Positions 1 to 64,000 of a stretch of 64,000 nucleotides of DNA are shown piece after piece. Below the pieces are notes generated by a model. The model ran no database searches, was not told the origin of the DNA, and saw nothing but the letters and a program-made list of their open reading frames with translations. Origin of the DNA: Raja brachyura (Eukaryota); NCBI GenBank assembly GCA_963514005.1, contig OY740798.1, positions 21,142,001-21,206,000 on the forward strand, in the 5' to 3' direction. Each line of letters begins with the position of its first letter. Positions within the stretch are counted from its first letter, which is position 1. Position numbers and translations under genes: made by a program.

Positions 1-770
1 CCAACGGGATCCAACCACTGGCCACATCTTCCCACCTCCTCCCCTTTCGGCTTTCCGCAGAAACCACTCCCTTCGTAACTCCCTGGTCAATTCGTCCCTC
101 CCCACCCAAACCACCCCTTGCCCTGGTACTTTCCCTTGCAACCGCAGGAAATACTACACTTGTCGCTTTAACTCCCCACGTGACTCCATCCAAGGACCCA
201 AGCAGTCTTTCCAGGTGAGGCAGAGGTTCACCTGCACCTCCTCCAACCTCATCAATTGCATCCACTGCTCTCGGTGTTAACTGCTCTACATCGGTGTGAC
301 CAAGCGCAGGCTTGGCAATCGCTTCGCCCAACACCTCCGCACAGTTCGTATTAACCAACCTGATCTCCCAGTGGCTCAGCACTTCAACTCCCCCTCCCAT
401 TCCGAATCCGACCTTTGGCCTGGGCCTCCTGCATGGCCAGAGTGAGTCCCACCGCAAATTGGAGGAGCAGCACCTCATATTTCACTTGGGTAGTTTACAC
501 CCCAGCGGTATCAACATTGACTTCTCCAATTTCGGGTAATCCTTGCTTTCTCCCTCCTTCCCCACCCCCGCTCTCCCACTGCCTACTGTCTCCGCCTCTT
601 CCTTTCATCTTCCCGCCCCCCCCTCCCCCATCCACCCCAGCTCTCCCACTGCTTACTGTCTCCACCTCTTCCTTTCATCTTCCCGGCACCCCCCCCCCCC
701 CCATTTCCTTCCCTCCATAGAAGATGCTGCCTCACCCGCTGAGTTTCTCCAACATTTTTGTCTACCTTTT
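1..770 (+). mobile_element. Penelope-like retroelement 3' fragment (GIY-YIG endonuclease) plus terminal repeat
   Basis: Motifs LYIGVTKRRLGNRFAQHLRTVR and RKLEEQHLIFHLGSLHPSGINIDFSNF, frameshifted. Confidence 0.8.
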
Positions 771-1010
771 AAAAACAAAGCCTCATTGGACATATAGGAC
801 AATTTAATGTCAGTAAAATATTTCAGGCTGCACATACAAAGAAGTTTACCCAATCTCAAGCATGAAACTTCTGTCTAATCTTACCTTGAATTTCATTAGC
901 ACAATATGGGTTTGGAGAAAGGCAGATATTGCAAAAATGATGCCGACTCACAAAAATGACCTTCAGTTCTTAAATTCGCAGGATTTTAAAAAATGTAAAT
1001 ATTTACTCAC

Positions 1011-1073
1011 CAGTTGGTCTTGGTTAAGTACTTCTCCTTTGTCAAGTCTTTCTTGGTAGTCATCCAGTTTGCC
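1011..1073 (-). CDS. CAPRIN1: Caprin-1 internal coding exon (21 codons, GKLDDYQERLDKGEVLNQDQL); gene continues beyond window start
   Basis: Hand translation resembles human CAPRIN1 GKLDDYQERMNKGERLNQDQL. AG acceptor at 1074-1075, GTGAGT donor at 1005-1010, phase 0/0. Confidence 0.93.
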
Positions 1074-2041
1074 CTTTAATAAAAATGAATTCCTAAATAA
1101 AAATGCTGAAAATATGTCAGCACAGCTAATAAGCTGTCTTCACAATACAGTAACTAGTAAACAAAAAGTTGTCTAGATTGTTCGCCATTTCAAGTCATTG
1201 GACAAGACCTCTTTATCACCCACCTTTGTTAGATTATAATATGTGCCATAACTCAACCTGAGAAAGCCCAGAATACTGGCTTCACATTCAGTTTGGATTC
1301 ATATGCTTGATCCATTACAAATTGCAACCGTGAATATAACTTATATGCACAATGTAATCCCTGAAGGGCATAGAAATCTTATAAAATCTGGCAGTGTAGA
1401 GCATGAAAATAAGTGCGCATTTTGAAAATTCATAAGCTAAAACTGGCTAGATGAGGGCACTTGACAGCCACATTCAGTTGTGCTGGATGTGAACGATCTA
1501 CGTCAGAGTCATACAGCACGGACAGGTCCTTCGGCCCAACTTGCACATGCCGACCCAGATGCCCCATCCACATTTGGCCCACATCCCTCTAAACCTTTCC
1601 CATCCATGTACCTGTCAATGGCTTTTAAATGTTGCCGGTCACTCCTACTCTGACCCAAAAAGGCTTAGAAGGTGCAGCAATGCCCAAACAGCAGGCAGAT
1701 CTTAGACAACATAATGCAGAAGCCCACACAAAGATTAAACTGTTATTCATTATTATTTTTTGTTAAAAACACAAAAGGTTAGAAAGATAACCTATTAGGT
1801 GTTTGCTTTATTGTCACATAGACCGAAGTGCAATGAAAAATTATGTTTTGCGTTATATCCAAACAGATATACATATCATAGTATACCAAACATAGATGCA
1901 ATCAATCAGTTCAAACTCGGGTATAATAGATCGAGCAAAAGGGAAGATGCAGAGTGTACAATATAGTTCTCAGCATTGTAGTGCATCAATTCCAGGGACA
2001 AAGTCCAATGTTCGCAATGAGGAAGAGAATCAGACTGTGCC

Positions 2042-2800
2042 CTAGCTCACAGAATGAACGTTCAGAATGGAACCGGTGACACGGGTGATGTGAGTTATTG
2101 TGGAATCGTCACCTCTTCTCACTGAGTGAAGTCTGTGGGTCAGAAAGTAGAGAATCCAGTGGCACTGGGGGGAGGGGGGGAAGCTGTTTCCTAGGTCACA
2201 GAGATCGGATAGGATTATGGTATTGAAGACAAAGCTATCATCGATAAACAGGAGTCTAACGTAACCCTTGTTGAGATATGTATAGCACCATGGAGATGGC
2301 ATGTGCTTTTGTGCAATGGATTAAGGTTGGAGTTAGTGTGCCATCACCAGCCTCATTAAGCACTTCATGATGGTGGATGTCAGAGCCAATGGGCAATAAC
2401 CATTAAGGCATACAACCTTGCTTTTCTTAGGCACCAGAATGATAGTGGTCTCTTTGAAGCATGTGAGGACCTCAGAAAGGAGTAGTAGGTTATAGATGTC
2501 TGTGAATTCCTCTGCCAACTGCTCTATAGCCAGCGATTCCATCTCGATCAGTTACTTTCTGCGGTTTCACTCTCAGGAAAGCCAATCTTACACCTGCTTC
2601 AGTAACCATTGGTACAGGCGTACTCGAAACTGGCACAGCAGGTGGCATTGTATCACCGACTTTCTATTCAAAGCAGACGTAGAATGCATTGCGTTCATTA
2701 GCTCAGGACCCATTGTTACCAGCGATACTGCCTGCCTTTGCTATGTAGCCCATTATAACATGCAAGCCTTGGCACAAACTACACATATCCTTGTCATTAC
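2042..2800 (-). mobile_element. Rex-Babar-type LINE RT fragment, degraded
   Basis: Motifs [34 protein letters not shown] and YVRLLFIDDSFVFNTII. Confidence 0.7.
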
Positions 2801-3589
2801 CTAGAGACTCCAACTTAGCGTGGAATTCCCTCGGCATTATGAAGAAAGCTAGACTTCTTTATTAAAATTAATAGCATTTGGAAAAAATTCTAAAAATCTT
2901 TTTTAATGAGACAAAAATTGAAAAAACATCCAGCAGCTGAAAAAATGGGTAACACAGGCATTGTGAATCATCAGAAGTGGAGTTTTACTCTTTCTACAAT
3001 TTTAGGCTTCATGCCCTTGAATTTACTTCATTCTTTTTTATTATTTTCAAGACATCATACAACAGTGGTTCAGGGGGAAAGAATAAGAGATTGTGTTAAT
3101 AGCAGCTTTAAATATATGTAAATCCGAGGTGAAGCTACACAGAATGTCAGGACAGGAACCTCAGAGCCAAAAAGAAAGGGATGAGTAAGTTGGGAAACCA
3201 TCAGATAGACAAATCAACACACTAAAAGCAAGGTATTCAAGTTTTCCTACTGCAATTTGATATATATCCCGTGGCAGAATGGGTAAGAGAATGAACTAGA
3301 AGCAAGTTAAAAGTACCTCCTCGGGGCTTTTTCACTGAATCTCAAGGAGGAAATTGTGACTAGAAAAATAATACTACCGCCGGTCAATCCAGTCAAAATG
3401 AGAAAGCAGCACATCAGATTACACCTATACTTCATTCTCCCAACTGTTTCCAAAATCCTGCAATGCAAGGCAAATCTTACTTCAAACGAAGTAATGGCTT
3501 AAAAAATAAAATAAAAAAACAATTTTCAGACTGAAATTAAACACCAAGCATTGATCTAAGCAGTATCCCATCTCTGATGGCCTGCTAGC

Positions 3590-4530
3590 CTGGAAATTGT
3601 CCTTTTAATCCTATCTACTAAATTTGTAGACAGCATTAAAATAGGTGTTATCATAGACAGTGAAGATAAATATCAAGGATTACTGGATCCCAACCCAAAA
3701 CATCGCCTGTCTTTTTCCTCCAAAGATGCTGCCTGACCAGCTGTGTTTTTGACTGGTAATTTAGGGTATTTTTGCTCCAAAATGACAACATGATTGGCTG
3801 GGCAAGTTGGCTGAGGAATGGCTAATGGAGTTTAATTCAGCTAAGTGCAAGGTGTTGCATTTAGGAAGTCTAACCAAAGCAGAATTTTCCAGTGAATGGT
3901 GGGGTCATGGAAGGAGGGGTGATGTAGAGTAGACAGATCTAGGAGTGCAAGTATATAGTTCCCTGAAAGTGGCATCTAAGGTAGACATGATGGTGAAGGT
4001 GGCTTTTGGCATGTGGCATTCAGTGAATTGACCATAGAAGTTGGGACATTATGTTGCAGTTGTTCAAGTTGCTGGTTAGGCTGCACTTGGAGCAATATGT
4101 TCAGTTTTAGTCACCCTTCTATAGAAAAGATGCCATTAAGCTGGAAAATAGTGCAGACGTTTAAGAGGATATTGTCAGGAAATGAGGTGCTGAACTATAG
4201 GGAGAGGTTGGGTAATCTAGGACTTTATTCCTTGGAGCACAGGAGACTGGGGGATGATCTTAGAAAGGTATATAGAATCAGGAGAAGAATGGATAGGGAG
4301 AAAGCCTGGAGTCTTTGCCAAAAGTAGGGCAATCAAGAACTAGAGACCAAGAGAGGAATTGTTTCATAGAAACCCGAGAGGCAACTTATTTCATAGAGGG
4401 CAAAAGGTATAACGTTTAGAGGAATACGAGCCAAATACAACCAACCAGGAGTAGCTTAGATGGGGCATTTTGGTCAGCATGGGCAAGTTGTGCCAAAGAG
4501 TCTGTTTCCATGTTATATCATTCTATAACT
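3590..4530 (+). mobile_element. CR1 LINE 3' fragment, degraded
   Basis: Motif YRERLGNLGLYSLEHRRLGDDL and a CR1-type 3' end. Confidence 0.75.
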
Positions 4531-4672
4531 CCACTGTTCACAACTACAATACAAAGCAAACCATAATGTCACTTCATATTCATAACACAAATTAAGGGGA
4601 GAGCACTAAATATCTGTAAGTCTAAACGAGCGGGCAAAAAGTTTAAAGAAACTAGTTTTTCCAGTTCGATAA

Positions 4673-4914
4673 AGGGCCTGTCCCACTTGGCAATTTTGCC
4701 GGCGTCATATCAGGGTCGCCAAAAGATTTTGAACATTTCAAAATCCAGCAGTAACAAAAAAAATGTTCCGACGCTTGAAAAAAACACCGCTCGTTATACG
4801 TCATCACGCCGCGTCATACGTCATCACACCACGTCACGTATTTTTTGGTAACCTGATATGTCAGACAAAGATGCCGGCAGTCGCCGAAAAAAATCGCCAA
4901 GTGCGACAGGCCCT
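4673..4914. mobile_element. PIF/Harbinger-type MITE
   Basis: TIRs AGGGCCTGTCCCACTTGGC / GCCAAGTGCGACAGGCCCT flanked by a TAA duplication (4670-4672, 4915-4917). Confidence 0.75.
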
Positions 4915-5950
4915 TAAGACCTTTTCAGACACATCTGGCTGTCCCAGTACAAGAAATACAGAGCCAGCAATCAGGAAGGCAAATGGTACATTGATACTTA
5001 CCACTCAAAGATTGGAGAATGCTTGGAGTAAGAGCTACAGTTTTAGTCTCAATAAATGTTTATACTTGCCAAACAAGCTCACTGGACCATTTCAGGAGAA
5101 TATCAAGACAAGATTAATCAGAAGGTGCCCAAACAAAATTCAGAATGCATCAAGGAAATCTCACTGAAACATACAAGGTTTTGAGTGGGTTTTAAAGGGT
5201 AAATGCTATAAATATTTGCTCTGCTTGGGGGGTGGGGGTAAATCTCAGAATATGTCTTTGGCTTTGATTAGGTGAAATTACTTCAACCAAGAATTTTTGG
5301 AATTCTCAATTCAAAGTGCACGGGTACAATGCTGATTAATATAAGAACTTTCAATGCCGAGGCAAATATTTGGATAATAGGAGAATCAAGGCTCAAACGT
5401 TTATATGGCCTACTCCTATTTCTTACTCCATATCTTGAATCATTTACATCGGAAAGAGGAAGTTGGAAGACTACATGCCTGTTTACATCAGTGGGTCAGC
5501 GACGGAGTCTTAGCTGCTTTGAAAACCTTGGAGTTAACATCGGATGACCTGTCCTGATCCAAGCAGGTAGATGTTATGCACACCAGCAATTTCCACCTAC
5601 TTCAAAGTTTAGTGAGATTCAGCATGTCACCGAATACTCTAACAAACTACGACAGATGCACTAAAAACCATCCTGACTGGTACAGCAATTCCAATTCACA
5701 GAAAGGCAACACAAAAATTGAATGACTCAGTGGGACAGCCCTCCATCGTCCTGAAATTAACAACTTCTACCAAGATCCATCACCCTGCTGCCTCAACAAG
5801 ATGGATTTTTGTTATGCATGTGCATATTTTCAATACGCATCAAAAGACCACGTGCAGTAACACAAAATAAAACGTGGTTGATTATTCTGCTAATTTTGGA
5901 ACGTTAAAAATCGTTTTATAATTACAAGGTGTTGTGGGCTCTACTTTTAT

Positions 5951-6023
5951 TAAAACGACACCATAAATTCTTTTTACTAAAACGACACCATAAATTCTTT
6001 TTACTAAAACGACACCATAAATA
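5951..6023. repeat. 27-bp tandem repeat, about 2.7 copies
   Basis: Unit TAAAACGACACCATAAATTCTTTTTAC. Confidence 0.85.
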
Positions 6024-6819
6024 CTTAATCATTATTTTGTTATATGTTACACGGGGTGGAAAAAGCTCCCACCACTCACTGACTCATTGACAAGCAAAAT
6101 TTTCTCCACAAAAATAATAGTATTTTGCTCAAGGCCAGATAACACCAGGTTAATCAATATAAAATTTGTACCTTCCTAATAAACCCAGGCAAATTATGAA
6201 ATTTAAAAGCAGCATATTAAACATTTAAATCAGATAACTGCAAAGTTACAATGACACACATAGTTGTCATATTTTCTGATTAGCATTTGGCTTTCCATTC
6301 ACTTTTTTTTCGCCCATGTTGACTCATCTTTACCAATTTGTCATTATTCCATACATGATTCATTTCCAGGTATGAACCAACAGGAACTTGCTGTAAAATT
6401 CATATTTCATAAAAGCATGTTCCTCAACAGGTCAATTCACCAGAGATTCGAGTGAAAATTTCCACTAAAATGCAATATCAGGAAACTAGGAATCATACAT
6501 TGCTCACATGTTAGAATCATCTTCTGTTCAAAGAAGCTGCACAAGAAACATTATTTATTTCAGGATCTGGACGTCACTGACAAAGCTCATCCCCAATAGC
6601 CCCAAAGGTGGTGGAAGTGGTGAATGGAGAAACAAATGAGCCACCACTCCAAAAAGCTTCTATTTCTGTGTTAAAGGTACTTCAATGTTATTGTTGGGTA
6701 GAGACAATGAAGGATCAGCAACATGCTTCCATGACAAAATGGACAAGATTTGGAGGTGAATTTGCAAATGATGTTTCCATGGACTTGCTGTTCTTGACTT
6801 TGTTGGTGATAGTCAGTTA

Positions 6820-7395
6820 GTCAAGTATGTAAAAACATACAAGAAATTTGATTTACCAAAGTCATACCAAAAAACAATACACACAACTACATAAAAATTA
6901 ACATAAACATCCACCACAGCGACTGTGATGGAAGGCAATAACATATTATCTTCTTCCCTCCTTTTCTTCCACTGTTGGGGCAGTCGAACCATCCGCAGTC
7001 AGGGCAATCGAAGCTCCCGCAGCAGGCGACCGAAGCTCCCGCGATCGGGGCAGTCGAAGCTCCTGCGGTTGGAGCTCCCGAAGTCGATCCCTGACAAACA
7101 GATCGCAAGCTCCACAATGTTAAGTCCGCAGGCTCCCGCGGTTTCAGCTCCCGAAGTCGAACTCCAGCGAAAGGACCGCCAGCTCCTCGATGTTAGGCCG
7201 TAGTGCGGATGGACATACAATAGGGAAAAAGTCGCATCCCCGTCGAGGAAAGAGATTTTAAAAGTTTCCCCCACCCCCTACATCATACAAAACTAAAGAT
7301 ACACTAAAACATAAATTTAACAACAGACAAAAAACAACAAAAGAAAAGGACGAGAAAGACTGTTGGCAAGGCTGCCATCGTACGGCGCCACCTGG
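6820..7395 (-). mobile_element. Unclassified GC-rich interspersed repeat (non-LTR/SINE-like 3' fragment)
   Basis: Internal GAAGCTCCCGC repeats. Shares TTGCCTTCCATCACAGT with 14200-14515 and, less exactly, with 48490-48970. Confidence 0.45.
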
Positions 7396-7496
7396 TTGTG
7401 AGGCATTATCAAGAGTAGCCACGGTGAGTAACTGCAAAGTATTTTGTGATAGTACACCTCTGTGCAATGGGTGGAATGAATATTTAGGATGGATAT

Positions 7497-7889
7497 TAGC
7501 TGGGGTCGAGACCCTTCTTCAGACTGATGTCAGGGGAGTGGGCAGAACAGAGACAGAATGTAATCGGAGACTGTAAGACTGGTGGGAGAACTGGGAAGGG
7601 AGAGGGGACTGAGAGAGAGGGAAAGCAAGGGCTATTTGAAGTTGGAGAAGTCAATGTTCATACCGTTGGGGTGTAAGCTATCCAAGCAAAATACAAGGTG
7701 CTGTTCCTCCAACTTGCACTGGGCCTCACTCTGACGATGGAGGAGGCCCAGGATAGAAAGGTCAGATTGGGAATAGGTGGGGGAGTTAAAGTGCCGAGCA
7801 ACTGGGCGATCAGGTAAGTTAAGGCGGACTGAGCAGAGGTGTTCAGTGAAACGATCGCCGAGCCTGCGCATGGTTTTGCCAATATACAT
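7497..7889 (-). mobile_element. Penelope-like GIY-YIG 3' fragment
   Basis: ORF 7632-7889 YIGKTMRRLGDRFTEHL...NIDFSNFK. Confidence 0.8.
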
Positions 7890-8764
7890 AAAATATGTTC
7901 CTACTCAAGGGAGAGTATGGGCCAGAAAGTAGAAAATTATATACATGAGATTCAGAGTAACAGGTACATCTTACTTACGTATTACCCAATTTCATTGCTA
8001 AACAGCACCTAGCCACTTGACATAAGTGAATTCCAGAAACAACTTTTTTTTGCCCGTTTCTTTCCCAGTCTGTGTCTCAAAAGAATGTAAATGACTCATG
8101 GCAATTGTGAACCTATTGTTGTATAATGAGAATGAATATGCAGAGTATTCAAGATATAAAATGATAAATTGCTTTGAACTGGTAGGCAATATACGTAAAA
8201 TGAGAAATAATTAACTTTAGTGTTGAAATGGGATGTTGTTGGTGGGGAGAGCAGACGCAGAGCGATGCAAACAGATAATTTGAAATACTAAGCGGGTGAG
8301 GCAGCATCTATGGAGCGGAGGAATAGGTGACGTCTCGGGTCGAGACCTTCAGACTGATCTGGGGGTGGGGGGTGGGGGGAAGAAGAAAGGGAGAGGCGGC
8401 ACAGGGGGGGGGGGGGGGGGGGCAGTGAGAGGGGGAATACACAGTCTTTTACCCAGACCAGGAGAATCAAGAACCAGAGGATGCAAGTTTAAGATGGGCC
8501 CGTTTCTATATTGTACAACCATAAAAACACTTACTAAATTCAATTGAACCGACTGCACTAAATAGTAAATGCTGCAACCACAGATTACAAACATGGTTTA
8601 TCTGCATCCATTTAAACTATAAAATCACTCATCAAAACTAGTTTCCATTCACTCACTTCAAATATTACGTTCAATAATGCGGATTATAACAGAAAATAGG
8701 GCACATTTGAAATAAAGTAAAACTTGACAAAAATTATTGACCCAAATGACATCACACATGGGGC

Positions 8765-9340
8765 ATCAGGCAATGATGGTCCAATTCTATACTGCCATCG
8801 TTGAGTCTGTCCTCACCTTCTCCATCATGGTCTGGTTTGGCTCAGCCACCAAGCACAACATCCGGAGGCGGCTGAGAATCGTCCGATCAGCTGAGAAGGT
8901 TGTTGGCTGCAACCATTCCCCCCCCATTGACGAACTGTACACTGCAAGGGCCAGGAAGAGAGTGGATAAGATCATCTCTGACCCTGGCCACAAATTCTTT
9001 GAAGCACTTCCCTCCGGACTGTCAAAGCCAGACATAAAAACTGCTTTTTTCAGTCTGTAGCCTCCTTTTGCCCTGGTATTTTATTTCATTCACATGTTTA
9101 AACTATAATGTTTTATTATCAATATTTAATGTTCTATGTGTCATTCTTAATTGTTACTGTATGTCGTGTTGTTACTTGTGAGCGGCGCACCAAGGCAAAT
9201 TCCTTGTATGTTCTTCTGAAGAAGGGTTTCAACCCGAAATGTTGCCTATTTCCTTAGCTCCATAGATGCTGCCTCACCCGCTGAGTTTCTCCAGCATTGT
9301 CTACCTTCGATTTTCCAGAATCTGCAGTTCCTTCTTAAAC
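8765..9340 (+). mobile_element. Rex-Babar LINE 3' end followed by Penelope terminal repeat
   Basis: Motif MVQFYTAIVESVLTFSIMVWFGSATK...RIVRSAEKVVG. Same family as 37440-38600. Confidence 0.7.
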
Positions 9341-12300
9341 AAAATAAAGTTGTATTTTTGATTCCAAACGCGTCTTAAAAGCAGCAAAAAAATAACAATA
9401 GAATATTGGCATGCTGTAACTGAAACAAAAAGGCATTCACAGAACCAGAAGAATATTCAAATAAAACTTTAAACATCTGAATCAAAAAGGACGCTGTTAT
9501 AAATTCAGTCAAGTCGCCTCTTCAAAGAGAAAGTTAATACTCCAGATCTGAGAGTTGGCACTATTTGATTTAAGTTTCCACAAAAATGTTAAACCAGGTC
9601 TTGCCCAAAGATTGACTTTGAAGAATGAAGCAATTATTTGTCTGAACGCTTCCTAACACTGGGTGATCCATTGGGTAGTCTGTATTAAATCTTTAAGATT
9701 GGGATAGAAGCAGTTCTTTTCAGTAATAGCAAGTTTCGTATTCGCATCCCTTAAAACATCAACCACTTGTGGCACGTCAGCAAAAAACTGCACAGAAATT
9801 AATGAGTAAATAAAAGGCCTAAATTAACATTAACTGGTTTTGAGCATACATGCCCATCAAAGCCTCTAAATATTCAAACATTTAATCATTAAACTTAATT
9901 AATTGGTTAGATATAACTGTACAGATAAAATCGTACGTTTTCTTTCACCACAGACTTCAATACAGGTCCACCATCAATTTTCCAACAACTGATGGTCCCG
10001 CTCCTCCTTTCATCTGCACTTGAACTATACCCCAGAAGTCAAGCTGAAAATCTGGCACCTAGGCCGGGTAAAGCGGCCGATCTCGGCCCCACGAGACTTC
10101 TGCGCCAATTGGCGGGTCGAATATGCCCCCTGCGGCCAGGGATCTGGAACTCTGGCCAGCAGACCCGTTCCCATAGCCAACATCTGAGGCTGACTTTGCG
10201 TGCTGGTATCTCGGACCCTCGGCGGATAATCCCAGTACCGTTGGACTCTTCTCGGAAGCCATGACTTGATAGTCCAGCAAAACAGAGAATGCAGAGAAAC
10301 TTTGGAACCAAGGGTGGTCAGACCCATATCAATTTTAATTTAATACGATATTTTTACAGCTCCAATATTAATGCAAGCGATGCACTGGTTCTAATTAAAA
10401 GTAGGATTGAGATTTTGTTGTTTTGTTGGGGGTGGGGGTGGGGGTGGGGAAGGTTGAATCGTAAAATTTATTGGAAAACTTCAACTTGATGTGCAATCTA
10501 CAGGAGGCTTAAGACAAAAAGCTTTTAAAAAGTGCGTTCATGCCTTGCGTTGCGTTAGCTATATGAGGAATTTGCACATAATGACTATACTTGCAGATGA
10601 AACACAATACTGCTATTGTACACTAGTTAATCGCAGGCTTCAACGTTATGCTTACGTTTTTTTTAAATTCAGCAGGTCAGCATTCAATCACATGCAAAGT
10701 TCAATTTGATGTCTCCTGAACCCACTATTAATTCATTCGATTGGACCAAGCCGTCATGTGACACGAGAAAAGAGGAAATTGCCCAGAACAATTAAGTAAG
10801 ATTGGACCAAGCCGTCATGTCTTAGCTCCACTTCAATTTGTTAGATTCCCAAAAAGCAACAGCCAGTCAGAATCATTAAAATAACAGCTCAGCAAATGGC
10901 GTTCATTGTCATGTAAAAGGCAATGTGAGCAGTTAAATTCAATGCAAAATTAACCCTTTTGTCATCTGCCTCACTAATGTTACATGGTTACAATGTTGCT
11001 ATATTTGCAGGGTGAATCCAAAGCAAGCTTACAAGATATTATAGGTCACTAGTTTTTCCATTTTTCCTCGTGCCGCTGGCAGCTCCTTCCAGTCTATGTT
11101 AGATCCTTCCAGTCTATGTTGGCTCAGAGGTACGTCATTCCCTCACTACATTTCCCTGTAACCGTTTCTTCTGTCATTCCTCCATTTATCTATGCAGCAG
11201 GGACAAATATACAAAGTGATTACGCAAATCTTTAGAATGTAGAAGGGGCCTAAATAGGGAATTGGATTTAATCACAAAAAGAACGTGAATTATTTCCACC
11301 CACGATCAGGTTTAGATACGGGTAACTACAGCTGTGAGGTTGCAGCTCTTCTAGTCATGCCATTGCAGCTTGACACAGGAACACACACAATTTTCAGGCG
11401 TTGTTGGTTCCAGAGCCTTTCTGGATTGTATATTTTGCCGGACCAACAATGGTCACGGTCTCCAAGAGGAGTCCAACGGTATCAGAATGGTCCACCTAGG
11501 CAGCAGTGATATCAGGCCGCAAAGTCGGCTATGGGAATAGATCTGCTGGCTCCAGCTGGGCCGGAGTTCCACTGACTTGGCCGCAGGGAGTAAATTCAAC
11601 TCGCCGATCGGCCCGTGGTAGTCAGCAATAGGAACAGATATTCTGGCTCCGGCCGGGCCGAAGTTCCAGAGCCCCTGCCACAGGGGGCAAAATCGACCCG
11701 CATTTCCATTCTTTACGACCATTAACTCATCTTTCACCCCACGGTGCATTATCAATAACTCACCATGCCTGAACTTAAGGCATGAAAACTTATTGAAGTC
11801 CAATTACATATTTGCAGGTCCCCCTATCCATTCTCCTCAGAATCACAGTAAATTAGACAAACATGATTTTCCTTTTATAAATACTATCCTATTCTTAGGA
11901 AGGTACATCAAGGAGAAAACCCCAATTTCTGTGAACTCTCTACAAAACTGCAATTCCAGCAAATCTTTCCCACATTTTGTGGAATGCTATAAAAACGTTT
12001 CCAAGCCAGGTACAGAATAATTCTTCATGAAACCTAACCAGAGTCCTGGAAGATTCAGCATTATTTCCTTGATTTTAAACTCCATGCCTGCACACAAAGT
12101 CACATAATTCACTTGCCTTTTCAAAAGCTTCCACAACTTGACTTCCAACTGCAGAAATGTCTATTCCTACCATTTTCAAAGCAAAGTCCTTCCCATTTTT
12201 TCTCCTCACATGCAACTCACTCATCCTACAATCAATGTATCATAAAAATATGTACGTTATATACATATGTCTTCACATAAAGACCAAATTTGTGTATAGT

Positions 12301-13004
12301 GGATCAGATATGGCCGTACTGAAGGCTGTGTGCGTCTGCACAAAGTGCTGCTGTACTTAAAAATGCAGCAAGAGCAGCAGAAGGTTATCAAGGTGGGCTG
12401 ACAATGGAACTGCTGAATGCACAGAGGTTTGGTAATCAGTCACCGTCAACTGTAGCAACAAAACATTGAAGATGTTGGTACTACACAGCAGCAAAAAAAC
12501 TTAAATGGCTGTATATTTTCACAAAGGGAAGGATGAAGTGACAACTGGGCCAAGCATGTTCCAGCCTTTTTACGCTTATCAACATTATAATAAATTTACA
12601 TGCAATGCATTTGCATCCTCATAGTCCTCTTTTAAACCCTAGGGTGGAGGAGACTTTTGCTCCAGCTCCGGTTTTTCCCTTTCAGAAATAATTCCTTAGT
12701 GGATCGTTGATTCTGTCCCTCACCCATTGGATCCTCAATTTCCCTATCTGTGCTATATTATTTATTTTGTTGAAACAAAAATTATAAATCCCAATCATTC
12801 CCCATTCCATGAACTTTTCCTCCGGTCTAACTAGCAAAAGAATCATTTTTTATACATTTTCCAATTTTATAGACATTATTAATGTTTCTTTACTTCTTGC
12901 TCATTTAATTTTTTTTAATTACTTTGTCTTTTTGTCTGTATGATAGACGTCTCCTTTTATATTAACGTCCATAGTTAGCTATGATTTTCTAATTAGGTTT
13001 TTTA

Positions 13005-13277
13005 GTTTAGCGATCGAGCGTGGAAACAGGCTCTTTGGCACCGACCCCCGCACATTAACACTGTCCGACGCACACCAGGGACAATTTTACATTTACACCA
13101 AGCCAATTAACCTACAAACCTATACATCTTTGGAGTGCGGGAGGAAACCGAAAATCTCAGAGAAAATCTAAGCGGGCATGTGGACAACGTACAAATGCCG
13201 TACAGACAGCACCCAGACAGACGGGATCGAACCCGGGTCTCCAGCGCAGGAGGCGCTGTAAGGCAGCAACTCTACTG
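13005..13277 (-). mobile_element. tRNA-derived HE1/V-SINE
   Basis: A box (TGGCGCAGCAG) and B box (GGTTCGATCCC) with the core GTAGGTTAATTGGC. Further copies near 17230-17480, 51960-52262, 56385-56700 and 58820-58975. Confidence 0.75.
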
Positions 13278-15343
13278 CTGCGCCACTGTGCCACCCTAAA
13301 TGGAAATTTTAGTTATTTCCATTCGCTCTCAAAAAGAATCAGATGCATCGTTACCGCAACAATACCATGGCATGTTGCAAAACCACGTACCTCTTCCCCC
13401 CCCCCCCCAAATTGACTGGTTAAACTATTTTCATTCCTTTTACCCAATACCATGATGGGGCTTCCAAATAAGAACATTTCTAAAGCCACAAGTAACTCAG
13501 GTCAGCTTGCATCTCTGGAGAACATGAACATGTTTTGTGTCATGATCCTTCTGAGTTACTCCAGTACTTTGTATCCTTTTATGTATTAACCAACACCTAC
13601 AGTTCCTTGTTGAAAAATGTTGAGCCATTATCTTTGTCCTGAAAAAAGATTTATGAAATATCCTCAAAAATTAAATGACTAGTGACCTTCGTCCAGCACA
13701 AAATATGCTAAGGTTGTATTTGACCATGGTGCAGACATCATAAAATGGACCATGAATATTACCAGTCAGGACAGTATGAAAATAGTTTACCTTGTCAAGT
13801 GCAACGGTTTTCTCATCCAGAGGACTACATCCAATTTGTGGTTCATATTTATGCTTATATATAAAGTGTGGCTATGTGTTTTTCCCCAGTGGCTTTATTC
13901 ACAAATGGTCAAGCATGTTTTAATTTAAAATAGTATTGTCAAATGAAAAACGTAAAGCATTATACAAATTAAATAAAAGATTCAGTAAAAAATCAACAGC
14001 ATTATGGCAAGAGAGAGAGGGAGAACTAAGCATTTTGATCAGAACCATAACCGTTTCTCTTTTCCACAATGCTCCCCATTATGGTTAATGTGCATTCAAT
14101 CAGCTGCAATCTCTCCACTATTTTTTTTAAAAAGTTGTTTATAGGCATATAAAATTTATGTTGTGTCACAGAACTGATAAGGATAGTCAAGCACTTGGAA
14201 TGTAATACGGCCGCGGGACTTGCTAGTGCCCGCCGGGAGCTCCAAAATCAAGACCCGGAGCGTGGCCTTGCATCGCCCGGCGCGGCCTTAATGGCTGCGG
14301 GACTCGCTCGCTGGGGGCTTTGACTTTGACATTGGGAGGATAATGGGGAGTGCAGGGGAGAGATAAGACTTTGCCTTCCATCACAGTGAGGAGGAGGAGA
14401 TTCGCTGTGATGGATGTTTGTGTAAATTGTGTTGTGTCTTGGTTCTTTTTGTTGTTTGAAACCAAATTTAGTTTGAACTTAGGTTCAAATGACAACAAAT
14501 AAATTGTATTATATTGCAAGGATATTTAATTCCTTGATTCTCCCATCCAACCAAATCATGGCTCATCTGCATTTCGACATCCACTTGTAAACACACAGTG
14601 CTGGAGTAACTCATAGGGTCAGACAGCATCTCTGGAGGACATAGATACGTGATGTTTCAGGTCAGGGCCCTTTCTCAGAGCCAACCCGAAATGTCACCTA
14701 TCCAGATTCTCGAGAGACGCTGCCTGATCTGATGAGTTACTGTGGCACTTTGCTTTTGTAAACCAGCACCTGCATTTAATGTATCTAGTCTTAACTCCTA
14801 CTAACCTTGGATCCACAATACTTAATAAATGTAATGAAAATTTCAATTTCAATTTGAAACTTCAATGAACGAGCCTCGTCATTGAGTTATTAAGGTTTGA
14901 GTTCCAGATTTCTATCTTTTGTGAACTGGCATTTCCTGAAATTCATCCTACGTGGAGTGGCATTTATTCAAATCTAGTCCATGCCTTTATTATTTTCTAA
15001 AGTGCAAATGATTGAAAAATCTTAAAATGCAGGATTTTTTTTTTTGCCTGTGCTAAACATGGACTTTAAACAAGAACAAATAGAGCAGATTAGGATGAGT
15101 TTATAGTGACAGCACATTTCTTTATTAAATTTTAGGCACCACCTTCGAAATAGTTTTCTGTTAGACGAATATTTGATCTGGAGAAGGGAGGAAGTTATGC
15201 ATTCAATTTACAGATTAAATATCAAAACATGAAAAACTGAAATCGCTGTTGCGATATCAGAGTCCCAATTAGACTCGCGTTTATTTAAAATTATGGCCCA
15301 AGCCTCCTGTAGTGGTGCAACTAGGCCCCGTGCCCTCTCTTAC

Positions 15344-15538
15344 CTTCTTCTTCTCCATGTTGCGCACTTTCTTGTCGATGACATTGAGAACTTGTCTGAG
15401 CGCTTCGTTCTGCGGGTGTGCCGCCTGCCCCTGTCCGATCTGGAGACTCACCGCTGCGGCGGCGGCGGCCTCGGCTCCGACGGCGGAAGAGGATCGGGAT
15501 TCGGCCGCTTTTGTGGCGGTGGCGGTGGCAGCTGGCAT
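15344..15538 (-). CDS. CAPRIN1: Caprin-1 first coding exon, proximal copy (65 codons, MPAATATATK...VIDKKVRNMEKKK)
   Basis: Resembles CAPRIN1 N-terminus (MPSAT...EAMKQILGVIDKKLRNLEKKK). Ends at a GTAAGA donor in phase 0 and joins in frame to 1011-1073. Confidence 0.92.
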
Positions 15539-15835
15539 TTTCGCTCCTTCTCTTTTGCGAGTTTAAATTGATGTTTTGTAATTTTTGTTCCTTTTGTTTT
15601 TCGGGGAAAATGTGCTGTGAAACAAGCGCTGGAGAGGAAAAAGTTCCGACTTTTTGTTGAGATAACGTGGAGAAGCAGCCGGAGCTCTCTCCGCGCGACA
15701 GCACCCGAGACTGAGGGGCGGGAGCACGCAGCGAGCGCGCACTCGCGGCCAAAGCCTCGGCCCAGGACCCCGACGCCCGCCTGCGCCTCCATGCCACAAA
15801 GCGGCCCCCGACCCACCGGCAGCCACCAACTGTGA
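15539..15835 (-). promoter_or_regulatory. CpG-rich 5'UTR/promoter region of proximal CAPRIN1 exon
   Basis: High CpG density and a GC box (GGGGCGGG at about 15715). Homologous to 44055-44345. Confidence 0.6.
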
Positions 15836-18800
15836 ATGCAACGCATTTTTTTGTAATTGTTTTTAAATGCTTGTACAATGGTTGTCTTTATTTAATTGAC
15901 TGGTGTCCGTTGATGAAATGCAGCAAATATTTCAGGCACTTTTCAGGGCACTGGGTACAAACTAAGAACGGAAGAGCCACTAGGGAGCGAGCTCGGCACC
16001 AGGCCCAGCTGCCACAAGTGAAACCCAGAGAAATCAACCAGCACTTTCTCATACCGAAGAGAACTAGATTGCACTTCGAGACAGTTGTACTTTAAAAAAA
16101 AAACCATGTGACATTGGTCGTACAATGTGTGGGTCGGCAGACTTTAAAGAAATCATAGCGCAGAACGCAAGGCGATTTGAATATTTTATTAGGAGTACAA
16201 TCAATTGAAAAATACTTTCAATGTGCATACTTAAAGCTCGCAAATTCCTTTGTCGCATACAAACTCGTCACCAGAAGATGCTTCCAACTGTGCCTCGAAC
16301 TGTTCAATTAGGTCTTACCAATAGGAATATCAACGCCCCGTGATAAAACGAGACCATGTTTTAAGGCCTATGTTGAAGCAGCTTTCCTCCTCTCTTTTTC
16401 CTATCATGTTAAATTGTTAATCTGAAGAGGTAATTGTTCAATCCGTTCCACTGCCCGATCGCAAAAGCCAAATCATAAGATAATTTATAGAATTAACGTT
16501 AAATGTTACTGTTAATCCTATTAAAAATTTAAACATATATATTCAAAAACGAGCATTTAAACGTCATATCTTGTCCAGCAGGAAATAAAAATTTACGGGT
16601 GGTGGAAAGCCGAATTAAAATGGAAATGTTTAAAACAGTTGGGTCAGGCAATTAAGGCTGAACAAAGACTGTTTGAGATGATCAGAAACCATTTTCTGCC
16701 CCACAATTCTGCCATATTTTACTGTTGAATTCAAACATCTATGTTTATGCTGGTCTCTACTCCTAACAACTAAATTTATATGATCGCATTCCAAGTTATT
16801 TGGCTTTAGTCACCACTGCAATGAAAAAAAAGTAATAATTTCCCGTCCCACACTTGGCCATCTCTCAAATGTCCAAACTGCATCCAAACATAAAAAGGAA
16901 TATTGGCTCAATAAAACAATTAGATAATTCAAATAATTGAACAGTAGACCATATATGCGAAAAGGAATTACAGATGCTGGTATATACTGAAGATAAGACA
17001 CAAAGTGCTGTAGTATTTCAGCAGGTCAGGCAGCATCTCTTGAGAAAGATGATGGGTGACGTTTTGGGTCGGGGCCCTTCTTCAGACATGTATTCAGTCC
17101 CTTTCTCTTATCCCTAAATGGAAACAATGATACCCCAATGACAGAAAAGGCTTTTTCAGTTTATTTTAAAGCCTCTTTGGCAAGGAGAATAATTAACTTC
17201 AAATGAACCCTCTTTACAAAATGGAGACATAAGACATGATTGAAAGAAGCAGCATGGGAACAGGTCCACTGAGCCAATGCCCATGGTACCTCACTGACAT
17301 CCACACCCAACACACTAGGGTCAATTGAACAGAGGCCAATTAACCTACAAACCTGTACATCTTTGGGATGTGGGAGGAAACCCACTCGGCCAGAAGGCAA
17401 ACATGCACATTTCATACAAGGTCAAGATTGAACCCGGATGTCTGGCACAAGGAGGCAACAGCTCTACCAACTGCCACTTGAGATAGAGTAACTCAGCAGG
17501 CCAGATAGTATCTGTGGAGGGAAAACGGCAGGTGATATCTTGTATTGTGATCCTTCTTCAAATTCTTTACAAAGTGTTTGGACACAAATGCCTTGTCATT
17601 ACCAACATCTTGTTTCATCACAAACACAAAATATGTCATGACAACACCCCAGTGCCAGAAACTATTCGACTTCACTGACCAAGCAAGACTCCCTCCCCAT
17701 CACTCAAGCCTTGGCTACCATCAATGACCATTAAGCTAACCACCTCCTATTCTGCATTGTTATCTCCACCAGCCCAGTTCAAATCAACAGCAATGGCAGA
17801 AAGTGTCACAAACCACATTAACTATGCTCTTCTCAGACTGAGCCTTGCAAACAATCCAACAATTCCTAGCCAACAGGAGTGTCCATAGAATAGCTGGAAG
17901 TCTACCATAATTGGCAGCTGTAAAGACATTCAGTTTCCATATGAGAAAACATCAGGTCTGGTTGGACCAGATGATCTAGGAGCTAATTAACCACAAACAC
18001 AAAGTGTTCTTGGATTGGAAACTCCATCTCAACTCAAGGGAAAACAAAGCGACCTACAGGCACTGAAGACTGGAGTGCGACAGTAAATCTGTAACAAAGA
18101 ACAGAGAGTGGGCTGGAAGAGCCGAATTTCTGCCTTGGGCATTTGGTTGGCCATGATGATGCTCAAGAATCCACAAGTTATTATCACAATAATCTGCTGG
18201 CCCTCTGCTCCCCACTCTCACTTTTTCTTTAGCTCACAGAGTTTCTGCTGCACCTTGGTCTTTGCGTTCTTTAAAGGAGTCCCTTTTCCCTCAAAGCATG
18301 GTTGACTTTACAATCCAGGATTGCCCACCGTATGCAGTTCATTAGTTTGTGGTTCTCCTGGTCATTCTCATTATGTTGATCGCAGTTCTTTCTGACAGAA
18401 GAGACGAGAGTCACATCCAGGTTCAATTTTGGTGAAACCTAACTGATCACACAGTTCACACATTGTTGACACACTGCTATTCCTGTTGACTGGGAGTTTT
18501 CAGGTTGTTCAGGTCCCTAAGGCGATATTGTTCAAGTTAAATATGTCAAGGAATCATCAAACAATCAAGATATTTGAGATCTAGAATTGTGCAATGCAGC
18601 AAGCTTATGCAGCAAGTAATAATGTTCCTCGTCAGTGGCCTTTCCTACTTTAAATTATGAAAAATAAATACAGTAAAATTCCTATAATCTGACACCCATG
18701 GGACGTTTGGTGTTACCAGAGCAGCAGATGTTCTGGACTATTGGATCCGACTCCTCTTAACACCTAAAACACTTGCATTTCACTATTTTAACATTATACA

Positions 18801-19189
18801 CAGAAATAATAGATTTTTCTAGTGAATCCAGTGAGTTTGAAGGGAGTGGAAAATATATAAACACTGACCCTGGCTCCAACCACATAGCTCACTTGCACTC
18901 AGGTTTGCTGTTGCACCTTCAATGGTCTTCCGTGCTTGTTAATCTGTTTTCCCTTGAAGCGTGATGTGCCCCTGCCTTATGCCAAACCATAATAATATTT
19001 GCATTGTCTTTGTTGGAACTCCAAGGGTGAAAAGCAAAAATAGTATTTACAATCCGAAAGATTCCCAGAGCCTCAGCATGAACACTCCTGCTGTGACCCT
19101 GGAAGCAGCTGAAAAAGTATATCTGGACATTAAAACATTCTAGAAAATTCCACATGAGTAGAAATTGGCACATTAACTGGAAGAGCAGA

Positions 19190-19646
19190 GTTTAGAAATA
19201 TGACAGACATAGCTCACCTTGAAGAAATGAGACTCCGCCTAATAGATAAATATGACCAATTCTTAAGCAGTTGGTCCCCTTTCATCGACTTTTTGGAATC
19301 ATGTGATACAGCAGTACCGTAAAGATTACTGATTTCAGGTCAGGTCGCGGATAGAATTACATCTCTGAACAAAGATTTGAAAATTTTCTTTTTTAAGGGT
19401 CTTTTTCTCCTATTTCTACTTTCTCTTTTTTTTAATAAACACACTTCACGTTTTTCTATTTTCTACTATCTATTTTTCCTCTCTATCTCTTGTCTTTTTT
19501 TTAACTTTTCAAAAACATAAAACTAGAGGTTGTACATAGAATGTATTACGTTATGACATATTATTATTAAAATTAGGTGCCACTGTATTGTTTTGTATTG
19601 TATTAACTTCTAATAAAATAAACAAAAACAAAAAACAAAAAAAAAC
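19190..19646 (+). mobile_element. L1/Tx1-type LINE 3' end
   Basis: ORF2-like C-terminus (MTDIAHLEEMRLRLIDKYDQFLSSWSPFIDFL), T-rich 3'UTR, AATAAA and A-rich tail. Confidence 0.65.
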
Positions 19647-20349
19647 TGGGAGACCCGAACGTATTACCATGAATTAATGACGATTTGCTGTATAAACAGT
19701 CGAGTCAGGGTCATACAGCACAGACTGGGTCCTCAGCCCAATTTGCCCATGCCGCCTAAGATGCCCTAAGATATTCCGATTTGCCTGCGTTTGACCAATA
19801 TCCCACTAAGCCTTTTCTATTTATGAGCCTATCCAAATATCTTTTAAATGTTGTTATTGTGCTTGCCTCAACACTTACCTCTGGCAACATGTCCCCTACA
19901 CCCACCACCCTGTATGCAAAATTTGCCCCTCAGGTTCCCATTAAATCTTTCCCCTCACTAGATATCAATAATAGTTCTCGATTCTGCTACCCTGGGAAAA
20001 AAAGGCTCTGGTCATTCACTCTATCTATTCCCCTCATGATTTTATACATTCCTCTATAAGATCACCCCTCAGCCTCCTGTTGCTCCAAGGAATAAAGTCC
20101 TGATCTGACCAACCTCATACTATAGCTCAGGCCCTCGAGTCCTGGCAACATTCTCATAAACCTTCTCTGCAGCAATTCCAACAATGGCAATCTTCCTATA
20201 GAAGGGTTACCAAGACTGAACACAATGCTCCATATGAAGCTTCACCAACATGGTGTATAACTTTGAACACCGATTTTCCAACATCCTTGGTACCAGAACC
20301 TTTCTGGATTATCCGTTTACCTGAACCAACAGTGGTCACATGATAATGA

Positions 20350-21126
20350 AAAGCCCGCTAATAACACTCCCCCCGTATCTCTAAAGCACCATGACGTGCC
20401 AGAAACTTAAATAAAACAAATATAAAATGTAAACTGAATGTGAATAGAATGGCCTGCTGACCCATTCCCAGCTCCCACCGTCTCCCTGGCCGTTTAGGGA
20501 CCCGGCTTCTGACTCCACTCCCAACTCGCAAGATGCACCAGAGCCCTTCTTCACTCACCGCATGGTTGGTGACATGGCTGTTGTCATGGGTCACATTGTA
20601 GCCCCTGGCGACAGCGCTTTCTTGAGGGTGCCGCCACCGATTAACGCGTTCGGTCACCGTTGGGCTCCTTCCCCTCTCACCTGCTGTCGCTTCCAAGGTG
20701 AAGTATGTCAGCAACTTCGGGGGGGGGGGGGGGGGGGGGGGGGGAGGAGGGGGGGGATGTAGAAAAAGGCCGATTGGACAAAGCTAAGGGAGAAGCAGGC
20801 CATGGCAGTCTTGCGGGAAACAGACAAAGCCAATATCTAGAAACAGCAGCAGGTGAGAGGGGAGGAAGCCCCATGGTGACCAAGCGCGTTAGTTGGTTGT
20901 GGCGGCACGAAGAAAGCACTGTTCCAAAGGGCTATGACATGAGCCACATCAACTACTATGTCAACAGACTGTGCAGTGGGTGAAGAAGGGCTCGCTGTTG
21001 ATCCTTGTGAATCAGGAGTGGTGACTCAACGGTCGGGGAGAGGTTGCGAGCCAGAGATGGGTGGGCAGGTCTATAGGCTATATCCAAAATCCATGAAGGG
21101 GGTCTGTTAAATGAGGGTTTACCGTA
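20350..21126. mobile_element. Old palindromic non-autonomous element (possible Tc1/mariner MITE)
   Basis: Diverged inverted arms at about 20470-20700 and 20835-21065 around a poly-G spacer. The right end reads TACGGTAAACCCTC on the minus strand. Confidence 0.5.
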
Positions 21127-23447
21127 GTGCCTTTGTGAAACAGTTAGGAAAGAAGATTCAGAGCATAATTGAACAGGGATTTCGGGAAGCAGCCCTTTAA
21201 AGGTGCCCAGTAAATTAGAGAAGGCTTGACAGGGAGTTCAGAGTTCCAGAGGGCAACAACAAAATGGTGGGAGATGGGGTTGTTGGGTGCCAGGCAGAGT
21301 AGAAACACAGAAAACTTGTACATTGAGCCAGCCGAGATAGAATTAGACAAGGCCAAGGAGAGATTTCAATATTTAGATGTAAACAAATTACTCTTTCGCG
21401 ACAGAGAAACATGAGCCAAAAGAGCCATCACCACTCGCAATACCATCTACAGCAGTTCAAGGAATTTCAACTGAGCTCGTAACTTTTCTCTGGATTATGG
21501 TGGGGGTGGCAGACCATCAGTTGCCGGAGAAATCGGTGTTCAACCTGTTTGCACTTGTACGCTTTGATCCATCTGCTCCACAACACTCCCCAGGGCCCTA
21601 CAATTCACTGTGATGGTCCTGCCCTGGTCTGACTTCCCAAATTGCAACATCACATTCTTATCAAATTAAACTCCATGAGCCATTCCTCAGCCCATGTGCC
21701 CAGTTGACCAAGATCATGTAATTCTTGATAACCATCTTCAATGTCTATGACACCACCAATCTCAGGGTCATCTGCAAATTTTTAATGAACTTTAAAGCAA
21801 AACTTAATAAAATAAACCCGCAACATTTAGGAATCCCAAAGGTATGCAAGACTATTATTACAAAAGGGACAATAACTTACGAGTCATTCTCCCATATAGA
21901 GCCTCCGCAAGACCACACAATCTTATTTTCCCTAACCAAAGATTTGACTCTCAGAGAATGCAACAAACCAGCATCTAATATCAAAACATCCTTACAAAAA
22001 AAAAATCACAAGGAAGATGCCAAAGATAAAAATTCCAATAAAACACAGAAGGGAAGCTTCTGACAGCCGCCGCTGGGCCGTGCAAGAGCGGACCTGGCGG
22101 CCGACCGAGAACAAGGTCGGACACAACGGCCATTGCAAACATCAGGCAGCAAGCCAAGAACAAGCACGGACCTGGCAACTGATGAGAACAAAGACCTGAT
22201 GGGCCACCAGCTGAGGTACGCCGATTCGCCTCAGCGAAGAAGGGCCTGCTGGGCCGTTGCCTGCGAGGGGAAGCTTGGAAGTCCCGAAGAAAGGAGACTC
22301 ATGGAGGGAGCGCTGGCTAAGGACGCGAGGAGAGGACTAGTAGGTGTGGGACCGGGGTATTGCCTCCAGCCCCTTCAAGGTCGGCTGCAGGCGGCGCCCC
22401 GCGCGACACAGAGGCGGTCTGGCAAGGAGATAGATGTCGGGCGCGGGCCTGCAGCAGCCTGGGTTTTACCTGGGCTTCAAACATGTGGACCGGACTTTGG
22501 ACCTTTTCTTTGTAAACAGCGCCAAAATATGGCAACTGTGCATTTGTGGGTTGTGCAAAATAATTTCACTGCGGTGCATACGTGACAATAAAGAACCATT
22601 AAAACCCTGTCTGTCTGGTGACATGTGGTTTGATAATCCAATGTTTTTGAAACATATTTTAACAGATACAAGATACATTTATTTGTCACGTGTGCCAATT
22701 GGCACAGTGAAATGAAATTAACATGTATCATTTGAATATTTTAAACATTACAGCTATGATAAAAAGTTATAATTACAAATCTGACAAACTTGTACAAAGC
22801 CTCACACATACAGGATTCTGAAATGATACCATTTTCTCTGTCCAACCTCACCTTGTATATTGATCATACAATCATACCTCATCCAATATATGAACATTTC
22901 CAGGTTAAATGTCATTCCCCTTTGTAATTTTAAAACTAGTTACCATAATGATATGAAGCTATATCTTTGTCCAATGTTAAATTATACACATTAATTTTTC
23001 AAAATAAATTAATTGTTCTATAATGTACCAACAAATACAAGGTAACTGTGGAAAGACCCATACTGCTATAAAGACGTCTGGTCTGTTGTCCAATCTCCAA
23101 GAAGCAGTTAAAACCCATTTATATTCAAAAGTTCCCATCATTATAAAAACTAATTCAATTAGTACAAAAAAAGCAATTAGGGTATCTCATATTAATATTT
23201 GGGTAGCCAATACCAAGTACTAAACCAACAAAAACAATTATTTAATGAAAGTTGTAAAGTTTTCACATTTGTAAATTTCCAGATGACTTCACAAAATGTA
23301 GAAGCTGAAGTACATGTGAAAATAATTCAATTTTAATACTATTTATTCTTGGTTACATCTACCATTAATCTTGTTAATTAAACATTGCTATTATTTCCGT
23401 CCTGTATTCAAGGTCTTTTTTCCCCCAATGAAGATCAAGGCAGTTAA

Positions 23448-23875
23448 TAGACAATAGGTGCAGGAGTAGGCTATTCGGCCCTTCAAGCCAGCATTCAATG
23501 TGATCATGGCTGATCATCCCCAATCAGTACCCCGTTCCTGCCTTCTCCCCATATCCCCTGACTCCGCTATTTTTAAGAGCCCTATCTACCTCTCTCTTGT
23601 AAGCACCCAGAGAACCTGCCTCCATCGCCCTCGGAGGCAGAGAATTCCACAGACTCACCACTCTCTGTGAGAAAAAGTGTTTCCTTGTCTCCGTTCTAAA
23701 TGGCTTGCTCCTTATTCTTAAACTGTGGCCCCTGGTTCTGGACTCCCCCAACATCGGGAACATGTTTCCTGCCTCTAGTGTGTCCAAGCCCTTAACAATC
23801 TTATATGTTTCAATGTGATTCCCTCTCATCCTTCTAAACTCCAGCCCAGCTGCTCCATTCTATCAGCATATGACA
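23448..23875 (-). mobile_element. CR1 LINE 3' fragment
   Basis: ORF 23524-23829 RGHSLRI...FFSQRVVSLWNSLP. Confidence 0.85.
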
Positions 23876-25569
23876 TGATATTATGTTGAATGATATTACA
23901 CTGACAAAAACAATTAGTACAATAATGGAGTTGGGGAATTGGGGTGGTCATTTGCAAAAAAAAGCCTCACATCAGAGTTCCCGTTTCTAATTTGTATCCA
24001 ATGATTCCTATTGTATGCTGTGCGGTGTTCATAGTCATTTTGCAAGGTGTTCAGATATTTGCATGGGTTTGTCGGCGGCCTGCCGCCACATGTAATTTTA
24101 TAGCTAACCGAAGGATGTTGAGAAAATGGAAATAGATACATGATGTGTATTCTCAGAAGAAACTCTTTACAGTATTGAATCGATTGTGCCTATATTCATT
24201 TAAGTTCTGAACAGTGATGGCTGACTGTCCCGCGTCCATCATATTGGCTGCAGCAGGCTGTCAACGTATTTTAATTTTTGTAAGCTTTTCTATGATATGT
24301 GCAACTCCTAGTGTTGGAAATGGTGAGAATACACATACATGTGCAGACATCAAATGTTACATTCATGGGAAAGATTATTTTTGAAAAACAATTTGTATAG
24401 TTAAAATCAATAGACATATCCTAAGTTACTATAATCAAAGAATTTCTCTATGAAAAGCAGACCAAAGCACCAACATATGGTCTACTGCCATGTTCAATTG
24501 ATTCAAATATGAAATCATTTATAAGCACATTAAACATTAATTAAAAATTGATTCAATTCAATCACAAAGATATGGTATCGCAATATTTATAGATTTATAT
24601 CTCAGTGACATAATTTGTTTTTTAAATAGCCTTGGAAGTCTTCTCCGCAAAATGGTTCTATTTGCCACAATAAAACACCAGCTGGCAATAATTCAATCAT
24701 GCAGTATTACATTTTGCTTTCAGAATGCAGCCTTTTTTTTTTTAAATGTCAGGGCTCGAAATTAGCGGGTGCCCGGGTGCCATTGACCACAGAAAGTGCC
24801 GCCGGGCAACCTAAACCGTGACTCATTTTGCCCGGCTTGGCACGCAAATACTGGTTTATACCGGGAGACGCGAAAAAACTGTAGTAACTCCGCGGGTCAG
24901 GCAGCATCTCTGGCGAATAGGAACTGACGTTTCGTGTCGGCGGCGGCTGTATTCCTCTAGTATCTTTCATTGCAAGGCAAAGATAGCAGGGGCGTAGCAG
25001 GGTGACGAAGGGTCGGAGCGAATGACGGGCCCCCAACAGCGGCAGCAGCGGCTCCACCGCTCCTCCTCCCGCACCCCGCCCGGCGGAAGGAGGCCTCCCT
25101 CCCCCCCGGCCTCGGCGTGCGAGAGGTTGCTTTGAAAGCGCCTTTTGCAGATTTGCCATCAGCGGTCGCTTTCGCCCTGATTACGGTCACTGCTTGCGCT
25201 TTCAAAACAACTCTTCTCGCACGCCGAGGCCAGGAGGAGGGAGGGAGGCGGAGGCGGAGGTCTCCTTCCACCGTCTGAAGCAGCTGCACCTATATAGCTA
25301 TAGGATCTTTGATCTGCACCGCTCGGCCCCGCGCCTACCTGTCGGCTGGCGGAGGAGAGGAGGTGATTGCGAGGAGCTCCCAACCGCCACCCCCTTTGGT
25401 GGCGGCACTTTGGCGTTGGACAGCGACGGCCAAGGCAGCGGGGCGATGTTGTCCGAGGAGCGCTGACCTTCCTCCCTCCCCACCTCCTCTGCCCCTACCC
25501 CCCCCCCCCTCTCTCTCTCTCTCTCTCGTACGCCACCCCTCTTATCCTGGGACCCCTCCTCTCCATCCC

Positions 25570-26400
25570 GCACTGATCCCCATTCCCTCCTCTATTCAGT
25601 CCTCACTGACATCCCCTGTGCTCCCCTCCCCATCTACCCCCCCCCCAAATCTATTCATCATCCGACCCACCTCGCATTGATTCTCCTGCCACCCACCCCC
25701 CCCCCCCCCATCCATCCTACACTGGTCCCCCAATTCATCCTGTACTGACCCCCCCCTTCCCATCCATCCTGCACTTCTCCCCCCATTCATACTGCACTGA
25801 TCCACCCATTCATCCCGTACTGACCCACCCTCCATTTACCCTGCACCAATCCCTCCCATCCATCCTGTAGTGATCTCCCCATTCATCTTTTACTGATCCA
25901 CCATTCACCCTGTACTGATCCCCTCATGCATCCTGCACTGATCCCCTCATGCATCCTGTACTGATCCCCTCATTCATCCCGTACTGATCCCCCATTCATC
26001 CGATACTGATCCCCTCATTCATCCTGTACTGATCCCCTCATTCATCCTGTAGTGATCCCCCATTCATCCTGCATAGACCCTCCGATCCACACTGTCCTGA
26101 CCCCCCCCCCCATTCATCCTGTACTGCTCCCCCCCCCCCCCCATTCATCCTGTGCTGATCCCCCCCCCCATCCATCCTGTAATGATCCCCCCCATTCAAG
26201 AAGAATGCGGGAACAGTCTGAAGAAGGGTCTCGACCCGAAACGTTGCCCATTTCTTTAGCTCCATCGAATACCGCACTCACACGCTGAATTTCTCCAGCA
26301 TTTTTGTCTACCCCCATCCATCCTGTACTGAACCCCCATCCATCCTATACTGATCCTCCCCCCCCCCATCCATCCCGTACTGATCCCCCCCCATTCAACA
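25570..26400. repeat. Minisatellite of about 20-22 bp (CATCCTGTACTGATCCCCYCATT) inside DNA transposon
   Basis: Many degenerate tandem units. A matching array lies at about 33620-34400. Confidence 0.85.
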
Positions 26401-27190
26401 CCACTGACATCTCCCGTGCTCTCCCCTCACAATTTTACATACTCCAACCAACACGTACTAATACACCTGCCTCAATCCATCTATTCAGCACCGATTGCCT
26501 TCTCAACGCCCCCCCCCCCCATCTATCCACCCCGGACTGATTCACACCCCCTGACCCTATTGTGCTTCATGGTCTTCAGAGGGAACATTGATTATGTTTG
26601 ATAACGGAATGTAATCAAATGTGTTTTAATTCCCAATGTTATTATTTGTTTTGACACCTTTAAAGATATTACCAAAAGAACATTTGCTGCAGTTATGTCC
26701 TTTGGCCATCTCTTGTCAGTTAGTGTCATGTTTAACCTGTCAGATGGGTATAGTCGGTTTTAACAGCTATTATCATAAAATACCTTTAGAAATTTCTTTG
26801 CAACCTGTATATTTTGTTATGGATAAATTATGTGGGAAGCCAGAGTTTTTCTGTACCTATAGCAATAACGACCCATGCGATGGCCATGTCATGGTAATTT
26901 TCTGTCCTTCACAGAAAACATGCTTGCATCAATCTGTAGTGTGTATGGTTAAGCATATATGTTACCATGGTCCAGGATTTATTGACACAGGTTGATCATA
27001 TGCTGAATAATCCAACTACATTTTTGTTTGGAAGTGGAAAGAACTAATAGAAGTTGCATTCATTGCAATGTGTAAAAAGAGTTGAGATATTGTATTATAA
27101 TTTTGCTGCATGTCATTGTGGTATATATCATGTCTTGATTGGTGAATGTTTAGTTTGTGAGTTATTTGAAGCAGAAATAATATGTGAATG

Positions 27191-27394
27191 TAGACAAAAG
27201 TGCTGGAGAAACTCAGCGGATGCAGCAGCATCTATGGAGCGAAGAAAATAAGCAACATTTCGTGCCAAAACCCTTCTTCAGGGCCTAAAACGTTGCCTAT
27301 TTCCTTCGCTCCATAGATGCTGCTGCACCCGCTGAGTTTCTCCAGCACTTTTGTCTACCTTTGATTTTCCAGCATCTGCAGTGCCTTCTTGAAC
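27191..27394. mobile_element. Palindromic Penelope-terminus-derived insertion with 14-bp TSD
   Basis: Inverted arms flanked by ATAATATGTGAATG. Absent from the paralogous site at about 35127-35140. Confidence 0.8.
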
Positions 27395-28549
27395 ATAATA
27401 TGTGAATGCTTCATTGAGCATAATTCCGACTGGTAACTACGCAATTCGTCCGAGCACATTATCGCACGCGTCATGCAAACAGTCTTCAATGACCACCTAA
27501 ACTGTCATTTGGCAACCTAAAAAGCTGTCAAGATTGCCCGGCTGGCAACAGGGAAAAAAAGTTCAGCGAGAGCCCTGAATGTATGCAAGGCCTTCTGGCC
27601 TATCCACTATGTTAGTCAGATTCTCTGACAGTGCTGAAGGGAAAGGCAAGAGAAAAAGTGCTAGCAGAAATGGGACACAACATCCACAGATGTACTTGAT
27701 TATAGAAAATAAAAATATTGCCAAAGTTACATATGTGAAGATTTCACTTCAGATGCCATGTTACTCATTGGTTAATTTTACAAACACAAGCTAATCTGAG
27801 GATATAAAAAATAAACACATGGTTGGTGATAATAGTGGCAAAGAAAAGTGTCTGTTCCTTTTTATTATCATTGAGAGAAAAATCTAGGTGTTAAAACATC
27901 TGGCATAAGTGAATACAAATCATTTGATGATTTAAATTTTAAGAACATCTAACCAGTCTAATCTTCAGTGAAGCTATAAAAGTTTGTATAGCAGCATGTC
28001 AAATATCCAACCAGCTGCTTTAGAGTAAAATATCTCAACACGTCCTCTAGATTTATTCCACGGCAGAATGTATACTTCATATCACTGGAGATGTAGAATC
28101 CACAATTAACCTGTGAAACTGAACTTTTAAACAAAAAACACAAAGTTCTAAAGACATGCTAATGAAGTTAGGAATAAATTATAAGGCTACTAGGCGGTGG
28201 CTGAGCATGGAAAATGTGTCTGGAATTTAACTTTTGTGACCCATGTCTGGTATCTACTTGAAATTTGGCAGATTTAGATAAAATATAATTGAGAAGGAAT
28301 TCATAACTCTGCTACCATGCCTAGCTACCATGAAACAAAGCACGTGATTGGTCAATTGCCGTCTGACTCAATGTCAAACGTGCATTGATTGGACAATTAC
28401 TACTCGGAAAATTGAAGGTTTTTCTCATATTTTAAAAATATGTGCAGGTTTTGGTCTTGACGAGCTTCAGGTATGATTTATGTAATATTTTTACACAATT
28501 TGTTATAAATACAGGTAGATACGTGTTTTGGGTCATGAAATGAAACAAA

Positions 28550-30195
28550 AAAAGCACCTCGGCCCACGGTCTATACTGAATGCTGAAAAGCTGGTGTAAG
28601 CAGGAGGGTATCAGCTATTTGAACCATTCAGATCTCTTCTTTGGCAAAGATGACCTATACAAGAGTTGCATCTGGACTGGAGGGGGACCATGTGAGGAGG
28701 GTGGAGTGGGGTGGGGGGTGATAGGGGTTGTTATAGATGCTTAAGAGAGTTTAAACCAATCTGGCAAAGGAAGTGGGATTCTAAGTAGTAGTGCATCAGA
28801 TGAGAAAGTTAAACCAAATATAGAAGTTAAAGCAAGCAAGTCTACCAGGCAGGCCAGGGAGGAGCACTTTGGGACCAGTGATTATAGTTCTATTAGTTTC
28901 AAGATGGAAAGAGACAGGACTTATCCTCAAGTTAAGAGTTCTAAATTAGGGGTGGGAGGCTAATTTCAATGGCATCAGATAGAAACTTTCAGAAGTTGAT
29001 TGGAAGTTTCCAGACAAATGTACATTTGGCAAATGGGATGCTTAGATAGGAACAATTCAAGGACAGCATGTTCTTGTGAGAATGAAAGGCAAGACTGACA
29101 AAATTAGGGAATCTTGGGTGCCGAGGGATGTAAAGAGTCTGGTTAAGAAAAAGAAGGCAATATCCCTCCCTCATTGGCTTTACACATCACTCCTCCATTG
29201 TCACTGCACCCATTTGCTAATTAAAACCCTCCTCTCTTTTATCTACGTTAAACTTGCTAGACACTGTTCCGCCCCACCACTTTCTAGCTTTCTCCTTCCG
29301 ACTACAATTACTCTGAAGAAGATCCAGACCCAAAACATCACCTATCCATTCCCTCCACAGATGCTGCCTGATCCATTGAGTTACCCCAGCACTTTGTCCT
29401 TTGAAAGGTGCGAATGAAGCAAGTACAAGCGATATAGGAATAGGGTAAAAAGGGACCATGAGATAACCCTTGCAGATAATTGTAATTGTTTATAGGTTTA
29501 TCCTAAGTTAAGAGTAAAAAGAGAGCAAGGAAGAGAAAATGGCATCTTATGGATCAGTCTGGTAACCTGTGTACAGCAACAGGAAATAGGCTAGGTCTTA
29601 AATAAATAAACTCATCTGTGTTTACTTGGGAGAAAAACATGCAAACTAGTGAATTCAGGGAAGGGGAAAGTGATATGCTGGAGTATACTAACATTACAAA
29701 GGTGATGGTGCTGGAGGTCTTGAAATGTGCAAGGGTGAATAATTCCAAGGTTTGGCCAGATGTGTCCTCGAAAGTTATGTGAAGCAAAGAGATTGTTCGG
29801 ACACTGGCAGAGATGTTTGTAACTTTGTTGGACCCAGGTGACTGACCAGACCAGAAAAATGGAGGATAGCTAATGTGACTTTGTGCAAAAATGTAAATCA
29901 CAAATTTAATTGGGGTTTTTTTAGGTGACCATGAGGATTTATGAGGGCAGGGTGACATAGCCTACTTGGACTTTAGCAAGGCATTTGACAGTATTCCACA
30001 TGACACAACACATGTTCTGGAATATTGGAGCATGGGAGCCATGCTGGTTCAGCCAATTGGATACAAAATTGGCTTGGTGGTAGGAGGCAGAGAATGGTAG
30101 TGCCGGCTATTTTACAGATTGGAGGCCTACGAGCAGCATTGTGCCACAAGGTTCTGAGCTAGATTCTCTGTTGTTTTGTCATTTCTATTAATGAG
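28550..30195 (+). mobile_element. Old degraded CR1 LINE (continues at about 32520-32950 after nested insertions)
   Basis: CR1 ORF2 remnants, e.g. YLDFSKAFDSIPH and VPQGSELDSLLF. Confidence 0.65.
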
Positions 30196-30199
30196 ACAG

Positions 30200-32150
30200 A
30201 TATAACCATATAACATATAACTATATAACAATTACAGCACGGAAACAGGCAATCTCGGCCCTTCAAGTCCGTGCCGAACAACTTTTTTCCCTTAGTCCCA
30301 CCTGCCTGCACTCATACCATAACCCTCCATACCCTTCTCATCCATATGCCTATCCAATTTATTTTTAAATGATACCAACGAACCTGCCGCCACCACTTCC
30401 ACTGGAAGCTCATTCCACACCGCTACCACTCTCTGAGTAAAGAAGTTCCCCCTCATGTTACCCCTAAACTTCTGTCCCTTAATTCTAAAGTCATGTCCTC
30501 TTGTTTGAATCTTCCCTATTCTCAAAGGGAAAAGCTTGCCCACATCAACTCTGTCTATCCCTCTCATCATTTTAAAGACCTCTATCAAGTCCCCCCTTAA
30601 CCTTCTGCGCTCCAGAGAATAAAGACCTAACTTATTCAACCTATCTCTGTAACTTAGCTGTTGTAACCCAGGCAACATTCTAGCAAATCTCCTCTGTACC
30701 CTCTCTATTTTGTTGATATCCTTCCTGTAATTGGGCGACCAAAATTGTACACCATACTCCAGATTTGGTCTCACCAATGCCTTGTACAATTTTAACATTA
30801 CATCCCAGCTTCTATACTCAATGCTCTGATTTATAAAGGCTAGCATACCAAAAGCTTTCTTTACCACCCTATCTATATGAGATTCCACCTTCAAGGAACT
30901 ATGCACGGTTATTCCCAGATCCCTCTGTTCAACTGTATTCTTCAATTCCCTACCATTTACCATGTACGTCCTATTTTCATTTGTCCTGCCAAGGTGTAGC
31001 ACCTCACATTTATCAGCATTAAACTCCATCTGCCATCTTTCAGCCCATTTTTCCAACTGGCCTAAATCACTCTGTAGACTTTGGAAATCCTCTTCATTAT
31101 CCACAACACCCCCTATCTTGGTATCATCTGCACACTTACTAATCCAATTTACCACCCCTTCATCCAGATCATTGATGTACATGACAAACAACAAAGGACC
31201 CAACACAGATCCCTGAGGCACCCCACTAGTCACCTGCCTCCAACCCGACAAGCAGCCATCCACCATTACCCTCTGGCTTCTCCCATTCAGCCACTGTTGA
31301 ATACATCTTGCTATTCCTGCATTTATACCCAACAGTTGAACCTTCTTAACCAACCTTCCATGAGGAACCTTGTAAAAGGCCTTACTAAAGTCCATATAGA
31401 CAACATCCACTGCTTTACCCTCGTCAATTTCCCTAGTAACCTCTTCAAAAAATTCAAGAAGATTAGTCAAACATGACCTTCCAGGCATAAATCCATGTTG
31501 ACTGTTCCTAATTGGACCCCGTTTATCCAGATGCTTATATATATTATCTCGAAGTATCTTTTCCATTAATTTGCCCACCACTGAAGTCAAACTAACCGGT
31601 CTATAATTGCTAGGTTTACTCTTAGAACCCTTTTTAAACAATGGAACAACATGCACAGTACGCCAATCCTCGGGGACTATTCCCGTTTCTAATGACATTT
31701 GAAATATTTCTGTTATAGCCCCGGCTATTTCTACACTAACTTCCCTCAATGTCCTAGGGAATATCCTGTCAGGACCTGGAGACTTATCCACTTTTATATT
31801 TTTCAAAAGTGTCAGTACTTCTTTTACTTTGAAACTCATAGTATCCATAGCTACTCTACTAGTTTCCCTTACCTCACATAATTCAATATCCTTCTCCTTG
31901 GTGAATACCAAAGAAAAGAAATTGTTCAATATCTCCCCCATCTCTTTTGGCTCTGCAGATAGCTGTCCACTCGGTCACTCCAATGGACCAATTTTATCCC
32001 TTGTTATCCTTTTGCTATTAATATAGCTGTAGAAACCCTTTGGATTTACTTTCACCTTACTTGCCAAAGCAACCTCATATCTTCTTTTAGCTTTTCTAAT
32101 TTCTTTCTTAAGATTCTTTTTACATTCCTTATACTCAAGCACCTCATTTT
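30200..32150 (-). mobile_element. Young 5'-truncated CR1 LINE
   Basis: Uninterrupted RT ORF and a 3' microsatellite tail (TATGGTTA-like) at about 30200-30230. Confidence 0.92.
30292..31941 (-). CDS. CR1 ORF2 reverse transcriptase region (549 aa, no endonuclease; TE-derived)
   Basis: Motifs KSPGPD, YRPVSL, QHGF, DFSKAF, GVPQGSVLGPLLF and CADD (FADD variant). Confidence 0.85.
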   Translation of the reverse strand: MGEILNNFFSLVFTKEKDIELCEVRETSRVAMDTMSFKVKEVLTLLKNIKVDKSPGPDRIFPRTLREVSVEIAGAITEIFQMSLETGIVPEDWRTVHVVPLFKKGSKSKPSNYRPVSLTSVVGKLMEKILRDNIYKHLDKRGPIRNSQHGFMPGRSCLTNLLEFFEEVTREIDEGKAVDVVYMDFSKAFYKVPHGRLVKKVQLLGINAGIARCIQQWLNGRSQRVMVDGCLSGWRQVTSGVPQGSVLGPLLFVMYINDLDEGVVNWISKCADDTKIGGVVDNEEDFQSLQSDLGQLEKWAERWQMEFNADKCEVLHLGRTNENRTYMVNGRELKNTVEQRDLGITVHSSLKVESHIDRVVKKAFGMLAFINQSIEYRSWDVMLKLYKALVRPNLEYGVQFWSPNYRKDINKIERVQRRFARMLPGLQQLSYRDRLNKLGLYSLERRRLRGDLIEVFKMMRGIDRVDVGKLFPLRIGKIQTRGHDFRIKGQKFRGNMRGNFFTQRVVAVWNELPVEVVAAGSLVSFKNKLDRHMDEKGMEGYGMSAGRWD

Positions 32151-32953
32151 TGGGACAGCAATTGCTAGTTTACAAAAAAAAACCGAAAGTGCGGGAGTAA
32201 CTCAGCGGGTCAGGCAGTATCTCTGGAAGGAATAAATAAAAAAAGATGGCATTTTGCGACAGACCCTTCTTTAGATAGACTGTAGTGTGGGGAGAAAGCT
32301 GGAAGACAGGTATGAGCGGGGAAAAGCCTGGTACAAATAATGGTTGGAGTTTGATTGGCAGATGGATGGGCAAAGGCTAGAGATGAAAAGGGGACAAAAG
32401 GGCGTCAGATAAGGTGAGGGGTGAAATGTAAAGCAAGAGGGAGGGAGAAAGGTGGAAATGGATCGGGAAAGGGAGGTAATGAGGGGGCAGCACGATAGTG
32501 GAAGATGGTGAACACCCATACATTGTGCACGACATACACAATGAATTGTGAGAAACTTATTTCCCATGTTCTACAACATTGGAGAGTGTTGTAAAACTTA
32601 CACACCTTGGAATACAAATACACAGTTCCTTGAAAGTGGAACACAGGTAGGTGGGATGGTGAAGGTGGTCTATGGTATCCTTGCTGCTATCATCCAAGGA
32701 GGTGACATGATAGAGGTATATAAAATTATGAGCAGCATAGGTAGATAGCAGTCTGTTTCCGTGGTAGGAGTGTTTAAAAATAAAAGGCAAAGATTTAAGG
32801 GGAGAGGATGGAGGAATAAAGGAAACTGAAATATAAACTTTTAACACACAGAACAGTGTGTTGCACTGTCCGAGTAGATGGGAAAGGGATGAACAGAAAC
32901 AACATTTAAGAGGTATCTGGACATGTATTTGAATGAGCATAGCCTATGGATAT

Positions 32954-35388
32954 CAGGGCTCGAAATTAACGGTTGCCCGGGTGCCAATGGCCATCTAAAG
33001 TCCCGCCAGACAACCTAAAAGCAGTGTCATTTTGCCCGGCTGGGCACTGCAGATACTGGTTTATACCGAAAATAGACACAAAAAACTGGAGTAACTCAGC
33101 GGGTCAGGCAGCATCTCTGGAGAAAAGGAATGTGACGTTTCGTGTCGGTGGTGGCTGTAGTGCGGGGGGCAAAGATACTAGGTGCAGAGTGACGGAGGGT
33201 CGGAGCGAATGACGGGCCCCACGCAGCAGCGGCTCCACCTCCCGCTCCCTGCCCGCCCAGATAGCGGCCACTGTGTGCCACTCCGCCTACGGTGATAACC
33301 GTTTTCAAAACAAACCCTCCCGCACGCCGAGGCCAGGAGGAAGGGAGAGAGTGGCCCCCTTCTGCCGACTGAAGCAAATGCACCACTTGGCCCCTCACTT
33401 TCCTGTTGGCTGGCAGATGAGGGGAGGCGATGGCGAGGAGATCCCAACTGCCTCCCCCTTTGGCAGCAGCATTTGGCGGTGGACAGGGACGGCCAAGGCA
33501 GCGGGGCGATGTTGCCGGTGATGTCCGAGGAGCGCTGGCTGATCTTCCTTCCTCCCTCTCTCTCTCTCTCTCTTGTACGCCCCCCCCTCCAGCCCCCTTA
33601 TCCTGGGTCCCCTCCTCTCCATTCCGCACTGATCCCCATTCCCACCTCTATTCAGTCCCCACTGATATCCCCTGTGCTCCCGTCCCCATCTACCACCCCC
33701 CTCCCCCCCATCTATTCATCCTGTACTGATCTCCCCCCCCATTCATCCCGTACTAACCCCCCCTCCATTTATCCTGAACCTATCCTACCATCCATCCTGT
33801 AGTGATCTCCCCAATCATCTTTTACTGATCACCATTCATCCTGTACTGATCCCCTCATTCATCCTGCACTGATCTCCCGATCCATCCTGTACTGATCCCC
33901 CATCCATCCTGTAGTGAACCTCCCATTCATCCTGTAGTGAGCCAACCATTCATCCTGCACGGACCCCTCGGTCCACATTGTACTGACCCCCTCCTCATTC
34001 ATCCTGTACTGGTTCCCCCCATTCATCCTGCGCTGATCCCCTCACATCCATCCTGTACTGATTCCCCCATTCAAGAAGAATGGGGGTATCAGTCTGAAGA
34101 AGGGTCTCGACCCGAAACATTGCCTATTTCCTTCGCTCCATAGATGCTGCCTCACCCACTGAGTTTCTCCAGCATATTTGTCTACTCCCATTCATCCTGT
34201 ACTGAGCCACCCATTCATCCTGCACTGATCCTCCCCCCCATCCATCCTGTACTTACTCCCCCATTCTTCCTGCAGTGATCATCCCATTCATCCTGCACTG
34301 ATCCTCCCCCCCCATTCTTCCCGTACTGATCCCCCCATCCATCCCGTACTGAACCCCCCCCATCCATCCCATACTGATCCCCCCCCCCATTCAACTCCCA
34401 CTGACATCCCCCGTGCTCTTCCCTCACAATTATACCTACTCCAACCAACATGCACTAATTCCCCTGCCTCAATCCATCCATTCCGCACCGATAGCGTTTA
34501 TCAATAATTTTTTTTTAATCTGGTGCGTACAAACTGGGTATCTTCATTGCTGTTCACAACACATACATCTAATCTGAATGTCCGGTAATGTGGCGTTTTG
34601 ACACCTTTAAACGTATTGCCAAAAGAACATTTGCTACAGTTATGTCCTTTGGCCATCTCTTGTCAGTTAGTGTAATGTTTAACCTGTCAGATGGGTATAG
34701 TCGGTTTTAACAGCTATTATCATAAAATGCCTTTAGAAATTTCCTTGCAACCTGTATATTTTGTTGTGGATAAATTATGTGGGAAGCGAGAGTGCTTGTG
34801 TACCAATAGCAACAATGACCCATGCTATGGCCATGTCATGATAATATTCGGTCATTCACAGAAAACATGCTTGCATCAATCTGTAGTGTGCATGGTTATG
34901 CATATATGTTACCATGGTCCAGGATTTATTGACACAGGTTGATCATACGCTGAATAATCCAATCACATCTTTGTTTGGAAGTGGAAAGAAATAATATAAA
35001 TTGCATGAATTGCAATGTATAAAAAGAGTTGAGATGCTGTATTATAATTTTGCTGCATGTCATTGTGGTGTATATCATGTCTTGATTGGTGAATACGTTT
35101 AGTTTGTGTCTTTATTTGAAGCAGAAATAATATGTGAATGCTTCAATTAGCATAATTCCGACTGGTAACTACGCACTTCGTCCGAGCACATTATCGCACA
35201 CGTCATGCAAGCCTTTTTTTTATTTTAATTTTTAATTTTTGTTAGAAGTACAGTAGTGTGGTACTTGAGTACCCAATACATACATACAAGCCGTCTTAAA
35301 TGACCACCTAAACTGTCATTTGGCAAACTAAAAAGCTGCCTAGATTGCCCAGCTGGCATCAGGGAAAAAAAGGTAAGTGAGAGCCCTG
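32954..35388 (+). mobile_element. Non-autonomous DNA transposon (hAT-like, 5-bp TSD), copy 2
   Basis: Ends CAGGGCTC...GAGCCCTG, TSD GATAT. Inserted into a CR1 3' end. Confidence 0.85.
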
Positions 35389-35597
35389 GATATGGTATTA
35401 ATGCAAAGATAGACACAAAAAAGCTGGAGTAACTCAGCATCTTTGGAGAAAATGAATGGGTGACGTTTCGGGTCGAGACCCTTCTTCGCACCCAAAACGT
35501 CACCCGTTCCTTGTCTCCAGAGGTGCTGCCTATCCCGCTGAGTTACTCCAGCTCTTTGAGTCTATCTTTGGTTAGCATCTGCAGTTCATTCCTACAC

Positions 35598-37300
35598 ATG
35601 GGGAACAAGGACATGGCAGACCAATTGAATAACTACTTTGGTTCTGTCTTCACTAAGGAATGAATAAATAATCTGCCGGAAATAGCAGGGGACCGGGGGT
35701 CAAATGAGATGGAGGAACCGAGTGAAATCCAGGTTAGCCGGGAAGTGGTGTTAGGTAAGTTGAATGGATTAATGGCCGATAAATCCCCAGGACCAGATAG
35801 GCTGCATCCCAGAGTACTTAAGGAAGTAGCCCCAGAAATAGTGGATGCATTAATGATAATTTTTCAAAACTCTTTAGATTCTGGAGTAGTTCTTGAGGAT
35901 TGGAGGGTAGCTAATGTAACCCCACTTTTTAAAAAGGAAGTGAGAGAGAAAACGGGGAATTACAGACCAGTTAGTCTAACATCAGTAGTGGGGAAACTGC
36001 TAGTCAGTTATTAAAGATGGGATAGCAGCACATTTGGAAAGTGGTGAAAACACTTGGAAAGTGGTGAAATCATTGGACAAAGTCAGCATGGATTTACGAA
36101 AGGTAAATCATGTCTGATGAATCTTATAGAATTCTTCGAGGATGTAACTAGTAGGAGAAGCAGTGGATGTGTTATATCTGGACTTTCAGAAGGCTTTCCA
36201 CAAGGTCCCACATAAGAGATTAGTGTACAAACTTAAAGCACATGGTATTGGGGGTTCAGTATTGATGTGGATAGAGAACTGGCTGGCAGAAAGGAAGCAA
36301 AGAGTAGGAGTAAACGTGTCCTTTTCAGAATGGCAGGCAATGATTAGTGGGGTACCACAAGGCTCAGTGCTGGGACCCCAGCTATTTACAATATATATTA
36401 ATGATTTGGACGAGGGAATTGAATGCAAATCATCTCCAAGTTTGCGGATGACATAAAGCTGGTGCGCAGTGTTAGCTGTGAGGAGGATGCTAGGAGGCTT
36501 CAAGGTGATTTGGATAGGCTGGGTTAGTGGGCATGGCAGATGCAGTATAATGTGGATAAATGTGAGGTTATGCACGTTGGTGGCAAAAACAGGAAAGTGG
36601 ACTATTATCTGAATGGTGGCTGATTAGGAAAAGGGGAGATGCAACGAGACCTGGGTGTCATGGTACACCAGTCATTGAAAGTAGGCATGCAGGTGCAGCA
36701 GGCAGTGATGAAAGCGAATGGTATGTTAGCATTCATAGCAAAAGGATTTGAGTATAGGAGCAGGGAGGTTCTACTGTAGTTGTACAGGGTCTTGGTGAGA
36801 CCACACCTGGAGTATTGCATACAGTTTTGTTCTCCAAATCTGAGGAAAGACATTCTTGCATAGAGGGAGTACAGAGAAGGTTCACCAGACTGATTCCTGG
36901 GATGTCAGGACTTTCATATGAAGAAAGACTGGATAGACTCGGCTTGTACTCGCTAGAATTTAGAAGATTGAGGGGGTAATCTTATAGAAACTTACAAAAT
37001 TCTTAAGGGGTTAGACAGGCTAGATGCAGGAAGATTGTTCCCGATGTTGAGAAGAACAAGCGGTCACAGTTTAAGGATAAGGGGGAAATCTTTTAGGACC
37101 GAGATGAGAAAAACATTTTTCACACAGAGAGTGGTGAGTCTCAGGAATTCTCTGCCACAGAAGGTAGTTGAGGCCAGTTCATTGGCTATATTTAAGAGGG
37201 AGATAGATGTGGCCCTTGTGGCTAGAGGGATTAGGGGGTATGGAGGGACCGAGTTGGATGATCAGCCATAATCATATTGAATGGCGGTGCAGGCTCGAAT
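35598..37300 (+). mobile_element. CR1 LINE, 5'-truncated and frameshifted
   Basis: Motifs KSPGPDRLHPRVLKE, LDFQKAF, GVPQGSVLGP and a CR1 3' UTR. Confidence 0.9.
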
Positions 37301-37439
37301 ATTAATATTAATGTAGGCAGCTAGGATTAGTATAGATCGGCCTGATGATCAACACCGTCTTGGTGGGCTAAAGGGTCTGCTCATAGGCAGTACAACTATG
37401 ACTCAACAGTGAACATTTAAATGTTCAGACATATGCAAC

Positions 37440-38605
37440 ACCACAGTCACATCTGTGGAGTATTTTAAGTTCATGGAAACCATCATCTCCAAGGTCTTTA
37501 AATGGGGGGCTCCCATCGACTCCACAGTCAAAAAAGGCACAGAGGATGTACTTCCTGCAGCAGCTGAGGAAGCACAATCTGCCACAGGCAACGATGGTCC
37601 AATTCTATACGACCATCGTCGAGTATGTCCTCACCTTCTTCATCATGGTCTGGTTTGGCTCAGCCACCAAACATGACATCAGGAGCAGTGCTTCCACACC
37701 TCAAAAAATGGAATTACAAATTACCTGGAATTTGATGGTATTTCCCGGCCGGGTAAGCCTTCCCCAACTGCACATGCGCGATTGCAGCCCCAATTGCGCA
37801 AGCGCGGATACCGGGCCCACTGCGCATGCGTGGGGAGTCGGCATCCTTATCACATCACCGGTGCCATTTTCAGTTGTGACGTGGTTGATGGGCCTCCCCC
37901 ACTGCGCAGGCGCGGATTGTCGTAAGTATACGGGTACATATTTTTTTCTGCAAATCATCCTGCGGGCCTGATTGGAGCCTTTGGCGTCTCCCCGCGCGTG
38001 CGCAGTGGGCCCGGATTCCGCGCGTGCGCAGTTTGGGCGGTAGTCACACATTTGCAGTTGGGGAAGGTTTACCGGGCCAGGAAATTTCCCAAAATTATTT
38101 CATTTCCCTAAAATTACCCGAAGACAACCAGAATTTCCCGAATTTCAGGTTTCCTTCAAAGTTGAAACACTGATCCGGAGGCTGCAGCGAATCGTCCGAT
38201 CAGCCGAGAAGGTTATTGGCTGCAACCTTCCCTCCAGTGACGAACTGTACACTGCAAGGGTCAGGAAGCGAGCGGATAAGATCATCTCTTACCCCCCTCA
38301 CCACAAACTCTTTGAATCACTTCCCTCTGGAAGGTGACTCCGGACTGTCAAAGCTGCCACAGCCAGACATAAAAAGGGCTTTTTTCCCCACGAGTAGCTG
38401 CTCTACTCAATAACCAAAAATCTGTAGCCTCCTTTTGCTCTGGTATTTTATTTAATTCACATGTTTAATCAAGAATGTTTTATTATTAATTTTTTAAGTT
38501 TTATGTGTCATTCCTAACAGTCACTGTATGTCATGTTTTCACTTGCGGGGGGAGCATCAAGGCGAATTCCTTGTATGTGAAAACGTGGCCAATAAACGTA
38601 TTCAT
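37440..38605 (+). mobile_element. Rex-Babar LINE 3' fragment interrupted by a hAT MITE
   Basis: MYFLQQLRKHNLPQATMVQFY...WFGSATKHDI resumes as RRLQRIVRSAEKVIG after 38172. Confidence 0.75.
37686..38172. mobile_element. hAT-family MITE with long internal inverted repeat
   Basis: TIR CAGTGCTTCCAC / GTTGAAACACTG and 8-bp TSD ATCAGGAG/ATCCGGAG. Inverted arms at about 37740-37845 and 37980-38085. Confidence 0.8.
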
Positions 38606-40396
38606 TAATTCAAAATAAAATCCTACTTGAGAGATTCTGAAAGACTATCATTGCCCACTGAGCTTCTTCATATCTGAGAGGTTGTGCTGCATATTTGATG
38701 GCCAAGGTGGAGAGAACTTTAAATTCTATACAAACCTAAAATCTGTGATTCAAAATTAAGGCCTACATAACATTATTCCAAATGCTCACAGAGACAGAAG
38801 CAACTGCAGATGCTGGAGATTCCAAATGTTCAATTGAGTGCAAACACCTGATGCTGCAAAACACCTATTGGTAGTGTAGCAGCTATTATTTTTCAATGGC
38901 TTGCTCGCACCATGTCTATAAACACCACAACAGGTCCCTACACCTCCTCCCTCACCATCACCCACGGACCCCAATAACCTTTACACATGCACCTCTTCAA
39001 ACCTCATCTAGTGCATTTGGTGCTCCAGATGAGCCCCCCTTTACATCAGCAAGACCGAGATAGACTAAGCAATCATTTCGCCAAACATCTGCCGTCTATC
39101 CACCATTGCTACTGGATCTCTCAGTTGTTAACCATTTGAACACACTTTCCCATTCCCATACTGATCTTTCTGTCCTCTTCTTTCCATATCTGACACCCTA
39201 TTGTCTGCTTTTTAAATCGCTAACCGTTGTCACTTTCCCCACCCATCTGCCAATTAGCCCCCCTCACCTATCGCTCGCTCGTCCCACCTCTTCCAGCCCC
39301 CCCCCCCCACTACAATCAATCTGAAGGGTCATGATCCAAAAAGTCCTTGTCCATTCCCTCCACATATGCTGCCTGAGCAGCGAAGTTCCTCCAACACTGT
39401 GTTTTGCTTAAGATTCCAGGATCTGCAGTTCCTTGTACTTCCAATCAATAAAAATACAAGTGCAACAAAATATTATCAACGTTAACAAAGAGATGGAATC
39501 GAGGCTAATTTGGGATGTTAAGTGAAGAATTTCATAACCAACATCATACTAACCATCTGTATAGAAAGGAACTGCAGCTGCTAGTTTACACTGAAAATAG
39601 ACACAAAATACTGGAGTAACGCAGTGGGACAGGCTTTGTGGAGAGAAGGAATGGGTGACGTTTCAGGTCTCGACCTATGTCTATCTTGTGTCTAATATAC
39701 TTTCAGAGTGTAGTTAATGTTTTCTTAAAAGCTAATGGAGCAGTAAATTGGCATACTGCTAAATTCTACAAACAGTAAGGAGATAAAAGACCGCATTATC
39801 CTCCATAAGTGGTCCAGAGGTAAACATTGGCCAGTGCGCCAAAATTCAACTGCTTTCTTTAAATAAAACCAATGGATCTGGTACCCACCCAGACCAAACA
39901 AAGTCTTAGTTAACATTTTATTGGTTTCTGGTGAGCAAAAAAAAAAGTGCTGGAGGAATTCTGTGAGTTAGGAAGTATCTGTGGTGGGAATGGATGGACA
40001 ATGTTTGGGTCAGAACCCATCATCTGACATGGCGAAGGGCAGAGCAAGCTGGAACAGAAGAGGTGTGCATGGGGAAAATAATAAGTGGATATAGGTGTGT
40101 GGTGACAATTTCAGATGGGTGGAGATGGTAACAAAGGCAAGAAGTGAAAAGGGAGCCAAAGTGCAGCAAATAAGGAAAGAAGAGTTGAAGCCGGGAGGCA
40201 TATGGGTAAAACAGAGGAGAGGAAAGAGGGATGGGATAAAAAATAATGAGGGACTCAGAGAGGGGCAGAACGAAGAGGGGAAAAGAGCAAAATGATCAAC
40301 ATGATGGAAGGGAATGGATTATATCTTGAAATTGGAGAATTCAATTTTCATACTATTGGGTTGTAGCTACCTAAACGGAATACGAGATGCTGTTGT

Positions 40397-41062
40397 ATGA
40401 CAGCAAATGGTATGTTAGCATTCATAGCGAAAGGATTTGAGTATAGGAGCAGGGAGGTTCTACTGCAGTTGTACAGGGTTTTGGTGAGGCCACACCTGGA
40501 GTACTGCGTACAGTTTTGGTCTCCAAATCTGAGGAAAGACATCCTTGCCATAGAGGGGGTACAGAGAAGATTCACCAGACTGATTCCTGGGATGTCAGGA
40601 CTTTCATATGAGGAAAGATTGGATAGACTCGGTTTGTACTCGATGGAATTTAGAAGATTGAGGGGGGATCTTATAGAAACCTACAAAATTCTTAAGGGGT
40701 TGGACAAGCTAGATGCTGGAAGATTGTTCCCAATGTTGGGGGAGTCCAGAACAAGGGGTCACAGTCTAAGGATAAGGGGGAATTCCTTTAGGACCGAAAT
40801 GAGGAAAACATTCTTTACACAGAGAGTGGTGAGTCTCTGGAATTCTCTGCCACAGAAGGTAGTTGAGGCCAGTTCATTGGCTATATTTAAGAGGGCGTTA
40901 GATGTGGCACTTGTGGCTAAAGGGATCAGGGGGTATGGAGAGAAGGCAGGTACGGGATACTGAGTTGGATGATCAGCCATGATCACATTGAATGGCGGTG
41001 CAGGCTCGAAGGGCCGAATGGCCTACTCCTGCACCTATTTTCTATGTTTCTATGTTTCTATG
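40397..41062 (+). mobile_element. CR1 LINE 3' fragment with (TTTCTATG)n tail, inserted in a Penelope remnant
   Basis: ORF 40397-40963 matches the CR1 C-terminus. Confidence 0.9.
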
Positions 41063-41146
41063 TTCTTCCAGTTTAAATGTGGCCTCACTTTGAAAGTGGC
41101 GGAAGGTTGGTATGGGAAAGCGTGTAAAAATGGTTAGAAACACAGA

Positions 41147-41617
41147 CATAGAAAATAGGAGCAGGAGTAGGCCATTCGGCCCTTCGATCCTGCACCGCCA
41201 TTCAATATGATCATGGCTGATCATCCAACTCAGTATCCCTTACCTGCCTTCTCTCCATACCCCCTGATCCCTTTAGCCACGTCTAACTCCCTTTTAAATA
41301 TAGCCAATGAACTGGCCTCAACTACCTTCTGTGGCAGAGAATTCCAGAGACTCACCACTCTCTGTGTGAAAAGTGTTTTTCTCATCTCGGTCCTAAAAGA
41401 TTTCCCCCTTATCCTTAAACTGTGACCGCTTGTTCTGGTCTTCCCCAACATCGGGAACAATCTTCCTGCATCTAGCCTGTCCAACCCCTTAAGAATTTTG
41501 TAAGTTTCTATAAGATCCCCCCTCAATCTTCTAAATTATAGAAAGTACAAGCCGAGTCTATCCAGTCTTTCTTCATATGAAAGTCCTGACATCCCAGGAA
41601 TCACTCTGGTGAACCTG
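41147..41617 (-). mobile_element. CR1 LINE 3' fragment, inverted relative to 40397-41062
   Basis: ORF 41230-41526 is nearly identical in protein to the plus-strand copy. Confidence 0.9.
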
Positions 41618-41619
41618 TA

Positions 41620-43235
41620 GGTTAGCTGCTCCAGCTCCACCAAACGCATCTCTAAATAATTTGATGCTATTTCATCCTCCCCTTGTCCTGTCACTTCCCA
41701 CCTACACCCGAGACTCCTCATATGCTCTGCATCACTTCAATTCCTTGGCCGCCATTGCTCATTTTTACCGTGGATATCCAGTCCCTTTAGACCTCCATTT
41801 TCCATTATGAAGACCTCTGGGCCCTCCTGTTCTACCTAGAACAGAGATCCAACAGTTCTACTCAACTAATGGAACTTACCCTCGCACTTAACAATTTTTT
41901 CTCTTTTGATACCTCTCACATTTTTCAAATCAAACGTGCAGCAATGGGTACTTGCATGCTACGCCTGAATTTCCTTGTTTATGTTGAACACTCCTAGTTC
42001 CAAATGTACCCCGGCACCTTTCTCTGCTACATCAACAATTGTATTGTGGTGGTCTCCTGCACCTGTTTTACTCCTAGTCAGTACACTTAATTTCTCTGAC
42101 ACTTCGCCCTCCTTTCTCGACCTCAGTAACCATCACAGGGGACAGACCAACTACAGATGTTTGTGGATGGAGCCCGCACCTGTGCCTCCTATGTTTTGCG
42201 CAGTTCTGTTCTTGCTCCCCCTCCCCTAGACAGAACAAGGATAAAGTTACCCTGGCCTGTATGAGAGCCTTCACATCCAACACATCATTCTCTGACATTT
42301 CGCCATCTTCAATGTGATCCCATCACCAGTCACATCCTCCTGGCCCCAACCCTTTTGAACTTTCTCTAGGGACCACTCTCTCCAAAACTCCTTGGTTTGC
42401 TCATCCCTTTCCACCCAAACCACCGCTGACCACGTTCCCTTGCAACCGTAGGTTGGTATTATACCTGTCCTTCCATGTGAGACAGGGGTTCATTTGCACT
42501 TATTCCACTCGCCTTATGTATTCAGTGCTCCCGGCATCCTCCTCTGCATTGGTGAGAACAAGTGTAGATTAGGCGACCATTTCAAAGGACACTTGCATCT
42601 GTCTGCTGGAGAAGCTGTTGCTGTCTGTTGTTGGGAGCTCCCGTTTGCTAACCATTTTAACTCCCCTTTATATTCCAATCTTTCTGCCCCTTCCACTGAC
42701 AAGAGTGAGACCACACACAAACTGAAAGAACACCTCATGTTCCATTTGGGTAGCCTGAAACCCAACCAAACAAACATGGAATTCTACAACGCCATGTGAT
42801 AAGGCCCAACATCCTCCCTTCCCCATTCCTTCACGCATACATTTCTGCCATATGCTGGTTACCTAGCTCCTTTCCCCTCCTCCATAGGCTCCTCCCCACC
42901 CTCCCATCCCCGATTTCACTTTTACCCATCTCTATCTCTCCATCCTGATATCCTTCCCAACTTTACATTTCACTCCTCCCCTTATCTGACACCACTTTGT
43001 CTCCTTTTCACCTCCAGCCTTTGTCACTATCGCCCACCCATTTGTCAATCCTATCACCTCACCTGTGCCCACCAATCACTTGCCAGTCTTTCACATCTCT
43101 TTTCCAGTTTCCGTCCCGTCAACAGTCTGAAGAGAAGTCTGACCTGAAATGTTGTCTGTTCATACACTCCATAGATACTGCATGCCCTGTCGAGTTCCTC
43201 CTGTTATTTGCTCAAGATTCCAGCAACTGCAGTTG
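41620..43235 (+). mobile_element. Degraded Penelope-like element (RT and GIY-YIG remnants)
   Basis: RT motif FQIKRAAMGTCM at about 41925 and CIGENKCRLGDHF...HLMFHLGSLKP. Confidence 0.7.
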
Positions 43236-43862
43236 CTTACGTCTTTGGTTTCTGATATGGTTTTTTTCTCTCAGTATTGTACTGATCATATCCTCAAGTA
43301 GTGAAACAGGGCATGAATCCACATTTTTATTTTACTGAGACATTTTATGCTGAACAGTTTCCCTCCTCACAAAGCATGAAAATCACTCAAAGGCTGAACA
43401 TGGAGGCACAGAAGTGATAACACAGCATTTTAATATTCAAAATATTTTGTTTACCATAACATTAGCTGAGAAATGCTTGCCAGTTTATTATTCTAAAACC
43501 ATATTTTATCGTTGTACTTCTAATTAGAAAGCATAAATAACATCTTAAAGAAAAACAAATTACCCAGCGCAGGAGGTATAGATCTCAATTTGAATAAATG
43601 ACCTGAAAAGGACACCAAAGCCACCAGGCGCATGTTAGCTACCACGATGCAGTCGACTTCCATTTCATTTCCATATCAGTTACTCCACACGCCACCCCTC
43701 CCCCACTCGCCGTAACCACCTCAGACTGCAAAGGAGGTTCTCTTCTAGAGTAGACACATCCACTCCAGGGTTGATAGCAAGGCCTTCCGCATGTCTATGT
43801 TTAGCAAATGGCAGCTGGCAGGTAGCCATCCCCCACACCCTCGCTCCCCAAGTCTCTCTTAC

Positions 43863-44054
43863 CTTCTTCTTCTCCATGTTGCGCACTTTCTTGTCGATGA
43901 CATTGAGAACCTGCCTGAGCGCCTCATTCTGCGGGTGTGCCGCCTGCCCCTGTCCGACCTGGAGACTCACAGCTGCGGCGGCGGCGGCGGCCTCGGCCCC
44001 GGCGGCGGAAGAGGATCGGGATTCGGCCGCTTTTGTGGCGGTGGCTGCTGGCAT
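43863..44054 (-). CDS. CAPRIN1: Caprin-1 first coding exon, distal duplicate copy (64 codons)
   Basis: Near-identical peptide to 15344-15538, with intact ATG and GTAAGA phase-0 donor. Whether it is used is unverified. Confidence 0.8.
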
Positions 44055-44490
44055 TTTCGCTCCTTCTCTTTACGAGTTGGGATTGATTTTTTTTTTTGTT
44101 TGAAAAATGGTGTGAAACAATAAGGGAAAGGAAACGGGCTCGGGGAGGGGCACAAAAAAGTCCCTACTTTTGTTGAAAGGAACAAAATGGGAAGAGAGGC
44201 GAGCGGAGCTCTCTCGGCGCGACAGCACCCGAGTCTGAAGAACGGGGGCGCGCATTCGCAGCCCCGACCCAGGACCAGCGGGCCCGCCCGCCTGCCTGCG
44301 CCGCGCCTCCATCCCGCAAAGCAGCTCCCGAGCCACCGACAACTGCCAATCTCAAAAATACTGTTTATTTATTTCTTCACTAGAAATACCGTCTTTCATT
44401 TTTAAAAACATAAAAAAAATTCGGATTAGGAAAGATCTGCGCGGCACGTCGGAGGACAGCAAAGGCAAGTGGCGCGTGCGCTCTGCAGTG
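44055..44490 (-). promoter_or_regulatory. CpG-rich 5'UTR/promoter region of distal CAPRIN1 exon
   Basis: CpG rich. Shares blocks with the proximal copy (GGAGCTCTCT..GCGACAGCACCCGAG, CCCAGGACC, GCGCCTCCAT). NRF1-like GCGCGTGCGC at about 44472. Confidence 0.55.
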
Positions 44491-45464
44491 GAGGAGGACG
44501 ATGATGAAGATGAAGGGAAGATGCTGGATCTGTGAGAGCAGTGTTGGGGCAACCAAGCGGCCCAGGCAGCATTTGTGGAGGGGAGGGACTGGTGAAGGAT
44601 TTTTTTTTTCAAACGGTTACGTGGAAAATGCAGCAGAACGGGGTTGAGAAGTAAAGATAGATCAGCCATGATTGAATGGAGGAGTAGAACTCGATGGGCC
44701 GAATGGCCTAATTCCGCTCCTGCGACTTGTGAAGGGTTGTTGAGAGACTGAAGAGGGGTCGCGACCCGAAACGCCGTCTGCGCATCCCCCTCCTTCCACG
44801 GATGCCGCCTGGCCCGCGGAGTTCCTCAGGGCATCTTGGTGCAAGATTGTGAAAGGTCTGGTCCAGAAGGCAACATCATGTTATTTTATTTTGGTTTTGA
44901 CTTGCGTGAAAGAAAATAACGTTTTATTTTTTGTAGGAACTGCAGACGCTGGTTTACCGAGAAGAGTCTCAACCCGACATGTCACCTATTCCTTTTCTCC
45001 AGAGACGCTGGTGGATTTTTTTTTAAACAGATGCTGGAAATGTGCAATAAAAAGTGAAAATGCAGGAAATATTCAGTAGGTCCAAAAGCCTCTGTGAAGA
45101 AGATTAGAGCGGTTGGGACCCTTTTCCAGCCTCAAGAGGCGGACCTGAACGGTTTGACCTGAAGGGTTTAATTATCTTGCTCTGTTGCTTTGCCTGTCGA
45201 ATATTTCCAACAATTTCTATTTTTAGCAAGTGCTGGAGTAATCATTGAGTCAGGCAGCATCTGTGGAGGGAATGGACAGACAACATTTTAGGTTGCGTTC
45301 CTTCAGACTGTAGTAGGGAGTAGAATGCTGGAAAAGAGATGGGGTGGGACAAAGCCTGGAAGGTGTTTGGTGGATACAGCTGAAAGGGGTTTTCAGATGA
45401 GTGGAGTAGGTGACAGTGGTTAGAGATGAAAAAGCGACCAATAAGATATAAGGTGAGTATAAGT

Positions 45465-46027
45465 AAAGTATAAAGGGCGACCACATCTGGAGTATTGTGT
45501 AGAGTTTTGGTCTCCTAATTTGAGGAAGGACATCCTTGTGATTGAAGCAGTGCAGCGTAGGTTCACGAGATTGATTCCTGGGTAGGCGGGACTATCATAT
45601 GAGGAAAGATTGAAAAGACTGTGCTTGTATTCACTGGAATTTAGAAGGATGAGGGGATATCTTATAGAAACATATCAAATTATAAAAGTACTGGACAAGC
45701 TAGCTTCAGGAAAAATTTTCCCAATGTTGGGCGTGTCCAGAACCAGGGGCCACAGTCTTAGAATAAAAACTGAGGTGAGAAAAAACGTTTTCACCCAGAG
45801 AGTTGTGAATTTATGGAATTCCCTGCCACAGGGGGCAGTGGAGGCCAAGTCACTGGATGGATTTAAGAGGGAGTTAGATCGAGCTCTGGGGGCTAGTGGA
45901 GTCGAGGGATATGGGGAGAAGGCAGGTGGGTTATTGATAGGGGACGATCAGCCATGATCACAATGAATGGCGATGTTGGCTCGAAGGACCAAATGGCCTC
46001 CTCCTGCACCTCTTTTCTATGTTTCTA
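45465..46027 (+). mobile_element. CR1 LINE 3' fragment
   Basis: ORF 45610-45957 matches the CR1 C-terminus. Confidence 0.85.
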
Positions 46028-47159
46028 AGATAAGGTGAAAAGTGGAGTGAAATGTAAAGCCTCGGAGTGATATAGATAGAATTAAATGTGGGGGAGGGAT
46101 GAAAGAAGTGCAGGAGAGTAGGAAAGAGGAGGAGGGGTGTTTGAAGAGGTGTGGATGACTCTCTCACCTGGAGGAGTTGTAGGGATAGGTGTTGCATCTC
46201 TTGAGGAGAAAGTACCAGGGAGGGGGCAGTTTGAGTGTGAAGAGATGTGAACCAAGGATTTGGGGAGGGAGTGTCTGCATCAAGGGTGAGGCTGCAAATC
46301 TGTCACTGGTGGAATTACGCTAAAGATGTGGATGCTAGTGGGGTGAAAGGTGAGGTCCAAGGCAACTCTATCCTTGTTCAATCTGGAGGGAGGTGCAGGG
46401 AAAGCAGAACTGCAGAAAGTATATGGTCCAATGGTATATTCATTGAATTCTCGAATTTTAAGTAATTCAAACTTTCCTGTGCCTCCCAACTCTGGTACAC
46501 ACCCATATCGTCCACCAATTTCCACCACCCTCAGTCATCCTGCTGCTTTTTCCTCCTTCGCACGCTCAACTCCTATCCCCGAAACCATAATTTCCCTTTC
46601 AGCCACCCCCTCCCATGTTTCCACCTATATCCTTCCCTCAAGTTTTACATTTTCACTCGTTCTCTTCCCTCTTTATCTGACACCCTTTTGTTTCCTTCTC
46701 ACCTCTCGTGTTTGTCAACCGTCTGTCAATCAAACCCCCCTCACCAGTATCCATTTATCACTTGCCAGGTTTTATCCTGCCCCAAAGATGCACAAAATGC
46801 TGGAGTAACTCAGTAGGACAGTTAGCATCTCTGGAATGAAAGGAATCCAGAGATGCTGCTTGTCCCGCTGAGTTACTCCAGCATTTTCTGTCTATCTTTG
46901 ATTTAAACCAGCATCTGCGGTTCCTTCATACATATTATATCCTGCCCAATCTCTCTTTTCCCTCCTACTACAATTAGTCTGAAGGGTGCTGACATCACCT
47001 GTTCATTCCCTGCTGCCTGATCTGCTGAGTTACTCCAGCACCATGTGTTTTGCTCTAGATCCCAACATCTGCAGTTCCTTGTATCTCCACTTTTTCTTTC
47101 TTAAACTTTAGATTATTATGTAATAGTGTTATATTGATTGATAAAATACATCTTTTGAT

Positions 47160-48270
47160 GTTCCTGAACACATCATCAGTGATATAACCTGGGGTCATTG
47201 GGTGTTTCGGGTCTTTCAACATCAGACAGCCTCACCCAAGCGACCCAGCCGTGGTTGATCTGACCATGACTTGTGCTCAGGTGGCATTCACTCCTCCCCA
47301 TGGACCTCCTCTCCTGATCCAGAGCTATCTCGAGGCTTTCTCCGGTGTCTCTGTGGTGTTCTTGATGACTCTTCTCCTCTCCATTCTGTTGATGCCCAGT
47401 GCACTCAAGGCTTTGTAGAGCGATTGCCCTGCAAAACCTCTGCAGCCAACTTCGATGGGCATACACCTTGCCTTCCAGCCCTGCTTACGGCAGTCTATGA
47501 ACAGCTCTTCGTACTTGGTCATCTTCCTCTCGTGCGCCTCCTCCAGACGGTCATCCCACGGCACTGTCAGTTCCAACAAACTATGTTTTTGGTCGCTTCT
47601 TAAACGAGGAGGATGTCTGGCCTCAAGGTAGTTGTGGCAATGTGCGTGGGAACTTCAGCTGTTTCAGCAAGTCTACAGAAAGCTGCCAGTCCTGCGCAGT
47701 TGCCAGGATTCCTGACAGATCCTGGTTGTTGTGGTCTTGGCAGTGGCACTGTGCCCTTCACGAAGGTGATCATCTAGGTGGTGGGGCGTGCTCTTCTGCA
47801 GCTGCTGATTCCCATGCTGATGGCCCCTGCAATGGGTTTAAGAACCTGATTGTGACGCCAGGTGTACCGGCCCTGCCCAAGAGCTTTTGGGCAGCAGCTC
47901 AGGATGTGTTCCAATGTCCCCATACCTGTGCATTGCTGGCAATCAGGAGATTCTGCTTTGCCCCAGATGAAGAGGTTCAGTGGGCTGAGCAGGACATCGT
48001 ACACTGCCTGGACCAGGAACTTGATACGCTGTGGTTCAGCTTTCCAGAGCTCAGTCTATGTGACCTTTCGGTCCATGGCCTGCTCCCACCTTGTCCAGGC
48101 CCCCTGCTGCCTCAAGCCAACTGCTCTGGTAGACCTCTCCTCCTCCACCGCTGCCCTCACTTCTTCCTGGACCAGCCTATGCCTCTCCTTCCCCTTGGCC
48201 TTGTCAAACTGGGGAGTTGGGAAGACTCCCAGACCAGCTCCTCCCAGAATCACTGCTCTTTGAGCCAGTA
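47160..48270 (-). mobile_element. Hero-clade (restriction-like endonuclease) non-LTR retrotransposon 3' fragment
   Basis: Zinc knuckle CQQC...LEHILSCC, RYTWRHNQVL, RPDI and LELTVPW...KYEEL...PIEVGCRGF. Confidence 0.75.
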
Positions 48271-49930
48271 CCGCCATTCACTGTCATCATGGCTGATCAT
48301 CCACATTCATTACCTTGTTCCTGCTTTCCCACCATATCTCCTGACTCCGCTATCTTTAAGAGCTCTGTCTTACTCTCTTTTGAAAGCATCCAGAGAATTG
48401 GCCTCAGCTGCCTTCTGAGGCAGAGAATTCTACAGATTCACAACTCTGGGTGAAAAAGTTTTTCCTCATCTCTGTTCTAAATGTTCTACCGCTGGATTTA
48501 AAACACCGCGGCGCCTGGGATCCGAGATCGCCGGAGTCGGAGCTCCAACCAGCACGTCCTGAGGACTTCGGGTGCCGTGGTCTCCGGGGAAGGATCGGCC
48601 GCTCCAGACATTTCAATGCCGCTGAGGAATTTTCACCCAACTCCAGTGTTCTATCTTCTCGGCAGGTGGCCCTATAACAACGGGCCGCCGTTGCGGCGAC
48701 TGGCTGCGGAGGCCTCAAATAGGCCTCAACCTCAGGTGGTCTAGGAGGAGGAAGAGGAGGACCGGACTTTTTGGTGCCTTCCCTCACAGTGGAAAGTGTT
48801 GATTCTGCTGTGGGGGGATGTTCATGTTGAATCCGATGGTGCATTGTGTCTTTTTTCTTATTTTTTATTTTATATGGATGTATGGTAATCTAATATTTTT
48901 CTCTGTAAAGCAATTTGGCTTCAACATGATTTGATTTAAAAGTGCTATATAAATAAAAATTATTTACTTACTATTCTTAAACTGTGGTCCCTAGTTCTGG
49001 ACTCCAATATCAGAAACATGTTTCCTGCCTCTAGCGTGTCCAATCCCTCAATAATCTTATATGTTTCAATAAAATCCCCTCTCATCCTTCTAAATTCCAG
49101 AGTGTACGAGCCCAGCCGCTCCATTCTATCACATATGATAGTCCCGCCATCCCGGGAATTAACCAGGTGAACCTATGCTGCAGTCCCTCAATAGTAAGAA
49201 TGTCCTTCCTCAAATTTGGAGATCAAAACTGCACACAATACTCCAGGTGTGGTCTCACTAGGGCCATGTACAACTGCAGAAGGACCTCTTTGCTCCTATA
49301 CTCAATTCCTCTTGTTATGGAGGCCAACATGCCATTAGCTTTCTTCACTGCCTGCAGTACCTGCATGCTTATTTTCAGTGACTGATGAACAAGGATCACC
49401 AACTTGACACCATTCAGATAATAATCTGCCTTCCTGTTTTTGCCACCAAAGTGGATGACCTCACATGTATCCACATTAAACTGCATCTTCCCACTCACCC
49501 AACCGTTCAAAGTCACCCTGCATCCTCATAGCATCCTCCTCACAGTTCACACTGCCACCCAGCTTTGTGTCATCTGCAAATGTGATAATGTTACTTTGAA
49601 TCTCTTCATCTAAAACTTGATGTATATTGTAAATAGCTGCGGTCATAGCACCGAGCCTTGCAATACCCCACTAGTCACTGACTGCCATTCTGAAAGGGAC
49701 TCGTTAATCCTTACTCTTTGCTCCTGTCTGCCAATCAATTTTCGATCCATGTCAGTACGCTACCCCCAATACCATGTGCTCTAATTTTGCCCACTAATCT
49801 CCTATGTGGAACCTTATCAAATGCTTCCTGAAAGTCCAGGTACACTACATATACTGGCTCTCCCTTGTCCATATTCCTAGTTACATCCTCAAAAAATTCC
49901 AGAAGATTAGTCAAGCCTGATTTCATGCCG
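48270..49930 (-). mobile_element. CR1 LINE fragment interrupted by an unclassified insertion at about 48490-48972
   Basis: Motifs LTNLLEFFEDVT...LDFQEAFDKVPH and [12 protein letters not shown]. Confidence 0.8.
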
Positions 49931-52900
49931 ACTCGGACCGATCCTGTTACTGCCAGGTTATATCCTGCCCCAAAGATGCACAAAGTGCTGGAGTAACTCA
50001 GCAGGACTGGCAACATCTCTAGAAAGAAAGGAATCCAGAGATCCTGCCTGTCCACTATTTTGTGTCTATCTTTTGGTTTCAACCAGCATCTGCAGTTCCT
50101 TCATACACATTATATCCTGCCCAATCTCTCATTTCCCTCCTTTTACTACAATTAGTCTGAAAGGTGCTGACCCAAAATATCACCTGTTCATTCCCTGCTG
50201 CTTGATCTGCTGAGTTACAACATCATGTGTTATGCTCAAGATTCCAGCATCTGCAGTTCCTTTTATCTCCACTTTTTTTCCCTTAAAGTTTAGATTATTA
50301 TGTAATAGTGTCATAGAATCATGCAGCATGGAAACAGACCCTTTGGCCCAACTTGCCCAGGCTGACCAAGATGCCCCATCTACACTAGCCTTACCAGCCG
50401 TGTTTGGCCATATCCCTCTAAACCTTTTCTATACATGTACCTGTCCAACTGTCTTTTAAATGTTGTATAGTACCTGCCTCAACTATCTCTTCTGGCAGCT
50501 CCATCCATACATCCACCACCCTCTGTGTGGGAAAAAAGTCACCCCTCATCTTCCTATTAAATCTATCCCTGCTCACCTTAAACCAATGTGTTCTGGTTCT
50601 TGATTCCCCTGTTCTGTGTAAAAGTCTCTATGCATTCACCCTATTTATTCCTGCCGTGATGTTATACAGCTCTATAAAATCACCCCACAGCCTTTTCGTG
50701 TCCAAAGGATTAAAGTCCTAGTCTGCCCAACTTGTATAGCTCCCTGTAGCTCAGGCCCTGGATTTATTGGAAAAAATGCCTTAACATTTTCCACATCACA
50801 GAATGAAGGGTAATTCTGTACCAAATAATTCTCTAACTATTGTAAGTATATTGTATTGTGTAGGTATAGCTGGGAATAGTAGGCTATTCTGCACCACCTC
50901 TCCCCATTATGTGACTACAAACCAAACTTTGGTTGACAATACCGCCCAACAAACCTTCTCCGGTGACTAAGCCTCATCAAGCTTTATAGTTCTATCTTGT
51001 AAGATTGTGCATCTTTACATCAGAAGATGAAGTTCTTCAATCTGAAACGTTAACTTTGTTTCAGTTGCTACAGATACTGCCTGACCTGGATTATCTTTAA
51101 ACCTGTGTTCTTTTGAAACTTGCCAAGTTTACTGGCAAATTTATTATTCAATTCTGTAATATCTAAAAGATGTTGAATTAAGTTTATTTACATATTAATA
51201 AGAATAACTTGCAATAGTACAGAAAATCTGCTGGAATAGCACAGCCAAAGTCCCATAGTGACAGATTAAATATTTTTTTGGATTTCAAGATCAGACAACC
51301 ACTGCAAACTATTCCTTTGGAATTCTGATTTATCATAGAATCCTGCTGATGTAATTTGCTTCTGATTATTACTCATTCGTAAACAAGTATTTTCTAATAT
51401 TAATGGAATATTTTCTCCTCACAGGTCAATCGATGTGAAAACACTGTATTATACAGTGCAGAAAATGTTGTATCAGTGTGTCCATTGGATATGTTAAGAA
51501 ATTTCCCACAAAGCAAAAATCTAGAATGACAAACATCCAAGTAATGAACAAATTACTTAATTAATTAATAAGTTTATTGGCCAAGTTTTCACATACAAGG
51601 AATTTGCCTTGGTGCTCTTCCCGCAAGTGACAACATGACATACAGTGACAGTTAGGAATGATACATAAACATTAAACATTAATAATAAAACATTATTAAT
51701 TAAACATGTGAATTAAATAAAATATCAGCATAGGAGGCCACAGATTTTTGGTTATTGAGTAGAGCGACTACTCGTGGAAAAAAGCTGTTTTTATGTCTGG
51801 CTGTGGCAGCTTTGACAGTCCGGAGTTGCCTTCCAGAGGGAAGTGATTCAAAGTGTTTGTGGCCAGGGAGAGATGATATTCAACATTTTACATTTCTTTT
51901 TATCGTAACATAGTATATTGAAATGTAGTCTGCAATGAAAGTTGCAGATTGACATCTGATAGTTCCCCTTTTAGTTTAGTTCAAAACAGGCCCTTCGGCC
52001 AACAAAGTATATGCTGACCATCGGCCACCTGTTCACACTAGTTCTATGCTATCCCACTTTCTCATCCACGGCCTACAATTTATAGAAGCCTATTAATCTA
52101 CAAACCTGGTATGTGGGAAGAAACAGGAATACCTGGAGAAAATCCACATGGTAACAGCGAGAACATGCAAACGCCACACTGACACGATCCGAGGTCGGGA
52201 TTGAACCGGGTCTCTGGTTCTGCGAGGCAGCAGCTCTACCAGCTGCGCCACGGCGCTGCCCTTTAAAAGCTCAATGGTACAGAATCAAAGAGTTGAGTAA
52301 TTTCAACAAGATTTGCACCCTTTTTTTGCATATGTCTTAGTGACCAGAGTTAGGTCAGTAGTGAATTTATTTGTCATCAGGAACAATGTTGTGCTCCTCT
52401 AAAGAGAAAAGGAGAGAAGTTCGGTGAAGGTGTGTACAATCTCCATTTTGCCTTTTCACAGAGCCAATAGGAATTAGGATATTGTTGACAGAATTATTAA
52501 TTCTAAATTACTCATTACACATGAAAAGCTATCCTAAAAAAGCCAAGTGCTTCCTTTCTAGAAACCCCCAGGTCAATATGCTATTTGGAAATTGCAGGCA
52601 CCAGCTCCACATCTTTCTAATAAGCATACATTTAAGCAGAGATTTCAATAAATGTTCCTTGAGCTATTCACAGTAAGGTAAATACTTTAATGCTAATCTA
52701 CACAAGGAGATTACACTGGGGTGGCTGAATGCAGGGCTGCCAACATTAAGTGAGAGTTGGGAGTGAGAAATTGCGAGAGACCAAGCCCGAGGGTGCGTAG
52801 TGCCCAAGGGAGGGTGTGGGAGGGGGGTGTCACAAAGCTTTTGCATTTTTCAGCTTGAAATTGTGCAATCTGGAGCATACTGTAGCTAGTCTTTTAACTT

Positions 52901-53399
52901 ACACTTGAATGCAATATTTATGCTTTAAATTGGATTAGCTATGAATAAGGTTAGGCAAAATTACATTCCTAATTACATTCCACAGTAGAGCCAGGCTCTG
53001 ATCAACAGGTGCAGCACATGAATGATCTTAGTGTATTCATGTATGGAAATCAGATTGTAATCAAGCACTTGGCCCATGTTGACTAACCTGGGTCTCACTG
53101 CACACCTGGTACTACTCCTGACCCTGACTCCAGCTGCATACCTCTTCTCATCCCTGACCCTGAGTCCAGCCTTGCACCTGGCCCCCTAATCTACCCTGAT
53201 CATAGCTGCTTACCTGCTAGGTTCCCAGTGCTGAACACTCCCATTGCCCCAGCTTTGGCTGCACACCAAGTACTATTCCAGACCTTGACTCTGGATGCAT
53301 ACTTGACCTTGCTCCTAGCCCCTCTGCATTGACAATATATCTGGCCCACACAAAGCCCCATATCTGATCCCCTGGACTTAACCTATTACGTTCAAGTCC

Positions 53400-54240
53400 A
53401 CAGGTGCTTATCTAATGCGGTAATCTTTTATGGGGCACTTCACGGACCAAATTTTGTATTACAAAATTTGCTACATCCATTGGCTTCCTTGTTATCTAAC
53501 ATGCTAATTTGTTGTCTAACTTGTCAAAATTTCTCATCCATAAAATTATACTCAATCAGCTGTATAAGTATTCTGTTACAATTTCCTTCATTTTCCTAAC
53601 AAACTGTCCTGAAGTCATTTTCACTCCCAATATTTTCAGTATTTTGCTGTCTTCCTCTGCTGGAACTTTTCCAAATTGCAAAGTCCAATAACAATATATA
53701 TTTAAGCAATAATATTCTATTTAATGTGATCTTGAGTACATAATATTTCCTGTGGTATTCATAACACAATAGTGATAAAAAGATCTTTGTTTTGATTCCA
53801 CCTACCAACATGCATAGATTATTATATTACATTTATTATGTACCAAGGGCAAATTTTTGTTCCATTGCTCCCCATTCCCAATTACATTGAAGTGATTGAA
53901 ATCCAAGTGAAGTTTAAATGGCATCAGAAAAATAAAACCTCCGGAATGGATGATATTCATTATGTGGTTGGTTGGAGTCAGTATCAGCACAATTACTATA
54001 TTCAACTTTGAATCTTCAGATATCCTGGTTCAAGCTAAAACCAAAGACAAATAATAACCTCCTCACACATTCCCCTGCAAGTATCTTTGTCACTCCTTTA
54101 AAATATGCCCCTTCTTTGAACAAGCTCTTAAACATCACATCTGAATCAGTTTCCATCTGATTACACTCATGATGTTCATCTATGTGTTCAATTAATAAAA
54201 CAACGAGAATGGGGACATTTCTATTCAACCTGTCAAAGGA
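53400..54240 (-). mobile_element. Degraded L1/Tx1 ORF2 endonuclease region
   Basis: NRNVPIL and YSRSH-like APE remnants with many stops. Confidence 0.45.
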
Positions 54241-57200
54241 ATATGGTGGGGGGGGGGGGGGTTAGAAATAGTCAGTGTGGTAAACAAACATAATAGTTGA
54301 GTGGCAAATGACAATAGTGCTACCTTCCCAATATTTGACTGAAGGAAATAATGGGTTTTCGGGGCTGTATGTTGTGACAGACAGCCTGACACCTTGCATG
54401 TCATTTTAATATTACACTTATCCCATCCCCCTGGATATTCCAGATTAATAAATTAAGGTTTTGTCAACTAATTACAAATCAGGCAAATTACAAATCAATA
54501 ACATTAGCCAACTCCAAAACACGAAGCGCTGAGCATTGGGATCCCGACATCACGGACAACTGGCCTTAGTTCCACGCTCACATTCGGCAGTGCTCTCTGT
54601 CTGAACCAGGGGCCAGGACGTTTTGAAATTTAATGTATTAAAATCATGTTTTAGTTCATTGTAGAAGTATGATTTCAATGTTTTTTGTTTGAAGTATTTT
54701 TAAGAGGTAACTTTTTAAGGGGTAACATTTTCCACACAAAGGGTGGTGGGTGTATGGAACAAGCTGCCAGAGGAGGTAGTTGAGGCAGGGACAATCCCAA
54801 CATTTAAGAAACAGTTAGACTGATACATGGATAGGACAGGTTTGGAGGGATATGGACCAAAAGCAGGTAGTGTAGCTGGGACATGTTGCCGGGTGTGGGC
54901 AAGTTCGGCCGAAGGGCCTGTTTTAACACTGTATCACTCTATGACTACATTATACCTCCACCATGCATGACTGCTTCTAAATCAAGTGGTCGAGTTTTAT
55001 TGCCATATACTTCTTTCGAGTGGCGTGCACAGCCTAAAGTTGTTGGACAACTTGTTCTATTTGATCTTCCATTTGTGCACGTCGAGTTGATTGCATTAGT
55101 CGAAACAGGGCGGACCACGTGAAGGTTGCAATCTTCCACCCCGCCATATACTCAAGCATAGAAAATAGGTGCAGGAATAGGCCATTCAGCCCTTCGAGCC
55201 AGCACTGTCATTCAATATGATCATGGCTGCTCATGTAAAATCAGTACCTCTTTCCTGTTTTTTCCCCATATCCCTTGATTTTGTTAGCGCCAAGAGCTAA
55301 AAATGTAACTCTCTCTTGAAAATATCCAGTGAATTGGCCTACACTGCCTTTTGTGGCAGAGAATTCTACAGATTCACAACTCTGGATGAAAAAAGTTTCT
55401 CATCTCAGTCCTAAATGGCTTACCCCTTATTCTCAAACTCTGACCCCTGATTCTGAACTCCCCCAACATTGGGAACATTTTTCCTGCAGTTACAGTAAGT
55501 GTAAATCTAGCAGCCAAGCAGGATGCTTTCTCCAACCATTTCCATTTGAAGACCTCTATCTTCCAGGATGCACCGAGCTGTAACCTGGTCCATGCCAGTC
55601 ACCAGGGCTAATTGGACGCAGAGACTCTCTCGGCAGCGGCACAATGCTTCCGACGGCCCGGGACTCTTGCGCTGAAACTGCTCCATGGCTGGAGCTGCAG
55701 CGAGCGACTCGCCAGCCCGGCAAACACTCGCCAGCCCCGACTTCCCGTCTGCATCTGCCACTGCTTCTGCTTCCATCCCTCCCTCCGCCCCGGCTCTCTA
55801 ACACCCATGACCAGGTTGCTCAGAGCACAGCAGCGCCTCGTACTAAGCCGGAGACATTGAAACATGTCTAGCCAAAAAAGTGGGCCGCCCCCCCGGTTCC
55901 GCGGCCCATGTACCTCTCTCCTGCCGCTCGCTGGCCTCGCTCATGTCAGCCGCTTCCCGCAAATCCTTAAGTTCAGACTGCCGCCGGGAGCAGGACATGG
56001 CCTTACTTGTCTGAAGAAGGGTCTCAACCCGAAACGTCGCCTATCTCCTTCGCTCCTTAGATGCTGCTGCACCCGCTGAGTTTCTCCAGCTTTTTGTGTA
56101 ACCCCCCTTACTTGCTGGGCTGGGTAACACTCATTCACTGCCCGGTCCATGTCTTAGAATGTAAATTTGCATGGGGACGTGCTTTGGAGGTGTGTGACAG
56201 TTCGGTCAAGAATAACAGAGAATAAGAATGCAGAGAATAACAGATGCGCGCACAAGCAGTTGATATTAGTTTTGGAATTCTCGTTGATCACATAATTTCT
56301 CACGACAGAACATTAGAAATTTGTGATCAGCGTGAGATTTGGGCAAAATGCGTGAGAGTTTGCAGCTCTGCTGAATGACATAGTGTGGGCAGTACAATGG
56401 CAGAATTTTAGAGCTAATTCCTCACAGCTTCAGCCATTCGGATTGAATCCTGACCTTCTGCGCTATATCTGTGGAATTCCTCATGACCACCTCTAAATGT
56501 TCCTATTTCCACCCTCTTTCAAAAAATGAGAGTTGGAAACAAAATTGACTTCACTGCGTACATGAGTGGTAGAACCGCTGAGGGAAGAGGGAGAGAGTTG
56601 ATGAGAATATGGAGTAAATAAAATGGAATATGGTGGGATTAGTGCAAAAGCATGCATAATGGTCAGTACGGACTCTGTGCCCCAAACACTATTGTGAATC
56701 TCTCTAAGACTCTGGGCACAAGGAGACATAATCTAAAGATTAGATAAAGTGTTCAATTTTAATGGGTATCATAAAGTGAGATAGAGAAGAAGATTGAGGA
56801 AGAGAATACCAGATCTCAGGATATAGAGGAAAGGAAAACTATGCAATGGTTGGATTGGAAGTGGGCTGAAATCTCAAACGTTTATAAGACTTGACATTTA
56901 CAATTAGGACATCTGAATGGTAACATGGCTGCCATCAATTACCTTTGTTTTTAGCCAGTGATCATAGGATTCCTGATGAAAATATTTGCTTCTCCTCCTT
57001 GGATAATAGTCGGTTCAAGGTACTTTTATTTGTGTGCACATGCTTAGTGAATCCACTAGAGTGCAGAAGTGATATTGGTTCATTATTGTCACATGTACCA
57101 GGATTCAGTGAAACTCTTCGTTTGCATGCTATCCATACAAATCATACCAAGTTCTAGTTAATGATTTGACACAATGCAATGGAGCTTCATTGAGGTGTGG

Positions 57201-57999
57201 TATTTCAGTTATTGAATTGTGTCTCAATTGATGTCTGTGGTAAAATATTATACTATTGAGTATATGTATTTCTGTCCAATGCTGACTTAACCCTTCTCAT
57301 TTGGGCATGACATGTAAGAGGGATACAAGGTGCAATTGTCGGGGTAAGTATCAGAGATGGTTGAGGTGGTCCAGAGAATCGAGAGAAGAACAAATATATC
57401 AGTATTCCTGGTTATGATTCCTGCTCTTTAACTTCCTATAATAAAAATAGATAATTCGTGATTATTGAATGAGGTTATAATTCGGACTTCCCTCTGATGA
57501 CCAAGCCACAACTGGTTAGAGAGTTTACCAACACTTTTAAACTTTTAAATGAAGATGAATGCCAGAGAGCATTGCTACCGGTAAGTCTGAATCCTTGTTA
57601 AAGTTTGCTCCTAGGCTAGATGACAATATGATTTATGTTGCCGTACATGATTTGCTTCCTGGGTGCACAGTCTTATAACCACTGAATGAATCTTGATTTG
57701 CTTTGAGAAAATCAAACTTTTTTTTTAAATGCCAATATAATTTTCCCAAAAAACATCCTGATTGGGTGTAGCAGGCAGGGTGGTAACTGACAGAACCTAC
57801 GTAGAGATCCAAGTTTAAGTAATTTATTACGTTTTCCACTGACTTCAACAAAACCAATTCTTCAGATATTTATATTTTCCTTTCTTTTGAGTGTACAAAT
57901 TTCCGGAATTATTTTGCAAAAGAAATCCTTGAAATCCTCATGTATTTACTGGCAAAGAATACTGTAGAACACTACAGATGAGTAGAACTAGAAAATGGT

Positions 58000-58620
58000 G
58001 GGTACAAGAAATTGCAGATGCTGGTTTGCATTTTTTTTTTAAAAGGACACAAAGTGTTGGAATGATTCAGCAGGTCAGGCAGCATCTCTGGAGAACATGG
58101 ATAAGTGATGTTTTGGGTTGGGACCCTTCAGACTGATTGTTGAGAGGGGTGGGGAGAAGAAAGGCAGGACAAGCTGTGGTAAGTAACAGGTAGGTACAGG
58201 TGAGGGGTGGGTGGGTTGATTGGATTGATTGGAGAATTCAATGTTCATACTGTTGGGTTGCAAGCTAACAAAGAGGAATATGAGGTGCTGTTCTTCTAGT
58301 TTGTACGTGGCCTTGCTCCAGCAACGGAGGAGGCCCAAGACAGAAAGGCGAGTATGGGATTGTGAAGGTGAGTTATAATAGTCAGCAACCAGTAGACCTT
58401 GGCAGACTGAACTTGTTTGCCGAAACGGTCACCAAATCTGCACTTGCTCTCGCCAATGTACAGGAGGGCACATTCGAAACACTAGATGAAGTAGTTAAGG
58501 TTAGAGGAGGTGGACATGAACCTCTGTCTCACCTGGAAAGACTCCTATGGTCCCTGGATTGAGGCAAGAGAAGAGGTATAGAGACAGATGTTACACCTCC
58601 TGTGATCGCAGAGGAAAGTA
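58000..58620 (-). mobile_element. Penelope-like GIY-YIG 3' fragment
   Basis: Motif KLEEQHLIFLFVSLQPNSMNIEFSN. Confidence 0.7.
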
Positions 58621-58990
58621 CCCCATGCAGTGATGAAATGTACAAATCTCCAGAGGAATAAATGCAATATGACTTTCATCCTGATGGGTATGTTTGTGTC
58701 TTGGTATCAAATTGTGCTGTTATCTTCGGCATATAAACCTCAAGTGTCACTATTTGCTGAAGCTCCACAGTTCAGTCTTGCCAAAATAAGCTGACCATGT
58801 TGTCACAAAACCTTCCATCCCAATGACGTACATGTAGGTTAATTGGCCTCGGAAAATTGTCATTGGTGTGGAGGTAGTGGAATAACATAGAAATAGTATG
58901 AATAATTGATCGATGGTTAGCACGAACTTGGTGGGCCAAAGGGCCTGTTTCGATGCTGTATCTGTAAACTAAATAAGAAATGGAAGCACC

Positions 58991-59522
58991 TGTGAACGTT
59001 CGTTTCTTAAAAACCAGATAGCAACAACCGTTGAAGGTAGACCAGGGCAATCTTTAATTAAATCGTCAGACGGAAGTGGCAAGATACAATGAGCACAATC
59101 GTTGCTCAGTGCTTCTCGGGCTCCCACTCACAGAACAAAGGCAAGTTACCACAATTATACATTTTTCTTATCAGTAAAACACTCCTACCAAGTCTAAATA
59201 TGGCATGACTGAAAGATTCTGTAGCCTTTCACAATATAGGAAAGCTGGGTCCAAATCGAGCTCCTCCAATGACAAGTTATTATTTATCTCTAGAGCGTCA
59301 GCTATTTTTTAAATCTTGGCTTCTTTATGGCCTTGAAGAAGCACATGTCACTACTGCAGGCTACCATCTTAATGTCTTTATTGAAGACAATCTGTCCTCC
59401 ATATTGTGTTCCATATAATTTACAAAGTCATTCAGACTTGGCACCGAGCCATTCTTTGTTATACTAGTCCATGCTTTTGTAGAAGAACAACTCCATTTTA
59501 GATTTGACTATTAGCTCTTTCA
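58991..59522 (-). mobile_element. Putative 3' LTR of an endogenous retrovirus
   Basis: The minus strand reads AAAAAGGAGGGAA|TGAAAGA, a PPT-LTR junction like MLV AAAAAGGGGGGAATGAAAGA. TATAAT at about 59154-59159, ATTAAA at 59053-59058, ends ...GTTCACA. Confidence 0.65.
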
Positions 59523-59544
59523 TTCCCTCCTTTTTATCAAACTT

Positions 59545-59672
59545 GATAACATTCACAGTCCTTGATAGGTACACACACAATGGTAGCATTGATTAGCTGA
59601 ATGATAGAGCCATAATGTATCACAGACCCCCAAAGACCACCAAACCAAAGGTATGGCTACCAATTCAATAGT
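59545..59672 (-). pseudogene. Retroviral env TM C-terminal remnant (tentative)
   Basis: LNW*PYLWFGGLWGSVIHYGSIIQLINATIVC, directly before the PPT. Confidence 0.45.
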
Positions 59673-59674
59673 AC

Positions 59675-60455
59675 ACCAGAGTCCATCAAACCAGTTCTCA
59701 CTCTCTTCATTGCCAACCATCCTGATGAAGCTTGTTTAGGGTCGATGGATTAGGTGCCACCTGTAGGCGGTGTAATCCTTTCAGCCGATATTGTGGTTGC
59801 GCCATAAAGTTTGCACCTGTCTGAGGGTGTTGCCAGTCTCTTCATAGATCGTTGCACAGGTGAGGTGCTCCCCCCCCCCCCTCTCGTCCTGTGGTGGGGT
59901 TCATCATCTTGATCTAGATGCTAGCGTATCCATGGGTTTAGACAGCTTCTCCTCCCAGTAGGTTTGGGTGGACTGCTTTCACATCACCACGTAGAAGCGG
60001 CTGCTGGACTGGAAGCCAAAGACAAAGCCACCGTAGATTGCAGTCTGTGTTGATGTAAAAGGTGCCATTGAAGTTGATGTCGTTGAACTCCTCAAATCCG
60101 ACAGTAAGGCTAAGGTCAGAGTTGGCGGTCTGCAGTAACTCTCTGCCCTTGTTGCGTACTACCCAGTTAGGATCGATCTGCATCGTCCCCTTTGGAACTT
60201 CCTCAGGTCAGTCTCACTGATGGCGCTGTTCTCAGGGCACATGTCATAGATATCTGGGATGCTGTTGTCAAAGTCCTTGCAGGTGTCTCCTCTGCTGTCA
60301 CCATCGGCATCGATCTGGTCAGGGTTGGAAACAAAACAGCAATTGTCATTCTCATTAGAAACGCCATCATTGCCATCCACATCAATGTCCTGATTGTCAT
60401 CAAACTGATTACCCACCAGGTCTGAGTCATTGTCTTCCTGGATAGGGTTAGGCAT
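59675..60455 (-). pseudogene. THBS2: Intronless thrombospondin (THBS2-like, subgroup A) fragment: type-3 repeats and C-terminal domain
   Basis: Motifs [70 protein letters not shown] and IG*KDYTAYRWHLIHRP. Stops, frameshifts and deletions; no introns. Confidence 0.85.
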
Positions 60456-60617
60456 AATCTCTTTCAAGATGTCCATCTGTTTCAAAATGTTCAGCTTCTC
60501 TCTCTCTAGACCCTTGGTCATACGATAGAGCTCAAAATGCTTCAAGATTCTTGATCAAATGTAGTTTGTCTTTCTGAAGTTGTGACCAAAGGCTTTGGAC
60601 TTCCTTCTGATCTGTAA

Positions 60618-61560
60618 ATATGTTCTTTCTTCTGTATGGATCAGCTTTACATAGCACTGCTGGTAGCGATCAATCAGAAACACATTGTTACTTCCTGGGT
60701 GGGCGCAAGGTCTTTCATGCACCTCTTCATGCTGCCCTTAAGTGTTTCTTAAGTCCGTCAACTCCTCTGTAAACAGCACAGCAATCCTTATACTAACATC
60801 GATACACGGTGGGGGAAATCTTCCCTTTCCAAGTTTGACTTTGATTTCCAGCCCTGTTTTTGTCCAGATTGTTTCTTCACATCCTTAATATTGCATTTCT
60901 TGACTGGTAAGTTACTCTTCTTCTTCCAATATGATTGAAAAAACTCACCTGAAGAAACATTCTTAACTTTTATTTATCTGTCATCTTCACTTGATAAATA
61001 CCTTTCAGAAAGATCACTGGACTCTGATCCATCCACAACATAATTCCTTATAGAACAAGTTCCTTCATTGCAGTTAACTTTTTTTTACATTTAATGGTTG
61101 AGTTGCATCTTGTACCAGAGCTTTTTCCCAAGAGCACTCTGTATATTCAGGATCTGAGCGCAAGAACATGTCCTTCTTCAATGGGGATTCCGAGATGTCC
61201 ACATCCACTGACTGCGAAGTGGCTCCACTGTACGTACAAGGCTGAAAGTCTGGTAACACTGGGACAGGTTGATGCTTCGCAACATTATCACCCTCACCAT
61301 TTTCAGTCACTGTTTCATTCCGAGTTGAAAGGGTTATTGAACCATCCAGAACTTCCTCCATTGAGTCCTTATTTCTATTGGATGGGCAATGTCCCTCATT
61401 CAAAACAAAGCTGGGAGTTGAATGCATGTCCAGGATGTAACTATGGCCCTCTGTTATCAGTTCTGAACAGTCCTTCCAATTGCTAGTATTCTGCCTGATG
61501 CACCTCAACCCCATTGCAGACATTGGACTTTGTCTCTGGAACTGGTGTGCAATAATGCTC
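60618..61560 (-). pseudogene. ZNF276: Intronless ZNF276 fragment (post zf-AD region to zinc finger 2)
   Basis: Motifs EGHSYILD, SDLSERYLSSED and, across frameshifts, EREDFPTVYRC*YKDCCAVYRGVDGLKKH...HEEVHERPCAHPG...IDRY...VKLIHTEER. Human reads EREELPTIYKCPYQGCTAVYRGADGMKKH. Confidence 0.85.
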
Positions 61561-61719
61561 AGAACTATATTCTCCACACTAACCTTTCCTTTGATCTACT
61601 TTTTTATTTTAGGTGAGCCTGAATTGAATACATTTATTCATGTTAATCCTTTGTGTCTTGCTGACATTGATAAAGGGTGCAAGATTCTTTAGACTCATCA
61701 TTTAGCTGTTGAATAACTA

Positions 61720-61900
61720 TTAACTGGGTTCCTGCTTAATTAATGTTTCCAAACTTAGCTGACTTGATTCAATTTCAATAGGTTTGTTTTTATCTGTATT
61801 CTGGGTCAAGGGATGAACCATGGACAAATGAACATTCAAATTGTGAGCCTTCTCGAACTGCTTCTCACATTGGTCACAAGCAAATTCAAGTTCAGCTTTT
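61720..61900 (-). pseudogene. ZNF276: ZNF276 C-terminal fragment (last C2H2 finger to stop)
   Basis: ELEFACDQCEKQFEKAHNLNVHLSMVHPLTQ...KQEPS* versus human ELDFACDQCGRRFEKAHNLNVHMSMVHPLTQ...KPEPT*. Confidence 0.88.
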
Positions 61901-61902
61901 GT

Positions 61903-62098
61903 CAACTGGCAGTGGCTTCTGCGTTTTCAACCCCTGTGAATGCAAGACTGACAAGGTTGTGCTTAATTGCTGTGCGTATGTAATTAATTAATTGCTGTGG
62001 GCCTGTAGGTCATAACTAACTTCCACACTCTTTAGGGTCCTATTCATTCCCTCCACTTATCCAGAATTCTATGGGTAGTGGGGGATGTGAGATCACTC
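61903..62098 (-). pseudogene. Retroviral integrase remnant
   Basis: Single frame E*SHIPHYP*NSG*VEGMNRTLKS...LITYAQQLSTTLSVLHSQ, compared with MLV [23 protein letters not shown]. Confidence 0.75.
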
Positions 62099-62460
62099 TT
62101 TAACTACCTATAAGGCAGACCCTTTAAAAATAGATCATTATATTAAAAAAAAATTAAAATAATATTCCCAATTGTTCCAATCTCTTCCCCAAATTTACAA
62201 TTTTAAATTAACAGATTTTGTTCTGAGATGAAGGCATCTCCAATCTCATCTAACACATCTACCTGAATGTCACGTGGCCATCGTGGAATTCAGGTCTCTG
62301 TTTGAACTCAATTCAAAAGGTAAGAAATAAGGAAAAGAAAGAAAAAAATAAATAAACCTAAAGTTAAGAGAAAACAAAGAATAAACAATTAATTTCCATA
62401 GATTGCAAGCTCATTCAATGATATCCTATTTCATCAGACATGGAACATTTAATCAAAAGG

Positions 62461-62463
<3 letters not shown>

Positions 62464-62536
<73 letters not shown>
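62464..62536. repeat. (TA)n microsatellite
   Basis: Perfect TA run. Confidence 0.98.
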
Positions 62537-62542
<6 letters not shown>

Positions 62543-63289
62543 CCTGTTACTTTATGTCAATTATCCCAATAGGCTTTGGGAGAGATTTTTAAAAACATAG
62601 CTAAATTCTAAACACAGTAAAATTAAGCTGCCAGTATCGTTATCATAGCCAAGAAAAGAACACTGAGCTTATGTAGTCAGATGAGAGACAGAACTTGGAT
62701 GAGTGACAACTCAAAAGAACACGGAGAACTATAAGATAAGAGCCAAAACTTCCTTTAATACTTTTGAAAGCTTTTTGGTTTTAACAAGTACTAATCTTCG
62801 AACATTAAAACAAAACTAATACAAATATAAAACAGGCAAAATATACATCAATTACACAAATTTAATCCGAGCGTAGTTAGCCAAAGTGGCGTAGCCCCCT
62901 CATTTCCAAAAACATTAGAGACGTCTCTCTCCATATTAATTTTTTTTTTTTTCCTCCCTTATCTGACAAAAGCTGTACTGTTTAAAAGGGAATTGTTTCT
63001 ATGGGAACCAATTTGCGGAATTGATGCAGAATTAGCAAGCTAGGAAATTCCCTGGCAAATTTTGTGTACTCGGACTAGGAGGTTTGCAAAAGTTGTCTTC
63101 TTTGATGGAGTGAGAATTTAAAATGAACAAAGGGAGTAGTTCAATGTAATGGTGGGCGTGCTAATGTTCAAAATGGGAGTGGTCTGAGCTGTGATTGGAC
63201 AGTGATCCAGATTGTGTTTGGCCACCTCCCCCTTCTTCTATAGGCAGAGTCGCCATTGCCAGACATAGGGTCTCGAGAGGCTCGAGAGG

Positions 63290-63570
63290 ACCTCGAGAAG
63301 GCTTACTGGTACCGGCTTATCAGCGGGCTTCGAACTCTTATCAGCACTTTCTTTCTCTGCCTTAGCCCTCATCTCCTATTCCTCTGCCCACTGAAATTCC
63401 ATCTGAAGTACTTTCCATTATTTTAATAGTTCTGTCTTTATACACAATTCAATTCCTCTTTTACAAGCATAATTCATCCAACCACCATCTCGTGTCTCCA
63501 CCCACTTATTAGTACACAAATTGTAACAAACTTTTTCTCAGCCTGTTAAGCCCAATCCTTTAGTAGCAAC
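63290..63570 (-). pseudogene. Possible gag N-terminal remnant of the same ERV
   Basis: Degraded charged, Trp-containing frame (WMNYACKRGIELCIKTELLK...EMRAKAEKESADK) in the expected position. No diagnostic motif. Confidence 0.25.
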
Positions 63571-63724
63571 AAACCTATTCAGTCTGTAAAGTCCAATCCT
63601 GGCTACTCTCCTGGTAGCAAATTCACAAGTCTTTTCAAAACACTGTCTCTTCAAGGCACATTAACGTCTTAATACACATCTTTTCAAGACACCCAGTCTT
63701 TTCAATACACAATTAGTGACAAAA

Positions 63725-63978
63725 ACGTTGTTGTCTGTCGAACCTAAAGCCGTGGTCTCCGGTGGGGAAGAGCCGACTCTGGACTTACCTTGTCTGCACA
63801 TCTGGACGCCCGCAGCGACGGCTGCGAAGGGTTGAGGTCCCGACTGCTGTGGTGGATGTTTGTGTTAAATTTTTATTGTGTATTGTGTGTTCTTTATCAT
63901 TGTACCGCTGCTGGCAAATTTATTTCACTTGCACTTTATGTGCAATGTGACGAATAAAACCATTTTGTATTGTATTGT
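63725..63978 (+). mobile_element. Unclassified retroposon 3' fragment with (TATTG)n tail
   Basis: GC-rich head, AATAAA and TGTATTGTATTG tail. The 3' end resembles 22500-22595. Confidence 0.45.
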
Positions 63979-64000
63979 TCAATCCTTTAATTGTGACAAA

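What the first reader, a model, noticed from the sequence alone, without database searches (positions are those of the whole stretch)
15344..44345. Duplicated CAPRIN1 promoter plus ATG exon 28.5 kb apart, both apparently conserved
Seen: two copies of the first coding exon, each with ATG, a GTAAGAGAG donor and a homologous CpG-rich upstream region. I found no second copy of the next exon between them. By hand the exons differ by about 7 synonymous and 2 conservative non-synonymous changes (V/A, I/V) and two in-frame indels (6 bp in the Thr-Ala repeat, 3 bp in poly-Ala). The 5' region is much more diverged and the introns are unalignable after 9 nt. Inference: both copies are under purifying selection and act as alternative first exons from separate promoters. 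This could be tissue- or germline-specific control of a stress-granule RNA-binding protein.
Basis: partly seen in the sequence, partly recalled or inferred. Interest (0 to 1): 0.75.

Follow-up and report, generated by a model that had tools for sequence, protein, structure and literature searches.

The report
Twin CAPRIN1 promoters in cartilaginous fishes
This skate-like genome carries two intact copies of the start of the stress-granule gene CAPRIN1 (start codon exon plus likely promoter), 28.5 kb apart, which likely both splice onto one shared gene body; the arrangement is probably old in cartilaginous fishes, and the two copies may have been kept alike by gene conversion.

Summary
Two minus-strand copies of the CAPRIN1 ATG exon (44054-43863, 15538-15344) differ by 7 synonymous and 2 non-synonymous changes and 2 in-frame indels (dN/dS 0.08, p 0.001). 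They share only about 500 bp (CpG-rich upstream block, initiator-like site, 5' UTR, exon, donor). The genome has two copies and one next exon.

In related species, transcript-like contigs cover the distal exon, stop at its donor and continue into the shared exon 2. RefSeq models of two other skates carry both N-termini on one body. So do Mobula birostris and the chimaera Callorhinchus milii. Within each lineage the two copies share lineage-specific residues, while their flanks here are unalignable. This points to an old duplication homogenised by gene conversion (about 55%) or to repeated duplication.

Use of the proximal copy is only indirectly supported. Tissue or germline specificity is untested. 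The architecture is a known kind (UGT1/GCNT2/PCDH variable first exons), and both isoforms are already annotated in relatives. My paper searches found no description for CAPRIN1. The scan noted similar duplicated first exons in other genes, not this one.

The parts
44240..44349 (-). Distal promoter-like conserved block, CpG-rich, no TATA match
   Evidence: 75% of aligned columns match the proximal block, 0 of 200 shuffles as high; CpG o/e 0.98 over 43863-44345; motif scan
44232..44238 (-). Initiator-like heptamer, likely distal transcription start (A at 44236)
   Evidence: Matches the YYANWYY consensus (consensus recalled); contigs of two coded organisms align up to 44233 (contig ends are a weak hint only)
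44055..44236 (-). Distal 5' UTR, contiguous with the ATG exon (no intron)
   Evidence: One contig of run X1 lies colinearly over 43862-44233 with 9 other letters and 3 gap letters
43863..44054 (-). Distal first coding exon, 64 codons, phase 0 end
   Evidence: identical to the N-terminus of RefSeq caprin-1 isoforms of Rhinoraja and Amblyraja
43854..43862 (-). Distal splice donor; intron to exon 2 is 42,789 nt
   Evidence: contig cover drops to zero in the intron bins and loose ends read exon 2 in X1, X8, X13
15716..15829 (-). Proximal promoter-like conserved block, CpG-rich, no TATA match
15708..15714 (-). Initiator-like heptamer at the homologous place (A at 15712), predicted proximal transcription start
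   Evidence: start not observed directly
15539..15712 (-). Predicted proximal 5' UTR: conserved ends, diverged middle (60-68% to the distal copy)
   Evidence: both anchors of a two-part contig in run X13 are present here (33 of 35 and 36 of 37 letters)
15344..15538 (-). Proximal first coding exon, 65 codons, phase 0 end
   Evidence: carries the Val at codon 20 that marks the second isoform type in Leucoraja X6 and Amblyraja X2/X6/X7
15335..15343 (-). Proximal splice donor; intron to exon 2 is 14,270 nt
1011..1073 (-). Shared second exon (21 codons); the rest of the single CAPRIN1 body continues about 70 kb beyond the window start
   Evidence: body at G000:C18:21143073 down to 21072189

Best explanation
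The window holds two intact copies of a roughly 500-bp CAPRIN1 start cassette (CpG-rich upstream block, 5' UTR, ATG exon, donor) ahead of a single gene body, and they likely act as alternative promoters whose first exons each splice to the same exon 2. Shown: two copies, one body, equal phase, purifying selection, and distal-exon-to-exon-2 contigs in related species. Inferred: the proximal copy is also used, from RefSeq models of other skates and an indirect contig. Transcripts from the distal start would skip the proximal exon because no acceptor-like site (pyrimidine tract plus AG) was found just upstream of it. The two proteins differ only in the Ala-rich stretch ahead of the Pfam dimerisation domain, so the main effect is likely regulatory: two promoters, two 5' UTRs and first introns of 14 vs 43 kb feeding nearly the same protein. 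Because the 5' UTR and ATG share one exon here, promoter and coding start form one small unit that survives duplication. The duplication is likely older than the skate radiation, possibly as old as cartilaginous fishes, with the coding parts periodically homogenised by gene conversion (about 0.55 for this last step).
For: dN/dS 0.084, p 0.001. Two copies genome-wide; one exon 2 in 334 kb; one body. In 4 of 4 runs laid, a 2.1-2.2 kb contig ends its alignment at 43862 with zero depth in the intron. In 3 of these 4 the listed loose end matches exon 2 at 29 of 30 letters; X5's was not among the rows shown. Three of the four contigs extend into the distal 5' UTR (X1 to 44233, X13 to 44159, X8 to 44097). 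X13 also holds a contig that fits only the two ends of the distal UTR, with non-canonical ends, and both anchors exist in the proximal UTR. Two N-terminal types on one body occur in 4 of 12 cartilaginous fish species for which two or more models were seen: Amblyraja, Leucoraja, Mobula birostris, Callorhinchus milii. The 5' extension of Leucoraja X5 closely matches the translation of this window's distal UTR. Lineage-shared characters: Val/Ile in both skate copies where both Mobula copies have Ala; Pro plus a shorter linker in both C. milii copies. The two C. milii copies and the five skate rows each form a side of the best tree (75/88 and 79/90, unstarred), and 3 of 4 cross-lineage groupings are rejected at p-AU 0.011-0.035. 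Paralogous UTR middle is 60-68% alike, against about 95% for the distal UTR between species.
Against: No RNA from the window's own organism; all runs are contigs marked 'RNA?'. The last 48 coding nt are identical in the two copies, so a contig can join either arm to the body and is not single-molecule proof. Proximal transcripts were not observed directly. RefSeq X-isoforms are predicted models, and I saw only their proteins, not their loci or read support. 8 of 12 species with two or more models show one N-terminal type, and only 15 of 45 members of the largest cluster were listed. The trees rest on 67 columns, no relevant branch is starred, and one cross-lineage grouping is not rejected (p-AU 0.085); the larger tree leaves these rows unresolved. 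No conversion tract was shown at DNA level. Synonymous sites of this exon look constrained between species (1 change in two comparisons; not significant against the UTR, p 0.21), so the low dS alone does not need conversion.
Confidence: 0.8

Rival explanations
1. Same alternative-first-exon function, but separate duplications in skates, mobulids and chimaeras rather than one old duplication with gene conversion. The compact cassette would be duplicated and kept repeatedly.
For: Copies group by lineage at protein level, which this predicts directly; 8 of 12 multi-model species, mostly sharks, show only one type.
Against: Needs two or three independent gains of the same unit. Flanks are at chance level and the UTR middle is 60-68% alike, against about 95% between species, which argues for an age well beyond the skate radiation (inference, organisms coded so no clock). 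Identical copies would be invisible at protein level, and a Chiloscyllium plagiosum model hints at a second identical copy.
Confidence: 0.35
2. The two promoters are strictly partitioned by tissue or germline versus soma.
For: Long retention of both copies with diverged UTR middles suggests non-identical regulation; variable first exons elsewhere are tissue-regulated (PMC1885805, passages read).
Against: Both blocks are CpG-rich with no TATA match; the distal type is in contigs of 4 of 4 runs from 4 studies, and one run seems to hold both types. No tissue labels were available.
Confidence: 0.2
3. Only the distal copy is a working first exon; the proximal one is a relic or an enhancer-like element kept similar by constraint or conversion.
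For: The long body contig carries the distal type in all 4 runs laid, which were picked with the distal stretch; the proximal copy holds both amino-acid changes and the 6-bp insertion relative to other batoids.
Against: Open frame, intact donor and initiator-like site, only in-frame indels, dN/dS 0.084; the proximal type is annotated on the full body in Leucoraja and Amblyraja; probable proximal-type UTR contig in X13.
Confidence: 0.08
4. Assembly artefact (two haplotypes placed in tandem) or the remnant of a second gene.
For: None found.
Against: Only about 500 bp are shared, at 76%; no N in 334 kb; both types recur in other skate assemblies; no second body, and LMO2 lies on the other strand about 83 kb beyond the distal exon.
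Confidence: 0.01

Closest known systems
Variable-first-exon genes: vertebrate UGT1, GCNT2 and clustered protocadherins (PMC1885805, passages read)
   Same: Tandem homologous first coding exons, each behind its own promoter, spliced to one set of constant exons; conserved upstream motif; gene conversion among copies is reported there for Pcdh.
   Different: Only two copies; a short exon (64-65 codons) outside any Pfam domain; copies nearly identical in protein, so no diversification of specificity; host gene is an RNA-binding protein rather than an enzyme or adhesion family.
N-terminal tandem duplicated exon substitutions in human genes (40 of 236 events; PMC9741552, passages read)
   Same: Mutually exclusive homologous 5' coding exons, often old, with conservative changes, often in disordered or coiled-coil regions.
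   Different: The main text of that paper has no occurrence of 'caprin' or 'gene conversion' (supplements not read). Here copies group by lineage rather than by position.
RefSeq caprin-1/caprin-1b isoform sets of Leucoraja erinacea, Amblyraja radiata, Mobula birostris, Callorhinchus milii
   Same: Two N-terminal exon types on one CAPRIN1 body; the skate types match this window's two copies.
   Different: Automatic annotation only, with no description of the duplication; this window's proximal copy has an extra Thr-Ala and an Ile not seen in the other two skates.
Bony-vertebrate CAPRIN1
   Same: Same first-coding-exon boundary and neighbourhood (LMO2 divergent upstream: here; human arrangement recalled).
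   Different: No pair of homologous N-termini among the coelacanth, gar, bowfin, caecilian and frog models printed (small sample). A separate non-coding exon 1 in human is recalled, not tested.

Membership tests
CAPRIN1 (caprin-1) | Body with Caprin-1_dimer (PF18293) and Caprin-1_C (PF12287) | tested here: met
   Skate caprin-1 proteins map exon by exon downstream at high identity; PF12287 hits at C18:21093154-21111319; both domains in P0029 and P0005
CAPRIN1 (caprin-1) | Best homologs named caprin-1; LMO2 as divergent neighbour | tested here: met
   15 of 17 hits named caprin-1, caprin-1b or cell cycle associated protein 1b, 1 unnamed, 1 rhombotin-2; LMO2 on the + strand at C18:21269117-21271763
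Variable first exons / N-terminal tandem duplicated exon substitution | Two or more homologous first coding exons in tandem, same strand and phase, upstream of one set of constant exons | tested here: met
Variable first exons / N-terminal tandem duplicated exon substitution | Each exon has its own promoter or transcription start | tested here: inconclusive
   Homologous CpG-rich blocks and initiator-like sites in both; contig ends near the distal site only; no CAGE or ATAC data
Variable first exons / N-terminal tandem duplicated exon substitution | Each exon is spliced to the constant exons in mRNA | tested here: inconclusive
   Distal: contigs in related organisms. Proximal: RefSeq models of relatives and an indirect contig only. 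Nothing from the own organism
Variable first exons / N-terminal tandem duplicated exon substitution | Tissue- or cell-specific promoter choice | not testable with these tools
   Runs carry no tissue labels and are kept as contigs
Concertedly evolving duplicates (gene conversion) | Copies at orthologous positions across species, yet more alike within than between species, with DNA-level conversion tracts | tested here: inconclusive
   Within-lineage grouping at protein level; positions and DNA of other species not available

The most novel reading that the evidence does not exclude
A two-copy promoter-plus-start-exon cassette of CAPRIN1 arose before chimaeras and elasmobranchs split (roughly 400 million years ago, date recalled). 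It has been kept ever since, with gene conversion across about 28 kb of repeat-filled intron homogenising the coding exon while the promoters and 5' UTR middles drift apart. That would be concerted evolution that holds the protein constant and lets only regulation diverge, in a single-copy gene. In bamboo shark an inverted copy may even face LMO2.
Probability: 0.45. Interest if true: 0.6.

Novelty: new member of a known kind. Interest (0 to 1): 0.4.

Why it matters
The architecture is known, but usually serves to diversify proteins. Here two near-identical start exons seem to be kept in skates, a devil ray and a chimaera, which would make CAPRIN1 a clean case of promoter duplication kept for regulation alone. 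If the copies are orthologous across cartilaginous fishes, it is a simple two-copy system for measuring long-range gene conversion over deep time, testable with existing genomes. In practice, short-read quantification and annotation of CAPRIN1 in these fishes must treat two starts, and at least one shark LMO2 model appears to have captured this exon.

Tried and rejected
Long tandem duplication with surviving flanks: rejected. Other same-diagonal hits are multi-copy repeats.
Third or decayed copies of the exon, or a second exon 2: none in 334 kb or genome-wide.
Distal exon serving LMO2 in this genome: rejected, opposite strand.
Hidden 132-nt intron in the distal 5' UTR (joint in X13): rejected as a splice, since the ends are not GT-AG on either strand; better read as the other copy's UTR.
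Upstream ATGs: the in-frame ones at 44312 and 44255 lie before the initiator-like site and end at a stop before the main ATG; not pursued.
Run search: no RNA holder listed on record; 18 of 24 rows are guessed RNA.
Short-protein search for exon read-through tags gave 1 hit among 33 candidates. The metagenome scan gave 0 confirmed of 611 stretches.
The 28-row tree left the relevant rows unresolved; the 15-row tree dropped 13 rows (3 bony-fish outgroups, 2 identical rows, 8 other single-type rows) for the AU tests. The rate contrast between UTR and synonymous sites was not significant. The atlas search with the chimeric LMO2 model listed only LIM-protein clusters.
Paper searches: CAPRIN1 + 'alternative first exon' 2 papers; passages of PMC8844073 read and concern CtBP2, the other seen as listing only. 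caprin1 + chondrichthyan 0. caprin with elasmobranch/skate/shark terms: 15 of 1,318 listed, none on this gene by title. Searches gave nothing specific (listings only).
Full report
Observation. The proximal exon encodes 65 and the distal 64 residues from ATG to a phase-0 donor. A self-comparison of the window gives one block joining them, 15335-15829 against 43854-44349, 76% over 521 columns. Over 63 aligned codons there are 7 synonymous and 2 non-synonymous differences and two in-frame indels; dS 0.168, dN 0.014, ratio 0.084, Fisher p 0.001. The last 48 coding bases and 9 intron bases are identical. Both copies have CpG o/e near 1.0 against 0.44 for the window. Inside the block, the upstream part, both UTR ends and the UTR middle each beat 200 of 200 shuffles; the 150 bases on either side of the block do not align convincingly (12 and 95 of 200 shuffles as high). 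Other hits on similar diagonals are repeats.

Gene context. The window is G000:C18:21142001-21206000. The genome holds 2 matches to this exon by DNA and by protein. Skate caprin-1 proteins map as one series of exons from window 1073 down to C18:21072189, with PF12287 hits there (5 of 8 genome matches; the other 3 lie on C20 and C29). In 334 kb without N there is one exon 2 and one exon 3. LMO2 lies on the opposite strand at C18:21269117-21271763, so neither copy can serve it here. The distal peptide is identical to RefSeq N-termini of Rhinoraja and Amblyraja, so the organism is skate-like (inference).

Transcript evidence. The run search listed 24 holders, none on record as RNA and 18 guessed RNA. 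I laid 4 of them on 43600-44700. Each has a contig of 2.06-2.25 kb whose alignment ends at 43862, with zero depth in the intron bins. For X1, X8 and X13 the loose end matches exon 2 at 29 of 30 letters; the X5 loose end was not among the rows shown. Contigs reach into the distal 5' UTR up to 44233 (X1), 44159 plus a second contig to 44233 (X13), and 44097 (X8). An initiator-like heptamer sits at 44236 and at the homologous place 15712 (consensus recalled). So in relatives the distal exon is transcribed as a first exon with its UTR and continues into exon 2. Caveats: these are contigs of other organisms, and the shared 48-nt exon end lets an assembler join either arm to the body. X13 also holds a contig fitting 44035-44071 and 44204-44238 (edges read from the depth bins) but not between, with ends that are not a canonical intron. 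Both anchors exist in the proximal copy 124 nt apart (33 of 35 and 36 of 37 letters), so I read it as a proximal-type UTR in the same run (inference). Direct read evidence on the proximal copy is lacking, which leaves its use in mRNA indirect.

Other species. From homolog and cluster look-ups I printed N-termini for 19 cartilaginous fish species. The skate types match this window's copies: Ala versus Val at the marker codon, and the Leucoraja X5 extension closely matches the translation of the distal UTR. The other 8 show one type, but identical copies would not show, and only 15 of 45 members of the largest cluster were listed. A Chiloscyllium plagiosum model named rhombotin-2 starts with the same 67 residues as that species' caprin-1b X2 and then runs into LIM domains. 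This hints at a second, inverted copy or a model error. The bony-vertebrate models printed show no such pair (small sample). These are predicted models; I saw neither their loci nor their read support.

Age and homogenisation. Both skate copies have Val/Ile where both Mobula copies and most sharks have Ala; both C. milii copies share Pro residues and a shorter linker. In a 15-row tree the C. milii pair and the five skate rows each form one side of a branch (75/88, 79/90, unstarred). Forcing the skate proximal type with one C. milii copy or with either Mobula copy is rejected (p-AU 0.011, 0.035, 0.034), but not with the other C. milii copy (0.085). With 67 columns and several tests this is weak. 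Against a young duplication: flanks at chance level, and a UTR middle of 60-68% identity against about 95% for the distal UTR between species (9 differences in 179 nt in X1). One old duplication with occasional conversion of the coding exon fits all this with fewest events; I put it at about 0.55 for an origin before the skate lineage, against 0.35 for repeated duplications. No conversion tract was demonstrated.

How it likely works. Each cassette would start transcription at its own CpG-rich, TATA-less promoter and splice its donor to the acceptor at 1073, across 42,789 or 14,270 nt. No pyrimidine-tract acceptor was found within about 200 nt upstream of either UTR, so the proximal exon would be skipped in distal transcripts. 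The protein differences fall before the dimerisation domain, which starts at residue 122-124, so the products are likely near-equivalent and the gain is regulatory: output, UTR-dependent translation or timing. Tissue or germline partitioning is possible but has no support here.

Comparison and novelty. The design is that of variable-first-exon genes (UGT1, GCNT2, PCDH; PMC1885805, passages read, which also report conversion among Pcdh exons and little in Ugt1) and of N-terminal tandem exon substitutions (40 of 236 human events; PMC9741552, passages read, no 'caprin' in the main text, supplements not read). Searches for CAPRIN1 with alternative first exon, chondrichthyan or elasmobranch terms found no description; the library lacks most subscription papers. 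Both isoform types are already in automatic annotation of relatives. Earlier scan notes list duplicated first exons in three other genes and nothing for CAPRIN1 or look-alike stretches. Verdict: real, new member of a known kind, interest 0.4; the deep-time concerted-evolution reading would merit about 0.6.

Noticed in passing
protein P0011 (XP_043562333.1, Chiloscyllium plagiosum): A RefSeq 'rhombotin-2' (LMO2) model begins with the complete CAPRIN1 first-exon peptide, identical to that species' caprin-1b X2, followed by an unrelated linker and LIM domains. Since LMO2 is divergent from CAPRIN1 in G000, this suggests an inverted second copy of the exon, a scaffolding inversion or a model error.
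   Followed up: partly
proteins P0031 (Scyliorhinus torazame X4) and P0061 (Narcine bancroftii X2): Isoforms that lack the usual N-terminus: one starts at the internal Met near the end of exon 1, the other with Met joined directly to exon 2. Either could reflect a second, degenerate first exon.
   Followed up: no
proteins P0033/P0036 (Heterodontus francisci): Their 5'-extended N-terminus reads, in part, like a translation of the conserved 5' UTR block around the initiator-like site, so that UTR element seems conserved in sharks as well (judged by eye).
   Followed up: no
proteins P0168, P0170, P0122, P0060 (coelacanth, gar, bowfin, zebra shark): Each protein has two RefSeq accessions, i.e. two transcripts with the same protein; these could differ in their 5' ends, hinting at alternative CAPRIN1 starts more widely.
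   Followed up: no
window 30292-31974 (-): 560-codon open frame with a reverse transcriptase domain (PF00078, E 2e-30), a retroelement between the two copies.
   Followed up: partly
window 47501-48418 (+): 305-codon stop-to-stop frame with no Pfam match; probably repeat-derived, not checked.
   Followed up: partly
window 26648-27190 and 34595-35140: 546-bp direct repeat at 93% identity, each next to a GC-rich stretch; probably two copies of a young mobile element.
   Followed up: no
G000:C20:34340253-34340709 (+) and C29:3575685-3576059 (+): Further Caprin-1_C matches: the C20 pair is probably the paralog CAPRIN2 (inference); the C29 match has a stop inside.
   Followed up: no
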